Below, one piece after another: positions 1 to 64,000 of a DNA stretch of 64,000 bases. How positions within the stretch are numbered: the stretch's first letter is position 1; every line of letters begins with the position of its first letter. The position numbers were made by a program, and so were the translations under genes. Source of the DNA: a virus; the IMG/VR virus record IMGVR_UViG_3300031918_000006, positions 32,001 through 96,000 of that record; one strand, 5' to 3'. Under the pieces are notes generated by a model. It was not told where the DNA came from. It made no database searches and worked only from the letters and a program-made list of their open reading frames with translations.

Positions 1-2
1 CT

Positions 3-1481
3 GGAACTAATTACTCTTCTGGATATGATAAAGTTTGGACATTTACTCCAGAATCAGGGAAATTACTAACAGTATATGATAAACAGAATATATTATTAGC
101 TCTTTCTGATAATAGTAAACTGTATTTTTACAGGTCTGCTAATAGTTTAAATACAATAACTTATGGACAAGATGAATTAATAGATATTCACGTTAATGGT
201 GATGTAATTTCCAATATGCAAACTACTTTAGCTAAGCCTAATTTAAAAATTAATTTTGTAGTAGCTCCTGTTACTTTATACAGTACTCCAGAGTTAAATA
301 AAGTACAGGCAGACTCCATTGCAAGAGATGGATGGTTATTTGCAATAGGTTGTATAAATTCTGCATCTGCTTCCCTTGATACTCAGGAATATTTCCTAAC
401 TTTGCAGGGAAAAGAATTGTATAAGAATCCTACTTTTAATTATAGTTTCGCAGGTAATGCCAGTACAACTGTTTATGATAATCAGTATTTTGAAATTAAT
501 AAAAACACAGCTATTGTAGATGGTAAAACTGTAGAGAGTAGTTATATAGCTATTAATCCACAAGCACTTTATGCAGATACTCCTGATGTGAAATTTACAA
601 AATTGCTAAACTTCTTTGATAGAATATATTTTGCATTTTTAGTAAACTTAAATGTAATTTTAAATCCTCTCGGAAATCAAGGTACTACTGGAGTTTCTGG
701 AAGTGATAAATTTCAAGATTCTTTATATATTAGACCTAGTTTAGAAACATTAACTAGCTTACTTACTTTATTTAGTAATAGTTTAACTTGTCCTCCTTTA
801 AGAGGAACTAGAGGTGTTTTAGCCCCTGATATTCCATTAACAGAAACTCAAAGACTTGCTTTAGTAAGTTCATTAACAAAAACTATTGAGAGATATAAAG
901 CTAATACTACTACTAATTTGTGGAAACATGGACAATCAGGTATTTTTGAGCACGAAGGAGAATTTCTTCCAGCTAATTGGTATGGTGAACAACATTCTTT
1001 TGAATTTGAGTTTGTAGTAAATGGTGATGAATTAGGTATACATAAAATGTTTGATAATCTTAAAATTATCTCTAATAAAGTACAACCTTCTTCCTTTGAA
1101 TTTCAAATAGTAGGAGATGTTTATGATTTTACCTCAAATAATGGAGAAATAACTAAAGATCCTATGTTCCCATATGGAGATAAATATACTTTAATGAATG
1201 CTTTACAAGTAGAATATGTAAAGACAAAAGAAAAGAGATTGCTCATGCATCAACCCGCAATTAATGTAGATACAGTGGGTTTACGTAAAGGAAATGTTTA
1301 TTATAAAGAAGATATGTGGGAAGTTCAAATACAACCTATTAAAGTTAAAAAAGTATCTTCTGGAAAAATGACAGAAACTAAAATCAGAGATAAATATTGT
1401 ATAGTAAAAATACAATATACTGGAGATCAGTTAGCAATCATTACTGCACTCCAGACTTTATATACATTAAGTTACTCATAA
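3..1481 (+). CDS. Virion tail/structural protein, C-terminal part (5'-truncated by window edge)
   Basis: Frame is open from position 3 (GGA ACT AAT...) to the ATG at 216, so the gene starts before the window. The C-terminus (FEFEFVVN...HKMFDNLKIISNKVQP...KIRDKYCIVKIQYTG) resembles crAss-like tail stabilization/muzzle-type proteins; recalled similarity only. Confidence 0.55.
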   Translation, partial: GTNYSSGYDKVWTFTPESGKLLTVYDKQNILLALSDNSKLYFYRSANSLNTITYGQDELIDIHVNGDVISNMQTTLAKPNLKINFVVAPVTLYSTPELNKVQADSIARDGWLFAIGCINSASASLDTQEYFLTLQGKELYKNPTFNYSFAGNASTTVYDNQYFEINKNTAIVDGKTVESSYIAINPQALYADTPDVKFTKLLNFFDRIYFAFLVNLNVILNPLGNQGTTGVSGSDKFQDSLYIRPSLETLTSLLTLFSNSLTCPPLRGTRGVLAPDIPLTETQRLALVSSLTKTIERYKANTTTNLWKHGQSGIFEHEGEFLPANWYGEQHSFEFEFVVNGDELGIHKMFDNLKIISNKVQPSSFEFQIVGDVYDFTSNNGEITKDPMFPYGDKYTLMNALQVEYVKTKEKRLLMHQPAINVDTVGLRKGNVYYKEDMWEVQIQPIKVKKVSSGKMTETKIRDKYCIVKIQYTGDQLAIITALQTLYTLSYS

Positions 1482-1495
1482 TAAATTAAATAAAT

Positions 1496-2533
1496 ATGGC
1501 AGATCCATTGACATCAGATCCTAAACAGCAACAATATACACCATTTAAAGCTTCCGATATTTTAAGTATCGGGAGCATATTTGGAGATGGTTCAGCTGGA
1601 GGAGGAAAAAGAGCATCATTAGTAGACGGATTAATTAATTCTGGAGTTACAGGAGCAATGGCTTATGAACAGAATAACACTAAAGGTGGTACTAAATTTC
1701 AACAAGGTTTAAATAAGAACGCTGCTATTTTTAGTGGCGTTACTGGAGCAATTAGTATGATTCCAGGCGTAGGTACTGCTATTAGTGCAGGATTAACAGG
1801 AGCAAATTATTTATTAGGTAAAACAGCTAAAAATGCCAATAGAATTGGATTAGGTTCTACTTTAGGAACTTCTTCTGGATACGGGGGAACTGCTTCTAAT
1901 ATAGGAGAGCAGGCTAGTAACATTTCTGCTTATAATAATGCAGGAGGTACTAAATTGTTTGGGGGAAATAGAGGAAAACTTAATGAAATTACAAAAAAAC
2001 TAAAAGGATTTCAAAGTACAGCAACAGGAATAGTACAAAATGCTCAAAGACAAATGGCAGCAATTCCAGGAGCAGCACAAAATATTGGTATGCAAAATGA
2101 AATTAATTTTAAAGGCCTCCCAGAAGTAGCAATTGGTAAAAAAGGATTAAAATTAAATACAGAATTCTTAAAAGAATTTAGAGCTTTTAAAGCTGGCGGT
2201 AGTATTGAACTTATTAAAGGTTCTCCTCAAAATGTGATTGTTGATGGTAAACTTCATAAAGAGTTAAATCACATGGAAGATGTTACTGATACTGAAATTA
2301 CTAAAAAAGGGGTTCCTGTTTTAGAAATGGAAGAGGGAGGTCAACTAGGAGAGTAGACTGCTGAGTTAGAAAGAGATGAAATTATTTTTCATCTTCAATT
2401 AACAAGAACTCTAGAAGAACTAGAAAAAGAAGGTACAGATGAGGCTATGATTAAAGCTGGTAAGATTCTTGCAAAAGAAATCTTAAAAAATACCAAAGAC
2501 TCTAGAAGTAAACTATTAAAAAATATACAATGA
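1496..2533 (+). CDS. Gly/Ala-rich virion cargo protein with an internal TAG at 2354-2356 (345 aa if read through, 286 aa if TAG stops)
   Basis: After TAG the frame continues TAELERDEIIFHLQLTRTLEELEKEGTDEAMIKAGKILAKEILKNTKDSRSKLLKNIQ to TGA at 2531-2533, which overlaps the next ATG (ATGA). Hydrophobic Gly-rich segment AIFSGVTGAISMIPGVGTAISAGL. Confidence 0.7.
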
Positions 2534-3132
2534 TAACAATAGAAGTTAACGATAAAGTCTATAAAGTAGAAGTGGCTCAAACAGATGAAGAAAAAGAAAA
2601 GGGATTACAAAATGTACAAAGTCTCCCAGAAGATGAAGGATTACTATTTGATTATGGTGAACCACAATCTGTGTCTTTTTGGATGGACCAGACTTTAATT
2701 CCCCTGGATATCATCTTTATTGATGAGTATGGAGAAGTAATATCAGTAATAGAAGGAAAACCAAATGATAGAACTCCTATTACAGAGGAAAACGTATGTT
2801 ATGTATTGGAATTAAATGCAGGATCAGGTGTTAGTAAAGGAGATGATGTAGATCTTTCTGAATTAGAAGAGGATTATCAAGACGAAGAAGATGAAGAAAC
2901 TGCAGAACCTACACCTAATAAAATGCATGTATTAACTGAGAATGGGGAATCTCAGATGGAATTGGACGGTGGAGAAAGAATCTTTTCTAGAATTCACACT
3001 AGAAAATTAATATCTCTCTCAAAAAAAGCTACTAAATCTAAGAAAGATTCAGATTATAAAAAATTAGGTAAAAAAGTTTTCGATTATATTGACAAACAAA
3101 ATACTCAGAAACAGGAATTCACGCAAGTATAA
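2530..3132 (+). CDS. DUF192-family protein with acidic linker and basic C-terminal extension
   Basis: VEVAQTDEEKEKGLQ...GLLF...FWMDQTLIPLDIIFID...YVLELNAG matches the DUF192 pattern. Confidence 0.8.
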   Translation: MITIEVNDKVYKVEVAQTDEEKEKGLQNVQSLPEDEGLLFDYGEPQSVSFWMDQTLIPLDIIFIDEYGEVISVIEGKPNDRTPITEENVCYVLELNAGSGVSKGDDVDLSELEEDYQDEEDEETAEPTPNKMHVLTENGESQMELDGGERIFSRIHTRKLISLSKKATKSKKDSDYKKLGKKVFDYIDKQNTQKQEFTQV

Positions 3133-3139
3133 ACGAGAA

Positions 3140-3163
3140 AAGCCGGAGACTTTACTCCGGCTT
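3140..3163. terminator. Intrinsic terminator hairpin, best U-tract on the - strand
   Basis: AAGCCGGAG-acttta-CTCCGGCTT, perfect 9-bp stem, preceded by an A-run. Confidence 0.75.
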
Positions 3164-3300
3164 ATTGCTTTGAGATATTTAAATGGGTTAAAGAGAGTCT
3201 ATTAAGACATACCTACTTTCTGTTTTGTAAACTCAAAGTCTATACCACAAATATAAGTATTATTTTCAAGTAACCTCTTGAAAATATTATTTATTTACTA

Positions 3301-3331
3301 TTGTACTTTACCAAAAATTTGAGTACTTTTG
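3301..3331 (+). promoter_or_regulatory. Bacteroidota sigmaA-type promoter (-33 TTG, -7 TAnnTTTG)
   Basis: TTG at 3301-3303, 20-nt spacer, TACTTTTG at 3324-3331, upstream of the ATG at 3378. Confidence 0.6.
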
Positions 3332-3377
3332 GCATCGTATATATACAACAGAATGTTTAATTAAACTATTATTTACT

Positions 3378-3809
3378 ATGAAATTTAAAGTCAAGTATTT
3401 ACAAGAAGGAGGCCCAGTTGCCCCAGAACAAGGTGGAGCACCTGCTGCACCAGAACAAGGTGGAGCTCCCGCAGAAGGCGGGGCACCAGCTGAAGGAGGT
3501 GGTGGACAAGATCCTCTAATGCAAATTGCAGAAATGTTTTCACAAGCACTACAATCACAAGATTGCGCAGCGTTATCACAAGGAGCTCAAATGTTTCTAC
3601 AGTTGATTTCTCAAGCACAAGGTGGTGGCGCAGGCGGAGCACAAGGTGGAGCACCTCCAGAACAACCAGTCTATATGAAAAAAGGTGGAAAATTTGTTCT
3701 AAAAGGTAAAAAACCCGGAAAATTTACTAAGTTCCAAGATGACGGAACTAAAGGGGCCAATTCTACAGAAATGGAGAAAAAAGGTGGTAAAATGAGCAAA
3801 AAATGCTAA
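3378..3809 (+). CDS. Small low-complexity Gly/Ala/Pro/Gln virion-associated protein
   Basis: APEQGGAP repeats; KYLQEGG, MKKGG and EKKGG motifs; flanked by its own promoter and terminator. Confidence 0.65.
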   Translation: MKFKVKYLQEGGPVAPEQGGAPAAPEQGGAPAEGGAPAEGGGGQDPLMQIAEMFSQALQSQDCAALSQGAQMFLQLISQAQGGGAGGAQGGAPPEQPVYMKKGGKFVLKGKKPGKFTKFQDDGTKGANSTEMEKKGGKMSKKC

Positions 3810-3829
3810 TTATTAAAACAAGGAAAGAG

Positions 3830-3855
3830 AGCAGGGAAATATCTCTGCTTTTTTT
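3830..3855 (+). terminator. Intrinsic terminator
   Basis: AGCAGGGA-aata-TCTCTGCT (one G-U pair) followed by a T run. Confidence 0.7.
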
Positions 3856-3874
3856 CTATTAAATTAATTTCACT

Positions 3875-6800
3875 ATGGGACAAGTACCAAAAAATATAAT
3901 ATATGCTGAAGCCGGGACTAAATTAACTTTTAATGTTAATGGAAAGGATGTTGCTTTAGATAAAGAAGCAGTTGAAGCTGCAGGAGCACAGAGTTTTGAT
4001 GAATTGGTAAAAGCAGGAGAATTGACTGAGAGGGATCGTCCTTCTTTTATGAAAACTGTTGGAAATTTTTCTTCACAAGCTCAAACTGGTAAATATAAAT
4101 TAAATACAGCAGGACCATCTTCTCTTATATCTATGGATTATGAAGGCCCTACTACTAATGCATTAATGGGAAAAACAGAAACTGGAGAAGCTTCTGAGAG
4201 AACCGCTGCTGGCAGATTTCTTTCTAAAAGACTTAAAAATGATGAGGCTAGCCATATGGGTAGACTTAATACTATTTTAGGCACTAAGATAGGCGCAATG
4301 GCATTAGGAGAACAAGAAAAAACTAATAAAGCTGAGGAAGCTACAAAAGTTAAAGCTGATTTACAAGCTAAAACTGCAGCTGATGCAGAAATTACAAAAT
4401 ATGCAGGAAAACCTCAACAATTTGCTGAGTATATGAATGCAAAATTAGGAGGTGGTCATAATGATGCTGTTGTTGCAGCAATGTCTCCTGATGAAAAATT
4501 AAGACATGCCAAAGAATATTTTGAAACTGTTTATCCTCAAGTGGGTAAATATGAAAAAAGTAAAGGCATTGATTTCTCAGAAATTGAAAAAAGTAAGAAA
4601 CCTGATGGAACCTATGATTACAATTCAGATTTCTTTACTAATTTTTATGGTAGATTATATGAGGATGAGGGTAGAAAACAAATGCAAGATTATTTTGGAA
4701 TCTCTCCAGTTCAAAAAGAACAAGAGACTCAAGATTTACTTAAAAAAGCCACAGAAGAAGCAGATGCAAATGCAGCAACAGCTAATCCTAATTATCATGC
4801 AGTTGGAGAAAATTTAGTAAGTAAATCTCCCCGTATTAATATAGGAGGTTTAAATTATCATGCAGTACTTTCTAAGGATCCTAAAACAGGCAAACAATCT
4901 TTAGAGTATGTAAGTCTCCCTGAAAATTTAGCTAGTGCTAAACATGATGCAATGTATACAGAATTAAAATCTGCTAAACGTATTCAAACTACACCGGGAG
5001 CTAATGGGGAAATCTTATTAAGAATGGATGGCAAATTATATCATATTCCAAAAGTAGGAGAAAATATTAAAGCAAGGCCTTCTGAAACATTTACAGGAGA
5101 AAGTCCAATTAAAACTGATATAACACAGTTAGTTCCTAGTTTAAAAAATTTTAGTTTAAACCCAACTAATGCTAATATTGCTAAACCTACAAAAAAATAT
5201 ACACGCACAGAAGATCCAGTTAATAAATGGTTGCATTCTGCAATAGGGATGGATAAAGATGGGGGAGTTATTACCTTACAAGCAGGTGGTGTTTTTGAAA
5301 ATAATATTCAAAAAAGACTTGCTGAAGAAGATGCTTATGAAGCAACTTTAAATAAACCTGAAACTACAACATCTCCAGAAACTTCTCCAGCAGCACAAGT
5401 AATTGCTAGTACAAAAGGAAAGACTTTACCAGGAGTAAAAGGAAAAGGAGCTCCTACTATTAAAGATTTATATGGAGCAGCTACTGATGATAATGTAGAA
5501 TTATCTGAGGCAGATAAACTAGATGCAGGAGCATTAGCCAGTGACTTTGCAGGTCTTGTTATAGGACTTACAGCAGGTGGAATAGGTGGATCTGCAGTAT
5601 CATCTGGTTTAGGATTAGCCTCTACTATTGCTACTGCTAAAGCTGATTATTTAAGGGATGGTACTTTTGGTATGGATGATCTTATTAAAACGGGTCTATC
5701 TTTAACAGCTGATGCTGCCACTTTATTTCCTTATTTAGGAGAAGGAGCTCAATCTTTAAAAATTGTACAACATCTTCCCAAAGTTGCTAAACTTTTAAAA
5801 TATGCTGGTTATGCAGGATTAGGAGCAGGAGCTTTGCAATTAGCTGATAAAATTCAATCTGGAGAAAAATCTATTACAGACTTAGATACTAATGATTTAA
5901 AATTAATTATTGGTGGTTTAAGAATGGCTTCTGCTGGAACTAGTATGGGAAAAACTGTTAAAAGTCAACCTGTAGAAGAGTTTGAGGGAAGAGTTATAAA
6001 TCCTGCAGGACAAGAAGTTCCAGCTACTTTTAAAAGAGTTGGAGATAGTTTTGTAACAGCTGATGAGGCTTTAAAAGATATGAAACCTGTGATGGAAAAA
6101 ACTAAATTTGGTTTAGGTAAACCTAGAATTGCAGGAAGTGCTGCTAGTGAAGTAAAAGTAACTCCAGAAGAAACAGAATCCTCTTCTTTCTTAGGAAGAA
6201 AAGCTATGGAAAGAAGGAATACTATGAGGACTGGTTTGAATAAAGAAGATAAAGCTAAAGAAATTGAATCTTTAATGCAGACTCAAAAAGCTAAAGATTT
6301 AGAAGCAATGACTACTAGAAAAGCAAAAAGTGCAGAAGGAGAAGCTCTTAAAAAAGAACCACCTAAAACACCTATCCCTACTATTATTAGAAGTAATAAA
6401 CGTGTTCCTCCTGTAGATAAAACGCCTATTACACCAGCACCTACTAGAGAAAATATTTTACAAGATATTTCTAAACAACCATTATCTCCTAAAGTACAAC
6501 AAATATTAGATAGAGTATCAGTACCAGTTCCTACCACTTCATCTGTGAATAAACCTACAGTGAAAGTTCCTAGAGTTAGTCCTGGTTCTAAAAAAGAGTG
6601 GGAAGCTGCAAAACAGTCTGAAAAAGAAACTGTTAAAATGCATAAAGCAGAAAGAAAAGGAATTAAAAACAAAACAATAGCTCCTAGACATCAAGATTCT
6701 ACATTAGCTTCTATTAATAGAAAATATCATAAAGGTGGTATCTTATATGCACAAGCTGGTACTACATTAGGAATGCAGTATGATCCAGAATCAGATTATA

Positions 6801-7969
6801 TAACACCAGGAACTGGAAAGTCTAATTTTATAATGAATACTTTAATTCCTAAATTAGCAGGATTTTCTATTAAACAACCTTTAAATACTAAAACTCCAGA
6901 CACCTTACTAGAATCTACAGCAAGAACTAGAAGGGCCACAGCAAATGGTGGATTCCCAACTTTAATGCAACAAAGATTAACACCTCAACCGATTGTATCA
7001 CATCCAGTTATACCAACAAAAAGTAGTGCTTTAGTGCAACCAAGTTCTGGGGGTTTAGGTAATTTAAAAGTAAATCTTAATAATAAATCTGCTATACAAG
7101 CAGCAGAAGCTATGAGAGTACTACTTTTAAATAAAAAAATAGGTCAGAGAGACACAAGAGTAGAAGCTCCTTTAGTATCAGCACCAGCCGAGGTAGCAAT
7201 GCCTGTGAGAGGTGATATGTTAACAGAAGCTGCTTTTGAGCAACAAGCCAATCAAATTAGAGGAAGTTATAGACCTACTTCAGATGCTACTAGAAATTTA
7301 GCAGAACGTTCTTCTTTAGAACAACAAGCTGGACAACGAATGGCACAAGGAGTTGCAGCTGATGCACAAGCTAGACAAACTTCTCAAGGTAGATCTATAG
7401 AAAATCTACTAAGAAATAATGAATTAAGATCTAGAACAACTGGTCAAAATACAGAGAGTTTAGCTAGAGCAGTACAAGGACAAAGACAAGCAGAAATTGC
7501 AAAAGGAGAAGAACAGACTGCAAATACAGATACTCTTTTGGCTTCTCAAATAACTGATAAGAAAAGTGAGATGCAACAAAAAGAGGGAATCATTAAAAAG
7601 ATGAAGATGGATCAACTCCAAAGGACTCTTGATATGTCCCCTGAATTTAGAGGATTACAACAACAATATTATCAAGAAAGTTTAAAGGGACAAGTTTCTC
7701 CTGAAACTCAAGCACGTTATGATAGATACCAACAAGCATTAGATAGAGGTACTAGCCAAGTTTATGGTTTACCTACATTTAAAACTGGAGGTTCTACTGA
7801 TGAAGTAGCCAAGTATGAAATGGATATGTATAAAGAAAGAAAAAAAGATAATAAAGAAGTAAATCAAATTTCTAATAAGTGGAAAGAAAAAGTTTCTGAT
7901 AAAAAACAAGATATCTCTGTTAAAGTTTCTAAAGAACTCACAGATTTTATCGCAAAAATTTTGAAATAA
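3875..7969 (+). CDS. Large virion cargo/ejection protein (1364 aa) with membrane-like segments
   Basis: Long ORF with hydrophobic Gly/Ala helices (ALASDFAGLVIGLTAGGIGGSAVSSGLGLASTIA), Pro-rich linkers and repeated xxGG motifs; lies upstream of the RNAP cluster. Confidence 0.6.
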   Translation: MGQVPKNIIYAEAGTKLTFNVNGKDVALDKEAVEAAGAQSFDELVKAGELTERDRPSFMKTVGNFSSQAQTGKYKLNTAGPSSLISMDYEGPTTNALMGKTETGEASERTAAGRFLSKRLKNDEASHMGRLNTILGTKIGAMALGEQEKTNKAEEATKVKADLQAKTAADAEITKYAGKPQQFAEYMNAKLGGGHNDAVVAAMSPDEKLRHAKEYFETVYPQVGKYEKSKGIDFSEIEKSKKPDGTYDYNSDFFTNFYGRLYEDEGRKQMQDYFGISPVQKEQETQDLLKKATEEADANAATANPNYHAVGENLVSKSPRINIGGLNYHAVLSKDPKTGKQSLEYVSLPENLASAKHDAMYTELKSAKRIQTTPGANGEILLRMDGKLYHIPKVGENIKARPSETFTGESPIKTDITQLVPSLKNFSLNPTNANIAKPTKKYTRTEDPVNKWLHSAIGMDKDGGVITLQAGGVFENNIQKRLAEEDAYEATLNKPETTTSPETSPAAQVIASTKGKTLPGVKGKGAPTIKDLYGAATDDNVELSEADKLDAGALASDFAGLVIGLTAGGIGGSAVSSGLGLASTIATAKADYLRDGTFGMDDLIKTGLSLTADAATLFPYLGEGAQSLKIVQHLPKVAKLLKYAGYAGLGAGALQLADKIQSGEKSITDLDTNDLKLIIGGLRMASAGTSMGKTVKSQPVEEFEGRVINPAGQEVPATFKRVGDSFVTADEALKDMKPVMEKTKFGLGKPRIAGSAASEVKVTPEETESSSFLGRKAMERRNTMRTGLNKEDKAKEIESLMQTQKAKDLEAMTTRKAKSAEGEALKKEPPKTPIPTIIRSNKRVPPVDKTPITPAPTRENILQDISKQPLSPKVQQILDRVSVPVPTTSSVNKPTVKVPRVSPGSKKEWEAAKQSEKETVKMHKAERKGIKNKTIAPRHQDSTLASINRKYHKGGILYAQAGTTLGMQYDPESDYITPGTGKSNFIMNTLIPKLAGFSIKQPLNTKTPDTLLESTARTRRATANGGFPTLMQQRLTPQPIVSHPVIPTKSSALVQPSSGGLGNLKVNLNNKSAIQAAEAMRVLLLNKKIGQRDTRVEAPLVSAPAEVAMPVRGDMLTEAAFEQQANQIRGSYRPTSDATRNLAERSSLEQQAGQRMAQGVAADAQARQTSQGRSIENLLRNNELRSRTTGQNTESLARAVQGQRQAEIAKGEEQTANTDTLLASQITDKKSEMQQKEGIIKKMKMDQLQRTLDMSPEFRGLQQQYYQESLKGQVSPETQARYDRYQQALDRGTSQVYGLPTFKTGGSTDEVAKYEMDMYKERKKDNKEVNQISNKWKEKVSDKKQDISVKVSKELTDFIAKILK

Positions 7970-9787
7970 ATGAGAATAAATATACAGAAATTACAAGCAG
8001 GAGGAGGTCTATTAACTTATAGACCAACTCCTTCCTTTCAGCAACAAGAAGCTCCTCCTGCTCCTCCAGCAGAAGCTCCAATCAGTGATGATCTATTAGA
8101 TAAGATGGTAGGAGCTGGTATCACTAATGATGTTATGGAATATGCTAATGAGGTCAATGCAAAATTTAATGCTTATAGTACAATGCCTGAGTCATTAAGA
8201 AATTCTAGTGTGGGACGTACCATCAGACAGAGTTTAAAGGGAGATAGAGGAAGACTAAATGAAATTCTTAGGTCTAAAAAATACTTTGATGATACTATTG
8301 AAACTAAGAAAAAGGCTATGTCAGAGTACGCTATTAAAGATGGCCAAGTACTTGTAAAAGATGCTGATAATAATATAGCCAATATGTCTTTAGCCCAATA
8401 CTCTCAAAATCTTCAAAGTGAAGAACCTAAATATAAAGCAATGACTAATGATGAGTTAAGAATTGCTAGAGAAACTGATCCCAGATTTGCTGGTAATAAC
8501 ACATTAATTGATATACTCTCCCATGCTACATCTACAGATGAAGTTACTGAAAGAGTTAGGAAAGCTTTAACTGATATAGGTAGTTTTACTAAAGGTCAAG
8601 CAGATGTATCTTATGAGCAACAGCAGATAGCAGATGGAGCCAATGCAGCTCTTAATAAAGGACTATCTTACGTTAAAACATCAGAGGGTGAATTTAAGCA
8701 ATCTAACGCTGAGAATTTAAAAAGAGCTGGTAATGCTATGTGGGCTAATTTGGATCCAGATTCTAAGGATTTACTTAGAATGAAAGTAGTTCAAACTAAT
8801 TTGTATAAACCTGAACAAATAGAGAGCGCGGCAATGGGATTAGCGTTATCTTTGTTGCACCCAAAAGAAACCGAAATAGACAAATCAACTTCTGGGGAAG
8901 GTAAACCTGGTACTACTAAAACTGGTGGTGCAGGTTCTGCTAATAAAGCAATCTTAGGATATTGGAAAGCTTCCGTTACGGGAGAAGGAGTTCCTGAAGA
9001 AATTTCTGTATTAAATGGAGATAGTAATAGAGTAGTGATGAAGGGTTGGACTATGGGACCTATGGAGACTGATAAAAAAATGCTAAAAGGTCCAACAAGT
9101 ATTGATAAAATTCCTGAATTAGGAAGTATTGGTGAGATGAATAGTGTATACTTCGGTGATAAACGAGTAGATTCAAGTAAATTTGATTCAGTTATATATG
9201 ATAATACTAAACCAGCTATAGTCATGATGCCTTTTAAAGAACAGGATGATGGAAGCATTATGCCAGACTTAGAAAGAGCTAGTGATTTAGAAGATGCTCA
9301 ACAAATCATCAAAAAACAAAATATTACATCACCAGAGATTAAAAAAGAAATTTACAGACAGCATAATTTTAATAGTTTTGATAGTAAAGGAGAACCTACA
9401 CAAGATGTAGAAGTAAGACCTTTCTTTACTTTCTCTGCTTTTTCAAATTCTAATGCTATTGAAGGAGATTCTAAATGGTTTAGTCCAAAAGATGATAGAT
9501 ATGATTGGTATAAAAAACAATTCGAAGAAGGTCCTAAAAAGACGGTTTCCTCTTCTTATTTTGACACCTCAATGTTTGCAGGATGGGCTAAACCAGATGT
9601 ATTAAAAGGAATGATTTATATACCAGTAAGAAAGGGAGCTGCATTCCTCTCAAATTATGCAGATCAAACAGAAGTTAAATTGCCTACTGAATTTGAAACA
9701 AATGAAGCATACGCAGGAAGCAAAAGAGCAGCTCCTGAATTTAGACAATTAGACAAAAAAACAAACTTAAGTTCAAGCACATTATAA
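7970..9787 (+). CDS. Virion cargo protein (605 aa), function unknown
   Basis: Abuts the previous stop (TAA ATG); N-terminal QKLQAGGG motif. Confidence 0.55.
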   Translation: MRINIQKLQAGGGLLTYRPTPSFQQQEAPPAPPAEAPISDDLLDKMVGAGITNDVMEYANEVNAKFNAYSTMPESLRNSSVGRTIRQSLKGDRGRLNEILRSKKYFDDTIETKKKAMSEYAIKDGQVLVKDADNNIANMSLAQYSQNLQSEEPKYKAMTNDELRIARETDPRFAGNNTLIDILSHATSTDEVTERVRKALTDIGSFTKGQADVSYEQQQIADGANAALNKGLSYVKTSEGEFKQSNAENLKRAGNAMWANLDPDSKDLLRMKVVQTNLYKPEQIESAAMGLALSLLHPKETEIDKSTSGEGKPGTTKTGGAGSANKAILGYWKASVTGEGVPEEISVLNGDSNRVVMKGWTMGPMETDKKMLKGPTSIDKIPELGSIGEMNSVYFGDKRVDSSKFDSVIYDNTKPAIVMMPFKEQDDGSIMPDLERASDLEDAQQIIKKQNITSPEIKKEIYRQHNFNSFDSKGEPTQDVEVRPFFTFSAFSNSNAIEGDSKWFSPKDDRYDWYKKQFEEGPKKTVSSSYFDTSMFAGWAKPDVLKGMIYIPVRKGAAFLSNYADQTEVKLPTEFETNEAYAGSKRAAPEFRQLDKKTNLSSSTL

Positions 9788-9788
9788 T

Positions 9789-12700
9789 ATGGAAAATACT
9801 AAAGATACCAATGATTGGGTAGCCGCTAATTTAGCATTACCTGGAGCTCCTATAGAGGAATTTAAACAGAATAATATCACTCCAGAGAATACTACTTTAA
9901 AAGACAAAGACTTCTATAAAGGGACAAAAACAATACAAGAAACTTTCACTAATCCCGAGAATGGTAAATTTGATGATGATAAATACAATCAATTTTATAA
10001 TTCTATGCTATTCACTTATAATGAATATGCTAATCAAGATGCAGTAGGTAAAGCAGATAAAGACTTTGACTACGCACCCTTTGACATGTTTGCACCGCAA
10101 AATGCCAAAAGAGTACAGGATTTATATAAAATAGAAAAAGTAAGAAATCCTTTTAAAACAAAAGTTGGTATTGAGGATTTTAATTATAAAAGTAAACCCG
10201 CACTTTCTTTAGAGGAAATAGCTCAGGATAATAATGTTAGAGACCATCTTACTGGAAAAGTATTAGATTGGACTCCTAATGATGATAGTGCCACAGGTAT
10301 TTTTGATTTTCTAAAAAGACCTACTTTAGTAGTGGGGCAATATGATGAAGATGGGGAACACTATGATGAGTTTGAAGGAAGAAAAATTAAACACAGAAAA
10401 GGCGATTATAAATTAGATGCAGATGGTAAACCTTATTTTGAAACTTTAGGAGATAGAGAAGTTTATAATAGAGAAGTTTTAAATTGGTCTGATACTCTAA
10501 CAAAAGAAGGTACTTGGTTAAATAAGTATGACTTCATGGATTCAGATGGTTTAGATAAATCTCATATTGGCAGTGTTATGAAAATGGCTGCCAAAGTAAC
10601 TCCTTTATTCATACCTGGCGTGGGTGAAATTTATGCTGCTGGTATTTTAGGAGTAGATTTAATGAATGTAGTCCCAATTCTATTAAAAGCTGGAATAGGT
10701 TCTGTAATTGGAGATAGAGATACTGATAAAGATTACTGGAAAACAATGAATAAAGTACAAGGAGTTGGTAAAACTCTCTCTGCTAATTCTGTTTCAGATT
10801 ACGCTAAAACCAGTACATTTTCTTTTGAGAATATAAGTTCTATGTTGGGTGATGTATTTACACAATTATACACACAAAGAGCTATAGCCTCTATTCCTAA
10901 ATATATAGGAATGAATAAAGCTAGTGTAGAACCTTTAAAAGAAGTAGCTGAGCATTTTGATGATGCTACTATAGCTAAAATATTTGAGGGGTCTCTTACC
11001 ACTGGTGAACGTCATATGATACTTGAAAAAGTACCAGAAGCTGCTAATTACATTGATAGGGCAGTTAAATCTGCTAAGTTATCTAGAGCACTAGCTACAA
11101 CTTATATGTCAGCTACGTCGGCTGCAGGTGTCGCAGATCAAGCCAAAGCAATAGGTCTTGATGAGAGAGACACAGGTCTTTTATATTTAGGAACTTCTTT
11201 AGGCTTTTTTGGTATGATGACTTCATTGCCAATTGGAGAATGGGCTTTGAAAGGAATTGGTCTTGAAGAAACTGGTTTATTAGTTAATAGAGGTATTAAA
11301 GATGCTGCACAACCTTTTGTAGAGGATCTTAAGAAACTAGGTAGTACTATGGTAAAAACACCAAGAGATTTTCAAAAAATCTTTAAAATAGGTAAAGCCA
11401 TTGGTGATGCTGTAGGAAAAAAACTTAGTCATGTGGATGGTTATTTAGGAGCTATGGCTTCTGAGGGAACAGAAGAAGTCACAGAACAAGTTATGCAAGA
11501 TTCTATTACTAATATTTATAATGGATTAGCTTCCTTAGGAATAACTTCAACTCAAGATCCTAAAAAACAGTTTACTTACGGAGATACCTCTGATATAGTT
11601 GCAAACTATGCCATGAACTTTTTTGGTGGTGTAGCAGGTGGAGCTATGTTTAGATTTCATGATCAAATTGCAAATGGCAGTAGAGAAAATGATGAATCTA
11701 CTAAAGATATTTACTGGTTAATTAGAAATGGTTATAAAGATAAATTAGATGCTGCTACTAATAAATTAATTCAAAAGGGATACTTTGGAAGTACTACATT
11801 AACAGCTGAACAGGTAGATATAGATCTTCCAGGAGCTGGGAGAAAGACAGTTATGCGTCCTAAAAGAGATGGTGATTTATCTCAAAATGAAGTTATAGGT
11901 AGAACTATGTTGGGGCTATTTAATAATGTCCAGAATCAAATATTTCAAGAAGGAATTCAACCTGATAGTGCTCTTACCAGAGTGCTTGATGCTAGATACG
12001 ATTTAATAGTAAAAGATTTAAAAGTGAATAGTTCTCTTTATGAGGACCATACTGCTCTTGTAAATGATATTTTAGGATTAAATAATGATATTGCTAAAGC
12101 TTTAGCAGTTCCAGCAGATTTAAACTCTCCTGAATCAACTGTATTAGCTACTGCAGAATCTGTAAATGCTATGCAGATAAAATTAGCAGAAAAAAGAGAA
12201 GCTTTAAAGTTGATTACTTCAGGAGAGGCCTTTCCCTCATATCAAAGCCAGGCTTTATTTAATATGAGTCAGGTACTTAATGGTGCTTTTGGAAATACAT
12301 CTGCTGATGATTTAGCTTGGAATAAATATAAAAAACATTATAGAGGACTTAATGAAACTGAGAAGAAAGACATTGATGAAGAATATGTTGCTTGGAAAGC
12401 TGCTAATAAAAAAGATGCACTTAAATCGGGTTATCGTACATTTAATTTTCTTAATGAAAAATTCTCTCCTAGATTAGCAGAACTAGCTAAATATGCAGAA
12501 CAAAGAAAAGGACACTATACATTAGTAGATGAATTAGGTAATAAAAATAAGTTTAATCTCTCTGCAAATACATTAGCTGAGATTAGCAAATCTAAAAGTT
12601 ATTTAGGTAAAACTTTAACTGTTAGTGAAGCATTAAATGATGCTATTAAAGGAAAAAAAGATGTTAATTCTATTTTAAAAGCAGTGGATGATATTATGGG

Positions 12701-15700
12701 ATTTGTTACCAATCCTAGTATTGACAGACTTGATAAGAATTTTACCAATGAAATGAGGGATGTATTTGACGGGCTCACTTTAAATGATTTAATTGGAGAA
12801 AATGCATCTTTATTTGATACATTAAGTGAGGATGAAAACTTTAATGAAGAGGGATTACCTGGAACTGATTATGACTTATTAAGTATAGATGATCTTTTAA
12901 ATGAGAATCTTACAAGTGTTTTTAATAAACTAGACGCTGCTAAATTACATAATAAAGATAATCAACGTGCATTAAATACAATCACTAAAATCACTTCTTA
13001 TATATTAGGTAATCCTAATGTTAATTTGATGAATAGTAAAAAAGCAGAATTTGAACAAGCTGTGCACGGAAGAACTATTAATACTTTAAATGAATTATTA
13101 GACCAGTTTGATTTTTTACAAAATGGAACTAAATCTACTATTACTCAATTATTAACAAATGAGTTTGAAGCTTTAGGAAAAGTAAATGATATCAATGATT
13201 ATCAAATATATAATCCTAATACTATTGAAAATTTAGAAAGTGCTAAAGTATTACTTGAACGTTTACAAGCTTTAGTTATTGCCTCAACAGAATATGATCA
13301 TAAAAAACATGGTATCTCAGGTTATAATAGTATAATCAATAATACATTTAAAGGATCTCAATTAGGAATTATCACACAAGAACAAGCTACTCCTTTATTA
13401 AAAGAAATTCAACAAATTAATGCAAAAATTGAATTATTTTTAACACTCTCTGCATTTAATAAAGAGAGTAAAGTGAAAAATAATATAGCTTCTGGTATAA
13501 ATATGGAGACTCTGTTCTTTGGACATTTACAAGAAGGTTCTTTTAGAAATATGTTGGATAGTTTAAAAATAGAAGAAGAAGAATTCATTACTCCTGATAT
13601 GGCTAAATCTATCGAGGATGCTAAAACCATAAAAAGATCTTTAGAAATTAAACAATCTAAAGAAGGAGAACTTCCATCTTCAGATGAAGAAGTATTTCAA
13701 TTTGAAGCAGAACGTTTAAAAATAAATAAAGTATTCTTTGAGAGAGTAAAAGAACTTAATTTAAAATATGGAGAAGATAAAATACACGAATTACTCTTTA
13801 ATAATACGTTAGCTAAACAATTATTTCCAGTAGCACAAATGAGTCATGCTACTCCTACTAATTTTAATACTACTACAACTCAAATTCAACCTTTAGATTT
13901 ATTTATATGGTGGAATACAATGGTTACAGAGGATCCTGCAGAATTCTATACTGAATTAAGAGGAGATGAAACAGAACCAGGTAAATATGATGGAATAGAA
14001 ACAAGTAAATATGTTCCATTTTATGCACAAGAGTATTCTGCTAAAATTATATTAAGTTTTCTTGATAATAAAAGTTGGATAAATAAATCTCTTAATTATT
14101 TAGGAGGAGTTGATACAGAAGGCGCTGCTATTACTGGTACTTTTATGGGTAAATTACATGAAACCTTTAAAAATCTGGTATTTGTAAATGGTGTTCCTGG
14201 TGCTGGTAAATCATCTGCTGTTGGTTATACCGTAGCTAAAATATTGAAAAAGAGAGGTAAAACTTTCTGGACTGCTGGCGCTTATGATACACAAGCAAAA
14301 CAATTGGAAACTCTATTAGAAAATCCAACTGCAAATGTTTCTTTTAATAAAACACGCTTATTAGCACAATTTCTTATTCCAGAAGCTGTTACAGAAATTA
14401 CTAATTCTAATGCTTCTTGTTTAGGCAAAGGAAGTATGACTGATATTGTAACTAAATTAGCTGAAAATAAATTAATTAAACTTAATAGAGTAGTAGAGAA
14501 ACAAGAGGGAAAAGAATATGAAAAACTTAAGGTAGGTGAAATTAAACCAGAAGCATTCTTAGAAATAAACAGAAGTACTTTACCAGCAGCAATTTTTTTA
14601 GATGAGATTACTCATTTATCTATGATTGAATTAGAAGCATTACGTCAATCCTTAATACGTTTAGGAGAAGATGCTCCTCTTATAATAGGTTTAGGAGATT
14701 CACTTCAAAATGGTTTTAGAATTGCAGGGGAAGATCATAATATGGATATGTTTAGAACTTGGAATACTCCAAAATTAGCCGGATCATTAAGAACATCTAA
14801 TGATTTAAAGAATACTAATCTTATCAATACAGTTGCTAGATATAGTATGATTACAGAGGCTTATGATAAAGTATTTACTGAACAAAGTGTAGACTATGCT
14901 GCAGTTAAAGCTAATATTGAAAGCATGCATAATCCTGATGATGAATCTACTTGGTATAAATTAGGTCACCATACTAATGAGATGGGAATTGTATTTGGAG
15001 AAAAGGTATCTAATGCTTTAGGAGTGTCTAAAGATTTAAAAAATATCTTAGATAATACAATTGGAACTGTGGGATTTATCACTGATAATAATACCTCAGA
15101 AAATGAAATTTTATCTGGATTAACTCCTTCTCAAAAAAGTAGATTAGACATTAAAAGTATAACTGATGTACAAGGTTTAGAATATGATCACATAGTAATA
15201 GATGTGGATTGGAATGCTTTAGCTCAAGATACTCCTATGGGTCCGCTTAACTTTATTTCAAATGTTTATACTTTAACTACTCGTTCTAGAGTTGGGAGTT
15301 TAATATTGGATAGAAATTTTAGTACCAACAATTATTTAGTAGTTAAATCTCAAGAAGCTAATCAAGTAATTGATGTTACTTTAGATAAAGAAATTCTTAA
15401 AAAATTTAAAGAAAAAAGAGTAGAAGATGTAACTAAATTAGCTAATTTTTTTGAAGGTACTACTTCTGTGACTCCTAAGATTAAATCTAAAGACGTTACT
15501 CCAGCTATTCTTCCTGTATCTGCTACTGAAAGTTTTGCTCAAGAAATTAAGAGAATGGACGAGGAAATTGAGGCAGCTGAAGCTGGTAATAGTTCTACAA
15601 ATAGACAAATGCCCACATTAGATCTAGCTCAAAAAAATACTCATTTAATGACTTACCCTTACTATGAGAGAGTAGGAGTTCCTGGAGAAGATGCTCTTAT

Positions 15701-17945
15701 CTTTGGTTTAGAAGATGGAGAAAAACCTGATTTAAAATTCCTTATGGATATTAAAAACTCTGTATTCTATGGGGCAGGTGAAGATAAAATTATGGAAATC
15801 CTTAAAAATAAAGGAATTGATAATATTGATAGTTTAAAAGTAGTTGTGAGAGCTTCTATGTATAATCCTGTTACCGATACTGACAATTCTAAAGTTGTAA
15901 GTGGTAAAAGGGATGCTGATCAAGAGTTAACTACAAAAGATGTGTTTTTAAGGACGGCTTTAAGAATTGAACGTTCTGATAATACTGGAAAGTTATCGCC
16001 CTTTTATATTACTTTAGGTGTATTTTCTTCTCCTAAAAGTACTTCAAAATATGATTATAAAAATGATGCTAAATTAAGTGATGTACTTAAAGATGTTACT
16101 GCTAAAGCAGAATTAGCTTTAAAAACTTCACCTAGTGTTGATTTAACAATTAATCATAGTAATCCTCTTGAGTTATTAAAATATACTACTAATATTCAAC
16201 TTGATTATTTAGAAAATCCAATTAGTTTTAAAGATTTTAAAGAAGATCTTAGTAGATCAGCTGTAGTTTCTCCTATTCATATTTTTACTGGACATAACAG
16301 TGCAGTAGCAGGCAGTCCCTCACAAAATCAGAGATTAAATGAGTGGATTAAAAAGGGAAATAACTCAGCTAAAGAAAGATCATTGGCCGGGAGGGCAGTA
16401 GTATTTGTATCTTTTGATAATAATTTAAAGTCTAGTGAATTAGCAGATAAATTTGCAGAAGAGATTATGACTAATAGTCCTAATCCTAGAGTAAAAGCTG
16501 TGATGTTAAATTCTAAAGGAACTGATCCTAAAATTTGGTTCGAAAATGCTTGGAATACTTTAGCAGATGCTAAAAAGAAACCTACTGAAAGAGTTGCGAT
16601 GGGAACTTTAGCATCTCAACATATGGCTACTTTTATGGCTAGTACTATTAAAATGATGGCAGACTCTTCTAAATATACAGGAAAAACAGAGATCATTAAG
16701 ACTATTGCAAAGACTATAATTGAGAGACTTGGTACTGGTGAGGGTAATATGAATATTTTAGAAATAGATAGAAATGCAGAAGAAGCATTTAGATGTAAAG
16801 TTAAAGCTTATACGGATGATAAAATTAAAAATCCAGAAGAGTACTTAGCCTCAGCTGCTGCTGGTTATCTTAAATTAAAACCAAATCAAAGAATCTCTGC
16901 TTTTAACTTTAACCATACTTATAGATTATTAGTAGGCATGGGTATAGCAATGAATGGAGGTTTACACTCTGAAAGTGCAGAAGTTAAGCAGTATTTTGAA
17001 CCTATTTCTAAATATACAACTCAATATGGAGAATTTTTAGAAGAATTTTATAGTTTACTTAGAAAGGAATTTGTACATGGTATATTTTCACATCCTTCTT
17101 ATAATATTAGAGGGCCACGTACTAATAATGATTATGCTCAAATAGTAGAAAATGAAGAGGATGATTTTGAAGTAACAGCTCGTGCTACACTTCCTAATTC
17201 ACTTTTAAATCTTCAATTAGTTATGGATAATAAACAGTCTTTAAATAAAGAACAAACTGAAAAATCTAGAAATTTATCAAGTATCTCTGATTATATAACT
17301 TTAAGACAAAATAGTATGTCTACAGAAATGATTGAGGAATTTATTAGAGGAGCTGGTGCCATTAGAAACTTATATGATGTAGGAAAAGAAACCTCTGTTG
17401 CTGCAATTATGTCAAATATTGACGCTCTTTATGATAAATTATCAAAAGCAGTGTATACTACCTCTAATTTAATAGACGGTATTAATAAAATGCAATGGAC
17501 TAATACTGAAGTCTCTCAAAAAGATGTAAGTAATCCTGAGAATAAAATTCAGAATAATGGGGATGGTTCTTTTGTAGTTACAGGAAATAATGGTAAATTT
17601 GACTTCGAAATAAAATATAATATGAATGAATCAATCGAAGAAAATAAAATGAAAATCACTACTAATGAAAGACCTATTCCTTTAGAAGAAGTTGGTAACC
17701 TTATACAAAAAACTACTGATTTAGTAAATAAATTTAAAATGCAATACTCAGACATTATTCCTGAGGATATATTTGCAAATGTATTAAGTGCTCTATCAAC
17801 AGGAACAAGAGAAATAGTACCAGGAAGTGCAATGCAAATGGCATTTGCACAATTATCTGCACAAGCTCTTACATTAGATGATGAAGCATTACTAAAAACT
17901 TTACATGACTACACTAATACAAAAGACATCAATACTTGTAACTAA
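9789..17945 (+). CDS. Giant virion protein (2718 aa) with a central SF1 helicase-like domain
   Basis: Walker A GVPGAGKS, Walker B IFLDE, motif III GLGDSLQ, motif V VQGLEYD, motif VI YTLTTRSR; N-terminal hydrophobic segments. Confidence 0.75.
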   Translation: MENTKDTNDWVAANLALPGAPIEEFKQNNITPENTTLKDKDFYKGTKTIQETFTNPENGKFDDDKYNQFYNSMLFTYNEYANQDAVGKADKDFDYAPFDMFAPQNAKRVQDLYKIEKVRNPFKTKVGIEDFNYKSKPALSLEEIAQDNNVRDHLTGKVLDWTPNDDSATGIFDFLKRPTLVVGQYDEDGEHYDEFEGRKIKHRKGDYKLDADGKPYFETLGDREVYNREVLNWSDTLTKEGTWLNKYDFMDSDGLDKSHIGSVMKMAAKVTPLFIPGVGEIYAAGILGVDLMNVVPILLKAGIGSVIGDRDTDKDYWKTMNKVQGVGKTLSANSVSDYAKTSTFSFENISSMLGDVFTQLYTQRAIASIPKYIGMNKASVEPLKEVAEHFDDATIAKIFEGSLTTGERHMILEKVPEAANYIDRAVKSAKLSRALATTYMSATSAAGVADQAKAIGLDERDTGLLYLGTSLGFFGMMTSLPIGEWALKGIGLEETGLLVNRGIKDAAQPFVEDLKKLGSTMVKTPRDFQKIFKIGKAIGDAVGKKLSHVDGYLGAMASEGTEEVTEQVMQDSITNIYNGLASLGITSTQDPKKQFTYGDTSDIVANYAMNFFGGVAGGAMFRFHDQIANGSRENDESTKDIYWLIRNGYKDKLDAATNKLIQKGYFGSTTLTAEQVDIDLPGAGRKTVMRPKRDGDLSQNEVIGRTMLGLFNNVQNQIFQEGIQPDSALTRVLDARYDLIVKDLKVNSSLYEDHTALVNDILGLNNDIAKALAVPADLNSPESTVLATAESVNAMQIKLAEKREALKLITSGEAFPSYQSQALFNMSQVLNGAFGNTSADDLAWNKYKKHYRGLNETEKKDIDEEYVAWKAANKKDALKSGYRTFNFLNEKFSPRLAELAKYAEQRKGHYTLVDELGNKNKFNLSANTLAEISKSKSYLGKTLTVSEALNDAIKGKKDVNSILKAVDDIMGFVTNPSIDRLDKNFTNEMRDVFDGLTLNDLIGENASLFDTLSEDENFNEEGLPGTDYDLLSIDDLLNENLTSVFNKLDAAKLHNKDNQRALNTITKITSYILGNPNVNLMNSKKAEFEQAVHGRTINTLNELLDQFDFLQNGTKSTITQLLTNEFEALGKVNDINDYQIYNPNTIENLESAKVLLERLQALVIASTEYDHKKHGISGYNSIINNTFKGSQLGIITQEQATPLLKEIQQINAKIELFLTLSAFNKESKVKNNIASGINMETLFFGHLQEGSFRNMLDSLKIEEEEFITPDMAKSIEDAKTIKRSLEIKQSKEGELPSSDEEVFQFEAERLKINKVFFERVKELNLKYGEDKIHELLFNNTLAKQLFPVAQMSHATPTNFNTTTTQIQPLDLFIWWNTMVTEDPAEFYTELRGDETEPGKYDGIETSKYVPFYAQEYSAKIILSFLDNKSWINKSLNYLGGVDTEGAAITGTFMGKLHETFKNLVFVNGVPGAGKSSAVGYTVAKILKKRGKTFWTAGAYDTQAKQLETLLENPTANVSFNKTRLLAQFLIPEAVTEITNSNASCLGKGSMTDIVTKLAENKLIKLNRVVEKQEGKEYEKLKVGEIKPEAFLEINRSTLPAAIFLDEITHLSMIELEALRQSLIRLGEDAPLIIGLGDSLQNGFRIAGEDHNMDMFRTWNTPKLAGSLRTSNDLKNTNLINTVARYSMITEAYDKVFTEQSVDYAAVKANIESMHNPDDESTWYKLGHHTNEMGIVFGEKVSNALGVSKDLKNILDNTIGTVGFITDNNTSENEILSGLTPSQKSRLDIKSITDVQGLEYDHIVIDVDWNALAQDTPMGPLNFISNVYTLTTRSRVGSLILDRNFSTNNYLVVKSQEANQVIDVTLDKEILKKFKEKRVEDVTKLANFFEGTTSVTPKIKSKDVTPAILPVSATESFAQEIKRMDEEIEAAEAGNSSTNRQMPTLDLAQKNTHLMTYPYYERVGVPGEDALIFGLEDGEKPDLKFLMDIKNSVFYGAGEDKIMEILKNKGIDNIDSLKVVVRASMYNPVTDTDNSKVVSGKRDADQELTTKDVFLRTALRIERSDNTGKLSPFYITLGVFSSPKSTSKYDYKNDAKLSDVLKDVTAKAELALKTSPSVDLTINHSNPLELLKYTTNIQLDYLENPISFKDFKEDLSRSAVVSPIHIFTGHNSAVAGSPSQNQRLNEWIKKGNNSAKERSLAGRAVVFVSFDNNLKSSELADKFAEEIMTNSPNPRVKAVMLNSKGTDPKIWFENAWNTLADAKKKPTERVAMGTLASQHMATFMASTIKMMADSSKYTGKTEIIKTIAKTIIERLGTGEGNMNILEIDRNAEEAFRCKVKAYTDDKIKNPEEYLASAAAGYLKLKPNQRISAFNFNHTYRLLVGMGIAMNGGLHSESAEVKQYFEPISKYTTQYGEFLEEFYSLLRKEFVHGIFSHPSYNIRGPRTNNDYAQIVENEEDDFEVTARATLPNSLLNLQLVMDNKQSLNKEQTEKSRNLSSISDYITLRQNSMSTEMIEEFIRGAGAIRNLYDVGKETSVAAIMSNIDALYDKLSKAVYTTSNLIDGINKMQWTNTEVSQKDVSNPENKIQNNGDGSFVVTGNNGKFDFEIKYNMNESIEENKMKITTNERPIPLEEVGNLIQKTTDLVNKFKMQYSDIIPEDIFANVLSALSTGTREIVPGSAMQMAFAQLSAQALTLDDEALLKTLHDYTNTKDINTCN

Positions 17946-20900
17946 TGAGAAATAACTGCGGTTTAATATCAACGAACGCGTCCATCGAACTGATGGGCGT
18001 GTTTAATAATTTTATAAAAACACTCTATAAAAAAGGAGCAAAAAATAACTATGCAAGATTAGAGGATAAAATTGCAGAATATCTATATGACAAACATAGG
18101 AAAGACGACAAAAATGATGCTTTAACTCCTGAGGAGAGTCATTTTATTGAACAACAGTTTATTTTATATACAGCTGCTGTTAAACCTATTTTAACTAAAA
18201 GTAGAATAGATACAAAATTTGCAGAAAAAATATGGGGAGATTCTACAGCCGTTAAACCTATAGAATTGTTTTTGGCTGATGTACAGAAAGCATTAATAGA
18301 GGGGAGTGAAACTACATTAACAGAAAAAGTTAAAAATTTATATGAAGTTTCTCCAGAAGATACTTCTTTAATTCCAGCTCCTAAAGAAGAATTAATTCCA
18401 ACACCTCCATTAGAAGGTGAAACTAAAATTACTAAATTCACAGATATTAGTAATAAAATGGATTTAAAAGAAGTTTTTGCAAATGCAAATACTGCTTATT
18501 TATTATTAGAGAGAAGAGTTTCTAATCATATTGTTAGGAATTATTTAATCAATCAAGAAACAGGAGTGTATAACTCTTCAAGTAATTCTGTTGATAAATC
18601 TGTAAAAGCTAATAAAACAAGAATCTATAAAGAACTTATTAAGAATTTTGAGCAAAAGGGAATTAAATTTGTTGATAGTGAGAGAGATTATTACGTTAAT
18701 GGAAGAATTAATGATAACATTAAGAGTGTATTAGATAGAATTGCTGATTATTATAAAAAATATGATGGGACTGGTATAACTAATATCAAATTAGAAGAAT
18801 GGACACAAAATAATATAAATGAGATTTCTGATTTTATAAATTTTGTTACTATCTCTAACTTTGATAATTTGCTTTTATCTTATGGGAAAGGTATATTCAA
18901 AATTTCTGATAGTTACCTAAACTCAGCTAATGAAAAGTATGATGAACCTAAATATGTTTTAGATATTGCTAGTAATATCAATGATAGTATATTTCAAACA
19001 GGTGAATATAACTTATCTGATGAACAATCATCATTGTTTAAGATGTTTATCTCATCTATGCCTTCTGTTACATTTGATAAACAAGTTTCTCATGATAAAG
19101 AAATTGATTTGAATACTGTAAATACAGTAATGGCTAAATTATTACATGGAAATCTATTAGAAGGGGCTCCTATATATGATCCAACAAATAGTATGGAAAG
19201 TATGAAAGCTTTACTTGAATTTGCCATCAATAATTTTACAGGAGAAGGTAAAAAAATAAAGAGTTTTGATAAAATTGAAAAAGACACTTTACTCTCAGTT
19301 TATATGTACTTTTTCAGAAATAATGATGAACTTACTACTAAACATCCTAAAGTTCTATTAAATAACTCATTAAGATCAGCTATACAAGTAGCTTATGGTA
19401 ATGATACTGAATCTGGATTTAAAAATATCCCCTCATTTTATCATTTAGCCTCAAATAGTGAAGTTATTTCTGGGATGGACTACTTTAATGTTATAGTAAG
19501 TAACTTTGATAAAACATACTTAAATGAGTACACAGAGTATACCTACGATAAAGACCGAGGAACCATTACTGTAAATAGTCCTACTGAAAGATTAATTAAT
19601 AGTTCAGAAATTCAATTCACTAATAATTTAAATAATTTTATTAATCAAGAGTTTAATAAGACTTTCTTAGAAAATAGATATAAAGATGTTACTATTGAAG
19701 GTAAAGAGTCTGATATGCCTACAGTAAGATTTGAATTATCTAAAGGAGTATTTATTACAGCTAATTTAGCAAACGGTGGTATCTCAATTACAGATGGTAT
19801 TAAAACTACTGATTCTAAAGCACTTGATTTTAAAATAAGTCCTATACAAGAACAAAAATTAGTAGAAATTTTAAATAAAATCTTACCCCAATTACAATTA
19901 AGAGATGATAAAGGAAATGACTTTTATTATCCTCTTTTTACTCAAGTATTTTCTCCTACTCTGGATGATCATGTAGAAGCATTAACAGCTCTAGCTAAAG
20001 TGGCTGGATATGTAGCTTATACTTCATCTATGGTTAATGAAATAGGTAAAGATGGTTTATTAGGTAGTAAATGGATGAAAAATTTTGGAGCAGACAAGTC
20101 ACCTTATATTAAAGATGATGAGGAGTTTTCTATTGCCAGAATGTTTCCAGGTTATAGTGATATAGCTAAAAATATTGGTAAAGGACTCTCTATTATTAAT
20201 GGTGAAACACATAAAGCTGTAATTAAAGTAGGTAATGTTACTGTTCCTACAATTGGAGAAGTAAGACATTTATATGCTCTTCCTAAATGGAGGAATTGGT
20301 TAATCAAGCAAAATGGTAATAAATTAACTGGAATGCCTATTGCTAGTAATCTATTTATGAGAAATCCTGATTTTTTAAAAGGATTTAAAATTAGAAGTTT
20401 TGTAAAATCAGGTGATAATGTGAAACATTCCTCAGAGATGGCACCACTTGAAATAGCAACTACTTTCATAATGCATGACTATATAGCAGCTGCTAATAAA
20501 TACAATGAAGTTTACATTCAATCTACAGTATTCGCTGATAAAAATAGCCATAATAGTGTAGTTGTAAAACTAAATGAAGAAATTCAAATCCCAGGAATTA
20601 CTAATAAAATCTCTCTCTCAAATGTAACAGCTACTGAATTAAAACAAGCTGCTTTTTTGAATAATGCTACTTATTATAAAGCTATCTCAGATAAGTTAAC
20701 TTCTACTTATATACCAGTGCTACAGACTCTATTGCCTGGGACTACAATTGAATCTACTTTACAAGGAGTTCATGATGCCATGAGCAAAGTTCAAGAACAG
20801 GATTTTAGAAATGCTTTTTATAAACATTATAATGGAAGTGAGTATATTATTGAAGATTTAGGAATAGAAAAGAATAAAAAAGATGGCACATGTGGTTTAT

Positions 20901-23900
20901 CTCCTTTATTAATTTACTATACTGAAATGTATACTGATAAATCAAAAACTACTCCTGCTTTTACAAAAATGATGAAAGCTAACGAATTGCTTTTTGCTAA
21001 AAGTTTAAACTCATATAATATGAATATTGAGTACATGGATGGTAAAGGAAGTCTTAATCCTTTATTTATTCGTAAGGGTACCTCAACTATTTTTGATACT
21101 TTAAAAATAGCAGATGAAAAAACAGGAGATAGAATTACTAAAGAGAATTTTGAAAAAAATTGGGTAGATCCTTCTACAAAATACTTAACCATTTATAAAG
21201 GAGGAGAATTAAATCCTTTGCTTAGACATTATTTTTACATGGATAACTATATTTCTGAGAATTTATCTCAAGCTAGTATGGGGACTATTCATAATCATCC
21301 ATTTAAAGGAAAAGCTAAGGCTAAACCTGGTACTTTTGAGTTCTTTACTGAAATAGAATCTGCTAAAACAGCTGCTATGTATAAAAGACAACTTCAAGGT
21401 ACTCCCATGAAACCTTTGAATTTAAATTTAATCAATGGTGTACGTGAAACTATGAGTTCTGTATTTTTAACTGATATAAATAATCCAGTTTATACTAGTT
21501 TTGGAATTAAAGATAAGATGACAGTAACTGACGGTTCAGCGCAAGTAACCCCTTTACAATATATTCTACAAAACAATTCATTACTAGAAAATTCAGTTGG
21601 TCCTAATGCTAAGATGTTTAGTTTATTTATGGATCCAAAGTATAACTCATATGGTTTAACTAAATATGCAGAATTTGGTATTACTAATGAAATGATTCAA
21701 AATTCTAAAGGTTCTACTTATGATCTTATGAATTTAATAGAAAAAAGTTACAGGTATAAACCTTTTACTAGGAGTATTACTATTGAGGAATTTAATCCTA
21801 ATACATTTGATTATGATAAAACTTTAGTACAATATACTCCAGATATCTTAAAAGATTTTAAGGGTAATAATATAACTATTGAAACAATTGCTCCTAATGG
21901 ATTATTCTATGTAAAAAATGATCAAGTATATGAGATTAAATCTTTAACAAGAGGTACTACTATAACTCAACCTTCTGGAGAAGTAATAGTAGCAAAAGGA
22001 GAATCAAATGATTTTCAGGTGCAGGCTATAAATTTAACCACTGGAATGGCCGAAGTTCCTAAATCTGTTAAAATAAATGATTTATTTGATTTATGGCAAG
22101 CTTTGGGGGCCGAAAATTCAGTATCTATTGATAAAGAAGGACAATATTCTGGTAGTAGAAATCCTGGAGAGACATTAAACTTTACTGAATCTGATGCTTC
22201 TCATTATGCTTTAGCAGAATTTGTAAATAGAGTAGGCCATAAAATGGATTCTAATCAAAAGGTTAATTTAATCAATAAATATGGTTTAAGAGATCTATCA
22301 GATCCACATACTAATGCTATATACTCTAAAGAAACTGAGGCTAATTTTGTAAAATTATTTCCAGAGTTTAAAGTAAATAAAACTGACTTTAAAGTACACA
22401 ATCAGACAAATACATGGCAACCTTTAAAAGCAATGTTCATTGGAAAATATATCCACACATCTGCACAAAAGTCAGGTGCTATAAATGTGCATAATATCGA
22501 TGATGTGTATAACCAAACAAAACCAATTTATCCAGTAGATGTTCCAGCAATTTCTACAGGATTACTTATGACTACAGAGCATGAAGTAGAAGGCTCAGAG
22601 ATCACTAAAATGACTCAAATCTATAGTGCTATAGAATTTATGGGTGATTCACATAATGTGTCTAGTGGGGTTTATAATGCCATTGCTGACGTCTTAAATA
22701 TTAAACTTAAATCTTTATTTGATGCTACTGAATTCCAAAATGTAAATAAAGAGGCATTATATAAAGAAGTTACTGACAATTTGATTCGCACATTTAACTC
22801 TAAAGACCAACAATCTATTGGTAAGTTCATTGGACAGATGGTAGAAAGAAATTCAGACGAGATAAAAGCATTTACAGCTCAAGCCAAAGAAGCCGAAGCT
22901 ATCACAGAAGATGCTACAGGTGAAGAGCCTGGAGTAGCTAGTACTATGAGTATGAGTATAGTTAGAGATGGTAAAAGAATGCCTTTTAGTACTTATATGT
23001 ACAGTTCTTTTATATCTCTTATGAGTAATTTTTTAAATAAAGAGGCTATTAAAGATAAACAGTCTGGCATTGCCTCTCCTATTAAACCTTCTGGAGGTAT
23101 GCTTCAAGTGTATGATTCAGAAGATATTAATGGTAAAAAAGATGTACTTTTAAGAAAAAATTACGATAAATTAAATGCTGCTGAAAATATAGTGGAAGCC
23201 CCAATTACTATTGGAGAGATTTCTTTAAATGATTGGGTAAGAGAAAGTGATGGTAAAACTATGAAAGAGTATCAAGTAAATACTCCAGAAAAGTTAATTG
23301 CACTTAAAAGAAAGGATACAGGAGAATCTGTTCCAGTTCAAACTTTTAAAGGATTTTGGACAAGAGGTACAGTACAAAATGATACTAATAATGTTTATCT
23401 ATTTGGCGATAATACTAACGATAGGATGGTTACTAAATATATTCCTGGGGCAACCCAAGCTGTTATTAGAGGACTTCCTAATGCTATAGGAATTGATACA
23501 AAGAGAGATAGAGGTACTACAAGTAAATCATTCTTAACAGATGCTGATCTTCCTTGGTTTAAATCACATGTAGACGAGCAATTAAAGAAAGCACAAGCTT
23601 TAGGTAAACCTATTATCCTTCCAGAAGATGGAATTGGAACTGGAAAAGCTATGTTAAAAGAGAAAGCTCCTGCATTATTTGCATACTTAAATGAGGCTCT
23701 ATCTAAATTAGAAACAACTAAACCTTCAAAAGTAAAATTTGTAAAATTATATGGTAAACCAAGAGATTTACAACCACCACTTTTAACTTTTAAAGTTATA
23801 GGTAAAGGAATGAAAGAATCTCCTATGTCTATTTATGAATTACCTGATTTTGCAATGGTTTATGACTATAAAGAAATTTTGGAAGATAAAAAACCCATGA

Positions 23901-25549
23901 CTGCAGAGTTAGGTTCTTTTTTAACTAAGAGATTTCCAGGAGAAAATATTGAGAAATTAATGAAGAATACCAAATTAGTAAACAATGCTTTACGAGTTAA
24001 TATTCAAAGTATTTTTAATAGAATTGATACTCAACATAATGTCTTAATTAACGGAAAAGAGTATCCAGTAGAAGTGTTAACACGTTCTTCTGGGGAAGCC
24101 ATTGGCCCAAATATTTATAGAACTATGTTTGACTTACCTAAGGGAACTTCAGTTAATCAAGTTACTGAAGATTTCTTATTTCAAAGAATGTATGATAAAT
24201 CTAAACCTGCTATCAATGATAAAAGTTGTTATGCTTACGTACAGAATCCAAATGGAAATCATATCTACATTTTTAATAAAGTTCCAACTGAATTTACAGA
24301 ATATACTCAAGGTAAACAGATAAAAGAAATTAATGGACAGTATTGGGTAGTAGATGGTAATGGTGATCCCAGATATATAGCCCCATCAGGTCTTACAGGT
24401 ACAGCACTTATTGGTGGAAAAAGAGTAGAAGTAATTGTCACTAATGATTTACCAAGTCTTCAAAAAACTCTTCAAGAGACTAAAAATTATGACAAAAGTT
24501 TACAAACTGGTAGAATTTATAATGTCAACGAAAATAATGATGCTATTCTTAAAGAAGAGTGTGCTATTCTAGCTAAAAAAAGATTTTCTAGTTTTAGAAC
24601 CACTTTAAATTATATTGCAGCACGTATTCCCGGACAAGGTTTCCAATCATTTACTGATTTAAAACTTGTAGACTTTATTCATACAGAAGGTAATACAGTT
24701 ATGACTAACCATTTTACTTCCTGGTTAAAAGGAGAGGATTATGATATTGATAAAGGATTCTGGCTTGGATTAACTCTTAAAAATGGAATTGTAGTAGGTT
24801 GGGCTAATGAATTTGATTATAGCTCAGAAGAATCTCTTATAGCTTCTATGTCTCTGCCTTATCCTGATAAAAAATGGAGAAGTTTAGACACAGAAGATAG
24901 TATTGATGATCCTGCAGAAGTTACACTTACTAACGAAGAAGTAGATAGCCTATTTGAAGAAAATATGTCCAAATTACGTAGTGATACTTTAGTTAAATTA
25001 GGTAATATTGATAATTATAATTTCTTAGGAGAAAATCACACAGCTTATGAAGTACAAGAAAAAGTTAATGAATACTTTATGCAAACTATACCTTTAAATG
25101 CTATGGAAGATGCTGTTAAGAATAAAATGGCTTGGGGTATTAGAGATGCTGTAGTTAAACCTGTAAACTTAAATCATACAGAGTCTCCTATTGGAATGGA
25201 AGAACTTAGAGATGAAGCCACGGAAGCTAATAGAGTTGTAAGTAATAATAATCCAATGAGTAAGGCTGATTTTCAATATGCAAACATGGTTGGTAAGAAT
25301 GTAATTGGTATTGCAGCTGTTGCATTAAAGATTTGGAGTGCTGCTTCTTTCTACGGAAATGATAAAGTAAAAAAGGGAGAATTTGCTTCTATATTAATGG
25401 ATAAAAATCTCAAAATTAACGGAAAAAATCGTTATATTGCGAGCCAAGCAAACCTTAACTTTAGTGCGAAGGCTTCTACTGTAATTACAGATGAATATAT
25501 TGCTGATCAAGTAGGTAAAAATAATATTGAGGAAAATTGTAATGGATAA
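17945..25549 (+). CDS. Virion-associated RNA polymerase, crAss-type two-barrel, catalytic part (2534 aa)
   Basis: ARIPGQGFQS followed by GEDYDIDK (DxDxD at ~24737-24751; compare DFDID of phi14:2 gp66); TDGSA motif in the upstream barrel region. Confidence 0.85.
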   Translation: MRNNCGLISTNASIELMGVFNNFIKTLYKKGAKNNYARLEDKIAEYLYDKHRKDDKNDALTPEESHFIEQQFILYTAAVKPILTKSRIDTKFAEKIWGDSTAVKPIELFLADVQKALIEGSETTLTEKVKNLYEVSPEDTSLIPAPKEELIPTPPLEGETKITKFTDISNKMDLKEVFANANTAYLLLERRVSNHIVRNYLINQETGVYNSSSNSVDKSVKANKTRIYKELIKNFEQKGIKFVDSERDYYVNGRINDNIKSVLDRIADYYKKYDGTGITNIKLEEWTQNNINEISDFINFVTISNFDNLLLSYGKGIFKISDSYLNSANEKYDEPKYVLDIASNINDSIFQTGEYNLSDEQSSLFKMFISSMPSVTFDKQVSHDKEIDLNTVNTVMAKLLHGNLLEGAPIYDPTNSMESMKALLEFAINNFTGEGKKIKSFDKIEKDTLLSVYMYFFRNNDELTTKHPKVLLNNSLRSAIQVAYGNDTESGFKNIPSFYHLASNSEVISGMDYFNVIVSNFDKTYLNEYTEYTYDKDRGTITVNSPTERLINSSEIQFTNNLNNFINQEFNKTFLENRYKDVTIEGKESDMPTVRFELSKGVFITANLANGGISITDGIKTTDSKALDFKISPIQEQKLVEILNKILPQLQLRDDKGNDFYYPLFTQVFSPTLDDHVEALTALAKVAGYVAYTSSMVNEIGKDGLLGSKWMKNFGADKSPYIKDDEEFSIARMFPGYSDIAKNIGKGLSIINGETHKAVIKVGNVTVPTIGEVRHLYALPKWRNWLIKQNGNKLTGMPIASNLFMRNPDFLKGFKIRSFVKSGDNVKHSSEMAPLEIATTFIMHDYIAAANKYNEVYIQSTVFADKNSHNSVVVKLNEEIQIPGITNKISLSNVTATELKQAAFLNNATYYKAISDKLTSTYIPVLQTLLPGTTIESTLQGVHDAMSKVQEQDFRNAFYKHYNGSEYIIEDLGIEKNKKDGTCGLSPLLIYYTEMYTDKSKTTPAFTKMMKANELLFAKSLNSYNMNIEYMDGKGSLNPLFIRKGTSTIFDTLKIADEKTGDRITKENFEKNWVDPSTKYLTIYKGGELNPLLRHYFYMDNYISENLSQASMGTIHNHPFKGKAKAKPGTFEFFTEIESAKTAAMYKRQLQGTPMKPLNLNLINGVRETMSSVFLTDINNPVYTSFGIKDKMTVTDGSAQVTPLQYILQNNSLLENSVGPNAKMFSLFMDPKYNSYGLTKYAEFGITNEMIQNSKGSTYDLMNLIEKSYRYKPFTRSITIEEFNPNTFDYDKTLVQYTPDILKDFKGNNITIETIAPNGLFYVKNDQVYEIKSLTRGTTITQPSGEVIVAKGESNDFQVQAINLTTGMAEVPKSVKINDLFDLWQALGAENSVSIDKEGQYSGSRNPGETLNFTESDASHYALAEFVNRVGHKMDSNQKVNLINKYGLRDLSDPHTNAIYSKETEANFVKLFPEFKVNKTDFKVHNQTNTWQPLKAMFIGKYIHTSAQKSGAINVHNIDDVYNQTKPIYPVDVPAISTGLLMTTEHEVEGSEITKMTQIYSAIEFMGDSHNVSSGVYNAIADVLNIKLKSLFDATEFQNVNKEALYKEVTDNLIRTFNSKDQQSIGKFIGQMVERNSDEIKAFTAQAKEAEAITEDATGEEPGVASTMSMSIVRDGKRMPFSTYMYSSFISLMSNFLNKEAIKDKQSGIASPIKPSGGMLQVYDSEDINGKKDVLLRKNYDKLNAAENIVEAPITIGEISLNDWVRESDGKTMKEYQVNTPEKLIALKRKDTGESVPVQTFKGFWTRGTVQNDTNNVYLFGDNTNDRMVTKYIPGATQAVIRGLPNAIGIDTKRDRGTTSKSFLTDADLPWFKSHVDEQLKKAQALGKPIILPEDGIGTGKAMLKEKAPALFAYLNEALSKLETTKPSKVKFVKLYGKPRDLQPPLLTFKVIGKGMKESPMSIYELPDFAMVYDYKEILEDKKPMTAELGSFLTKRFPGENIEKLMKNTKLVNNALRVNIQSIFNRIDTQHNVLINGKEYPVEVLTRSSGEAIGPNIYRTMFDLPKGTSVNQVTEDFLFQRMYDKSKPAINDKSCYAYVQNPNGNHIYIFNKVPTEFTEYTQGKQIKEINGQYWVVDGNGDPRYIAPSGLTGTALIGGKRVEVIVTNDLPSLQKTLQETKNYDKSLQTGRIYNVNENNDAILKEECAILAKKRFSSFRTTLNYIAARIPGQGFQSFTDLKLVDFIHTEGNTVMTNHFTSWLKGEDYDIDKGFWLGLTLKNGIVVGWANEFDYSSEESLIASMSLPYPDKKWRSLDTEDSIDDPAEVTLTNEEVDSLFEENMSKLRSDTLVKLGNIDNYNFLGENHTAYEVQEKVNEYFMQTIPLNAMEDAVKNKMAWGIRDAVVKPVNLNHTESPIGMEELRDEATEANRVVSNNNPMSKADFQYANMVGKNVIGIAAVALKIWSAASFYGNDKVKKGEFASILMDKNLKINGKNRYIASQANLNFSAKASTVITDEYIADQVGKNNIEENCNG

Positions 25550-28049
25550 AGGATGTATACATACATACAAAGGCGTAGAATATAGGAATTATCAAGATTT
25601 AAAAAATGCATTAATTGAGGAGCAGAGTAGTCACTACTTTGCTCCTTTTATGGCTGCAGTTTTAGAAAAATTAAAGAATAATCCCGATATAACGGGCGTG
25701 CAAGAGATTGAAAAGGTCGTGAAAGAAATTTCTGATCAATTTATGTTGAAAGAAGATGTTAGTTTAACTTTGAGTCAGTTATTAAGTGCTGCTACTGATA
25801 ATGCTAAAGAATTAATCTTAGCTAAAATTAATGCAGGACCTGAAACTGCTGGAGTTTATGCATACTTAACCATGTTAGGAGTTCCTTTTAAAGAAATTGC
25901 TCAAATGATGAAGAGTGATGCAGTTAAATGGGTTATTGAGAATTCTCGTAAAAATATTTTTGATAAACAAACTGATTTTAATAGTATTAAAAGTTCTATT
26001 AAAGAGTTTGAAAATGGCCCTAACGTATATAAATATTTAGATTTTGATAGGGCCAATATTTTTTCTAATATTCTAAGAGATAGTTTAAAAAATAGTACTT
26101 TTTTAGGAGCACTTCCTTATGGTAATATATTTAAAGATCCCGAAGTAATTAAGATTCTCTCTAATACTGATAAAAAGAAAGGCCCAGTCGTAAAAATGCA
26201 TTCTATAGGTGCTTTAATGTCTCCTATAGATATTACAAGTAAAGTTGGAGATACAATAGTAACTAAATCTTTAGATTTTAATATTTCTAGAGAAGATATT
26301 AGTGAATTTTACAAAACTTTGCAAGAAGGTAATTTTATAAAAGAGTCATATGAACCTGTAGTTAATAAATATACAGAAGACGAGGATATGGATATGGGTT
26401 GGGAAGATGGTGAAATTAGAAGTAATAAAATTCCTGTAAAAATTGAGGTATCTAGATTTATACAAAAAATGATAGAATATTTAGATAAAGCTCCAGAAGG
26501 AGACATATCTGAATTTGCTAATATTATGGAAGATTCAAAAGAAGTTCTTATCTTAGGTAGAATGCTTTCTATAAATCAAGGTATTAAAACTGATAGTTAC
26601 TCTCAATATGCTTTTTTTCAGAGAGTTACTGATTATATAATTGAAAAAAGCAAAGGTAAAATGTCTTTAGAAACTCCAGAGAAAATGATGTCTGAGATGA
26701 TGGAAGAAATGCCTACTCATAGAGTAGACCCTAAATTTTTAGAAGAAGTTATGAAAAGATTCGATTTTAAAAAATTTTTAGGGATAGGTTTAACACAAGA
26801 AGACGCTACTATTTATAGAGAAACTAGTAAATTGTGGTATAATAAGATTAAATCCTCCTTTAATATTTTAGCTATTGTCTCTGATACTCCCCATTTTAAT
26901 GCAATGCTAGGAGTTTCCTCTTTAATGGAAAATATGAAAAGCATGCTCTCAGTTAAAGCAAAATTAGTTGATAAATTAATTAAAGATGTTTATGATAAAC
27001 ATATTATAGCTTCAGATTTAACTGAGGAACAGATGGAGTATAAAACAATTGCTGATAAGGACTATTTTAAAATTATGGATTTTGCAAATGATTCTATTAT
27101 ATTAAAGTGGATTCGTTCTTTAGACGACTCTAAGAGAATTTTTGCACATGATTCAAATACTTATCACACTATTGTTGATAATAAGATTGTTAAAGTTACT
27201 GAAGAAAATAGGGAGAGATATCCACGTAAAATTGATGTTAGTAGTGCTGAGGGAAGACTAGATTTTATAGACATGGTTCATGAGATGATGTCTGTGTTAA
27301 AAGATGGAAAATTCTTAGTTAATGGTGAGTATAAAGAACATCCTCTTCTAAAAAACAATGCTTTTATACATTCATTCGATATTGATAAGAAAAGAGATCC
27401 TTTAACTGGTAAAAACAATAAGTTCTATAAGCTTCCTATGAATATATTAAATGTAAATGAAGCTAATACTCATAAGTTTAATAGTTACTTAATTGGATTT
27501 TCAGACTTAGCTAAAATTGAGTATAATGGAGTTAATATACAGAATTTATTATTCTTATATAATACTTTTATTCACAGGGATAAAATTAATAGAGACTCTT
27601 TAACAAAATTGTTTGAATCTTCTACCTCTGGTATTGAACATACTATGATGGGTGATTTTATTAAATGGGCTGGAGATTTTGATTGGAATGAAAAAGAATT
27701 ACAATCTTTATCCGAATCTAAAGAGTATGATTATGATATAGACGATATTATAATTAAAGGATTGGCTACTAAGATCTTCTCAAAAAACTTGGATAGAAAT
27801 GTAGGAAAATATGCTTATGCAGTCTTGTATAATGCTTCTACAGGAGAGTCTACAAAGCAATATTATGAGTGGAACAATAGTGCTAGTACTTATCAAAAAT
27901 ATGATCACTTTAGTAGTGATTTAGCAATAGCTTCTAGTGCGGGATCACAAATTGGAGTACAAAGAGGAAATGCAAATGACTTTAATGCTACTTTAAGAGA
28001 AATCTCAAATAGAGGAATAATAATAAACAATGTAAAAATAGAATGTTAA
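25542..28049 (+). CDS. Probable C-terminal part of the split virion RNAP (835 aa from ATG 25542)
   Basis: LSQLLSAATDNAKELILAKIN resembles the segment I recall following the catalytic motif in crAss RNAPs; ATG overlaps the upstream stop (ATGGATAA). Confidence 0.6.
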   Translation: MDKGCIHTYKGVEYRNYQDLKNALIEEQSSHYFAPFMAAVLEKLKNNPDITGVQEIEKVVKEISDQFMLKEDVSLTLSQLLSAATDNAKELILAKINAGPETAGVYAYLTMLGVPFKEIAQMMKSDAVKWVIENSRKNIFDKQTDFNSIKSSIKEFENGPNVYKYLDFDRANIFSNILRDSLKNSTFLGALPYGNIFKDPEVIKILSNTDKKKGPVVKMHSIGALMSPIDITSKVGDTIVTKSLDFNISREDISEFYKTLQEGNFIKESYEPVVNKYTEDEDMDMGWEDGEIRSNKIPVKIEVSRFIQKMIEYLDKAPEGDISEFANIMEDSKEVLILGRMLSINQGIKTDSYSQYAFFQRVTDYIIEKSKGKMSLETPEKMMSEMMEEMPTHRVDPKFLEEVMKRFDFKKFLGIGLTQEDATIYRETSKLWYNKIKSSFNILAIVSDTPHFNAMLGVSSLMENMKSMLSVKAKLVDKLIKDVYDKHIIASDLTEEQMEYKTIADKDYFKIMDFANDSIILKWIRSLDDSKRIFAHDSNTYHTIVDNKIVKVTEENRERYPRKIDVSSAEGRLDFIDMVHEMMSVLKDGKFLVNGEYKEHPLLKNNAFIHSFDIDKKRDPLTGKNNKFYKLPMNILNVNEANTHKFNSYLIGFSDLAKIEYNGVNIQNLLFLYNTFIHRDKINRDSLTKLFESSTSGIEHTMMGDFIKWAGDFDWNEKELQSLSESKEYDYDIDDIIIKGLATKIFSKNLDRNVGKYAYAVLYNASTGESTKQYYEWNNSASTYQKYDHFSSDLAIASSAGSQIGVQRGNANDFNATLREISNRGIIINNVKIEC

Positions 28050-28050
28050 C

Positions 28051-31000
28051 ATGGCATGTACACTAACGTTCACTTTAGGTGGAATAAAATATAATATACC
28101 TGCAGAAGGTAATCTTGCTGATTATGACGGAAAAAACCTCACAGATATATTAGGATCTTTAGATTCTCATACACAAATTAATTTATTAGAGAATATTTTA
28201 AAATATTCTAACATTCAGCCGTATGATTATGAAGAAAATCCAACTGTAACTAATTTAATAGCTTCTAATAATATTCCGAATATTAGTGTAAGCAAGTTAA
28301 CAGAAAAATTAGGAGATTTAGTTTTACCTGATGGATCTAATCATTTTAAATTACGTCAAGTAGTTTTAAGTATGTTAAATGAAAAGACTGATAAAATATC
28401 TTTAGTTTCTGCACAAATCACAGATGGTTCCAAAAAAGGACATGGAGTATTTATTTCACAAACTGGAAGTATCTATGTGCATGCTAAACCTAATGATAAA
28501 ATTGATACTCTTGAGGATTATTTTTTAGGAAAGGATAGCAAAGTCTTACTAGAACGTCTTGCTCATGAATTAACTCATAGTAAATTAGATGCATTAATGG
28601 TTAATCAACCAGAACTTGCCAAGGAATTAGTTGAGGAATGGAATTCAAAAAAAGGAGGATTATCTGATGAATTTAAGAGTATTAAAAGTAGTATTGACAA
28701 GTTAAAAACAAATGAAGCAAAAGCAAACGAAATTATTGCTTATTACTTTAGTGATTTCCAATTACAAGGGGCTTATCAAAGTAAAACACTAGAAGATGCT
28801 TTTAAAAGTATGGTTTCAAATATAATTCCATTAGAAACAATAGTTTCTACTTCTACTCCTGGCTATTTTGATTCTTCCAATCCATATGAGGATTATGACC
28901 ATTCTAGATATAAGAATCATTGGGATGATCCTGTTTGGCAATATAGACATCCTGAATTAGAACCTCCATTCACAGGAGATACTAATGCTTCTCTTCAAAA
29001 AATGGTTGCAGAGATAGATCCAACTTCTGAGAATTACCAAGCAGATAAAGCTAAACAAATCTTAGCTAGATTTAATGCTAATACCTCTGATATTCAAGAA
29101 AATTCTGAATTTAAATACCAGAAATATGATGTTTCTTATGGAGCACCTATTGTTATTGATGATTTTAATAGAGATATTCAAATCTTAAGATTAGCAGAAA
29201 ATGACTTGGTATTAGTAAGTAAAGATATCTTCCTAAATCCCAAAACAAAAGAATGGGAAGCTAGGCCTACTAAAAAAGGTGAGGAAAAGTCTTCATATCG
29301 TCCTGTTATTAGTACTTATATTAATGCTAATAATGAAGTAATGATTAATCTACCTATTAAAGATGGTAGTGGTAAAACATATTCTCTACCAGCTAAGTTT
29401 GTAGAAAGTTTACGTAAATATGATGGAGATTTAATAGATACTCCTTATAATAAAGAAAAAGCTAAAGAATATGCAGATTGGATGGTTGCTAATGTAAATT
29501 CAGCATATGGTGATGATCCTGCCGATAGTTCTATAATTAGAACTATAGATATTACTTCTAAAACTGGAAAAAGCTTTCAAATTTCAGTGGCTTCTAACTA
29601 TGAATCTTATGGATTTAAATTTTATAACCAAGAATCTGCTAGAGAAATCTATGATGGAGCTGAAGTTGGAGATGTAGTTAAAGTGTTTATAAAAGAAAAA
29701 GGAGATAAGAAAGCGGGAGGATATCGCGCTAAAATACTACGTAAATTTGGAAACTCAGTTGAAGTAGTTACTTCTAAAGGTGCTGTACTTATTGTAAAAC
29801 CCTCTGCTATCAATGAGGTAATCTATTTAAAAGAAAATCATCCAGACTTTTTATCACAAGTAGAAAATATTGATAAAGGGACTATTAGCCAAGATCTTAT
29901 TGATGATGGTAATAGTCAATTTAGAAAATATCGTAAAGTAAATTTTGTATCACAAAATAAAAAAGATGGGGAATTTCAAGATAAGATTAATGATTATTTT
30001 GATATTTATTCAAAAGAAGATTCTGCTATTAAAGTAGAGAGACGTCGCGCTGAAGTTAAAAAACTTAAAGCCGGAGATCTTATAAAGGTTAAATGGTATT
30101 ACACAGATACAAAAACTAAAGAAGATAGAGAAGTGTCACACTGGTATCCAGTAGTTACTAAAACCTCTGATTTAGTTTACTATTACAATTCTACTTCTGA
30201 GAAAGTATCTTCTGTGAATATTTTAGATGGTAAAGGATATGAAATCTATGGATTAGCTATAAATAATACAAATTCTTCTAAATTATTTGATGAATTTAAT
30301 GAAATCAGAAAAAGTATAGAAGGATTACGTAGAGATGATACTGGTACATTACTCTCAGATGATGCTATTAAAAATAACTTAGGAGAAGCTCTTAGAAATG
30401 CAGAACCATCTAGTTTACAAGACATTTATCATATCACAGAAATAGAAGATGTAGATGAAGTAGCAGCTGGAGAAGATAATGACCTTAAATTATCAGTATC
30501 TCAAGTACAAAGAGGTAGTATTGTTAAAGCCTATGTATTTGATATAGATGAAGAAGGTAGAGACAAAAAAACTAAAATTTATAAATGGTTTGTAGTAACT
30601 GGCTTTGATGAAAACACTGGAAGACCTATATGTGTTACACAAACTAAAGATAAAAATGGTAAAACTGGTGTATATAAAGAATATCCAATTGAATTTCAGA
30701 ATATTAAAGCAATAGGTCATAGATTAACTGATAATGCTGATTTAGGAATTTATGGAAATAAAACTCTAAAAGAATACTTAGATAAGTTAAGAAAAACTTT
30801 TGATACTATTAGTGAACCTATTTTTATTACTCAAGCTGAAACTCCTAAATATGAGAGATCAAATAGAACTTTTAACACAGCTTTATATGGTTTACTTAAA
30901 AACGGAAAGATGGGTTATGCAGTGTCTGATAAATATGTAATAGAACAATTTAAAGATAAGACTGATTTTGAAGAATGGAAGAAAAATACACCAGAAGCTA

Positions 31001-32235
31001 AAGGATTAACCTGGACTTATACTGAACCTAAGTTGTATATTTTAAGAGGTAAACAATATATGAAGAAACTCTATATGAATTACTTAGAAGTACACGGTTT
31101 ACTTAATTATGAACCCAACATACATGATAGTGTAAGAATTGGTGATATAGTTACTGAAACATGGAAGTACCAAGGAGATGATGTTAAAATGGACTCTATG
31201 ATTACTGCTAAAACTCCTACAGGATTATGGGTGGAACGTTTAGGAAAAAGTCCTTCAGGGGATTCTATTTCGGTTAGAAAAAAGATATATAGACATAGAG
31301 AAGGAGTTGAATATCCTCAGATCTCAGATGTATACTTACATAAAAAACGTGATACTACCTCAACTTCTAGAGAAGACGCTAAAAGTAGACAAACTAATCT
31401 TTTAATTGGTAATACTCAGTATGAAGAGAAGATTAAAAATCTAGATCAGGAAACTAAAGAAAGAAAAGCAAGTACTTTAAAAAAACCACTTAAAGCTTCT
31501 TTAGATACTGATAATTTCTATAAGAGTAGAGATTCGGAAAGTAAGATTATGGAAATTGTAGATAAACTACAATCTACTTATAATGTGCCTATTATAATGC
31601 TTAGAACTAATGAGATTGCTCAAAGTTTTGGTGATATTTTAGGAACTGATGCTACTAAAGTTAGAGGATTTATAAATGAGGGTAAAGTTTATATAAATTT
31701 AGATAAAGCTTCTTCTGCAGAACCTCTACATGAGATGGCACATATTATATTAGAGAGTATTAAAGCCAATGACTATAATTTATATCAAACGGTTATTAAT
31801 TCTGTTAAGTCTCATCCATACTATGATGCTATAGCTAAAAATTATCCTAATAGGGCCCCGGAAGACTTAGATGAAGAAGTATTTGTTTCTATTTTTGGAG
31901 AAAAATATAGAACAGTTACTCATAATCAATATAATAAGTCTTGGTATGATCAAAATGAAAGTATATTTACAAATATCTGGAATTATATGAAAAATACTTT
32001 TGCTTCTATTTTTGACAATAAATCTATCTTGGATATTCCAAATGAAAAGCTTGCTATGATGCCTTTAGACGAATTAATTAGTACCTTTGGGGACAATTTG
32101 ATGGAAGGTAAATTTAAACACGTTTTAAATTATGATACATCAACTCTTGAGAGAAAAGTGACCAATTTAAAGACAAATCTTTTATCAAATGAAGATGAAT
32201 CAGAAAGTTACCTTAGAAAAACTTGTAATACTTAA
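28051..32235 (+). CDS. Giant polyvalent virion protein with two zincin-like HExxH domains
   Basis: LAHELTH (~28564-28578) and LHEMAH (~31729-31743), each preceded by beta-strands (GSIYV; GKVYIN) and followed by a downstream Glu (ANEIIA; DEEVF). Confidence 0.7.
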   Translation: MACTLTFTLGGIKYNIPAEGNLADYDGKNLTDILGSLDSHTQINLLENILKYSNIQPYDYEENPTVTNLIASNNIPNISVSKLTEKLGDLVLPDGSNHFKLRQVVLSMLNEKTDKISLVSAQITDGSKKGHGVFISQTGSIYVHAKPNDKIDTLEDYFLGKDSKVLLERLAHELTHSKLDALMVNQPELAKELVEEWNSKKGGLSDEFKSIKSSIDKLKTNEAKANEIIAYYFSDFQLQGAYQSKTLEDAFKSMVSNIIPLETIVSTSTPGYFDSSNPYEDYDHSRYKNHWDDPVWQYRHPELEPPFTGDTNASLQKMVAEIDPTSENYQADKAKQILARFNANTSDIQENSEFKYQKYDVSYGAPIVIDDFNRDIQILRLAENDLVLVSKDIFLNPKTKEWEARPTKKGEEKSSYRPVISTYINANNEVMINLPIKDGSGKTYSLPAKFVESLRKYDGDLIDTPYNKEKAKEYADWMVANVNSAYGDDPADSSIIRTIDITSKTGKSFQISVASNYESYGFKFYNQESAREIYDGAEVGDVVKVFIKEKGDKKAGGYRAKILRKFGNSVEVVTSKGAVLIVKPSAINEVIYLKENHPDFLSQVENIDKGTISQDLIDDGNSQFRKYRKVNFVSQNKKDGEFQDKINDYFDIYSKEDSAIKVERRRAEVKKLKAGDLIKVKWYYTDTKTKEDREVSHWYPVVTKTSDLVYYYNSTSEKVSSVNILDGKGYEIYGLAINNTNSSKLFDEFNEIRKSIEGLRRDDTGTLLSDDAIKNNLGEALRNAEPSSLQDIYHITEIEDVDEVAAGEDNDLKLSVSQVQRGSIVKAYVFDIDEEGRDKKTKIYKWFVVTGFDENTGRPICVTQTKDKNGKTGVYKEYPIEFQNIKAIGHRLTDNADLGIYGNKTLKEYLDKLRKTFDTISEPIFITQAETPKYERSNRTFNTALYGLLKNGKMGYAVSDKYVIEQFKDKTDFEEWKKNTPEAKGLTWTYTEPKLYILRGKQYMKKLYMNYLEVHGLLNYEPNIHDSVRIGDIVTETWKYQGDDVKMDSMITAKTPTGLWVERLGKSPSGDSISVRKKIYRHREGVEYPQISDVYLHKKRDTTSTSREDAKSRQTNLLIGNTQYEEKIKNLDQETKERKASTLKKPLKASLDTDNFYKSRDSESKIMEIVDKLQSTYNVPIIMLRTNEIAQSFGDILGTDATKVRGFINEGKVYINLDKASSAEPLHEMAHIILESIKANDYNLYQTVINSVKSHPYYDAIAKNYPNRAPEDLDEEVFVSIFGEKYRTVTHNQYNKSWYDQNESIFTNIWNYMKNTFASIFDNKSILDIPNEKLAMMPLDELISTFGDNLMEGKFKHVLNYDTSTLERKVTNLKTNLLSNEDESESYLRKTCNT

Positions 32236-32245
32236 AATAATATAA

Positions 32246-35200
32246 ATGAGTAAATGTAAATTCACCTTAACAGTAAAAGGTAATAATATAGAATTTGATA
32301 CTGAAGAACAATTAAATTCATATCTTAAAACCAATTATGACACTCTTTCTAGAGGTCATATTGGCGGAGATGTGGAATTATCTACTGTATTAGAAGGGAA
32401 AGAAAAGACAAAATTAGAACAAACTGTGGCTAAATTACAAACCATTGCTTCAAAGACTCCTGAGATAACTACTGTAGAGTTTAACGAGAATGGTGAGAGA
32501 GTAATTAAATCAGCCTATGAAGGTGTTACTAAAAGAATAAAGCGTCTTGCAAAAGCCGGGGGATTACCTGTGACTTATTATGATGAAAAAAATTATATTG
32601 ATAATAGATTGATTCAAATACGAAGCGCACTTCGTAGGGGGGTAGGTCCGGAAACTTTAAAGGCAGACTATGCTAATATTATCTCTAAATTTACCACAGG
32701 AGTTGAGCAATTAAAAGGAGCAGAGTCTGAAACTTATGATAAGCTAACTAAAGCTCTTATTATGCCTTTAATTATTAAAGAACAGGCACAAAGAAAATTA
32801 TTGGGAACATTTGGAACAAACTTACATAGAATGGCAGAGACATACTTTGCAAACAGATTAGAAAACTCAGATAAGTCTTTTTCCATTGGTAATTTCCCCG
32901 CAGGTATTACAAATCTTTCTACAGAAGGAAAAGAAAATTATTTACAGTATTTAAAAGAATTAACTAACTTTTTAAAGTCAGAACATGGAGATGATGTAGT
33001 TCTTCTCCCAGAATATAAAATATTTGATGATGCTACCAAATTAGTAGGAATTATTGACTTATTAGCAATAGATAGTATGGGTAAAGTTCATATTTATGAC
33101 TTTAAAGCCTCATATAAAGATCCTTCTGATTGGCATTCAGCTAAACAGATTGAATTTAAATATCAATTAGGCATTTATTCTAATATGTTGAAAAATAAAG
33201 GATTTGATGTACGTGGAATACAGGTTTTACCTATTACCATGCTTGATATTAATTTTGATGATGAAACTATTCCAAGATTAGCCGAACATCTTCCTTTTGA
33301 TGCAAGTCCCTCTGAAGATATTAAATATAATATCAATAATAGTGTTATTCCTTTAACAACTGCTGCTTTCTTTGAATCTACATCTAATAGTCATGCTATT
33401 ATCACTGAAAATCTAAAAAAGGCTTGGGGATACAATTTAAAATTAAAATCATCCTACGCTAATGTTCAAGCTTTTAAAGATAGTAGTAGAGTTACAACTG
33501 ATATAAATAAACCTGGAGTATTCACTTTCTGGGATAATATTAAACGTAAGTTTATTGATAATACTGCTGAGAGTTTAGATAAAAACATTGAGAATTACTT
33601 AAAATCAGAAGCTGAGGCAACCTCTTCTGAGTTACTCCGTTTTAAAGATTGGATGATTGCCTCTATTGCTGGGAAAAAACAACTTATAGACTTCAAAAGA
33701 AGAAGTGAGATAGGTAATATTCATATGGTAAGAGCTTTTGAAAAATATACTAAAGGAGGATGGACTTTAGTTGCAGATGATGCAGATCTAGATAGTTTAG
33801 GACTTTTAATGTTTGTAAATGAATCTAATAAGTCCGTAGAATTTGTATCTTATACAGTAAATGCTTTAAATAAAAAGGTTAAACTTCCAATTGGTTCTAC
33901 TATAGTAGGAAACTTTATTTCTGATGGTAAAGGACTTGAATTACCTGATTTATTACCAGCTACAAATGGCAACATAGAATTATTAAAGACTTATTTCTAT
34001 ATTAATGAAAATGCAGAAAAATTAAAAGATTTTACTGTAGGTAGAGTTATGGCTTATAATCCAATTAATTCTGAATTTGTAGTATATAACAATGATGTGC
34101 TTAAAACTAATTTTGGATATTTAATCTCTAGATTAGAAGGTAAAAATACAACTTTAGAAGTAAATACTACTGATAAATTATTAGCTCTTCATAATCAATT
34201 TGTTGAAATTATAACTGAACCTTCTACTTCACAATCAGAAAAAGATTTAGTGAATAAATACTTAACCACTTTAAATGATTACCAGAACACTGGCCGTATG
34301 GAGAGTCTTAAAATTATACAAAAAGATTTACATATGTTATTGAACAAATATGGTCAACATAAAGTAAATAGTTTTATGTTATTTGAGGAAAAACTCTATG
34401 GTATGATCAGTGAGGCTATTGTAGCAGAAGCTGACTTAAGAATTTCTACCTCAGAAAAAGATATTCCTAAATATAGTGCAAATGGTACTATGCTTTCTAA
34501 TCCTGGAAGTATTGGCTCTCGTAATTTACGTGTATTTGTGGATGTAATTAAGTTATCTATGCATAAAATACGTAGAAGACAAACTGAATTCAAAGCAACT
34601 AACGTTGAGATCTTTGATAAGTATCTAACTTCTAAAGGAAAAACTAATTTACGTAGAGCTACTGTTGGAGACAACATTAGGGCTTATGATTCTTTGTTTG
34701 AGGGAAATTCTCCTAATAAAGAACTTATTTTAAAGAATCCATATGATAAAAATACTCCACTAAATAATGAGGAAAGAGAATTTTTAAAGTATTTCTTAAA
34801 AGAAATTAATTTTAGAAGATTTAACACTCAATCTCTTGATTCTGAAACAGCTCAAGACATGATTTCAAGTAAGGAATGGTTTAAATTGCCTTTATTAAGA
34901 GCATCTAGTTCTTCAAAAGCTTCTAATATGAGTCTTAAAGGATTAAGAGATGCTACTACAGAAAATTGGAATAGTTTCTTAAATACTAATCACTTATTTG
35001 ATGAGAAAGATGAACAAGCTGTAAAAAACAGAAGTGAGGATATGTTTACTATGTTTAATGAGTTTAATTTTCATGCACATCCTGATGCTCGTATGAAATT
35101 GATCGAGCAGCAGAGTCCTAATGCATTTGAAACTAATTTAGAGAGAGTTTTAGACAATTTTGTATTTTCCGCTATTAGAAAAGAAGAATATGATGACATG

Positions 35201-36676
35201 TTACCTATTGCTAATGCTGTACGTACTACTATCGCTTATAATGGATTTGGAGTAAACATTCCAGTTCCTAATGCCTTAGAATTTATGGATAAGTACTCAC
35301 AAGCAGCTGTTTTCAATGAAAAATCTATACCACCTGAATTAAGAGGAGTATACAAAGGGATTAGTATAATTAAGGATATTACTAGTAAAATGAACTTAGG
35401 TATTAACCCATTAAGTGGTTTTGTTAATACTTTACAGGGTTTATGGGGTAATGTGTCTAGAATTACTGCTGGTAAGTACCCAAACATGTTCGGAAAAGAA
35501 GATTATTTTTGGGCTTTGAATCATTTTTGCAAAGATTCCTCTGAATCTATGACTAAATTGACTGTTTTGGAGAATTTAAACATGATTTATGGTATCAATA
35601 ATATGGATATTAATATCCTCTCAGAGGTCATGTCAAAGAATAATAGTGGTCTTTTAAACTTCAAATCCAAGTATTTATACTGGATGGCGTATGCTCCTGA
35701 CTATTTTAATCGTATGACTCTTTTTATTGCTCAAATGCATAAAGATGGTTGTTTTGAAGCTCATAAGATGGTTGGAAACCAAATGGTATATGATTGGACA
35801 CTTGATAAAAGATTCTCTGAGTATGCTAAAGGAAACACTTCACACCCAGACTATAATAATCAATTCTCTTTATATATGGCTGTTTTAGCTGATTTTAATA
35901 AAGAAGGGTATGCCTTAACAAAAGGACAAGCACTACCTTATGCTTATACTGGAGCGCAAAGAGAGAGTATGAAAATGTTCTCTGATAGTATTCATGGTTA
36001 CTATGACCATGAAAGTAAAACACTTGCAAATAATACTATTTTAGGGGTTTTATTCTTTCAGTTTAAGACCTGGATTACTGCTAAAAAAGATCAATGGGCT
36101 CTTCATCCTGATACATATGCTATTGGGGATTATGGACCACTTGTCTTAGATGGGGTAAAGCAATTTATAGATAAAGATGGAAATCAGACTACTGAAGATA
36201 CTGGTATGCCTATGATGAAAATGCAAGGCTCTTTTCAAGAGGGTATATTATATTCATTAAAAGGTATGGCTCAAGATTTTCAAGAAGCTAAATGGGATAT
36301 TGGTAAATTATGGGAAATGACGAAAGAACATCCTGAGAGAATGTCTAATATGAAATTAATGCTTTTTGATTTAGGAGTAGTTATAGCTATGGCAATTACA
36401 ACAGGTCTTATTGATTGGGATCAACTAAAAAAAGATGACACTTATGCTTATACTATGTATAGAGCCATTATCAGATCTAGTTCAGATTTAAATGTTTTAA
36501 ATAACGTTACCACTGTATTAGATATGAAAAAGTCACCATTTATGTCGTTTAACTATATGGGAGATTTAATTTATGGGATGGGACCTGTATTAACAGGTGA
36601 TCAAGATTTCTCTAAATATCTCTTCACAAATACTGGTCTTTTGAGGCCGTTTACACCGCTGCTTGCAACAAAGTAA
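32246..36676 (+). CDS. Giant virion protein with an N-terminal PD-(D/E)xK (RecB/Cas4-like) nuclease domain
   Basis: FGTNLH...E...GIIDLL...IYDFKAS...YQLGIY; hydrophobic C-terminal helix (LMLFDLGVVIAMAITTGLI). Confidence 0.75.
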   Translation: MSKCKFTLTVKGNNIEFDTEEQLNSYLKTNYDTLSRGHIGGDVELSTVLEGKEKTKLEQTVAKLQTIASKTPEITTVEFNENGERVIKSAYEGVTKRIKRLAKAGGLPVTYYDEKNYIDNRLIQIRSALRRGVGPETLKADYANIISKFTTGVEQLKGAESETYDKLTKALIMPLIIKEQAQRKLLGTFGTNLHRMAETYFANRLENSDKSFSIGNFPAGITNLSTEGKENYLQYLKELTNFLKSEHGDDVVLLPEYKIFDDATKLVGIIDLLAIDSMGKVHIYDFKASYKDPSDWHSAKQIEFKYQLGIYSNMLKNKGFDVRGIQVLPITMLDINFDDETIPRLAEHLPFDASPSEDIKYNINNSVIPLTTAAFFESTSNSHAIITENLKKAWGYNLKLKSSYANVQAFKDSSRVTTDINKPGVFTFWDNIKRKFIDNTAESLDKNIENYLKSEAEATSSELLRFKDWMIASIAGKKQLIDFKRRSEIGNIHMVRAFEKYTKGGWTLVADDADLDSLGLLMFVNESNKSVEFVSYTVNALNKKVKLPIGSTIVGNFISDGKGLELPDLLPATNGNIELLKTYFYINENAEKLKDFTVGRVMAYNPINSEFVVYNNDVLKTNFGYLISRLEGKNTTLEVNTTDKLLALHNQFVEIITEPSTSQSEKDLVNKYLTTLNDYQNTGRMESLKIIQKDLHMLLNKYGQHKVNSFMLFEEKLYGMISEAIVAEADLRISTSEKDIPKYSANGTMLSNPGSIGSRNLRVFVDVIKLSMHKIRRRQTEFKATNVEIFDKYLTSKGKTNLRRATVGDNIRAYDSLFEGNSPNKELILKNPYDKNTPLNNEEREFLKYFLKEINFRRFNTQSLDSETAQDMISSKEWFKLPLLRASSSSKASNMSLKGLRDATTENWNSFLNTNHLFDEKDEQAVKNRSEDMFTMFNEFNFHAHPDARMKLIEQQSPNAFETNLERVLDNFVFSAIRKEEYDDMLPIANAVRTTIAYNGFGVNIPVPNALEFMDKYSQAAVFNEKSIPPELRGVYKGISIIKDITSKMNLGINPLSGFVNTLQGLWGNVSRITAGKYPNMFGKEDYFWALNHFCKDSSESMTKLTVLENLNMIYGINNMDINILSEVMSKNNSGLLNFKSKYLYWMAYAPDYFNRMTLFIAQMHKDGCFEAHKMVGNQMVYDWTLDKRFSEYAKGNTSHPDYNNQFSLYMAVLADFNKEGYALTKGQALPYAYTGAQRESMKMFSDSIHGYYDHESKTLANNTILGVLFFQFKTWITAKKDQWALHPDTYAIGDYGPLVLDGVKQFIDKDGNQTTEDTGMPMMKMQGSFQEGILYSLKGMAQDFQEAKWDIGKLWEMTKEHPERMSNMKLMLFDLGVVIAMAITTGLIDWDQLKKDDTYAYTMYRAIIRSSSDLNVLNNVTTVLDMKKSPFMSFNYMGDLIYGMGPVLTGDQDFSKYLFTNTGLLRPFTPLLATK

Positions 36677-36682
36677 AAAAAT

Positions 36683-36712
36683 AGCCCCTTAGAAATTTCT
36701 TTCTAAGGGGCT
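36683..36712. terminator. Bidirectional terminator between the convergent gene blocks
   Basis: AGCCCCTTAGAAA-tttc-TTTCTAAGGGGCT, 13-bp perfect stem, with an A-run on the left and a T-run on the right. Confidence 0.9.
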
Positions 36713-36719
36713 TTTAATT

Positions 36720-37406
36720 TTATGAGGAAAACATTTTAAAATATTCAGTGATTGAGGTACCTAAAGCATCTACAAAACCTTTTTTAGCTCGATCTGAATG
36801 TTTAGTACCATCAAACCAATCTTTTACTGTACCTGTGCCAAGTAAATGAGCTGCAGCAGCCATTCCATTCTCTGTAATTGGTATTCCTTTGAAACTAGTG
36901 CCTATATACTTCAAGTAAGGGGTCAACTTTTTAAGATTAATAGTTTTATAATTCAAAGCAGCATTATGTTGTGCATTTAAATCTGTATCATAATCTTGAG
37001 CAAGAATACCCACAGTTTTTAAACTATCATCATTAAATTGATATAGTCCTCTGTAAGATCCTTGTGTAGCAGTAGGTATTAAAGAGGATTCTCTTAATCC
37101 TAATTTATATAAATAGTCTTTATTATACTCAGAAGTAGGTAACTGCTTTATTGATTGTATACTCTGTTGGACAGTTGGATTATTGGTATTAAAAGGGACT
37201 TTTTTCTTTACAGGATAAGGAGTTTCTTCAGTAGGTCCATCTATTTCAGTCGATCCACCAGCTATTCCAGGTAATCCTGCCATAAAGTCCATATATTCTT
37301 TTAAATAAGGAGAGGGTTCTGGTATAGTAGAATCTATGCTTGTGGGTTTCACACCATTACGATAATTATTGATTTTTTCTTTAGAGGATTGATTAAGTAG
37401 GTCCAT
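36720..37406 (-). CDS. Lysozyme-like / lytic transglycosylase domain protein
   Basis: LGLRESS (catalytic Glu), YRGLYQF and AAAHLLGTG motifs. Confidence 0.7.
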   Translation of the reverse strand: MDLLNQSSKEKINNYRNGVKPTSIDSTIPEPSPYLKEYMDFMAGLPGIAGGSTEIDGPTEETPYPVKKKVPFNTNNPTVQQSIQSIKQLPTSEYNKDYLYKLGLRESSLIPTATQGSYRGLYQFNDDSLKTVGILAQDYDTDLNAQHNAALNYKTINLKKLTPYLKYIGTSFKGIPITENGMAAAAHLLGTGTVKDWFDGTKHSDRAKKGFVDALGTSITEYFKMFSS

Positions 37407-37426
37407 GTTCTTAGTTTTTGTTCAGA

Positions 37427-37457
37427 CAAAAATACGAAAAAAAAATACCCCACGCAA
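37427..37457 (-). promoter_or_regulatory. Bacteroidota sigmaA-type promoter for the lysozyme-like gene
   Basis: On the - strand: TTG (37457-37455), 20-nt spacer, TATTTTTG (37434-37427). Confidence 0.55.
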
Positions 37458-37480
37458 GACTTTCGTCTCACATGGGGTAT
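37437..37480 (-). terminator. Intrinsic terminator ending the replication operon
   Basis: ATACCCCA...TGGGGTAT outer stem with an inner AGAC-tttc-GTCT hairpin; the A-run on + is a U-tract on -. Confidence 0.75.
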
Positions 37481-37482
37481 AA

Positions 37483-37722
37483 TTATTTTTCAATAGGTTT
37501 TCTAAAGGATCTTTTGATTTGATTAGAAAAACTAGGCTTGATTATCTGTCGTTTCTGTTTCCTAGATAATGTCTGGAATTTTTCCATAGTCTCAAGCATT
37601 TTTTTGTAATTTTCAGAGCTGTTTTGAACTTCTTCCATTGTAGTAGGAGTACTAAAATCAAACGCTGGATCTCTATCATTGAGATTGTTTTCTTCTGAGT
37701 AGTTTATTAGTCTATCTTGCAT
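37483..37722 (-). CDS. Hypothetical protein
   Basis: ORF tightly packed in the operon with an A-rich leader. Confidence 0.55.
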   Translation of the reverse strand: MQDRLINYSEENNLNDRDPAFDFSTPTTMEEVQNSSENYKKMLETMEKFQTLSRKQKRQIIKPSFSNQIKRSFRKPIEK

Positions 37723-37728
37723 TTTTTA

Positions 37729-37923
37729 TTAATTAATAAATAACTGCCCATCTTCATCGACTTTTATCGAGCATGCACAATTAATTCCTCGTACACCTTC
37801 ATCCACTTCAATATCATCAGAAAGCTTACCATTTCCAAATTTAATTTGAACAAAATAAGCAGACCAAAATCCTGGATAAATTCCAGGAGCTATTATTGGA
37901 TATTTTTCTAAACTTTTAGCCAT
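37729..37923 (-). CDS. Hypothetical protein
   Basis: TAATG coupling with the helicase gene. Confidence 0.6.
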   Translation of the reverse strand: MAKSLEKYPIIAPGIYPGFWSAYFVQIKFGNGKLSDDIEVDEGVRGINCACSIKVDEDGQLFIN

Positions 37924-39311
37924 TATTTGTAAATATGTGCTTTATGAGAAGCTCTAGAATAAGCAACATACTTAATCTTGTTTTTCTCAGCAATGTTAAT
38001 ATTTTTATTGATATTAGGTTCACTTATAAAAGTATTAATATAAGTACTACCTTGTGCTTTATGACAACTTACAGCATAACCGTAATCGATGTCTTTAGTC
38101 TTTTTACTACCACTAGTGCAGTCTTGCATAAGAGAATGATTTTCTTTAAAAGGAAAGTATTCTTCTGAGAAGCATTTTCTTCTATTTTTACTTTTTGGTG
38201 CAAAATGAAGTGCTTTTTGTAGTAATTCATCATGAGTTCTTAAGTAAGCCCACTCTCCTTTTAATGTAGGTTCTACTATAAAAATCTCATGCACAGTTAT
38301 TCCACCCACTTCTTGTAATCCAGTAATATATCCTGGAACATTAAATGGACTCATAGCCCACTCAACCTTTTTTACTAGATAATCTTCTGAATTTTTTATA
38401 ATAGCACCAGTAGCATCTCTTCCAATATTAGAGTAACTCATTAATACATCTCCTATTACTAAGGGAAGAGTTTCCTCTGGAAATCTCATCTGACGTATGA
38501 TAGTGTTCCATTGCCTTACTGATGCATTGGTCCATGTAAGTAATTTAGCATACAAAGGATTCTCAATATACTCTTTCGAGCAGAATTTTAAGGCAAGTTG
38601 TTGTTTAAACTCTTCTAGATTAAACACTTCTAACCCTTCTCCTAATGTATTTAATATAGTTTTAATCTCTACTTCATCAAGACTTTTTGTAGAATCTCTT
38701 AGCATATCATTTAATATAAGTAAAGGATTTCCATCATTTTGTCTCTCAATTTTTGTTAAGGAGAATCTGGAGAGTTTTTCAGTAAAAACTTTACTTATCT
38801 TTTCTTTTATAGGGGGAATTTGAGCAGAATCTCCAATGAAGATTATCTTAACTCTAGTTCTTTTAGCTATAATCTTCAAATAATCAAAGAGATCATCATT
38901 AATCATAGAGGCCTCATCAATGATGAGAATCTCATATAGACTAATTTCATCTCGACCTGTTGGGTCAAATTGTAAATTATTTATATCAAAGTTCTCTACG
39001 TTTAAATTAGGAGAAAGGCCAAGGAGAGACTGTAAAGTCCTTCCTTGTTCCCCCGTAAATTTAGAGATCACTTTTAATGCTTTATGAGTAGGTGCTGAAA
39101 CTACAGCATCTAATTTTAAAGAGTCTAGTAGTTTTTTAATACTACAGCTCTTACCGGTACCAGCAAAACCTTCAAGAACAAACATTTGCTCCTTAGTTTG
39201 AAGCCATGCTTTTATTGTTTCTATTGCTTCTATCTGTTGAGGATTCAGAGTTATCAGAATCCCGGATGGAAGAAGTAATTGATCATCAGGTAAATTATTC
39301 GTCAGTTTCAC
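37923..39311 (-). CDS. Dda/RecD-like SF1B DNA helicase
   Basis: GFAGTGKS, SAPTHKA, IIDEASM, GDSAQIPP, YAVSCHKAQGSTY, YVAYSRA. Confidence 0.9.
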   Translation of the reverse strand: MKLTNNLPDDQLLLPSGILITLNPQQIEAIETIKAWLQTKEQMFVLEGFAGTGKSCSIKKLLDSLKLDAVVSAPTHKALKVISKFTGEQGRTLQSLLGLSPNLNVENFDINNLQFDPTGRDEISLYEILIIDEASMINDDLFDYLKIIAKRTRVKIIFIGDSAQIPPIKEKISKVFTEKLSRFSLTKIERQNDGNPLLILNDMLRDSTKSLDEVEIKTILNTLGEGLEVFNLEEFKQQLALKFCSKEYIENPLYAKLLTWTNASVRQWNTIIRQMRFPEETLPLVIGDVLMSYSNIGRDATGAIIKNSEDYLVKKVEWAMSPFNVPGYITGLQEVGGITVHEIFIVEPTLKGEWAYLRTHDELLQKALHFAPKSKNRRKCFSEEYFPFKENHSLMQDCTSGSKKTKDIDYGYAVSCHKAQGSTYINTFISEPNINKNINIAEKNKIKYVAYSRASHKAHIYK

Positions 39312-40452
39312 GTATACACTTGAATATAGGTAGATTAGGCACTCCTTTTGGTGAGAGATGGAAGAATTTAATAGTAGCCATTTTTCCTATATAATCTTTA
39401 ATATTTTCAAGATATTCAACTCTTTTAGCCACATTACCTGTGGGTTTAGCTTCAAATGCTATTCCTTTATCAGTAACTAAAGTGAACACCATATCCTCAG
39501 GACGAAGTCCTTTAGAACAACCGGTAATTTTAAACTCTGCATCTTGCATGAGTTTTACCTTAATCATACGTTTATCACGCCCACCTATTTTATATGTAGC
39601 AGAAGCGTCTCTCCAAATACCTCCTTCATAACCTTCTGAAATCCATTGGTCGTGGAGTTTCATAATAGTATCTATATCTTCAGATTCAATCTTAATGTGT
39701 TCAACTATAACTACTTTATCAGTAGTAGGTTGGATTTCTTTAAGAATTTTAAGTCTCTGCTCAAAAGTTAAGTCATCTGCTACAATATCAAAAATCCAAT
39801 ACTGTAAAGCATCATGTCTCTCCGGAATATATTCTCTTTTGCGGGCATGTCCAGAAATTTCATCTAAGAATTTCCCGTGACAATATATTTCACCATCTAG
39901 TTGATAATCTGGATACTTGTCAAAGAAAGTCTTAAAACAACCATCTTTAACTATTTCAGTACAAGCAGGATCATAGTCCTTACCTCCTCTGCTTACAGTA
40001 CCCATAAGTTTTTTAACCATCCTTACTCCGTCAAGTTTACGTGAAAGATAACCTATCTTTCCATTAATTATACGTAGTATTCTAGTTATAATAATTTTTC
40101 TAGCCTCATCTTCAGAGACTAATGAATCTATTTTACCTCTAGAATCTAGAGCTAACATAGGTTTTTTATTTCCGTTTCTATCTGTTTTGTGTTCAATAAG
40201 GTCAGTAATCTCATCTTTATATCCTTTGTCATAGGCTTTATTTATAAGACTATTAAATTCTAATTCCATTTGAGTTTTAATACATCTACCTGCTTTTCCT
40301 ATCTTTATTTCTAAAGTAGGTTGAGAGACATCTGTTCCTCCAACTAAACCAGAGGATCTTTTAATTTCATATCCAGGAAATTTATCAATAACTTGAAAAG
40401 ACACATATCGTGTCTTTCCTTTGCTATCAACATTATACAATGTTTTATCCAT
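39295..40452 (-). CDS. lig: ATP-dependent DNA ligase
   Basis: KLDGVR adenylation motif, LDGEIY, IFD, EGGI, MIKVK. Confidence 0.9.
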   Translation of the reverse strand: MDKTLYNVDSKGKTRYVSFQVIDKFPGYEIKRSSGLVGGTDVSQPTLEIKIGKAGRCIKTQMELEFNSLINKAYDKGYKDEITDLIEHKTDRNGNKKPMLALDSRGKIDSLVSEDEARKIIITRILRIINGKIGYLSRKLDGVRMVKKLMGTVSRGGKDYDPACTEIVKDGCFKTFFDKYPDYQLDGEIYCHGKFLDEISGHARKREYIPERHDALQYWIFDIVADDLTFEQRLKILKEIQPTTDKVVIVEHIKIESEDIDTIMKLHDQWISEGYEGGIWRDASATYKIGGRDKRMIKVKLMQDAEFKITGCSKGLRPEDMVFTLVTDKGIAFEAKPTGNVAKRVEYLENIKDYIGKMATIKFFHLSPKGVPNLPIFKCIRETDE

Positions 40453-40771
40453 TTTTGTGATCTTCTATAAATTTGTCTAATAAAGATAATGCTTTCATTC
40501 TATCAGAATAATATCCGGACATTATAGCAGTTTTTAATTCTTCATAAATATCTCTTAAAGTATTTATCGGCAAGGGTTTTATTACCATAGGAATTATTTC
40601 TTTATACATAATTCCAGTTTCATCACTTCTCTCTGAGGGTAAACAACATGTATTAGAACATTCCCCTTTATATTCAAAATAACATCCAGCACATCCTTCT
40701 AATGGGTCAGGCACAACCATAAGAGTAATACCTTTATAATCAAATGTATCCCCAATTTTATGCTCTTCCAT
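40445..40771 (-). CDS. Small Cys-rich hypothetical protein
   Basis: CAGCYF...CSNTCC, a possible metal-binding site; overlaps its neighbours in the operon. Confidence 0.6.
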   Translation of the reverse strand: MEEHKIGDTFDYKGITLMVVPDPLEGCAGCYFEYKGECSNTCCLPSERSDETGIMYKEIIPMVIKPLPINTLRDIYEELKTAIMSGYYSDRMKALSLLDKFIEDHKNG

Positions 40772-41630
40772 AAATTATAAGATTTCTTGGTATATTATAA
40801 GGATTATTTCGTTTGAAATCAGAAGCATCATGTCGTTTTTTAATTTTCAAATATACTTCTTCTTTTACAGTTGTAGGAAATCTAACCATCTTTAAAAGAC
40901 ATTGATCTACTTCAGCATAACTAGAAGCACCTAGTTGATCTAAATCACTATTTGTAATGCCTAGACCATCTGTAGGAGTAGCATCTATACAAGCTCCTAA
41001 AGCATAAGCTTCAGCTTGTTTATCTTCTAATTCCAATTGATTTACTAAATACTTAGATAAACCATATACTTCTGTTTTCCAGAGATTTTGAAACATTCCA
41101 TAGTCACCAACGTCACCATGTAAAGTCCAGAAACCTAATAGATACTCAGTAAAGTTATCTGTGGAGAGAACCATGCCTTTATTATACTGAGCTAGATTGT
41201 AAAGATAAATCATTCTCATACGAGCTTTAATGTTACCCATACGTATCTTTTTCTCAAATTCTGATTCTTTTTTTAAAGGATCTATAATAAAAGTATCCAT
41301 AGTGTGAGATAATTGCTGAAAAGGAAATCCCAGATCCATCTCATGAAATTGAGTACAAAAATGTTTACCTATACCTAAGGCACGATTAATCTCATCTTTG
41401 TGATTACTCTGAATCGGAATACTTACTCCAATTAAAGGTATATTTAATTCATCACAAATAGGTTTAGCTAAAACTGCGCATAAAGCAGAATCAATACCTC
41501 CTGAAATTCCTAATACTAGAGATTTTAATCCACTATTAGATAAGTAATCCATCAATTCTTTTCTTATGTTATCACACATCAATTCATAATCAGTTTGAAT
41601 TTCTAATTGATACGTTGTATCTGTTATCAT
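40758..41630 (-). CDS. nadE: NH3-dependent NAD+ synthetase
   Basis: LGISGGIDSA, GNIKARMRM, TDNFTE..LGFWTLHGD, PTDGL. Confidence 0.92.
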   Translation of the reverse strand: MITDTTYQLEIQTDYELMCDNIRKELMDYLSNSGLKSLVLGISGGIDSALCAVLAKPICDELNIPLIGVSIPIQSNHKDEINRALGIGKHFCTQFHEMDLGFPFQQLSHTMDTFIIDPLKKESEFEKKIRMGNIKARMRMIYLYNLAQYNKGMVLSTDNFTEYLLGFWTLHGDVGDYGMFQNLWKTEVYGLSKYLVNQLELEDKQAEAYALGACIDATPTDGLGITNSDLDQLGASSYAEVDQCLLKMVRFPTTVKEEVYLKIKKRHDASDFKRNNPYNIPRNLIIYGRA

Positions 41631-42778
41631 AATTTTAATTCTTTTTTACAGGTTATTATTTCTTCCGAATCACCAGTATTTTTTCCCAGATCATCTGAGA
41701 TTTTAACTGTATGCTTATCACCAACTTTACTTAATTTAATTACTATATTTAAAGGTTTTATTCCAGTAATATCATTGGTTATATAAGTACCCACACCATA
41801 AGTTTTATCCAAGGTGGCATTAGGTCTATAAGAGTCAATTGCATTAATTTTCTCTAAATTTAGAGAATCACTATACATCACTCCTTTAGCTTTTGCAATT
41901 TTATTGTCAAGTAAATATTTCAAAACTAAATCAGTATAAATTAATGGATCACCACTATCTTGTCTAAAACCATCTAATTCTCTAGCATCTTTAGGATCTA
42001 AATTACTAAAGAAATGTGTAGAAGTATAAGTGTCTGTTAAGACTATATTTAACTTTTTATCATACACAGTTTTCCAAGTTTTCATAGCTTTTTCATTAGC
42101 TAAGATATATCCAAATTTAGCACCATGAAACATTATCCATTCATGAGCAGTAGTTCCTTTAATAGGAAGATTATGGATCATTCCAAAATACATATTACTG
42201 GTTCCTCTTAAACCATTATTCATTTTTAGAATACTGATAGCTAAGGATTGTGCTAATTTAGAAAATCTTCTACGAGTCCCAAACTCAATAATATGATAGT
42301 CTTTTTCAGACATAATCCTTCCTTTTTCGGCAGTACGAGTTTTAAAATCACTTAAACTTGTATTAGGATTTTCAATTTCAAAATATACTTGTGAAATTAT
42401 AGCCATAAGTGGAACTTCCCAAAGGATAATATTTTTCCAATTTCCTTTAATTTTTATAGATAAATTAGAACCTGATCCTGTAATAATTACATCTTCCGGA
42501 TTAAATCTATAATTTTTAATAAATTCAAAAAAATCTTCGTCAAATAGAGAACCTAAATCTTTTCTTAAAAAAAGTTCTTCTATTTGAGTTAAACTAATAT
42601 TTGACATAAGTTTAACTTGTTCTCGAATTTCTGCACATACTTCTGGGGAAAATTCTCTTTTATCTCTATTATGGAATGTATACTCAACCTGTTCTGTAGG
42701 ATAAGTTTTTAGTACAGCATTCAACATTGTGCATTTGTACAAATCATTGTCTAAAAGACTAGTTATTATTTGGTTCAT
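41627..42778 (-). CDS. pncB: Nicotinate phosphoribosyltransferase
   Basis: LLDNDLYK, EFGTRRRFS, GTSN, GTTAHEW, RQDSGDP, SDSL, GVGT, NIVIKL, VKISDD. Confidence 0.92.
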   Translation of the reverse strand: MNQIITSLLDNDLYKCTMLNAVLKTYPTEQVEYTFHNRDKREFSPEVCAEIREQVKLMSNISLTQIEELFLRKDLGSLFDEDFFEFIKNYRFNPEDVIITGSGSNLSIKIKGNWKNIILWEVPLMAIISQVYFEIENPNTSLSDFKTRTAEKGRIMSEKDYHIIEFGTRRRFSKLAQSLAISILKMNNGLRGTSNMYFGMIHNLPIKGTTAHEWIMFHGAKFGYILANEKAMKTWKTVYDKKLNIVLTDTYTSTHFFSNLDPKDARELDGFRQDSGDPLIYTDLVLKYLLDNKIAKAKGVMYSDSLNLEKINAIDSYRPNATLDKTYGVGTYITNDITGIKPLNIVIKLSKVGDKHTVKISDDLGKNTGDSEEIITCKKELKL

Positions 42779-43290
42779 GATGGTCTCATTATGTATTTAT
42801 TAGTATTTTCAATCTCAGGCATTTCGAATCCCTGTTCTTTGGCTCTCATCTTTTTATATTCTATAAATCGATTATTATAAAGTTCAGCTAAATCAGTTTG
42901 TACTCTTCTAAGTACCTCTAACTCATGTTCGGACCAGTATTTAGCGGCAACTCCTGCTTTAAAAGCAGCGTCATCATTAAATGGAGTTCTAAAATGGCCA
43001 TAAACTTTAATTAGTCTAAAATACCACCACACTCTTCTTTTATGTCTTTCTGGCCATCCACTCCTTCCTGTATGTTGTACTGTTATGTTACTAAAACTTA
43101 CTCCAGAAAATATATTTCCTGAACTACTTGCAGTTAGAGTACCTGTTGAGGTAATATTCCCTGAACTACTTGCAGTTAGAGTATCTGTTGAGGTAATACT
43201 ACCACTCATTGCATTAACTACTATTGCGGGTTGTGTCATATCTAAATTTAAAAAAATAGCGAATCGGTTTCCCAATTCGCTAAAAAACAT
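42775..43290 (-). CDS. Hypothetical protein with an internal 14-aa tandem repeat
   Basis: ITSTDTLTASSSGN-ITSTGTLTASSSGN; ATGA overlap with pncB. Confidence 0.6.
   Translation of the reverse strand: MFFSELGNRFAIFLNLDMTQPAIVVNAMSGSITSTDTLTASSSGNITSTGTLTASSSGNIFSGVSFSNITVQHTGRSGWPERHKRRVWWYFRLIKVYGHFRTPFNDDAAFKAGVAAKYWSEHELEVLRRVQTDLAELYNNRFIEYKKMRAKEQGFEMPEIENTNKYIMRPS
43112..43198. repeat. 42-bp tandem duplication (2 near-identical units)
   Basis: ATATT(T/C)CCTGAACTACTTGCAGTTAGAGTA(C/T)CTGTTGAGGTA starting at 43112 and at 43154. Confidence 0.9.
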
Positions 43291-43293
43291 TAA

Positions 43294-43749
43294 TTAAAAT
43301 GGTAAGTCATTTGTGACTTCTATTTTTTTTACTTGCATAAACAAGTTTACATTTTTTTGGATGAAATCAATTTGCTGAACTAAAATAGCATTTACCATCT
43401 CACGACCTAATGCTCCTCTAGACTCGGTAGAGATTTGCATCATTTGTTTATTAGGTTTTAAAGCCCTACCCTCTGCAATCATAGTACCTTTCACAACATC
43501 ATACTTATCAGTAGGGTTAGTAATAGACAATCCGATAGAAAGTTCTTTAACTATTCTATCTTCATTCCAACGGGTAATAGTTTGGACTGATTTGCCTTTA
43601 ATCACATCCCATTTGGTTTTTTGATTAGGCTCTTGGTATTTGACAACCTCCAATACTCCAACTATTACTGCATTATGTTGCACTGCATTACTGTCTGTGA
43701 TAATAAATTCTTTTACAATTGTTTCATGCGAATCTGAATCTTTTTTCAT
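43294..43749 (-). CDS. Hypothetical phage protein
   Basis: ORF in the operon; LSIGLSITNPTDKYD...G..IAEGRA is a pattern I recall from phage proteins. Confidence 0.6.
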   Translation of the reverse strand: MKKDSDSHETIVKEFIITDSNAVQHNAVIVGVLEVVKYQEPNQKTKWDVIKGKSVQTITRWNEDRIVKELSIGLSITNPTDKYDVVKGTMIAEGRALKPNKQMMQISTESRGALGREMVNAILVQQIDFIQKNVNLFMQVKKIEVTNDLPF

Positions 43750-43760
43750 GATCTTATTTT

Positions 43761-44225
43761 TTAAATTAACGGGATTGAATCCCCATATTTTTTATTAAGT
43801 GCTTTATTTATACCATCCAGAATTACTCTTGTTTCTGGGGTTACTCCGTCTACACTTGTAAGACGAAACATTTTTTTCCATTCATATTTAGAACCACTTA
43901 CATAAAAATCTGTTCTTATCCCTAGTGGTAAAATTTTGAAGGCTATTTTAGGGGAAACCCCTGCTGCAATCAAACTGAAGTAATTAACTTCTGCTGCTGC
44001 ACATCCATCATGATATATTAATTCTGCTAAAGAATTTTCTATCATAGTTTCAGGAGTGATGATAGAGATTTCATCTGCCCTAATATCATCTGAGATTGTT
44101 TTAACTTCTATATAAGAACTTATTTCTCTACAAACTAATGCATCACTAGTTATTGCAACTATTATGTTATCAGTCTCTCTAGATAATAAATCTATAATTT
44201 CAAAATGTGGTGTTATATATTTCAC
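43761..44225 (-). CDS. Degenerate ThyX-like protein
   Basis: AEVNYFSLIAAGVSPKIAFKILPLGIRTDFYVSG..YEWKKMFRL resembles the ThyX C-terminal half, but the RHRxxS motif is absent. Confidence 0.55.
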   Translation of the reverse strand: MKYITPHFEIIDLLSRETDNIIVAITSDALVCREISSYIEVKTISDDIRADEISIITPETMIENSLAELIYHDGCAAAEVNYFSLIAAGVSPKIAFKILPLGIRTDFYVSGSKYEWKKMFRLTSVDGVTPETRVILDGINKALNKKYGDSIPLI

Positions 44226-44521
44226 TCTTCATTGGTTTTATAAGTAAAAGTCTTAATATCTGCACTTTGATGAAAACCATTTGCTTGACAAGATGGTTTA
44301 AATACTGTAACTTTTATTTCATAACAGTCTTCCACTTCATTGTAAGATAATCTGGTTTCACTACCAATAGTCTCACATTTTACAGTAGTAATAACTCCAT
44401 GATTTCTAGAACCTACTCTACTTGCAGTTCCTTTACTTCCATACACATCACCAAACATAAAAAGTCCTTTAGGTTTAGCCATTAGCTTTTCTCCCATCGG
44501 TACCAGTATGGCCAAAGCCAC
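44222..44521 (-). CDS. Hypothetical protein (true start probably downstream of 44521)
   Basis: Fills the gap between dut and the ThyX-like gene; ATGA overlap at its 3' end. Confidence 0.5.
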   Translation of the reverse strand: MALAILVPMGEKLMAKPKGLFMFGDVYGSKGTASRVGSRNHGVITTVKCETIGSETRLSYNEVEDCYEIKVTVFKPSCQANGFHQSADIKTFTYKTNEE

Positions 44522-44921
44522 CCTCGCCTCTTTCTGTTTCAGATAGTTCTACTGATTTTTCCCATTCTATTGACAAGACTTCAGCCCAAACAAGTTGAGC
44601 AATTCTATCTCCAGGATTAATTGTAAATGGATCTTTAGAGAGATTTACAAGAATTACTTTGATTTCTCCTCTGTAATCAGCATCTATGGTTCCTGGGCTA
44701 TTTAAGACCGTTACACCATGTTTAAAAGCTATTCCAGACTTTGGTCTCACTTGTATCTCAGATCCCTTAGGAACCTCTACAAATAGACCTGTAGGAATAG
44801 CAGCTCTCTCAAGCATACCTAAAATAATAGGTTCTGTAATATTGGCACTAACGTCCATTCCCGCTGCCCATCTAGTTTCATATCTAGGCAATGCATTATC
44901 TGATTTGTTTATAATTTTCAT
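44475..44921 (-). CDS. dut: Trimeric dUTPase
   Basis: AAGMD, RPKSG, NSPGTIDADYRGEI, RIAQL, RGEGGFGHTG. Confidence 0.95.
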   Translation of the reverse strand: MKIINKSDNALPRYETRWAAGMDVSANITEPIILGMLERAAIPTGLFVEVPKGSEIQVRPKSGIAFKHGVTVLNSPGTIDADYRGEIKVILVNLSKDPFTINPGDRIAQLVWAEVLSIEWEKSVELSETERGEGGFGHTGTDGRKANG

Positions 44922-45949
44922 AACGGTTTTTGTATTAATTGTCTATATTGAATCCAACCTTTAAAATTTCCAGACCATAGATGACCTTTTGAGTCTGAAT
45001 GTGTAAATCCACTTCCTACTCCTAAATTATAATTACTAATTGTGGGAACTTGAGCACAATGTTCAAAAGGACTCATATGCTTATTTTCCAGTAAGTTATC
45101 ATGCAATTGAATATCTTTATGATAATCTATCTTTCCATCAAAATTATTGTAAGATGTTCTTGCACAACGTGCTGTAGCTACTTTAAGTTTTAATTCATTT
45201 TCTAATGAACCATGCCAAATAGTAGTACCAGATGGTATATTTTCTCTAATAAAATCTTTTAAATTAATTCTATCACCAAATGGCATATGCCATTCTCCAA
45301 GTTTTAAGGACTTAGGAGTGCTTTCTATCATTGCATCATACATTGCTTCAGCTAAAGCTTGTATATGTATTTCTGCTCCAGAATGACTTAAGTTCCACCA
45401 TTCCCATTCATTTAATTCATAAGGAAGTGTATGTACTTTTTCTAATTCTTTTCTTGATTTATAAAAAACATCAGGTTCAGTATTTACTGCATATTTTGGA
45501 CATCTTAATTCAAAGAATCCGCTAAATTCAGTAGCTGTTACCAGTACTTTATGCCATAAAAATGGCTCTAAAAGACGGTTACAAAGTTGTTTTGTTATAT
45601 TACTTTCACTAAACTGTATTGCTGCTTTCAATGCTGATTCTTTTGCATTTATCCAACCCCAATAAGGACTATTTGGATTTTCTTTTCCTGGTAAATATTC
45701 TGTACCTTGCATTCCAGAATGATCTTTTTGCCACGCAATTGGAATAAAAGGATCTTCTATTACAGATGCCACCATTTTATAAAATGGAATAGCTCTAGAA
45801 GAAGCACTATTTCTACTAAAAACTCTATGAGTCATTAGTTCCGAATGTATAAATCTCGGATATGTTAAAACATAAGTAGTGATCCTATCTCCCTTTGGGG
45901 ACATAGAATCACATATTATTTCTGCATTTATTTTGTTCATTAACCACAT
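44918..45949 (-). CDS. thyX: Flavin-dependent thymidylate synthase (likely start 45940)
   Basis: HSELMTHRVFSRNSASSRAIP, KQLCNRLLEPF, ARCARTSY, HMSPFEH. Confidence 0.88.
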   Translation of the reverse strand: MWLMNKINAEIICDSMSPKGDRITTYVLTYPRFIHSELMTHRVFSRNSASSRAIPFYKMVASVIEDPFIPIAWQKDHSGMQGTEYLPGKENPNSPYWGWINAKESALKAAIQFSESNITKQLCNRLLEPFLWHKVLVTATEFSGFFELRCPKYAVNTEPDVFYKSRKELEKVHTLPYELNEWEWWNLSHSGAEIHIQALAEAMYDAMIESTPKSLKLGEWHMPFGDRINLKDFIRENIPSGTTIWHGSLENELKLKVATARCARTSYNNFDGKIDYHKDIQLHDNLLENKHMSPFEHCAQVPTISNYNLGVGSGFTHSDSKGHLWSGNFKGWIQYRQLIQKPL

Positions 45950-48354
45950 TTGTTATAACCACAATCCACATCAGAACATTTTACACATCCTTCAATACGA
46001 ATCATTTTTTTACCACATTCAGGACATTTTTCCTCTAAAATAGCCTCTATTGCATATTTTGCAAGAGTTCTTGTAATAGCTTTACAGAAAGCAGTCACAG
46101 AAGTTGGAACTTGTCCAAGTTGATCTATGATAAAGTTTAAATCAATTCCTTGTCTTAAACCTAAAACAGAGATCATTCTTGTTAAAGCCTGCTCTTCATC
46201 ACTTCCAAAATAATTTGCAATATTTTTTATAGTGACTGATTCAGTCTCTAAGTTATAATTTTTACCTACTTTTACTAAATTACCCTTTTTTACAGCTTTA
46301 CCTAAAGAAATTTCCATTTCTTTAAAAGCAAAGATTTCATATGGTTTATCTTTAAATAATCCTACAATTACTAACCAATCATCTCCAGAGGCTTTCAAGT
46401 GATGTATATCACAAGGAAGTGTTTTAGGACGTTTAGTTGTTATTGTTTGAGGATCACTTTTTTCAACCTTTTTTAACACTGCAGACATAGTACCTGCTCG
46501 ATAAGTAGTTAAACCTTTAATCGTCCCAGTTTTCCAAGCCTTAATATAAAGACTCTTAAAGTCTTCATAAGGATAGTCATTTGGTAAATTAATAGTCTTA
46601 CTTAAAGCTGCGTCTACATAACTTGAAACTATGGTCATGATACTTAAATGAGCATCTACATTTAACTGTTCAGTAGTTTTGGCCCACTCAGCTTTTGGAT
46701 CCCACTCACCAATACTTTTAAGATAATGTACAGCATAATCTTCAACTAAGGATTCTTTTACGTATCCTCCAGTTTGAGACCATTTATAAGTTATTCCGTC
46801 TAAAATAGTAGATTTAAATTGTGTATCACCTTCCATTTTAGTACCAAGCCATTTATCATGAGTACCTAAATCTCTTGGTAACACGTCTACACCATGAGTT
46901 CTTATATATTCTGTCATAAAGACAGGTTCAAATCCCCCAGATATATTATTAGCTAAAATACCAGTATTTCCTGTTGGTTGTACTGAAGTTAAATGGCTAT
47001 TTCTTAAGCCATAAAGCTTAATAAGATCCATAGTTTCAGAAGTTAGAGCTTGAGTCCAAAAATCAGATTCTAAGAAATTCTCATAATTCCATAAAGGAAA
47101 TGGTCCTTTTTCTTTAGCCAATAAAGCAGAGGCTTGATAAATTTGATTAGTTACAAATTCAAAGTACTTCTTAACTAAGAGTTTACTTTCTTCAGATCCA
47201 TACTCAACTTTTAATATCATTAAAGCAGAACCTAAACCAGTTACACCGATTCCAATTCTTCTCTTATTCTGAATTTCTGTATATTGTTCTGGAAGTGGCA
47301 TAAATGTCACATCTATTACATTATCTAACAATCGGACAATTGAAGGGATATGTACTTCTAAGGCATCATAGTTCCAATCTTTCCTATCATCACTGATAAA
47401 TTGAGTAGCATTAATACTACCTAATAAACAAGCTCCTCCAATTGGAAGTGGCTGTTCTCCACAAGGATTAGTAGCATTTATAGTTTCGATAACTTTTAGA
47501 TTATTCATACCATTTACGGTATCAATAAACAAACAACCTGGTTCTGCTCTATTATAAGTAGAGGTCATTATTAAATTATACAATTCTCTAGCTGGTATAG
47601 TCTTATAAACTATAATTTTTCCACCTAGTTTTTGCCATCCTTCAATATCACCATCCCAAGATTTTTTATAAAGAGGTTTATCTGCCTCAATATCAGGAAA
47701 TATTAATTGCCAATCTTCATCGGCAAGTACAGCTTCCATAAACTTATCTGTTAATAGCACTGACATATTGAATTTAGTCAATCTACCTTCAGTTTGTTTC
47801 GCTGTTATAAATTCTAGAATATCAGGATGCCACACATAAGCTGTAACCATTTGAGCTCCTTTTCTATTCTTTTTCTTACCTTCTGTATTTTCTAATCCAC
47901 TTCCTGAAGTTATAACTCTAGATTGTGTATCCCACATATCTAATTGAGCTACACTACCTGGAGTAGAACTTCCAATTCCTTTAATCATAGCTCCTCTTGG
48001 TCTCATTACTGAGCAACAGAATCCATAACCTCCCTCGGATTTTAAAATAAGAGCCTGTCTCCTAAGTTCGGCCATGATGCCTTCCATAGAATCTTGGTCT
48101 TCTCCTCTAAATCCAGAGACAAAACAATTAATATAACTTGTTGATTGATAATCGGTACCAGCATTAGAAAGTATTCTACCTCCTGGGACGAATTTAAAAT
48201 TTTCTAAGGCTGAGTAAAAATCTTTTTTATACTTACCTGAATCGGCCTCAGCCTCGGATAACTTTTCAGCTACCCGAAGCCACATGCCTTCAATTGATTC
48301 TTCTTTATACTGGTAAGTAGTCTTAAATATTTCTTCTGACAGCTTATTCAACAT
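45940..48354 (-). CDS. nrdJ: Class II (AdoCbl-dependent) ribonucleotide reductase with C-terminal Zn ribbon
   Basis: PGGRIL, NCFV, TNPCGEQPL, RRIGIG, PTGNT, SKTIN, terminal CPECG...C..C; no small-subunit gene nearby. Confidence 0.88.
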   Translation of the reverse strand: MLNKLSEEIFKTTYQYKEESIEGMWLRVAEKLSEAEADSGKYKKDFYSALENFKFVPGGRILSNAGTDYQSTSYINCFVSGFRGEDQDSMEGIMAELRRQALILKSEGGYGFCCSVMRPRGAMIKGIGSSTPGSVAQLDMWDTQSRVITSGSGLENTEGKKKNRKGAQMVTAYVWHPDILEFITAKQTEGRLTKFNMSVLLTDKFMEAVLADEDWQLIFPDIEADKPLYKKSWDGDIEGWQKLGGKIIVYKTIPARELYNLIMTSTYNRAEPGCLFIDTVNGMNNLKVIETINATNPCGEQPLPIGGACLLGSINATQFISDDRKDWNYDALEVHIPSIVRLLDNVIDVTFMPLPEQYTEIQNKRRIGIGVTGLGSALMILKVEYGSEESKLLVKKYFEFVTNQIYQASALLAKEKGPFPLWNYENFLESDFWTQALTSETMDLIKLYGLRNSHLTSVQPTGNTGILANNISGGFEPVFMTEYIRTHGVDVLPRDLGTHDKWLGTKMEGDTQFKSTILDGITYKWSQTGGYVKESLVEDYAVHYLKSIGEWDPKAEWAKTTEQLNVDAHLSIMTIVSSYVDAALSKTINLPNDYPYEDFKSLYIKAWKTGTIKGLTTYRAGTMSAVLKKVEKSDPQTITTKRPKTLPCDIHHLKASGDDWLVIVGLFKDKPYEIFAFKEMEISLGKAVKKGNLVKVGKNYNLETESVTIKNIANYFGSDEEQALTRMISVLGLRQGIDLNFIIDQLGQVPTSVTAFCKAITRTLAKYAIEAILEEKCPECGKKMIRIEGCVKCSDVDCGYNKCG

Positions 48355-48727
48355 CTACTCCTGGTTCTACTGGTTTTGGTATTTCTGGAACAACAATAGC
48401 TTCGATAGCTTCCTGCAGTTTTCTCATATAAGAGGCATCAGCAGCCAAATAAGCCTGTTTAATGTCATCATATAAGCTAGAGGTAATATCTATGTCTAAT
48501 TTATATTCCAAGCCTGAAAAACCACTTAAAATAGCAGCTTTAAAGGTATCTTTAGTATCTATATTTTCTTTTGTGAAACATAAAATATAAGAGTAGGAGT
48601 TAATCTCCTTGTCAAATATAAATGCTTTTAATTTTTCTACATTCTCGTTGATTGAGATCTGAACTTTTCCACCTTTAGCAGGATCTAAGTTGTTATCTAA
48701 AAATACGAGAATTTGATTAAACATCAT
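48344..48727 (-). CDS. Hypothetical protein
   Basis: Overlapping operon ORF. Confidence 0.6.
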   Translation of the reverse strand: MMFNQILVFLDNNLDPAKGGKVQISINENVEKLKAFIFDKEINSYSYILCFTKENIDTKDTFKAAILSGFSGLEYKLDIDITSSLYDDIKQAYLAADASYMRKLQEAIEAIVVPEIPKPVEPGVDVE

Positions 48728-49473
48728 AAAATTGAATTAATTAACAGAGTTCTCTCTGCTGGGTTAATAATTTCTTTTTTGTCGTCTGTTATAATTTGTG
48801 TGAAAGCATTGTACACATTAAACATAGACACTTCTTTTGTTAGAGGAACATAATATTTAGAATCTTCATTAATAAAAACACTCTTATATGCCTGGATTGC
48901 TATATCCGGGGATAATTTTACAGAATGTATGCTATTAACATGTTCTTTACGTAAACAATTGTCTACCCACTTTCCTAAATAATTAAGCACTTCTCCTCGA
49001 TCTAAAAATGTTTCCTTCAACGTTTTGATTTCGTTGTCAAAGTTACTTTCCATTTCTAGTAATTCTTTTATATTGTACTTCATGACAGTTTCTGGAAGTA
49101 ACTCCTGTACCGTGATCCATTTCGGATCAAATACACTTAAGTTCATACAAGCACTGTTTAAGTACCCTCTATATATTTTATATAAAGGTTTTCTCACGTC
49201 TAAAGCATAGATAAATCCTATAACTTCTTGATGATCTTCCACTGAATTTTCTTCTGGTAACAATGCTTGAATCCACACCTTATTATAGGTAATGTCTTTA
49301 ACAGCTTGCTCAGTAGTTAATTGAGATGGTAATATAGCATTTATAATGAAATTGTCTGTAAAATCAGACATTTTTTCAATAAAGGGGTTTACATATTTTT
49401 CGGTAGAGAAGTATTCTTTTCCTTTAATAGTAGTTGCTTTACCCTTAATTAGATTTTCTAATTGTAAAATCAT
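48724..49473 (-). CDS. DUF932-like phage protein
   Basis: ACMNL and MFNVYNAFTQ resemble the CxN and wxxyNa.T motifs of DUF932. Confidence 0.5.
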   Translation of the reverse strand: MILQLENLIKGKATTIKGKEYFSTEKYVNPFIEKMSDFTDNFIINAILPSQLTTEQAVKDITYNKVWIQALLPEENSVEDHQEVIGFIYALDVRKPLYKIYRGYLNSACMNLSVFDPKWITVQELLPETVMKYNIKELLEMESNFDNEIKTLKETFLDRGEVLNYLGKWVDNCLRKEHVNSIHSVKLSPDIAIQAYKSVFINEDSKYYVPLTKEVSMFNVYNAFTQIITDDKKEIINPAERTLLINSIL

Positions 49474-50111
49474 GGTCTTGTCCTCCCAAAAGTATTGTTG
49501 GCTTTTATTATATAGCCCTCATTACTTAATTCATCACGTACATTTAAAAACTTAGGAGCTAATCTTAAAATAGGATCCCCAGTGATGTAATGTTGTAGTA
49601 AATTTATAACTTTAATAGAATCAGCTTCTCCCCATTTAGCTCTAGTTTCATCAAAATCTTTGAATAAAATAACAACTTTAGGTTCTATCCCTTGAGCCCT
49701 CCAACCTACTATATAAGAATTTAATCTTATCTCAGCTTTTGAGGCATTTTTAGACAGTTTTTCATGACTGATTACTCGATCAATTGTCCCTTTACCTACA
49801 TATAAAGGAGCATGATAAAAAGTTTTCCCTGCAAAAGTCCAGGTAACTTCGTAATCTGGGTATAAGAACATGTAAGTGACCCAGTTAGGTGTTTCACTCA
49901 TACTATCTTTATACTTATCCAGATGATCGCCAATATCTTTCAGATTAAATACAGCAGGTATCATATTCATGAAATCTGTTTTCTTTAACTGTAAATCATC
50001 TTTAGTTTCGCGATATTCTAATTTTTTGGTGGTTAAATCTCTTAATTCTAAAAGGTTACCATCATACTTATCTTTAGCGTTAAATTTGTCTTTAGTAGAC
50101 TGAATTATCAT
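49470..50111 (-). CDS. GIY-YIG (LEM-3-like) endonuclease
   Basis: VTYMFLYP...LYVGKGTIDRVISH...E...I...LN. Confidence 0.7.
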   Translation of the reverse strand: MIIQSTKDKFNAKDKYDGNLLELRDLTTKKLEYRETKDDLQLKKTDFMNMIPAVFNLKDIGDHLDKYKDSMSETPNWVTYMFLYPDYEVTWTFAGKTFYHAPLYVGKGTIDRVISHEKLSKNASKAEIRLNSYIVGWRAQGIEPKVVILFKDFDETRAKWGEADSIKVINLLQHYITGDPILRLAPKFLNVRDELSNEGYIIKANNTFGRTRP

Positions 50112-50112
50112 A

Positions 50113-50658
50113 TTATGCTTCTGGTACTACCACTTCTTCTACTCCAAAGAAAATGTATCTTCCTGGAATTATTTGAGGTGTCTGAATTTTTACTACTGCT
50201 GCTGAAGCAGTTCCTGCCGTCATTGTTTTACTGACATTGATGAGGATATCTGTGTTTAAAGTAACAGCTAATTCCTTAGCTTGTTTAATAACTTCTGCTT
50301 TCTTATCAGCAATTATAAAAGATGGGATGATGGGTAGTTCTGTTTTCACATCAACAAATTGATATACAGTTTTCCATTTACGAGTTCCAACTCCTACTAT
50401 GTTTTCAGACTTAACTGGTTTAGTAGGTTCAGTTACCTTATATTTTTGGATGATAACAAACGCACCTAGTCCGTTTTCTAATTGTGTTTTTTCTTTCAGC
50501 AAAAGTGCTGCAAATCCATCGATAGAATCGTCTATTTGTGGTTGTCCAGCTTTATTCCAAGCCTTAGTGGCATCTACCGCTAATTCAAAGTTTGCTTGAT
50601 CATTGAAGGTCTCGTCTAAAAAAGTACCTTCTGCATGTATTATTTTGATTGTTTGCAT
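50113..50658 (-). CDS. Hypothetical phage protein
   Basis: ORF in the operon; GTRKWKTVYQF...GRYIFFG. Confidence 0.6.
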   Translation of the reverse strand: MQTIKIIHAEGTFLDETFNDQANFELAVDATKAWNKAGQPQIDDSIDGFAALLLKEKTQLENGLGAFVIIQKYKVTEPTKPVKSENIVGVGTRKWKTVYQFVDVKTELPIIPSFIIADKKAEVIKQAKELAVTLNTDILINVSKTMTAGTASAAVVKIQTPQIIPGRYIFFGVEEVVVPEA

Positions 50659-50663
50659 TTTAT

Positions 50664-51020
50664 TTAAAATGGTAAAAAATTGTTTGTAACTTCTCTAATT
50701 TTTAGTACTTTATCTTTAATTTCTTTTAATCCTAAATCAGAGAATGGTTCTTGTTGACCTGAAAGAAGTGATTCACAATAAAAGGAAACTTTTATTAAAA
50801 ATTCTTCTAATCCTTGGCCCACATCATCATCTTTTATAAGTTTCTCTATCACATCTATTACTTTTACAGAAGAATCTCCTTTACGAAGATCTTGAGTAAT
50901 ATTACAAAGTAGTATTATGAGAGTAATTCTTTCTGTGTTTTTTATGCCAAAATCTAAGGCCCAGAATTCTTGAAATTCTTTTAGCTTTAAATTATAAGCA
51001 ACTTTATCTTTTATTTTCAT
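50664..51020 (-). CDS. Hypothetical protein
   Basis: ATGA-coupled to the upstream exonuclease gene. Confidence 0.6.
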   Translation of the reverse strand: MKIKDKVAYNLKLKEFQEFWALDFGIKNTERITLIILLCNITQDLRKGDSSVKVIDVIEKLIKDDDVGQGLEEFLIKVSFYCESLLSGQQEPFSDLGLKEIKDKVLKIREVTNNFLPF

Positions 51021-52111
51021 GGTATCATAACTGAATCGATTCCCTCTAATTCAGGAATTTTATAAAATGTATTTTTTGTATGATATGCAACCCGTTTCAC
51101 TAGGTCATTGTATTCCTTCATTCCTTTTTGTAAGGAATGTTGTCCAATTCTAAAAACTTGACAACGAAATGGATAAATAGTCTCCACAGCTACAATATTA
51201 ATTTGTAAATTCCATTCTCTTTCTCCATAAACTTTATTACAGTATGCTACTAACATAGCCATATAAAAGGCTAATTGCCTATTATAGTGATATTTTTGAT
51301 AACTACCTTCAATAAAAATTTGTTCACCCTCTTTATATTTATCTTCTTGCCATCTGCCTGGAAAAGATTGAATGGGACTTCCGGTTGATTTTAAGTCATT
51401 CATAATAATAGTATTGGTGTCTAAATCAATACTCCAATTATCAATCTTACCTTTAATGGGCATCACAATTTCTTCTTTTTCAAGACCATTAGTGAATCTA
51501 GCAATAATATCCATAAGAATTACATCTTCATCAAAAGAGATGACGTTCTCTGAAGTTTCTGGATATAGTAGAGCGAAAGCATGAGGATTTGCTTTTACGG
51601 ACCCTACACATTTTAAACATTTATCTCTTTGATCTGCTGTAAGTACAACCATTCCTGGTTTACTATCCTCTTTAAGAAAATCAAGATAGGCAGCGCCTTT
51701 TTCTTTAAGTGCCTTTAACCTAGCCTCTGTAAGACATGTACTGTAATAATCATGCGTTTTGCATGCTACAGTTAGGGCATCATCATAAGTTAAGGGATTT
51801 GACTCTCTTGTGCTTAATGTGTATGCTGTCTTGATAAGTAAGGACACCTTGCCACCTGGTTTTTCAAACTCTGAGAGATAATTTTTATCTTTCTCTAAGA
51901 GCAGAGCATGAATTGCTGATCCAAGTTCAAGTGCATTTGATTCAGAACTTTTTTGTTCTCTAAAGAATTTTTGAGGACTTCCACCTTGATCTGGATTAAT
52001 AAGAGCTAGTTTACTATTACTTATTGCTTCCAAAGCAAAATATTCAGGATCTTCCATTTTAATTCTTTCAACACTTTCTAGTACTGGGATTAATTCTATG
52101 TCTTCGAACAT
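51017..52111 (-). CDS. PD-(D/E)xK exonuclease (RecE/ExoVIII, DUF3799-like)
   Basis: ISNSKL, LGSAIHALLLE, KGKIDN, DLKST, YNRQLAFY. Confidence 0.8.
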   Translation of the reverse strand: MFEDIELIPVLESVERIKMEDPEYFALEAISNSKLALINPDQGGSPQKFFREQKSSESNALELGSAIHALLLEKDKNYLSEFEKPGGKVSLLIKTAYTLSTRESNPLTYDDALTVACKTHDYYSTCLTEARLKALKEKGAAYLDFLKEDSKPGMVVLTADQRDKCLKCVGSVKANPHAFALLYPETSENVISFDEDVILMDIIARFTNGLEKEEIVMPIKGKIDNWSIDLDTNTIIMNDLKSTGSPIQSFPGRWQEDKYKEGEQIFIEGSYQKYHYNRQLAFYMAMLVAYCNKVYGEREWNLQINIVAVETIYPFRCQVFRIGQHSLQKGMKEYNDLVKRVAYHTKNTFYKIPELEGIDSVMIP

Positions 52112-52113
52112 TT

Positions 52114-52500
52114 TTATACTTCTAGGTAAGTTGTATAAAATGCCATTACTTCTTTAAAATTAGGAGTAACAAGGAAGAAACCATCAACTGGTTCTATATC
52201 TAAAAATGAATTTTCAATAGTAGTTTCACATAGATAATTTTCAATCTCATCTTCTTCTATTCCAAGTGAAGTAAGTAAATCTTCTACGAATTCAGAGATA
52301 TCTTCATTTTCATTAATGTAATCAAACACATCAATTTCTTCAATTTCTAGATCTCCCATATCAATTAAGATACCTTTGATCATTTCATCTAGATCCTGAC
52401 AATCACATGTTTCTACATAAAATTCTTCGTCTTCAACGAAAATTTCTTTTACTTTTTGCTGTTCTAAACTTAAAACAGCCTGTTCCAATAAATTCTTCAT
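52114..52500 (-). CDS. Highly acidic small protein (candidate DNA mimic)
   Basis: About 37 of 128 residues are D/E by hand count, with 5 Lys and no Arg. Confidence 0.6.
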   Translation of the reverse strand: MKNLLEQAVLSLEQQKVKEIFVEDEEFYVETCDCQDLDEMIKGILIDMGDLEIEEIDVFDYINENEDISEFVEDLLTSLGIEEDEIENYLCETTIENSFLDIEPVDGFFLVTPNFKEVMAFYTTYLEV

Positions 52501-52514
52501 ATAAAATATATATA

Positions 52515-52540
52515 AAAAGGCCGGTATTATCCGGCCTTTT
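52515..52540. terminator. Intrinsic terminator after the rIIB-like gene
   Basis: AAAAGGCCGG-tattat-CCGGCCTTTT. Confidence 0.85.
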
Positions 52541-52545
52541 ATTGT

Positions 52546-53685
52546 TTAGAGAGCTAAAAGCTCAGCTTGTTTATCTTGTTGTTTCTTGATCTTTGCTTCA
52601 GAAAGAGAAATTGCTTCACTACGAAGTTTTTCCCATTCTTTAGTTGTATGAGCATCGTATTCAGATTCTCTGTAAAGATTCTTGTTTGGTGCAAATACTG
52701 CAGAGTGTACAAAGTACTCTCTAACTTTTAAAGCATCGAAATTACCACCTCTATAGAAAGAAGCAATATTAGCAGGATCAACGAAACAGTTCATCAAAAG
52801 ACGATCTGGTGCATCATATGCTTTAATGTAAGAAAGACCACCAATCCAAAGACCAGCAGACATGCTATCATTATTAGTATTTACTTCATTCCAATCTAAA
52901 GTATGGATCGCTCCAACTACGATACGATGTGCTTTCTCACCACCATTGATGGAAACTGGATCACATCCTTGTCCCATGATAGGTGGCTCAAGTGCATAAT
53001 CTTCAGCATAATCAGGTAATGTAATAGAAACTTTACCAGATTCTTCATCGTACACCTTAGTATAACGATCAACTCTTTCACCAGTTTCTTTATTAAACTT
53101 AGTAAAGATAACTCTACCATATTTATAGGTAGAAATTAAACCAGTTTTAGTAAGAGACACATCACGGAAAGTAGAACGTTCTGTAGCAACTTCAGAGGAC
53201 AAGCCATCTTCAGTCATAAGACGTTCTTTTTCTTTATGGTCTACTACAGTAGTAGTTAGATAAGAAGCAAATCTCTCTGCTTTATCCTTAGTAAAATAAG
53301 GATTTCTTAAGAATCTTGTCCAAGCATAAACTACTGGCATGTAGTCAATTTTCTTTTCAATACTCTCGATGATCCAGTCAACCAAGATCTTAGGTACTGG
53401 AATAGAAGAGACTACTCCTCTACTTTTTAGGTAATAACGATTTGTTTTACTGTTAAAAACCAACTCTTTACAAGCAGTTGTTACAATTTCAGACACAGTT
53501 GTCTGTACCAATGGTAATGTAGCAGCTAAAACAGCTTGAGCTTCTTCCATGGTTTCAGCAGCTTCAAATGCAGTTTCCTGTACTTTAAGAGCAGCATATA
53601 ATTCATCTGTGAAAAGTACATTGTACTTTGTTTCACCAATAATTCCTGAGAGTCTATCTCCCAATTTGTTAATCAATAATTTCAT
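52546..53685 (-). CDS. rIIB: RIIB-like protein
   Basis: Directly follows the rIIA-like gene; W..FLRNP, GL..YK and GLWIGGLSYI...VDPANI resemble the rIIB core. Confidence 0.65.
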   Translation of the reverse strand: MKLLINKLGDRLSGIIGETKYNVLFTDELYAALKVQETAFEAAETMEEAQAVLAATLPLVQTTVSEIVTTACKELVFNSKTNRYYLKSRGVVSSIPVPKILVDWIIESIEKKIDYMPVVYAWTRFLRNPYFTKDKAERFASYLTTTVVDHKEKERLMTEDGLSSEVATERSTFRDVSLTKTGLISTYKYGRVIFTKFNKETGERVDRYTKVYDEESGKVSITLPDYAEDYALEPPIMGQGCDPVSINGGEKAHRIVVGAIHTLDWNEVNTNNDSMSAGLWIGGLSYIKAYDAPDRLLMNCFVDPANIASFYRGGNFDALKVREYFVHSAVFAPNKNLYRESEYDAHTTKEWEKLRSEAISLSEAKIKKQQDKQAELLAL

Positions 53686-53700
53686 TCTTTGTTTTTAAAT

Positions 53701-56340
53701 TTAACAACATAAATCAGGGTAATCCTTTTCAAGTCTATCCCTTTTAATTTCAATAATTTCTTTAATCTCCATAGCTAATGCTGGAGTAATTTTTGAAGAA
53801 TAGTCATTTAAACAACTAATCTCCGAGAACAACACTCCAAATACGGAGTCAAAGTCAAGAACCCATTCTAATTTATCTAGAATAGTTTTTTCGAAAACTT
53901 CCACATGAATGTAGTCATCATCTCCAAACTTTTCAATACATAATTTAGTGGCTTCTTCTAATCCTTCATTCAAGATAGAAGTTTGTACACTAATGCTATT
54001 ATCAAGGAAAGTCTTCCAGGCAGCAGGTAAAACACCGAATGTCTTATCCCACCCATATACTTTGTTGAAGTCATTAATATACTTAGTAATTTCCTCATAA
54101 GTAGTTTTTAAAGTAACACTATGTTCCTCTAATTTAGTAAAATATTTATTTCTACCATTAATCTTATGAGATATCATTCTTGCAGTAAAGATTTTCTTTA
54201 ATTCAGGACACAAAGTTTTACCTTCGGCTCCAAATAAATATTTCTCCACATGTGTATAGGATCTAAAATGTTTTTCAATCTGTTTAGAGATTATACATAC
54301 TCTAGGGTTTCCTTTAAATGGCGTAGAAGCGTCATCAGTAAATCTTTTATCTTCCCTACTAATAACATATAAGAAATGTAGTAGAGGTAAATCTTCTTTA
54401 GTCCCATAGACTATAGTATCTGTGCAATCTTGTAAATCTGAGAGTTTCATTTCAGTTTTTGATGAAATTAATTGGGTATCCCCTTCAATTCTGGGATACT
54501 GTATTAGAATTTTTCCGTTGAGTTTTCTAAGTTTATTATAGTCTATTTTTTCAGCAGGGACTGTTAAGTCCACTATGTCTTCAGAAACAACTTCTTCATC
54601 ATCGGGATCAGCGTCTGCTTTAAAACCAGCAGGGACTACTATGTTTTCATATAAAGGAAGATTCTGATCTAAAATAACAGATAAGAAATATAAACCATTT
54701 GTATAGCTTTTAATTCTTTCTTTTAATTTATCTTTATCCTCAACTATACTTAGTAGTTTCATTAATGGAACTTGATCTACAGCTTCTTCATAAGTAATGG
54801 TCTTTTCCATGAAATCTTTAACGATTTTTTTGTACTCATCTCCACTTCCTTTAGATGCTTTTATAATCAAATTGATCTTATCATCTTTACAGATATATGC
54901 AGATTTAAGTACTTCAGAATGACCTGTTTGTACATAAACCTTAGCTAATTGTAATATATTAGAGGTATTAACGTCTTCATATTTCAATTTATTTACATAG
55001 TCTCTTTTAACTGAGCTATATTCTCTAACTTTTTTAAGAGACTTAGTTTCAATATAAGAAGAATTTATCATAGCTGATAAAGTCTGACTATATTTAATCT
55101 TAGTGTCCTTATATTTAAGAGATAAAGAACTAAAACCAGTAAGACTGGCAAGATTCGAGAGAATCTTAAGTTCCTTAGAAGCTCCATTATTCATGGTATT
55201 GATAGCTGCACAATTTTGTGCCCAATCTATAAAACCTAACTTAGATAAAGTATCATTTATCAGTTTTTCAGAGGTTTTAGCAAGATTATCATATTTCATG
55301 AGAATACCTTCTTTTGTCTTAGTATCCCACACACAAGATTCTCTAGACGGAGTAACAGTGATGTCCTCCATGTTTACTTTCAAACCTAAAGAACCATATT
55401 TTTGATCTAATTCTAATTCCTGGAAATCAATAAAACCATAACATACACCACCAATGATAAGATGGGGACGTGAATAGTAATGTTGCTCTGCAAGAATATA
55501 GTCTTCTGTTTCTTGTAAGATTGTAGCTTGAAAATTAATATCTTCTACCCAATCGGTATGTTTTACTACAAATTTAAGTGGATTCTTAAAGTATAGTAGT
55601 TGAGACTTTACAGCATCAATATAGTCTCGTTTTTGATGTTTTTTAACATCCCAAGAAATTTCAACAAAATTCTTTGCCTCAGTTTTCTTGTAATAAACCA
55701 CATATCCATTACTAAATGTGATAGAATCATTTAAGGTTCCATCTAAGTTCCATTTAGAATAACAATTATCAATCTTATCTTTGTAGATAAGAAAGTGGAA
55801 TTCTTTACCGTTATGTGCGGTTTTTAAAGTGTAATAATCAACTCCCGTAGCAAGAGGTGATTTACAACCTAACCCAAAGGTTCCTAATGTTTTAGTACTT
55901 AATCTTTTAGTACTGTATGATATTTTAAAATATCCTTCTAGTCTTTTTCCTCCAAGACCTACGCCATTATCTTTAATAATGACTTTATCTCTAAGTTCTG
56001 AACCACCAGTTTCTACATAAGTCATGTAGACATTATCATCATTTGAAAGATACTTTGCATCATAGTAATCTTTATCAAATCTACTATCCCTATAAATATC
56101 TCCTTCTCTTTCTACATAGAATTCACCCATTCTTTCTGGGTGAGCAAGGAGTATTTTAGCAATGTTTCTTTCCGTGATTGAATCAATTGCATTACTACAA
56201 CTTTCCCTCATAGAACTCTTTACGGGAAACTGATAGATATAAATCTGCACTGTATCCAATAACAGTGATATTCCGGCTTCATCTATTTCCTTTCGGTAAC
56301 CAGATGACCCTTCAGTTATTTCTTGATTTAATACTGACAT
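53701..56340 (-). CDS. rIIA: RIIA-like protein with a GHKL ATPase N-terminus
   Basis: RESCSNAIDS, IKDNGVGL, STK..GTFGLGCKS, VTPSRES. Confidence 0.75.
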   Translation of the reverse strand: MSVLNQEITEGSSGYRKEIDEAGISLLLDTVQIYIYQFPVKSSMRESCSNAIDSITERNIAKILLAHPERMGEFYVEREGDIYRDSRFDKDYYDAKYLSNDDNVYMTYVETGGSELRDKVIIKDNGVGLGGKRLEGYFKISYSTKRLSTKTLGTFGLGCKSPLATGVDYYTLKTAHNGKEFHFLIYKDKIDNCYSKWNLDGTLNDSITFSNGYVVYYKKTEAKNFVEISWDVKKHQKRDYIDAVKSQLLYFKNPLKFVVKHTDWVEDINFQATILQETEDYILAEQHYYSRPHLIIGGVCYGFIDFQELELDQKYGSLGLKVNMEDITVTPSRESCVWDTKTKEGILMKYDNLAKTSEKLINDTLSKLGFIDWAQNCAAINTMNNGASKELKILSNLASLTGFSSLSLKYKDTKIKYSQTLSAMINSSYIETKSLKKVREYSSVKRDYVNKLKYEDVNTSNILQLAKVYVQTGHSEVLKSAYICKDDKINLIIKASKGSGDEYKKIVKDFMEKTITYEEAVDQVPLMKLLSIVEDKDKLKERIKSYTNGLYFLSVILDQNLPLYENIVVPAGFKADADPDDEEVVSEDIVDLTVPAEKIDYNKLRKLNGKILIQYPRIEGDTQLISSKTEMKLSDLQDCTDTIVYGTKEDLPLLHFLYVISREDKRFTDDASTPFKGNPRVCIISKQIEKHFRSYTHVEKYLFGAEGKTLCPELKKIFTARMISHKINGRNKYFTKLEEHSVTLKTTYEEITKYINDFNKVYGWDKTFGVLPAAWKTFLDNSISVQTSILNEGLEEATKLCIEKFGDDDYIHVEVFEKTILDKLEWVLDFDSVFGVLFSEISCLNDYSSKITPALAMEIKEIIEIKRDRLEKDYPDLCC

Positions 56341-56368
56341 TCTTTATTTTTAATCTTAATTCTTATTC

Positions 56369-56626
56369 TTATCTTATTTTTTCTATTAAGTCCATAGGCA
56401 CTTCTTTAACAGGAGCTTTTCTCATAGTTTCTATTATATCTAAAGTAGATATTGTATACTTTTGTAAATCACATACAGAATAATCCATATTATTATAACT
56501 TCTATAATTTATTCTAAATAAACAAAGTACTCCTCCTCTTTCTACTAAAATATATTCTATTCTCCCATCAGTACCTTTTGAGGAATTAATTATTTGCTCG
56601 GGTCTACAATTACCATATAAAAACAT
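56369..56626 (-). CDS. Hypothetical protein
   Basis: TAATG-coupled ORF. Confidence 0.5.
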   Translation of the reverse strand: MFLYGNCRPEQIINSSKGTDGRIEYILVERGGVLCLFRINYRSYNNMDYSVCDLQKYTISTLDIIETMRKAPVKEVPMDLIEKIR

Positions 56627-57435
56627 TAAAATCCATCTAAATTAAATAGTCTTCTTGCTCCTACGTCAAATTGCTTATTAGCAGGGGTATCCATTAAATA
56701 ACCAGTAATTCCAATACTTTCAGCCTCAATCATATTGTCTAGTTTATCATCAATTAAGATGTTTGCACCAGATTTCTTTAAAGATTCTTTCTTTGATTCT
56801 CCCCATGGAACCACATAAATAGGTCTACAAGGTAAATTATTTTTCTCTAAAGATTCTTTAATCCATTCGATTGGAATGGAACGAGCTGTGATATAACAAT
56901 GAGGAACAAATTTAGGAAAATGCTTTACCGGCAAGTTAACCCAAAAATCTTTATCACTCTCTAATTCTTTAAGTTGTGCTGATGTAGCATAACTAAAATC
57001 CCACCACATTATGCTCTCTTTGATGCCATATCTTTCTGCAAATGCAGGACTCCAATCAAAAATGCAATCATCTAAATCAAGGGCAACCTTTTTATTGTAT
57101 TTTTCCCATGCTTTAGGCCTATTATCCAACTCAGGATGAGTTTTATAATATTCTTTGATGAATGCGGCATTTGTAAGTACATGATCTATATGTAATAAAC
57201 CACTTTCTTTGTCAAAATCTTCTCCTCCTCTGAATGCTTCAAAATGTCTAAATAGACTTGCTGCAACAGATTCCCAGGATAATCCTTTTTCCCAATTTCT
57301 TACTCCTCCTTCTGCACTATATTTAGCATCACCATAAGTTAAAACTTCTGCTAATCCTTTTAAAGCGGAGGTCGGTATTAAATCATACCGTAATTTGTTT
57401 TTATTAAAGCGTAATGCTTTAGGTTTTTCTTCCAT
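56626..57435 (-). CDS. DUF5664-like nucleotide diphosphohydrolase fused to a HAD 5'-nucleotidase-like domain
   Basis: KLRYDLIP...AEVLTYGDAKY...NWEKG...RH...DKESGLLH; C-terminal ALDLDDCI, ITAR, LIDDK. Confidence 0.75.
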   Translation of the reverse strand: MEEKPKALRFNKNKLRYDLIPTSALKGLAEVLTYGDAKYSAEGGVRNWEKGLSWESVAASLFRHFEAFRGGEDFDKESGLLHIDHVLTNAAFIKEYYKTHPELDNRPKAWEKYNKKVALDLDDCIFDWSPAFAERYGIKESIMWWDFSYATSAQLKELESDKDFWVNLPVKHFPKFVPHCYITARSIPIEWIKESLEKNNLPCRPIYVVPWGESKKESLKKSGANILIDDKLDNMIEAESIGITGYLMDTPANKQFDVGARRLFNLDGF

Positions 57436-57731
57436 TATTTCTTTTTTAATCTGCCCCAGATAACTACATCACACGGATAGTAATTAGCTGATACTCTTTT
57501 ACGACAATCTTTAAATTGCCATTTATCCCAAGTCTTTGACTTAAATTTATGGAAAGTGGTTAATGTAAACATACAAATATCACTAGGCAATCCAATACGA
57601 GGTACTCCTCGTGTAGTTTCATCTGAACTTTGTAATACAATCCAAACTTCTTCCTTATCTTCTGGTAATTTTACAAAAGGATTATAAAATTCCATAGTAA
57701 TAAGATCCATTTTTACAGTTGTATCTATCAT
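57435..57731 (-). CDS. DUF551-like small protein (paralog 1)
   Basis: EFY...KLPEDKEEVWIV...VVIWGRL. Confidence 0.6.
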   Translation of the reverse strand: MIDTTVKMDLITMEFYNPFVKLPEDKEEVWIVLQSSDETTRGVPRIGLPSDICMFTLTTFHKFKSKTWDKWQFKDCRKRVSANYYPCDVVIWGRLKKK

Positions 57732-57735
57732 AATT

Positions 57736-57990
57736 TTATTTCTTTTTTAATCTACCCCAACATTTAATATCGGCTTTTCTATAATCCTTATAACCATATT
57801 CTCCAATTTCTGCAAATCTGGGAGGAGTTTTTTTGTAAATATGTGCTTTACATACTGTAATTTCTTCTTGAAATCTAGGATAACGAGAAGAAGCTCCTTC
57901 TTTAATTACCATGATTACTTGTTCTTGATTTTCTGGGAGTTCTTCATTAATATCAAAAAATTCCATTTCAACTCCATCAAATATTTTCAT
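57736..57990 (-). CDS. DUF551-like small protein (paralog 2)
   Basis: EFF...ELPENQEQVIMV...IKCWGRL. Confidence 0.6.
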   Translation of the reverse strand: MKIFDGVEMEFFDINEELPENQEQVIMVIKEGASSRYPRFQEEITVCKAHIYKKTPPRFAEIGEYGYKDYRKADIKCWGRLKKK

Positions 57991-58274
57991 GGTTTAAGTC
58001 TCCCCCAACAGACTATGTCATCGGCTATGTGTTGCTCATGACGACTTCCAGTTGCATCAAAGAATACTATTCTCTCTTTTTTATAAATTTTAGTTCTACA
58101 AACTCTTAAAAGAGAAAATGGATTATTTCCAATTGTATAGATATGCCCTCTAACACCTGTCCAAGTTTTTGCAGGAGATTCTTGTTTTAAAACCAATAAA
58201 ACAAACTCACCCTGATTAGGATGATCAGTTTTAATATCAAACATTTCTATATTTACTGTGGGAAATATTATCAT
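57987..58274 (-). CDS. DUF551-like small protein (paralog 3)
   Basis: EMF...DHPNQGEFVLLV...IVCWGRL. Confidence 0.6.
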   Translation of the reverse strand: MIIFPTVNIEMFDIKTDHPNQGEFVLLVLKQESPAKTWTGVRGHIYTIGNNPFSLLRVCRTKIYKKERIVFFDATGSRHEQHIADDIVCWGRLKP

Positions 58275-58525
58275 TTCTTCAACTTTATATTAAAGTGCTT
58301 CATGAATGCAGAGGCAACTGCATTTCTCCCAAACGCATCATTAGCTGTCATTTTGCTAATAGTTCTCTTATCAGTGCCATAAGTAAGAATCGTTAATTCT
58401 TCTTGACTTAATTCAAAAGTATCTCCAAAAAATTCTTCTATAGAAGGCCCTTTGAAGTTCTTTATTTCCTCTATTTGAGCTTTTACATAATCTTCAGCAC
58501 TTGTAATTTCTTTATTCTTTGCCAT
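58271..58525 (-). CDS. Hypothetical protein
   Basis: Overlapping operon ORF. Confidence 0.55.
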   Translation of the reverse strand: MAKNKEITSAEDYVKAQIEEIKNFKGPSIEEFFGDTFELSQEELTILTYGTDKRTISKMTANDAFGRNAVASAFMKHFNIKLKK

Positions 58526-59009
58526 CTTGTTTTAAAATTAATTTAACAGTTTGATCGACTTGTAAATGATTTTTAGGCATGTATAATGTATAATCTAATT
58601 GTTTTTGATTTAAATATCTTTTAAATAATTTAAATCTCATATTAAACACATCAGTTTGTACCCCTTTTGTTTCTATAATCCAATCTTTTCCTACAAAATC
58701 TGGAGTATATTTTATGCTTTGTAAATTTTGTGACTTGGGTCTTAACAAATTTCCCATTCGTTTATCTGCTTCATATGAAACATTTTCACTCTTAAAACCC
58801 TCTATTAATACGTAGGTTGTGGGTTCATATTTAAAGTCTATCTCAGCTTTTTGTAAAGCTTTGTAACAATACACTTCTAAACTACTTTGAAATTTAACTC
58901 CATCATACTCAGATTTTACTGATCTAGCTTTACGTGGAACCTTTACTTTAGGCACTTTAATTACCTTAGGTTTTGGATCCTTTTTAATTCTTACTTTCTT
59001 CATTATCAA
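58512..59009 (-). CDS. T7 endonuclease I-like / DUF1064 PD-(D/E)xK nuclease (probable junction resolvase)
   Basis: YDGVKFQSSLE, YEP, YTPDF, IETKG. Confidence 0.8.
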   Translation of the reverse strand: MIMKKVRIKKDPKPKVIKVPKVKVPRKARSVKSEYDGVKFQSSLEVYCYKALQKAEIDFKYEPTTYVLIEGFKSENVSYEADKRMGNLLRPKSQNLQSIKYTPDFVGKDWIIETKGVQTDVFNMRFKLFKRYLNQKQLDYTLYMPKNHLQVDQTVKLILKQDGKE

Positions 59010-59298
59010 AATTTAGATAATGCAGTTGTCCCCAATAAGCTACTTTGTCTATTGGTATTTTAACTACAGTCTTCTTGCCTGAATATACAAAATAAGGTGG
59101 ACCACTTCTGTATTTTTTTAAGTAACCACTAAATATCCTACCATAATCTAAGAAGTTTTGAGTTTTTTTATCTAAGACCACAAAGGACTCATATGTTATA
59201 AACACAATTTGTCCATTAGGTCTAGGTAACATTTCCGAAGTCTTATAAAAATCTAAATTTAAGTTTTTTTTTATTTCTGATAAATCTAATTTATCCAT
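58984..59298 (-). CDS. DUF551-like small protein (paralog 4)
   Basis: DFY..SEMLPRPNGQIVFI...VAYWGQL. Confidence 0.55.
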   Translation of the reverse strand: MDKLDLSEIKKNLNLDFYKTSEMLPRPNGQIVFITYESFVVLDKKTQNFLDYGRIFSGYLKKYRSGPPYFVYSGKKTVVKIPIDKVAYWGQLHYLNFDNEESKN

Positions 59299-60379
59299 TC
59301 TTTTCTAATTTTGTATGTTTAGTTTCCCAAACATCGTGTTTTTTATAGTGGTAGTCTAACTTTCCACTTTGTATCATTGCATCTAAATTATCTAAAAATA
59401 ACTTAGTTTTCTCTCTTCCATGTTTCTTATGAAAATCAGAAATATCTTTTGATTTATAATTACTTGGAATCCAATAGAATAATGCCTTATACATTTTTCT
59501 AAGAGTGCTCATAGCCTTCATACCAGCTCTATCTGGATCATACCAAAAAACCACATGTGTAAATCTTTTTTGTAAAGCTTCTACTTGTTCTTTTTTTAAA
59601 TATGAATTTTCAGATTGTGCTGAGATTGCATAAAATCCTAATCCTCTTAAAGTTAAAATATCTTTCATAGATTTAGTAACTATCACTAATTCTCCTTTTT
59701 TAGGTAATAAGTGAAGTCCCTGTAATTTAGAAGTATTTAATAAAAATCTGTATTTTATCTTAGATGGAAAATAAATCTTCCACAATTCTCTATTATCTTC
59801 ATGCCCTAAAAAATATCCATAAATTGGACATTTATCAGTAGAAAAATAAGAGGGGATATTGTTAAGAAATACACTTTTTATAGAATAAACTCTTCCTTCT
59901 TTTAGTAACTCTTTTGTTACACCAAAACTATTCCACCATTCAAGTTCTTTTTCACTAAAATCTTTTACCTCAACTTTGATATCACAAGGTTCCTTATTAT
60001 CAATAATTTCTCCTGTATAAACACACCTTGGATCACTTTTGGCAACATCTGGTATATCACATATTCTGAAATCATTAGCAATTATTTGTAAAGCTTTGTG
60101 ATAAGTGCATTTATTTAAATACATTACCACATCGATAAAATTGAAATTAGTACCACTTCCAAAATCTTTATAACGTAAACCTGCCTTATCACTTCTATAG
60201 AAGCTACAAGTTTCTCTGTGATCTACTCTTAGAGTAGATTTAAATAATTTTTTGGTGACTGGAACTCCCAGATAAAAACTCATGTATTGTTCTTCTGGGT
60301 ATTTCTTCAGTAAAAGTTCTTTGGTTATTTCTGGTTGTATTAAAAACATTTTTTTGATTTTTTGCACAAAATAGAACAT
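59291..60379 (-). CDS. DNA primase, TOPRIM (likely start 60349)
   Basis: N-terminal S.LR.D...CSF...KDFGSG; VIVTKSMKD, SAQSE, YDPDRAG, KDISD. Confidence 0.8.
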   Translation of the reverse strand: MFYFVQKIKKMFLIQPEITKELLLKKYPEEQYMSFYLGVPVTKKLFKSTLRVDHRETCSFYRSDKAGLRYKDFGSGTNFNFIDVVMYLNKCTYHKALQIIANDFRICDIPDVAKSDPRCVYTGEIIDNKEPCDIKVEVKDFSEKELEWWNSFGVTKELLKEGRVYSIKSVFLNNIPSYFSTDKCPIYGYFLGHEDNRELWKIYFPSKIKYRFLLNTSKLQGLHLLPKKGELVIVTKSMKDILTLRGLGFYAISAQSENSYLKKEQVEALQKRFTHVVFWYDPDRAGMKAMSTLRKMYKALFYWIPSNYKSKDISDFHKKHGREKTKLFLDNLDAMIQSGKLDYHYKKHDVWETKHTKLEKNG

Positions 60380-60430
60380 TGTTTAATAAACAATCTTCAC
60401 AATGATCATTTGGGTAGTACATTTTAAAAT

Positions 60431-60450
60431 AAAGGGGGTTTCCCCCCTTT
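60431..60450. terminator. Intrinsic terminator after the SSB-like gene
   Basis: AAAGGGGG-tttc-CCCCCTTT. Confidence 0.8.
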
Positions 60451-60452
60451 TA

Positions 60453-61124
60453 TTATAAATCCGTTAAACTGTCCATTTTTAAATTACTGGGTGAACTTTT
60501 AGGAACATCCAGTCCTTCTAATTCAGCAACAGGTTGTCTAGGCATACTTGTTGGAGTTGCTTGAACAAAATTAGCAATTCTCTTCATCTCCTTATCGGTA
60601 AAACCTAAATTTGTACCAACATAAGTAGATGTTCTATAAACTACTTTTTCCTTATTAATTGCTAATGGGAAGCCAGGAAATTTAGCTGCACCATTCTTGT
60701 CTTTATCTAACTTGATTTGGATCTTAGCTCCTACGAAGTCTTTGGTAGAATCTACGAAAATGTTTCTCATATCTTCCCAACTCTTAATAGTTAAAACTTT
60801 AGTTCCATCTGTGATTTCTTTGTATAATACAGGATTAACTGCAGCAATAAGCTGTTTGAAATAGTCTTGAATTACCTCAGCGTTAGAAGGATTTTCTCCA
60901 AATTGGGAAGTAGTCCTTTTATAACCTTCTGGTTTTGGCTCAAAAATAGTATCTCTAAATTGTCCATGTTCGTTCTCGAACTTCACAACTATTACTTTAA
61001 ATTCACCATTTTTATAATCTGCTTTTTCAACTCCTTTAAATTCAACATCATGAATCTTAAAGCCCTCTAATAGGGGTTTGCTTGTGCTTACATTTACACT
61101 GTTATCAATACTAAATCCGTTCAT
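60453..61124 (-). CDS. Putative single-stranded DNA-binding protein
   Basis: Lies downstream of the Sak4-like gene; OB-like beta-rich N-terminus and a flexible tail ending DSLTDL. Assignment rests mostly on context. Confidence 0.5.
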   Translation of the reverse strand: MNGFSIDNSVNVSTSKPLLEGFKIHDVEFKGVEKADYKNGEFKVIVVKFENEHGQFRDTIFEPKPEGYKRTTSQFGENPSNAEVIQDYFKQLIAAVNPVLYKEITDGTKVLTIKSWEDMRNIFVDSTKDFVGAKIQIKLDKDKNGAAKFPGFPLAINKEKVVYRTSTYVGTNLGFTDKEMKRIANFVQATPTSMPRQPVAELEGLDVPKSSPSNLKMDSLTDL

Positions 61125-61126
61125 TC

Positions 61127-61636
61127 TTACTTAATTATAAATTTTCCTATATTCAACTCTAAATCATCCCCTATATTAGTAGAATGTTCTAAAGTCTCTA
61201 GTGTTACTGCAGGTACAGATCCTTTAACTAATGACTGTCCTATTAATTTTACGCTGCCGTCTCCCATGTCTTTTACATCGAATATTTCCCCGTGTTTTAA
61301 TAAGCTATCTCGTTGATCTCCCCTAAATGACACTGTAGATGCCTTTGTGAGTTTATTACCATTTCCTTCTTCATTGAAGACTTTAGCCGGAGCTAAGAAA
61401 GGTACGATAAACTCTCCATCATCTTTATATCTAACCACTAATCTATCCCCTTCCTTAACTTTTAAAAGTTCAGTAAGTCTGGGAGTTAATAGTAATTTGT
61501 TTGTGTCGAGTGTTACTTGTAACGCCTCGTTTATCTCAATTTGTTTTTTATTCTTTGTAGGTGTTTTGACAGAATCACCAACAGTGACCGATACAACCTC
61601 TTGGTTGATCGGATCAAAGTCAATTATAATCTTCAT
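61127..61636 (-). CDS. Hypothetical protein (start at ATG 61636, TAATG-coupled)
   Basis: LLLTPRLTELLKVKEGDRLVV is AbrB-like. Confidence 0.55.
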   Translation of the reverse strand: MKIIIDFDPINQEVVSVTVGDSVKTPTKNKKQIEINEALQVTLDTNKLLLTPRLTELLKVKEGDRLVVRYKDDGEFIVPFLAPAKVFNEEGNGNKLTKASTVSFRGDQRDSLLKHGEIFDVKDMGDGSVKLIGQSLVKGSVPAVTLETLEHSTNIGDDLELNIGKFIIK

Positions 61637-62373
61637 TACTCTTTGATTAAAGATGGATAGATTCGTTCCCAATAGGAAATGAACTTGCCATCGATTTTCT
61701 CAGCTACAACAATTTCTTGTCCACTTAAATGCTCTGGTCTAGCACCACACATAAACTCATCTCCAGTTCCAAAATTGATTACTGTCTGATTCTCAGCATT
61801 TCTATATACATAGCCAATTGCATCAGAATTAGCCGAAGCTATTCTTTTACTCTTACCTACTAAATCTAAATCCTTTAAATTAAATTCAGCACCAGCTTTT
61901 TCTAACTGAGTGTCTTTTACGTGTCCTACTAAAATAACATTAGGACATACTGTTTCTACCCAACCAATTACTTTGAAAAAAGCTTGTCTAAGATACAGAT
62001 ATCCTGCACCGTTAGGTAGAGTTAAAATGTTAGTCCCTACATAGTTAGCGCCCATTGGCGTTTGCTGATACATTTGAACAGCAAGAGGAGCACAAATGTC
62101 TTCTAATGCAGTTACAGTATCTAATGCTACAAATTCATAGGGATTACCTGCTTTTTTGATTTCTCTACAGATTTCTAGAATATCCTCTGCAGTTTTAGCT
62201 TTAACCTTTAAGGCTTCTACATAATCACTACCTGATTCTAGATCTATAATTAAGCAATTAGGTAAAGTGCTTAATAGAGTTGTTTTTCCAACCTTTGGTA
62301 ATCCAAAAAGAATTAAATTCTTTGGATTCTGGGTTGTTGCTTTAATTTTTTCAGTTGGCAAACTTACAGCCAT
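61636..62373 (-). CDS. AAA_24 / Sak4-like ATPase (recombinase)
   Basis: FGLPKVGKTT, IDLESG, VALDTVT, ILVGH, DAIGY. Confidence 0.85.
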   Translation of the reverse strand: MAVSLPTEKIKATTQNPKNLILFGLPKVGKTTLLSTLPNCLIIDLESGSDYVEALKVKAKTAEDILEICREIKKAGNPYEFVALDTVTALEDICAPLAVQMYQQTPMGANYVGTNILTLPNGAGYLYLRQAFFKVIGWVETVCPNVILVGHVKDTQLEKAGAEFNLKDLDLVGKSKRIASANSDAIGYVYRNAENQTVINFGTGDEFMCGARPEHLSGQEIVVAEKIDGKFISYWERIYPSLIKE

Positions 62374-62507
62374 AATATTTTTAATCGTATTAGTTAAACA
62401 TATAGTAAATATAAATATTCACTTTACGTAAGAGCCATCTTTTTCTTTGTGTTTGCTCTAAATGTTTAACTTGGGGGAATTACTTCACCCGGCCAGGATA
62501 TACCTGA

Positions 62508-63599
62508 CTAAAGGAAGAATCCAGTTTTTTCTTCTGGTTGTGTACTTCCTAATTTTTTATCAATCCACATGGGATTGTTAAATATTGAATAATCAATATT
62601 AGAATCATCTCCATCACCAGTAAGTTCTGGTAATTCTTTGACTCTGTTAACTTTTCCATAAAAAGAGACAGGGACTACTTTTTCAGAGTCACCATATCTA
62701 TTTTTCAATAAACATAGAAATCTTGCTTTATCACGAAGTTTTGTTATATCATAACCTCTGTGCTTCATCTGCTTTTCTTTAAAAGGATTGTATATTCCAA
62801 TCACGATCTCTGCATCTTCACTTGGAGCTCCACTATCCTTAATATCCTCAAGGGTGGGTTCTAATAAATTTGCATTTCTTCTATCCATAGAAGTTTGATC
62901 TCTATTTACTTGCATCAACACTAAAATAGCATATTTGCATTTATTTCTAAACCATAGTAAATAGGATGAAGCTAAATCAATCTCTTCTTTTTTACTTCTT
63001 CCTTTTGATCTTCTCATTAATCCAATATGGTCCATTATGACCAGACGAATTTGTTCAGGATTATTAGGAGTATAAAATTCAGAATTTCCCCTTTCTTCAA
63101 AGGTACCTTCAGATTCTGCATAAGTTTTTAAGAAAGCCCATAGGCTTTCACAATGCAAAGTTTTATCAAAAATCACTAAATGAGATTCGATTAACTCTAA
63201 CCACTCCAGTGCTTTTAAAATATATGCATAATTATCATCTGATAAAGATTCTTTCTTTGAGAATATTTCCTTGTAACCTAACTGTATTCCATATGTTTCC
63301 ATCATGAAAATACTCGCGAGTTTAGCAAGAAGCATCTCTCCAGTCATCTCTAAACTGAAATAAATTATTTTAAAATCTTTTCCTTCTTTCAACATGGCCA
63401 TTAATGGCCGATAAATATAACAATATAAGGCTATTGAAGTTTTTCCACTTCCGGTTTTACCAAAAAGAACTGTATACATCTCTGGAGTTACACCATAAAT
63501 ATACTCTTCTAATCTAGGCATTCCCATAGAAATACCTATATTTTTACCTTCTCTTCCTCTATCTATCTGATTCTTAAGCTTACTTCTATAATTACTCAT
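62508..63599 (-). CDS. dnaB: DnaB-like replicative helicase (ends in TAG)
   Basis: GKTGSGKT, FSLEM, IMDHIGL, QVNR, DIKDSG..EDAE, KNRYG. Confidence 0.9.
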   Translation of the reverse strand: MSNYRSKLKNQIDRGREGKNIGISMGMPRLEEYIYGVTPEMYTVLFGKTGSGKTSIALYCYIYRPLMAMLKEGKDFKIIYFSLEMTGEMLLAKLASIFMMETYGIQLGYKEIFSKKESLSDDNYAYILKALEWLELIESHLVIFDKTLHCESLWAFLKTYAESEGTFEERGNSEFYTPNNPEQIRLVIMDHIGLMRRSKGRSKKEEIDLASSYLLWFRNKCKYAILVLMQVNRDQTSMDRRNANLLEPTLEDIKDSGAPSEDAEIVIGIYNPFKEKQMKHRGYDITKLRDKARFLCLLKNRYGDSEKVVPVSFYGKVNRVKELPELTGDGDDSNIDYSIFNNPMWIDKKLGSTQPEEKTGFFL

Positions 63600-64000
63600 A
63601 CTAATTCTGAGGAATCAAAAGTTGCTTGAAAGTTAGCTTTTACCTCTCCAGATTTAATTTTTGAAAGGTCTATCCATTTCCGTGAAATCACGAATTCGGC
63701 TAAACCAAATTGAATTAAATTGTTTTCTGTTGCCCACTTAACTAATTCTATTATTTCATTATGCTTATCTATTTTAAAGCGAATTGCTTTAGCATACATG
63801 AAAGAAAAATCCTCTAAACTTCTAAAATGTTTAGCAATATTTTTCATTGGAAATGATTTATTTCCTGAAGTAATAAAACATGGATATGTAGTCAATAGTT
63901 CAAATCCCATATCTCCAGCAGTTTTAAAATATTTCTCACTAAATAGTTTTGAAAGTTTTATCTTGCTAGGATCAAAGGATACACCTGGACCAGGTATTTT
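63596..64000 (-). CDS. Hypothetical protein upstream of dnaB (5'-truncated by window edge)
   Basis: Frame is open from 64000 (AAA ATA CCT...) through the ATG at 63910 to TGA, with ATGA overlap with dnaB. Confidence 0.6.
   Translation of the reverse strand, partial: KIPGPGVSFDPSKIKLSKLFSEKYFKTAGDMGFELLTTYPCFITSGNKSFPMKNIAKHFRSLEDFSFMYAKAIRFKIDKHNEIIELVKWATENNLIQFGLAEFVISRKWIDLSKIKSGEVKANFQATFDSSELV

Follow-up and report, generated by a model that had tools for sequence, protein, structure and literature searches.

Paired terminal cysteines at the breaks between five giant proteins of a probable crAss-like phage: candidate inter-chain clasps

Among the phages of the human gut, crassviruses are the most abundant. 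The structural atlas of crAss001 left the question of how ~1 MDa of protein, including an RNA polymerase, is packed and delivered. In crAss001 virions gp47, gp49 and gp50 were detected by mass spectrometry; as cargo they are predicted to have helical folds and must partly unfold to exit, the reconstructions contain a low-density cargo zone in which an ordered core was not seen, and inter-subunit disulfides are present, mentioned for other virion proteins only and with no mention of the terminal cysteines of the cargo (PMC10172136). A virion RNA polymerase was also described for phi14:2 (bioRxiv 10.1101/2020.03.07.982082), in a text where the words "cysteine" and "disulfide" were not found, and according to the annotation of its GenBank record the giant proteins of this phage were identified in virions by mass spectrometry. 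In the cyanopodophage A4 (Anabaena phage A-4L), cryo-EM revealed a disulfide between Cys1715 of gp27 and Cys5 of gp26 in the pre-ejectosome, which was not put forward as a general rule (PNAS 2025, PMC12002296). The N4-like phages (Schitoviridae) eject a giant virion RNA polymerase into the host together with partner proteins, and the cysteine content of their ejection proteins is 0.00075% vs 0.865% for the proteome (PMC11445570).

The present analysis concerns a stretch of 64,000 nucleotides (the window; positions 32,001 to 96,000 of the IMG/VR virus record IMGVR_UViG_3300031918_000006) in which five consecutive giant proteins carry cysteines at the ends that face each other. The original prediction that nothing of this kind had been described stands for the general case, as such a rule for Crassvirales was not found in any paper, and fails for one junction, that of phage A4 (PMC12002296).

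Five giant proteins and their cysteines

The five genes lie on the plus strand and are tightly coupled, with stop and start codons that overlap or lie 1-10 nt apart. P1, the first member of the proposed chain (9789..17945; 2718 aa, 303 kDa), has cysteines at 1544, 2336 and 2717, the latter (codon 17937-17939) in a C-terminus that reads INTCN; its homologs bear the helicase-like P-loop Pfam domains PF13604 and PF13245. It is faced by Cys5 (17957-17959) of P2 (17945..25549; 2534 aa), which comprises the N-terminal three quarters of the putative virion RNA polymerase, includes DUF7831 (residues 1800-1917) and has further cysteines at 983, 2095, 2206 and 2532, two residues before its end (25538-25540). 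The C-terminal part of the split polymerase, P3 (25542..28049; 835 aa), contains Cys5 (25554-25556) and its last residue, Cys835 (28044-28046), and no others. P4 (28051..32235; 1394 aa) has Cys3 (28057-28059), Cys861 and Cys1392 (32224-32226), together with HExxH motifs at residues 172 and 1227. The last member, P5 (32246..36676; 1476 aa), carries Cys4 (32255-32257), Cys1095 and Cys1169, a PD-(D/E)XK nuclease domain at residues 186-341 and no C-terminal cysteine. Directly 3' of P5 lies a terminator-like hairpin that can be read on both strands (36683..36721; 13-pair stem, T runs on both strands), by which the end of the chain is also the end of the operon.

The ORF translations give 16 cysteines in 8,957 residues for P1-P5, eight of which are terminal and located at the four junctions, in close agreement with an earlier hand count of about 16 in about 8,950, eight of them terminal. 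The original prediction had also placed facing cysteines at all four junctions, only the two terminal ones in the 835-aa protein and none at the outer ends of the series (the P1 N-terminus and the P5 C-terminus), with a total mass of ~1 MDa; the codon coordinates match exactly, both statements on cysteine positions were confirmed and the computed mass is 1,013 kDa. Cysteine makes up 0.18% of P1-P5 vs 0.92% of the 33 other ORFs of the window, all 33 of which lack cysteine at residues 2-8. With this 0.92% as the background rate, hand arithmetic gives a chance of ~9e-13 (about 1e-12) for a cysteine in the last three residues and another in residues 2-5 at all four junctions.

Upstream of P1, two large ORFs of 1364 and 605 aa (3875..9787, plus strand) contain 0 cysteines, and neither cysteine occurs at their junctions; by their sequences they lie outside the putative clasp chain. 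They occupy the place of the cargo proteins gp45 and gp46 in crAss001. BLASTP detected no similarity between these ORFs and gp45/gp46, or between P1 and gp47. The ORF at 3-1481 weakly matches the C-terminal domain of the crassvirus muzzle (PF25729; E 6e-4, below the family cutoff), and the layout is compatible with the crAss001 cargo block, with a muzzle-side region upstream (on that weak match), the end of a structural operon and convergence with replication genes.

General database searches returned little: next to nothing matched P1-P4 in PHROGs and Pfam, the block had no megablast match among phage records, tblastn with P3 found one unannotated record, and searches of PDB sequences with the P3 profile, P4 and P5 gave no meaningful match. 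P2 contains the catalytic-type motif GEDYDIDK (residues 2263-2270; DYDID at about nt 24737-24751), and local hhalign aligned residues 2222-2667 of joined P2+P3 with residues 1439-1803 of crAss001 gp50 (probability 93.6%, E 2e-7), pairing DYDID with the DFDVD of GSDFDVDK in gp50. The profile of the P3-family alignment (A1) matched gp50 residues 1654-1801 (84%, E 7e-6). On this remote homology, P2 and P3 are assigned as the catalytic polymerase encoded in two genes, homologous to gp50 across the break. In addition, P5 residues 1338-1391 weakly match residues 1180-1231 of crAss001 gp49 by BLASTP. The best explanation is that P1-P5 represent a divergent crAss-like version of the RNA-polymerase-associated cargo block (gp47, gp50 and gp49 in crAss001), and, judging by remote homology and position, the five proteins would be packaged in the virion.

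The cysteine pair and gene structure in relatives

Conservation of the terminal cysteines in relatives, proposed as a check with the original prediction, was surveyed in the window together with 80 related loci (distant IMG/VR relatives), taking the distinct tight junctions whose flanking ORFs measure 300 aa or more. Both cysteines were present at 58 of 61 distinct junctions and neither at three, and a single cysteine was found at none (0/61). Homologs of P1 have a cysteine in the last 8 residues in 68/85 cases and in the last 12 in ~82/85, and in the first 10 residues in 0/85; among P5-type proteins from 8-9 lineages (<50% identity), the count for the last 10 residues is 0/54. A cysteine lies within the last 6 residues in 107 of 120 P3 homologs, and C835 is invariant in alignment A1. 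Since P4 evolves too fast for word-based protein search, which gave 4 matches, its family alignment (A2) was built from syntenic loci; C3, C1392 and H1227/E1228/H1231 are invariant across its 17 homologs, and Cys3 and a cysteine in the last 3 residues also occur in each of three further homologs from the database. Distant P3 homologs with MG[LQ]SFD starts apparently lack the N-terminal cysteine; these starts are an artefact and not counter-evidence, because the ORFs begin inside the polymerase gene, just past DYDID, where the frame is interrupted. At one locus (L005) this interruption holds two group I introns. The terminal pair can serve as an annotation rule that separates true protein ends from intron-broken ORFs.

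The pair is also coupled to gene structure. In nine homologs in which P2 and P3 are fused (3069-3425 aa), the residues of the window junction (NCNG at the end of P2 and MDKGCIHTYKGVEY at the start of P3) appear as an insertion and no cysteine occurs at that place, which answers the check proposed with the original prediction for fused neighbours; two of these fused proteins have zero cysteines beyond the two terminal ones. Conversely, in one lineage (L041) a P4-type protein is split into 333 + 549 aa and a new pair is found at the break, with GCE at the end of the first part and MAC at the start of the second; unsplit P4-type homologs have no pair at this point. Fusion thus removes the cysteine pair and fission adds one, and, as read from the sequences, the pair is conserved as a rule, being present at chain breaks and absent where the chain is continuous.

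Cultured Crassvirales follow the same terminal-cysteine rule as the window. In crAss001, gp47 has a single cysteine (2339 of 2341), gp50 has Cys5 and Cys2404 of 2412, and gp49 has a single Cys5; the corresponding terminal peptides are CNS for gp47, CITTNSTIEELAAK and ICGANTLYEL for gp50, and CAIIPQVR for gp49. The phi14:2 trio (GenBank gp078, gp077 and gp076; 1797, 2180 and 1421 aa) has 4 cysteines in total, namely the last residue of the first protein, residues 3 and 2179 of the second and residue 3 of the third. The proteins had been expected to be joined in gene order; this part of the prediction was not borne out, as gene order is not essential given that in crAss001 the first protein, gp47, is encoded on the strand opposite gp50 and gp49.

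The same arrangement bears on the proposal that the cysteine codons are a by-product of a nucleotide-level signal (coupling, frameshift or read-through) or of an intein- or lipobox-like site. The overlapping or nearly abutting genes would suit such a signal; however, it is disfavoured because the pattern persists in crAss001 even though gp47 and its partners are encoded on different strands, and the spacing and frame offsets at the junctions vary from -11 to +10 with both TGT and TGC in use. A signal peptide and lipobox would not fit ahead of a cysteine at position 3-6. Split inteins consist of an IntN of ~100 aa that starts with Cys and an IntC of ~35 aa that ends in HN and is followed by Cys, and adopt the Hint fold. 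Trans-splicing by a split intein was considered and rejected: the cysteines lie within 0-5 residues of the termini rather than ~100 or 35 residues away, fused homologs just lack the clasp residues, and no Hint or intein domain was found in the Pfam search. This whole class of explanations is extremely improbable.

Hardly more credible is self-closure, in which each protein would bond its own N- and C-terminal cysteines, or form homodimers through like ends, protecting the termini without forming a chain. It would fit the middle proteins P2, P3 and P4, with one cysteine per end, and split genes would likewise need cysteines at their new termini. However, P1-type proteins have only the C-terminal cysteine and P5-type proteins only the N-terminal one, single cysteines occur in each of crAss001 gp47 and gp49, phi14:2 gp078 and gp076, and A4 gp27 and gp26, and a hetero link was directly demonstrated in A4.

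How the facing termini could be joined

The sequences and the analogy with A4 suggest that the five proteins are probably tied head to tail by inter-chain disulfides between the facing terminal cysteines. This was the core of the original prediction, and the co-occurrence of the two cysteines, the bare outer ends, the loss on fusion and gain on fission and the A4 disulfide argue for it. The original prediction further had the chain threaded through the tail as one string and released on reduction; the A4 bond instead lies in a folded, pentameric pre-ejectosome. Each chain break would be a small clasp made of two halves, a C-terminal tail in which 0-2 residues follow the Cys, and an N-terminal segment that carries its Cys at position 3-5 and resembles an amphipathic beta-hairpin at three of the four junctions. 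The tail of one protein would dock on the head of the next and the cysteine pair would form an inter-chain disulfide, linking P1-P2-P3-P4-P5 (1.0 MDa) inside the capsid in fixed order and 1:1 stoichiometry. The interiors would be kept nearly cysteine-free, as is seen in other phage proteins that are ejected, which would confine bonding to the intended pairs, and after ejection the reducing cytoplasm of the host would open the links. For the window phage we infer the bond itself, the docking by beta-strands and the release by reduction.

The shared N-terminal pattern that had been claimed holds statistically in 46 distinct non-polymerase N-termini: positions +2, +4 and +6 after the cysteine are ~80% hydrophobic, N or G dominates at +7/+8 and F is the commonest residue at +13. 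In a relative (locus L011) a natural in-frame read-through of the junction occurs, with TAG read as Q, and the model of this product has a strand at 193-200, a turn, and strands at 203-212 and 215-222 (pLDDT 71-76), in a register that places Cys199 opposite Cys204; in the model of P3 alone the same tail is coil (pLDDT ~40). The predicted read-through fold, which is biased because one residue covalently joins both halves, weakly favours the clasp. In a Foldseek search against the PDB, neither the P3 model nor the read-through model had a match at E <= 0.001.

Gut crassvirus hosts are anaerobes with a reducing cytoplasm, which counts against disulfide formation, and a thiol oxidase was not found within the window. 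The disulfides of crAss001 and A4 virions could have formed after release or during purification. A clasp bridged by metal, in which the two thiolates share Zn or Fe, perhaps helped by Asp, Glu or Asn close by or by copies contributed by adjacent chains, would work in such an anaerobic, reducing setting and predicts the same comparative pattern as a disulfide; the residues after the C-terminal cysteine are often E, DE or N. Yet each junction offers just two cysteines, with no conserved His or extra Cys found among their neighbours, and the sole solved example, A4, was modelled as a disulfide. A metal bridge is unlikely on balance.

The disulfide reading leaves two views of its purpose. The bonds might staple a folded, multi-copy core like the A4 pre-ejectosome, serving assembly, stoichiometry and DNA spooling and not a linear thread; the bond would be the same and the purpose alone would differ. 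The gp27-gp26 disulfide, which lies within the pentamer that rings the portal axis, points this way, as do the predicted folded, helical cargo of crAss001 and the AF2 model of P3 alone, which is folded and helical with both termini below pLDDT 50. The crAss001 reconstructions, which lack an ordered core, and the involvement of up to five giant proteins with strict end polarity, which exceeds a two-protein staple, speak against it, and the folded core is possible but doubtful. The cysteine clasp might instead be a portable kit by which giant ejected proteins, even a polymerase, can be cut into genes and rejoined as a ~1 MDa covalent thread, packaged via the conserved N-terminus of the first protein, drawn in chain order through the tail and freed as active enzymes by reduction; this fuller scenario is put forward tentatively. 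A conserved tether, if true, would explain the fixed order and stoichiometry of the cargo, the near cysteine-free interiors and why these genes have been free to split or fuse in evolution.

Comparison with described ejection systems

The N4-like phages share with P1-P5 the suppression of cysteine, in DEV gp71-gp73 and N4 gp50-gp52 as in the interiors of the window proteins; unlike these, they have no terminal cysteine pairs, and their polymerase, which belongs to another polymerase family, is a single polypeptide (PMC11445570).

The A4 pair is closer in its termini. The single cysteine of gp27 (1717 aa), Cys1715, lies in a C-terminus that reads NPCQF and that of gp26, Cys5, in MSKHCGL, so that a C-terminal cysteine faces an N-terminal one in the product of the next gene, as in the window (compare MRNNCGL and MSKCKF); the A4-type signature of a cysteine in the last residues and another at about position 5, in proteins otherwise poor in cysteine, is found here. 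Both A4 proteins are internal proteins ejected from a podovirus. In contrast to the window, A4 has one junction and not a series of four, its pair includes no polymerase, and its C-terminal element, a long helix, is lodged in a cleft of a folded pentamer that encircles the portal axis. P2+P3 showed no homology to A4 gp26, gp27 or gp28 (hhalign probability <=0.5%, nothing by BLASTP), and A4 is accordingly an analogue and not a proven relative.

The cargo proteins of crAss001 and phi14:2 share with those of the window a DFDxD-type catalytic motif and the same terminal-cysteine rule. In these phages there are three such proteins and two junctions, whereas the window, with five proteins, four junctions and a polymerase broken where that of other phages is continuous, is the richest case among those examined here.

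Paired cysteines at the junctions of the giant proteins

The window belongs to a 115.6-kb IMG/VR viral contig, shows a crassvirus-like gene layout and encodes on the plus strand five consecutive giant ORFs, P1 (9789-17945), P2 (17945-25549), P3 (25542-28049), P4 (28051-32235) and P5 (32246-36676), the proposed RNA polymerase-associated cargo chain. Translation yielded 16 cysteines in 8,957 residues, eight of them at the four junctions, which exactly matches the count of the original prediction; as it had also stated, P3 (835 aa) contains two cysteines in all, both terminal, and the outer ends of the chain (P1 N-terminus, P5 C-terminus) lack this residue. The upstream protein of each junction carries its cysteine at the last, second-last or third-last position and the downstream protein at residue 3-5. 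Cysteine accounts for 0.18% of residues in the giant proteins and 0.92% in the 33 other ORFs of the window, none of which (0/33) has a cysteine in residues 2-8, and the chance of four double cysteine junctions, computed at the 0.92% background rate, is ~1e-12. Adjacent genes are closely coupled in an unremarkable way, through a TAATG overlap, an 8-nt overlap, a 1-nt spacer and a 10-nt spacer; both TGT and TGC occur as cysteine codons, and no shared nucleotide motif was seen at the four window junctions. A 143-aa ORF (3378-3809) also ends in a cysteine (...MSKKC), but the 1364-aa protein that follows (MGQVPK...) is free of cysteine; this unpaired residue outside the chain is probably due to chance.

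Terminal cysteines were tabulated in relatives, as had been proposed, using all large plus-strand ORF junctions of 80 related IMG/VR loci (~22 kb each) retrieved via a P3 alignment of 38 sequences, in which Cys835 is an invariant column. For the 61 distinct tight junctions whose two ORFs are each 300 aa or longer, cysteines occur on both sides in 58, on neither side in three and on one side alone in none; the three Cys-less junctions lie upstream, outside the chain, two of them in the window itself (1364-aa/605-aa and 605-aa/P1). The polarity noted at the outer ends was likewise found in relatives: no first protein starts with a cysteine (0/85 P1 homologs) and no last protein ends in one (0/54, from 8-9 lineages below 50% identity). 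P1 homologs carry a cysteine in the last 8 residues in 68/85 cases and in the last 12 in ~82/85. A database search with P3 recovered 120 homologs, with identity down to ~20%, and 107 have a cysteine in the last six residues; most of the others seem truncated. Both terminal cysteines of P4 are invariant in 17 syntenic homologs, and three additional database homologs all have Cys3 and a cysteine in the last three residues (3/3). Several relatives are extreme cases; in locus L006, with proteins of 3425, 1585 and 1457 aa, the sole cysteines are at 6 and 3425, 4 and 1585, and 4, respectively.

The N-terminal cysteine of one P4 homolog (L009:12180) was missed under an ATG-only start rule because its start is apparently GTG (reading MSNCKIFIKYKVGG). 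A cysteine pair (...QCSNG / MANIC...) was also observed between a 295-aa ORF (L020:2088-2976) and the next, 1157-aa ORF in a block that is organised differently; chain membership may differ among lineages. N-termini of the P1 family are conserved as M-x(2-5)-[NH]DW[FLI]-x-A... and never contain cysteine (window 9789-9850; homologs P0126-P0209); this signature might direct the head of the chain to packaging or to docking at the portal.

Fission and fusion of chain members, including the polymerase

P2 contains a DxDxD-type motif, DYDID. In a local profile comparison, residues 2222-2667 of joined P2+P3 align with residues 1439-1803 of crAss001 gp50 (probability 93.6%, E 2e-7), with DYDID over DFDVD of gp50, and the P3 family profile on its own matches gp50 1654-1801. 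The alignment spans the P2|P3 break (2534|2535), therefore two genes encode the virion-type RNA polymerase of the window, divided at a position that is internal in gp50.

In many relatives P2 and P3 form one protein of 3069-3425 aa. When nine of these were aligned with the window P2+P3, the junction residues (...NIEENCNG / MDKGCIHTYKGVEY) fell in a gap and no cysteine occurred at the site in 9/9, as anticipated for fused neighbours, and the far N-terminal and far C-terminal cysteines aligned in 10/10 sequences. In the L041 lineage a P4-type protein is split into 333 + 549 aa and a new cysteine pair occurs at the break (...RKGCE / MACINH...), near which none of nine unsplit homologs has a cysteine in an alignment ~20% identical. 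The junction cysteine pair thus comes and goes with the polypeptide break.

Protein-database entries for distant P3 homologs begin with MG[LQ]SFDxNG..., without cysteine. These starts were rejected as true N-termini, given that the sequence continues directly from the polymerase motif (...GSDY / DIDKAYIMGLSFD...): in the genomes concerned the polymerase ORF is broken inside the catalytic DYDID motif (...GSDY / DIDKAYIMG...), which explains the seemingly Cys-less database proteins. Such breaks occur in many relatives, among them L011, L021, L033, L009 and L045; in L005, two Rfam group I introns lie in the gap (RF00028, 8408-8995). P2 of the window is uninterrupted at this site (GEDYDIDKGFWLGLTLKNG).

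Domains, gene layout and junction models

P5 includes a PD-(D/E)XK nuclease domain (32801-33268, plus strand, residues 186-341; Pfam PF12705, E 4e-6; PHROG 298 exonuclease) and matches the C-terminus of crAss001 gp49 weakly. P4 has two HExxH motifs on the plus strand (28564-28578 and 31729-31743, residues 172 and 1227); the second (H1227, E1228, H1231) and E1275/E1276 are invariant in the 17 syntenic homologs, a hint that this putative cargo protein has a zincin-like metallopeptidase domain, and crAss001 gp47 has an HExxH too, at residue 2157. P-loop domains of the SF1-helicase-like type (Pfam PF13604, PF13245) occur in P1 homologs. Upstream of the chain there is a weak match to a muzzle domain, and the replication genes are on the opposite strand, convergent with it. 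Between P5 and the convergent minus-strand gene at 36720-37406, directly after P5, a GC-rich hairpin of 13 bp (36683-36712), with runs of T on each strand, looks like a two-way terminator. A flavin-dependent thymidylate synthase (Thy1/ThyX) is apparently split on the minus strand, with the N-terminal portion of the domain in a 343-aa ORF (44918-45949) and the C-terminal portion in a 154-aa ORF (43761-44225); ~690 nt and small ORFs separate the two, and a search for Rfam introns at E <= 0.1 gave none there.

Modelled on its own with AF2, P3 is helical (pLDDT 67.5) and its termini are unstructured (pLDDT below 50 at residues 1-21 and 825-835). As a substitute for complex modelling, the natural in-frame read-through of the L011 P3-to-P4 junction, where the stop TAG (read as Q) is directly followed by ATG, was folded from a block alignment. 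The C-terminal tail forms a strand (193-200), after which come a two-residue turn and two strands from the N-terminal segment (203-212 and 215-222), with pLDDT 71-76; as read from the strand limits, Cys199 would lie opposite Cys204. This fold is consistent with beta-strand complementation, and was counted as weak support because the covalent link biases the fold. The N-terminal pattern noted as shared is statistically visible as a hairpin signature; the polymerase-type N-terminus (P2, gp50, A4 gp26-like MxxxCG/I...) differs from it.

Proposed tethering of cargo proteins and comparison with known phages

In crAss001, gp47 (2341 aa) has a single cysteine at 2339, gp50 (2412 aa) has cysteines at 5, 1334 and 2404, and gp49 (1349 aa) a single one at 5. 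As gp47 is encoded on the strand opposite to gp50 and gp49, a translational or nucleotide-level cause is ruled out, and gene order, in which the proteins were predicted to be joined, is not essential. Readings at the nucleotide level, or as an intein or lipobox, do not hold against this gene arrangement and the anatomy, and self-cyclisation of each protein is contradicted by the end members, which have a single cysteine. The crAss001 atlas detected gp47, gp49 and gp50 in virions, assigned them to the capsid cargo zone, argued that cargo proteins need partial unfolding to exit via the tail and reported inter-subunit disulfides in tail and portal-vertex proteins, with no mention of cysteine in the cargo proteins (PMC10172136). 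The phi14:2 proteins of 1797, 2180 and 1421 aa, each annotated as MS-detected in virions, contain four cysteines in total (last residue; 3 and 2179; 3), the middle protein having a DFDID motif; neither cysteine nor disulfide is mentioned in the preprint on the phi14:2 polymerase.

We infer that P1-P5 are packaged, and we consider it fairly probable that consecutive cargo proteins are tethered head to tail, most likely by a disulfide. The cognate cysteine clasp originally proposed is favoured by a pattern that tracks the breaks, by strict polarity and by the bond known from the cyanopodophage A4, with gene order set aside. Disulfide formation in phages of anaerobes is a main weakness of this reading, and the tether may instead, less probably, be a metal bridge. 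Proteins linked in this way may be a thread pulled through the tail or, by analogy with A4, may form a folded core.

The literature contained no description that we could find of a terminal-cysteine rule for Crassvirales, of chains with three to five giant members in series across the group, or of their strict polarity and coupling to gene fission and fusion, split polymerase included. The type of link is already known from one junction, in A4 (PMC12002296). N4-like phages present the complementary trait, an ejection operon entirely without cysteine (PMC11445570). In A4, cryo-EM of the pentameric pre-ejectosome revealed a disulfide between gp27 Cys1715 and gp26 Cys5 (PMC12002296). No sequence homology of A4 gp26-28 to P2+P3 was found; in the A-4L record, gp27 (1717 aa) has its sole cysteine at 1715 (NPCQF) and gp26 at 5 (MSKHCGL), a pattern identical to that of the window junctions and seen experimentally in A4 as a bond.

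Follow-up and report, generated by a model that had tools for sequence, protein, structure and literature searches.

The stretch analysed here (the window: 64,000 nucleotides, positions 32,001 to 96,000 of IMG/VR virus record IMGVR_UViG_3300031918_000006) belongs to a genome recovered as a single 115.6-kb contig. A tblastn search with its TerL returned MT835470.1 first, followed by Crassvirales records (uncultured phage cr*_1, Azobacteroides phage ProJPt-Bp1, Bacteroides phages and IAS virus), and comparison with PHROGs found terminase and portal in the genome. Among five consecutive giant ORFs in the window, two neighbours encode an RNA polymerase (RNAP) in two chains, which we describe by reference to gp66 of phage phi14:2. 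The features of this locus, all on the plus strand, are as follows.

17945–25549, plus strand: RNAP chain 1 (P0001, 2534 aa), starting MRNNC and ending IEENCNG at the stop
24623–24751, plus strand: catalytic barrel core, from the RIPxQ..QS motif through G-E-DYDID-K, with invariant columns in a 22-sequence alignment (A2)
25250–25342, plus strand: bridge-helix-like segment NPMSKADFQYANMVGKNVIGIAAVALK (P0001 residues ~2436–2466), aligned by hhalign to gp66 1529–1559
25475–25549, plus strand: added C-terminal tail of chain 1, STVITDEYIADQVGKNNIEENCNG and stop, with the Cys2532 codon at 25538–25540
25529–25549, plus strand: junction of the two chains, with a Shine–Dalgarno (SD)-like GAGGA at 25529–25533, the chain 2 ATG at 25542 and the chain 1 TAA at 25547–25549
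25542–28049, plus strand: RNAP chain 2 (P0002, 835 aa), starting MDKGC and ending KIEC
25542–25652, plus strand: added N-terminal head of chain 2, MDKGCIHTYKGVEYRNYQDLKNALIEEQSSHYFAPFM, an insertion relative to fused relatives, with the Cys5 codon at 25554–25556
25752–25877, plus strand: trigger-loop-like segment EDVSLTLSQLLSAATDNAKELILAKINAGPETAGVYAYLTML (P0002 residues 71–112), aligned by hhalign to gp66 1598–1636 (AFVDNAKD)
28044–28059, plus strand: junction of chain 2 with the next giant protein, with the Cys835 codon at 28044–28046, TAA, then ATG (MAC)

The two ORFs overlap by 8 nucleotides, ATGGATAA (25542–25549), and lie in different frames, the downstream one at +1; the break is a clean stop/start overlap in the standard code, with no intron. 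Chain 1 holds the N-terminal domains, a DUF7831 insert, the catalytic double-psi beta-barrel and the bridge-helix-like segment, while chain 2 holds the trigger-loop segment and the C-terminal domains. The DYDID motif occupies P0001 residues 2265–2269 (nucleotides 24737–24751), where an earlier note on this DNA had put it, and the same ORF carries VGKNVIGIAAVALK at 25289–25330 and the VGKNVIGIAAV segment. That note's second motif, ATDNAK, does begin at 25791 in the next, differently framed and overlapping ORF, in which LSAATDNAKELIL forms residues 81–93.

Identity between the window enzyme and gp66 was too low for HMM-versus-sequence detection: neither chain gave a phmmer match to PDB sequences, and the family profiles A1 and A2 gave only chance matches to them. 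Pfam recognized DUF7831 alone in P0001 and nothing in P0002, and the only PHROGs match among the five giant proteins was an exonuclease family in P0005. Profile-to-profile alignment (hhalign) nevertheless matched the family to phi14:2 gp66 (Prob 93%, E 3e-7), setting DYDID, which is invariant across the family, against 1361-DFDID-1365, the NP..K...Q.NMVGK.VIGIAA stretch of P0001 against gp66 1529–1559 and LSAATDNAKE of P0002 against AFVDNAKD, within gp66 1598–1636. The last two gp66 segments have been named bridge helix and trigger loop, respectively (Drobysheva et al., 10.1101/2020.03.07.982082). Residues T85, D86, N87, A88, K89 and E90 of P0002 were invariant among 32 sequences. With hhalign, nothing in P0001 800–1800 aligned significantly to gp66, and the first barrel, DPBB1 (beta-like), was not placed.

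Predicted structures pointed the same way. A model of P0001 residues 1930–2534 (pLDDT 76.7), in which the bridge-helix-like segment forms a long helix of low pLDDT, matched 6vr4_A with the VIA aligner over 160 residues spanning gp66 1250–1502 (Z 7.2, rmsd 4.1), and the matches ranked below it were to the RNAP beta' active-site barrel (Z <=4.4). The P0002 model (pLDDT 73.5), compared with 48,161 representative chains, superposed its residues 89–799 on gp66 1604–2108 in 6vr4_B (Z 10.8, rmsd 4.4, 391 residues), with a runner-up at only Z 5.5. VIA was needed for both, as Foldseek returned nothing for P0002 and, for the catalytic fragment, weak matches at E ~5e-3. The ORF carrying ATDNAK thus corresponds to the C-terminal part of a single-chain RNAP.

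Because the profile alignment and the 6VR4 structure matches agree on its position, we can say with good confidence that the break, which corresponds to gp66 residue ~1597, separates the bridge helix from the trigger loop and lies immediately ahead of the latter. The earlier note's 'just after the active site' was loose in its wording. Its statement that the (A/V)xDxxK segment normally shares a chain with the catalytic motif holds: VDNAK and DFDID lie on one chain in gp66, and the corresponding motifs do so in 130 distinct, more distant single-chain homologues of 2800–3981 aa. The gene is also continuous across the break in the phage records MT835470.1 and MT835492.1.

A change of frame where relatives have an uninterrupted gene could in principle stem from an indel introduced in sequencing or assembly, or mark a pseudogene of recent origin, and that frame change is all that speaks for either. 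The split and its cysteine-tipped ends, however, are kept in at least six further metagenome sequences at 54–81% protein identity, in contigs from different samples and sources. In two of these (L003 and L004, ~80% identity) the ends and the overlap are those of the window, with the synonymous Cys codon TGC. A third (L008) ends chain 1 with KEKCNEL and starts the next chain with MSCKYTYKG, downstream of AAGGAG and through a different overlap, ATGAGTTGTAA. Other chain 2 relatives (P0008, P0009 and P0010) start M(D/N)KGC, and their partner chains, P0126 (with P0010) and P0127 (with P0009), stop after EENC and EKCNEL, respectively. Both cysteines are retained whether encoded by TGT or TGC, which places the ends under purifying selection, and both ORFs are intact at 2534 and 835 codons. 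Since independent contigs share the same break with the same cysteine-tipped ends, it is no read error, and we give an indel or pseudogene practically no credence. The comparison bears out the genuine gene split that had been proposed, and the enzyme is, judging from these sequences, almost certainly made as two chains. No match to P0010 was found in the viral contigs searched with it, and none of the best 150 representatives matching P0002 was a polyprotein with an internal RNAP C-terminus. In P0011, a relative at 55% identity whose contig measures 2.3 kb, the head is missing, possibly as a contig-edge artefact.

A two-chain enzyme would not result if ribosomes bridged the ORFs, through a programmed +1 frameshift or other recoding near GGA-TAA, to give one mature chain. 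The 8-nucleotide overlap and the +1 downstream frame speak for such recoding, and unknown expression mechanisms have been suspected for disrupted zeta-group crAss-like RNAP genes (Yutin et al. 2021, PMC7886860). Against this, the ATG is conserved in all members of the split clade and is preceded by SD-like GAGGA or AAGGAG, and other junctions in the block have no overlap or a 10-nucleotide spacer with the cysteine pattern unchanged. The overlap varies (ATGGATAA versus ATGAGTTGTAA), as does the tail beyond the cysteine (0, 2 or 3 residues), so there is no conserved slippery site. A frameshift also has no need of a 50–60-residue insertion with two new cysteines. We consider recoding very improbable.

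Related phages are dense in introns and inteins, which raises the question of whether the break is a mobile-element footprint, left by a group I intron or by a split intein that splices in trans. In MT835470.1 the DYDxD motif of this gene is interrupted by what is probably a group I intron harbouring a LAGLIDADG ORF, and the near-end cysteines faintly resemble extein/intein junction residues. Yet the window ORFs overlap and leave no DNA between them, and no Rfam match was found at the break (25200–25900), unlike in the relative L001, where a ~1-kb insertion gives collinear sub-threshold Intron_gpI matches and contains a LAGLIDADG ORF. The added peptides, of ~24 and ~37 aa, fall far below the halves of a Hint domain and have no Pfam match, the head cysteine stands at position 3 or 5 after the methionine rather than at position 1, and the tail ends vary (NCNG, ENC, KCNEL) and lack the His-Asn end of an intein. 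A mobile-element origin accordingly has next to no probability.

What the two-chain gene does have is new sequence at the break. Alignment to the fused relatives, along the lines of a check that the earlier note had proposed, revealed an insertion there, of ~50–60 residues rather than the 70–90 anticipated. The chain 1 tail is absent from the nearest fused relatives (P0128, P0129 and P0133) and reads IEENCNG, HNIEENC or NNIKEKCNEL in the split clade, where the chain 2 head begins M(D/N)KGC or MSCKYTYKG. Folded alone, these end peptides were predicted at pLDDT <50. In 116 of the 130 fused homologues the linker broken here contains no cysteine, and the new cysteines lie exactly at the new ends, the ENCNG and MDKGC that the earlier note had described as added. 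The idea of a Cys 'module' is weak, because the heads of different junctions lack detectable homology; the term covers little beyond a short added peptide with a near-terminal cysteine. Pairwise comparison of the P0002 head with other junction heads gave nothing significant beyond the cysteine (the best, with crAss001 gp50, reached z 4.2 over 13 residues), and we dropped the idea that this head was copied from another junction.

The cysteines follow a rule that extends over the whole block. The five giant ORFs contain 16 cysteines in 8957 aa, and all eight junction-facing ends bear one; 200,000 random placements never put cysteines at more than three of the eight (analytic P ~9e-17). P0002 has just two, at residue 5 and at residue 835, its last. 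Of the 130 fused homologues, 127 have one cysteine within 7 residues of the N-terminus and another within 6 of the C-terminus. In phi14:2, gp67 has a single cysteine as its last residue (TIC), gp66 has two, at 3 and 2179 of 2180 (MAC, ECK), and gp65 has one, at 3 (MSC); crAss001 gp47, gp50 and gp49 show the same pattern as gp67, gp66 and gp65. At the level of sequence, a near-C-terminal cysteine faces a near-N-terminal one of the next protein at all four window junctions and in five other phages, and the pattern is strictly pairwise, in that the first protein of the block lacks an N-terminal cysteine and the last a C-terminal one (checked in the window, L001, L002, phi14:2 and crAss001). In MT835492.1 the P0003 homologue has been split independently, and its new ends are likewise cysteine-tipped (FEACKVIA at the stop, then MQSNCVNLL). 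Two unrelated breaks, one in the RNAP and one in another phage, have therefore each acquired cysteines where unbroken relatives have none, which is comparative evidence for a function of the terminal cysteines in crassvirus cargo. We found no mention of terminal cysteines or of this break site in the searchable literature on crassviruses, so the terminal cysteines of phi14:2 and crAss001 cargo, although present, appear to have gone unremarked.

Taken together, we propose that the locus is probably a lineage-specific functional split of a crAss-like virion RNAP, the homologue of gp66, with a cysteine tether between the halves. Chain 1 would bring the catalytic barrel and bridge helix and chain 2 the trigger loop and C-terminal domains, and an active polymerase would require both together, by analogy with archaeal Rpo1N and Rpo1C. 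From homology, and from synteny with the cargo blocks of phi14:2 and crAss001, we infer that the virion carries this RNAP and that it serves to transcribe early genes. With a cysteine at position −3 of chain 1 and another at position 5 of chain 2, the break would have become a junction like all others in the cargo block. The most likely role of these ends would be to tether the chains head to tail: the two end peptides would dock, be locked together by a disulfide inside the virion and come apart when the cytoplasm reduces it. Such a tether would hold the polymerase halves and their neighbours 1:1 and in order for packaging and tail threading. Because the host cytoplasm is reducing, the earliest point at which a disulfide could form is assembly itself.

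The earlier note had argued that the terminal cysteines re-join polypeptides, since the enzyme would need both halves. That reasoning fails: the archaeal enzyme, split at the same place, works non-covalently (PMC8131849), so a need for both halves is by itself no argument for re-joining. The same archaeal precedent favours a reading in which the split is genuine and the near-terminal cysteines make no chain-to-chain bond, serving instead in non-covalent docking, a metal site, a packaging or ejection signal read by portal or capsid, or some other attachment. The cysteine is also the sole feature common to the junctions, whose heads lack homology, and we found no crassvirus bond of this kind in the searchable literature. 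However, the strictly pairwise pattern across blocks and the gain of cysteines on both sides of two independent new breaks count against this reading, a metal site needs more than one cysteine per end, and a disulfide of exactly such geometry is documented in cyanopodophage A4. We regard a bond-free role as rather unlikely. On the pattern and the A4 analogy, we lean towards an inter-chain bond between the junction cysteines, and a disulfide tether is plausible.

More tentatively, the near-terminal cysteine could be a general, portable clasp, breaks being tolerated where both new ends gain a cysteine-tipped peptide; the two-chain enzyme would then be disulfide-tethered and the cargo one covalent thread. 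If so, ~9,000 residues of cargo (P0003, RNAP-N, RNAP-C, P0004 and P0005) would be packaged and ejected in gene order as that thread, to be released by reduction in the cytoplasm. An end-to-end tether would account for the ordered, fixed-ratio exit of several unfolded giant proteins from the capsid. The broken linker appears to be a generally permissive site, and the phage supplies a natural two-piece crass polymerase for biochemistry.

The closest known system is phi14:2 gp66 (PDB 6VR4; Nature 2021), which is likewise encoded among neighbouring giant virion proteins in a crAss-like genome, where gp67, gp66 and gp65 obey the same terminal-cysteine rule. There the enzyme is one 2180-aa chain with bridge helix and trigger loop together; in the window it comprises two chains totalling 3369 aa, has these elements on separate chains and carries the DUF7831 insert, unlike gp66. 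The 'RNA polymerase-associated' cargo of crAss001 (gp47, gp49 and gp50; PMC10172136) shares the cysteine pattern, and disulfides have been reported in crAss001 virions. RNAP genes are disrupted or variable in zeta and other crAss-like phages (PMC7886860), where the boundaries of the transcription block vary likewise; neither PMC7886860 nor PMC10172136 describes the window's break site or terminal cysteines. Among the window's relatives, genomes reach ~190 kb, TAG is recoded and introns interrupt the DxDxD motif.

Outside the crassviruses, the largest subunit of archaeal RNAP is broken at this position too, giving Rpo1N (A') and Rpo1C (A'') (PMC8131849). That split arose independently, in a two-barrel polymerase that is only very distantly related and whose chains assemble non-covalently in a 12–13-subunit enzyme, have no cysteine-tipped ends and are neither packaged in a virion nor ejected. 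For the tether, a parallel is the A4 pre-ejectosome (PNAS 2025, PMC12002296), in which cryo-EM resolved a gp27 Cys1715–gp26 Cys5 disulfide: inside the capsid, a cysteine in the C-terminal helix of gp27 is bonded to Cys5 of the adjacently numbered ejection protein. A4 belongs to another phage group, has no RNAP among these proteins and has one such junction, not four, and the bond seen in A4 is one that we infer in the window. The geometry is nonetheless alike, the window junctions having a cysteine at −3 of one chain and at position 5 of the next.

Five giant ORFs follow one another in the window, all on the plus strand, and the polymerase gene, single-copy in the assembly, is divided between the second and third of them.

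Giant ORFs and polymerase landmarks in the window
9789-17945, plus strand: P0003, cargo protein, 2718 aa
17945-25549, plus strand: P0001, RNAP chain 1 (catalytic half), 2534 aa
24737-24751, plus strand: DYDID, P0001 residues 2265-2269
25289-25330, plus strand: VGKNVIGIAAVALK of P0001
25542-25549, plus strand: P0001/P0002 overlap ATGGATAA, with the P0002 ATG inside it at 25542
25542-28049, plus strand: P0002, RNAP chain 2 (C-terminal half), 835 aa
from 25791, plus strand: ATDNAK of P0002
28051-32235, plus strand: P0004, cargo protein, 1394 aa
32246-36676, plus strand: P0005, cargo protein, 1476 aa

P0001 closes with ...IEENCNG* and P0002 opens with MDKGC; on re-reading the window, the motif and junction positions, ends and overlap recorded in an earlier note were all correct. 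An SD-like GAGGA (25529-25533) lies 8 nt upstream of the chain-2 ATG, and its counterpart in L008, a JGI metagenome contig, is AAGGAG (about 1345-1350), upstream of an overlap reading ATGAGTTGTAA. Within the chain-1 tail the motif falls on codons for Glu-Glu or Lys-Glu-Lys, and it is absent at the other three junctions of the window's block.

By its TerL and portal, the 115.6-kb genome belongs with the crAss-like phages. No RNAP match came from PDB sequences, whether searched by sequence or by profile. Using hhalign, a fused-family profile aligned with gp66, the phi14:2 virion RNAP (PDB 6VR4), over gp66 1314-1662 (Prob 93%, E 3e-7), pairing RIP.Q...GSDYDIDK with RIPNQ...GSDFDIDK (1361-1365), NP..K...Q.NMVGK.VIGIAA with 1529-1559 and ISQLLSAATDNAKELIL with ISAFLNAFVDNAKDPYI (1603-1619); the first barrel, DPBB1, was not located by a separate profile alignment of P0001 800-1800 with gp66. 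The AlphaFold model of P0001 1930-2534 (pLDDT 76.7) had 6vr4_A as its best VIA match (Z 7.2, rmsd 4.1, 160 residues, gp66 1250-1502), all lower rows being the active-site barrel of bacterial beta', and the P0002 model (pLDDT 73.5) matched 6vr4_B (Z 10.8, 391 residues, P0002 89-799 on gp66 1604-2108), the runner-up among 48,161 chains reaching only Z 5.5. Profile alignment and both predicted models agree in identifying P0001 and P0002 as a crAss-type virion RNA polymerase. Since the gp66 bridge helix spans 1529-1559 and the trigger loop 1598-1636 (Drobysheva et al., 10.1101/2020.03.07.982082), these alignments place the break at the equivalent of gp66 ~1597, past the bridge helix and immediately ahead of the trigger loop. 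The earlier wording, ‘just after the active site’, was loose, as the break lies 265 residues past DYDID. The polymerase chain also contains an inserted DUF7831 domain (Pfam E 9e-25; 23342-23695, P0001 1800-1917), which lies upstream of the catalytic barrel; tblastn showed that many Caulobacter, Rhizobium and Ruegeria phages, among others, encode this domain as a small separate ORF.

The same break recurs in relatives. Ends and overlap are identical in two IMG/VR contigs (L003 and L004, about 80% protein identity), which use TGC for the Cys codon where the window has TGT. Chain-2 homologues P0008 (75%), P0009 and P0010 (both 54%) begin M(D/N)KGC(I/L)H.YKGV, and upstream chains of the type that partners them, P0126 and P0127 (60%), end ...HNIEENC* and ...NNIKEKCNEL*. 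The junction DNA of L008, a distant member of this split clade, reads ...NNIKEKCNEL* / MSCKYTYKGIIYESYQDLKEAL... Across the clade the start codon and both Cys are conserved and the overlap itself is variable. A break kept over such deep divergence excludes a read error, and a variable overlap beside a conserved start codon and Cys pair argues against a programmed frameshift. An intron or intein was likewise rejected, because no DNA lies between the two ORFs and an Rfam search of the break region gave no match. Comparison of these sequences thus bears out the proposal of a genuine gene split, conserved over deep divergence. One further chain-2 homologue (P0011, 671 aa, 55% identical, on a 2.3-kb contig) starts MNKEVIFGKEAREKLNTDN without the Cys head; an artefact of the contig edge may explain this, or the junction may be a variant one.

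That the (A/V)xDxxK segment normally shares a chain with the catalytic motif was confirmed in fused relatives. GK.VIGIAA through ATDNAK lies in a single ORF (P0006) of the phage L001 (MT835470.1, standard code), the entire polymerase is one 3401-codon ORF in L002 (MT835492.1, TAG read as Gln), and >100 proteins of 3100-3981 aa matched by P0001 2150-2534 have DYDIDK, GK.VIGIAA and ATDNAK in one chain. Among the homologues fetched, we counted 130 distinct fused proteins of at least 2800 aa; the linker between GK.VIGIAA and ATDNAK is Cys-free in 116 of these and holds two Cys in only one. Alignment with the nearest fused relatives (P0128, P0129 and P0133, about 40% identity) revealed extra residues in the split clade exactly at the break, consisting of the tail STVITDEYIADQVGKNNIEENCNG and the head MDKGCIHTYKGVEYRNYQDLKNALIEEQSSHYF...; the suspected insertion is therefore present, but with about 50-60 residues rather than 70-90.

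Interruptions also occur at the active-site motif. The L001 RNAP gene has a ~1-kb insertion inside DYDxD (12240-13300), probably a group I intron, with a 234-aa LAGLIDADG-type ORF (12535-13239) flanked by two collinear, sub-threshold Intron_gpI matches (23 and 21 bits). In many database homologues the first residues lie in the motif or directly follow it (MG.SFD..G.Y.GWS or M(D)(Y)DIDKAY...), so the active-site codons seem a frequent interruption point. Yutin et al. 2021 (PMC7886860) reported variable RNAP protein boundaries among crAss-like phages, and frameshifts and introns in the DxDxD motif of zeta-group phages; Drobysheva et al. described three proteins fused in some phages. To these the window adds a break that is clean and conserved, maps to the linker between bridge helix and trigger loop, and comes with an insertion delimited by comparison with fused relatives.

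The five giant proteins hold only 16 Cys in 8957 residues, one at each junction-facing end (TCN*/MRNNC, NCNG*/MDKGC, IEC*/MAC, TCNT*/MSKC; chance probability about 1e-16), and the outer ends of the block are Cys-free. Related phages follow the pattern, and 127 of the 130 fused polymerases have Cys within both the first 7 and last 6 residues.

Terminal cysteines in relatives
L001: ...NCKLNI* / MAC...RINC* / MSC...ENC* / MAC...
L002: follows the same rule
phi14:2: gp67, one Cys, the last residue; gp66, two, 3 and 2179 of 2180; gp65, one, 3
crAss001: gp47, one Cys, 2339 of 2341; gp50, Cys 5, 1334 and 2404 of 2412; gp49, one, 5
Split P0003 homologue: L002 589-5259; L007 reverse complement 6806-11434

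The crAss001 proteins gp47, gp49 and gp50 are cargo (crAss001 atlas, PMC10172136). Neither this atlas, Yutin et al. 2021 nor Drobysheva et al. mentions the terminal Cys, and a literature search found no such description.

The window's extra break has gained one Cys on each of its two new ends, at a point where continuous relatives lack Cys. Independently, L002 has its P0003 homologue cut into chains of 1542 and 1556 aa (TAG read as Gln) with a stop/start overlap, ...NNFEACKVIA* / MQSNCVNLL..., the sole Cys of the first chain lying 5 residues before its end; P0003 and its L001 homologue are continuous and Cys-free at that position. The acquisition of paired terminal Cys at two independent breaks is good comparative evidence, at the sequence level, that Cys are required at every junction between successive chains of the block. 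The first link of the Cys chain seems to be the C-end of P0003: a 143-aa ORF (3378-3809) ends ...MSKKC* without a downstream Cys partner, and the two large ORFs after it (3875-7969 and 7970-9787) have zero Cys. Its last protein, P0005, has a PD-(D/E)XK nuclease domain (32801-33268, P0005 186-341; Pfam E 4e-6; PHROG exonuclease), fitting one typical of crAss-like phages (Yutin et al. 2021).

The polymerase is a two-chain enzyme with complementary parts of the catalytic centre on separate halves. The best-supported idea of how these are held together is a head-to-tail tether, which in its simplest form would be a disulfide made in the assembled particle; with each Cys no more than 5 residues from an end, the linked joint may be thin enough to pass the tail like a continuous chain. 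The end peptides fold with low confidence alone. The junction heads have no detectable homology to each other, so the ‘Cys module’ of the earlier note amounts to scarcely more than a short Cys-bearing extension. Structural disulfides occur in crAss001 virions (PMC10172136), and in cyanopodophage A4 cryo-EM revealed one joining two ejection proteins, between gp27 Cys1715, in the C-terminal helix, and gp26 Cys5 (PMC12002296). Archaeal Rpo1N/Rpo1C divide the largest RNAP subunit at the same place as the window's break (PMC8131849); the two splits are convergent and show that the linker can be broken without loss. The archaeal enzyme also shows that catalysis can do without a covalent bond between the halves. 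If a tether does exist, it would more likely serve co-packaging, stoichiometry and ordered ejection than transcription chemistry.
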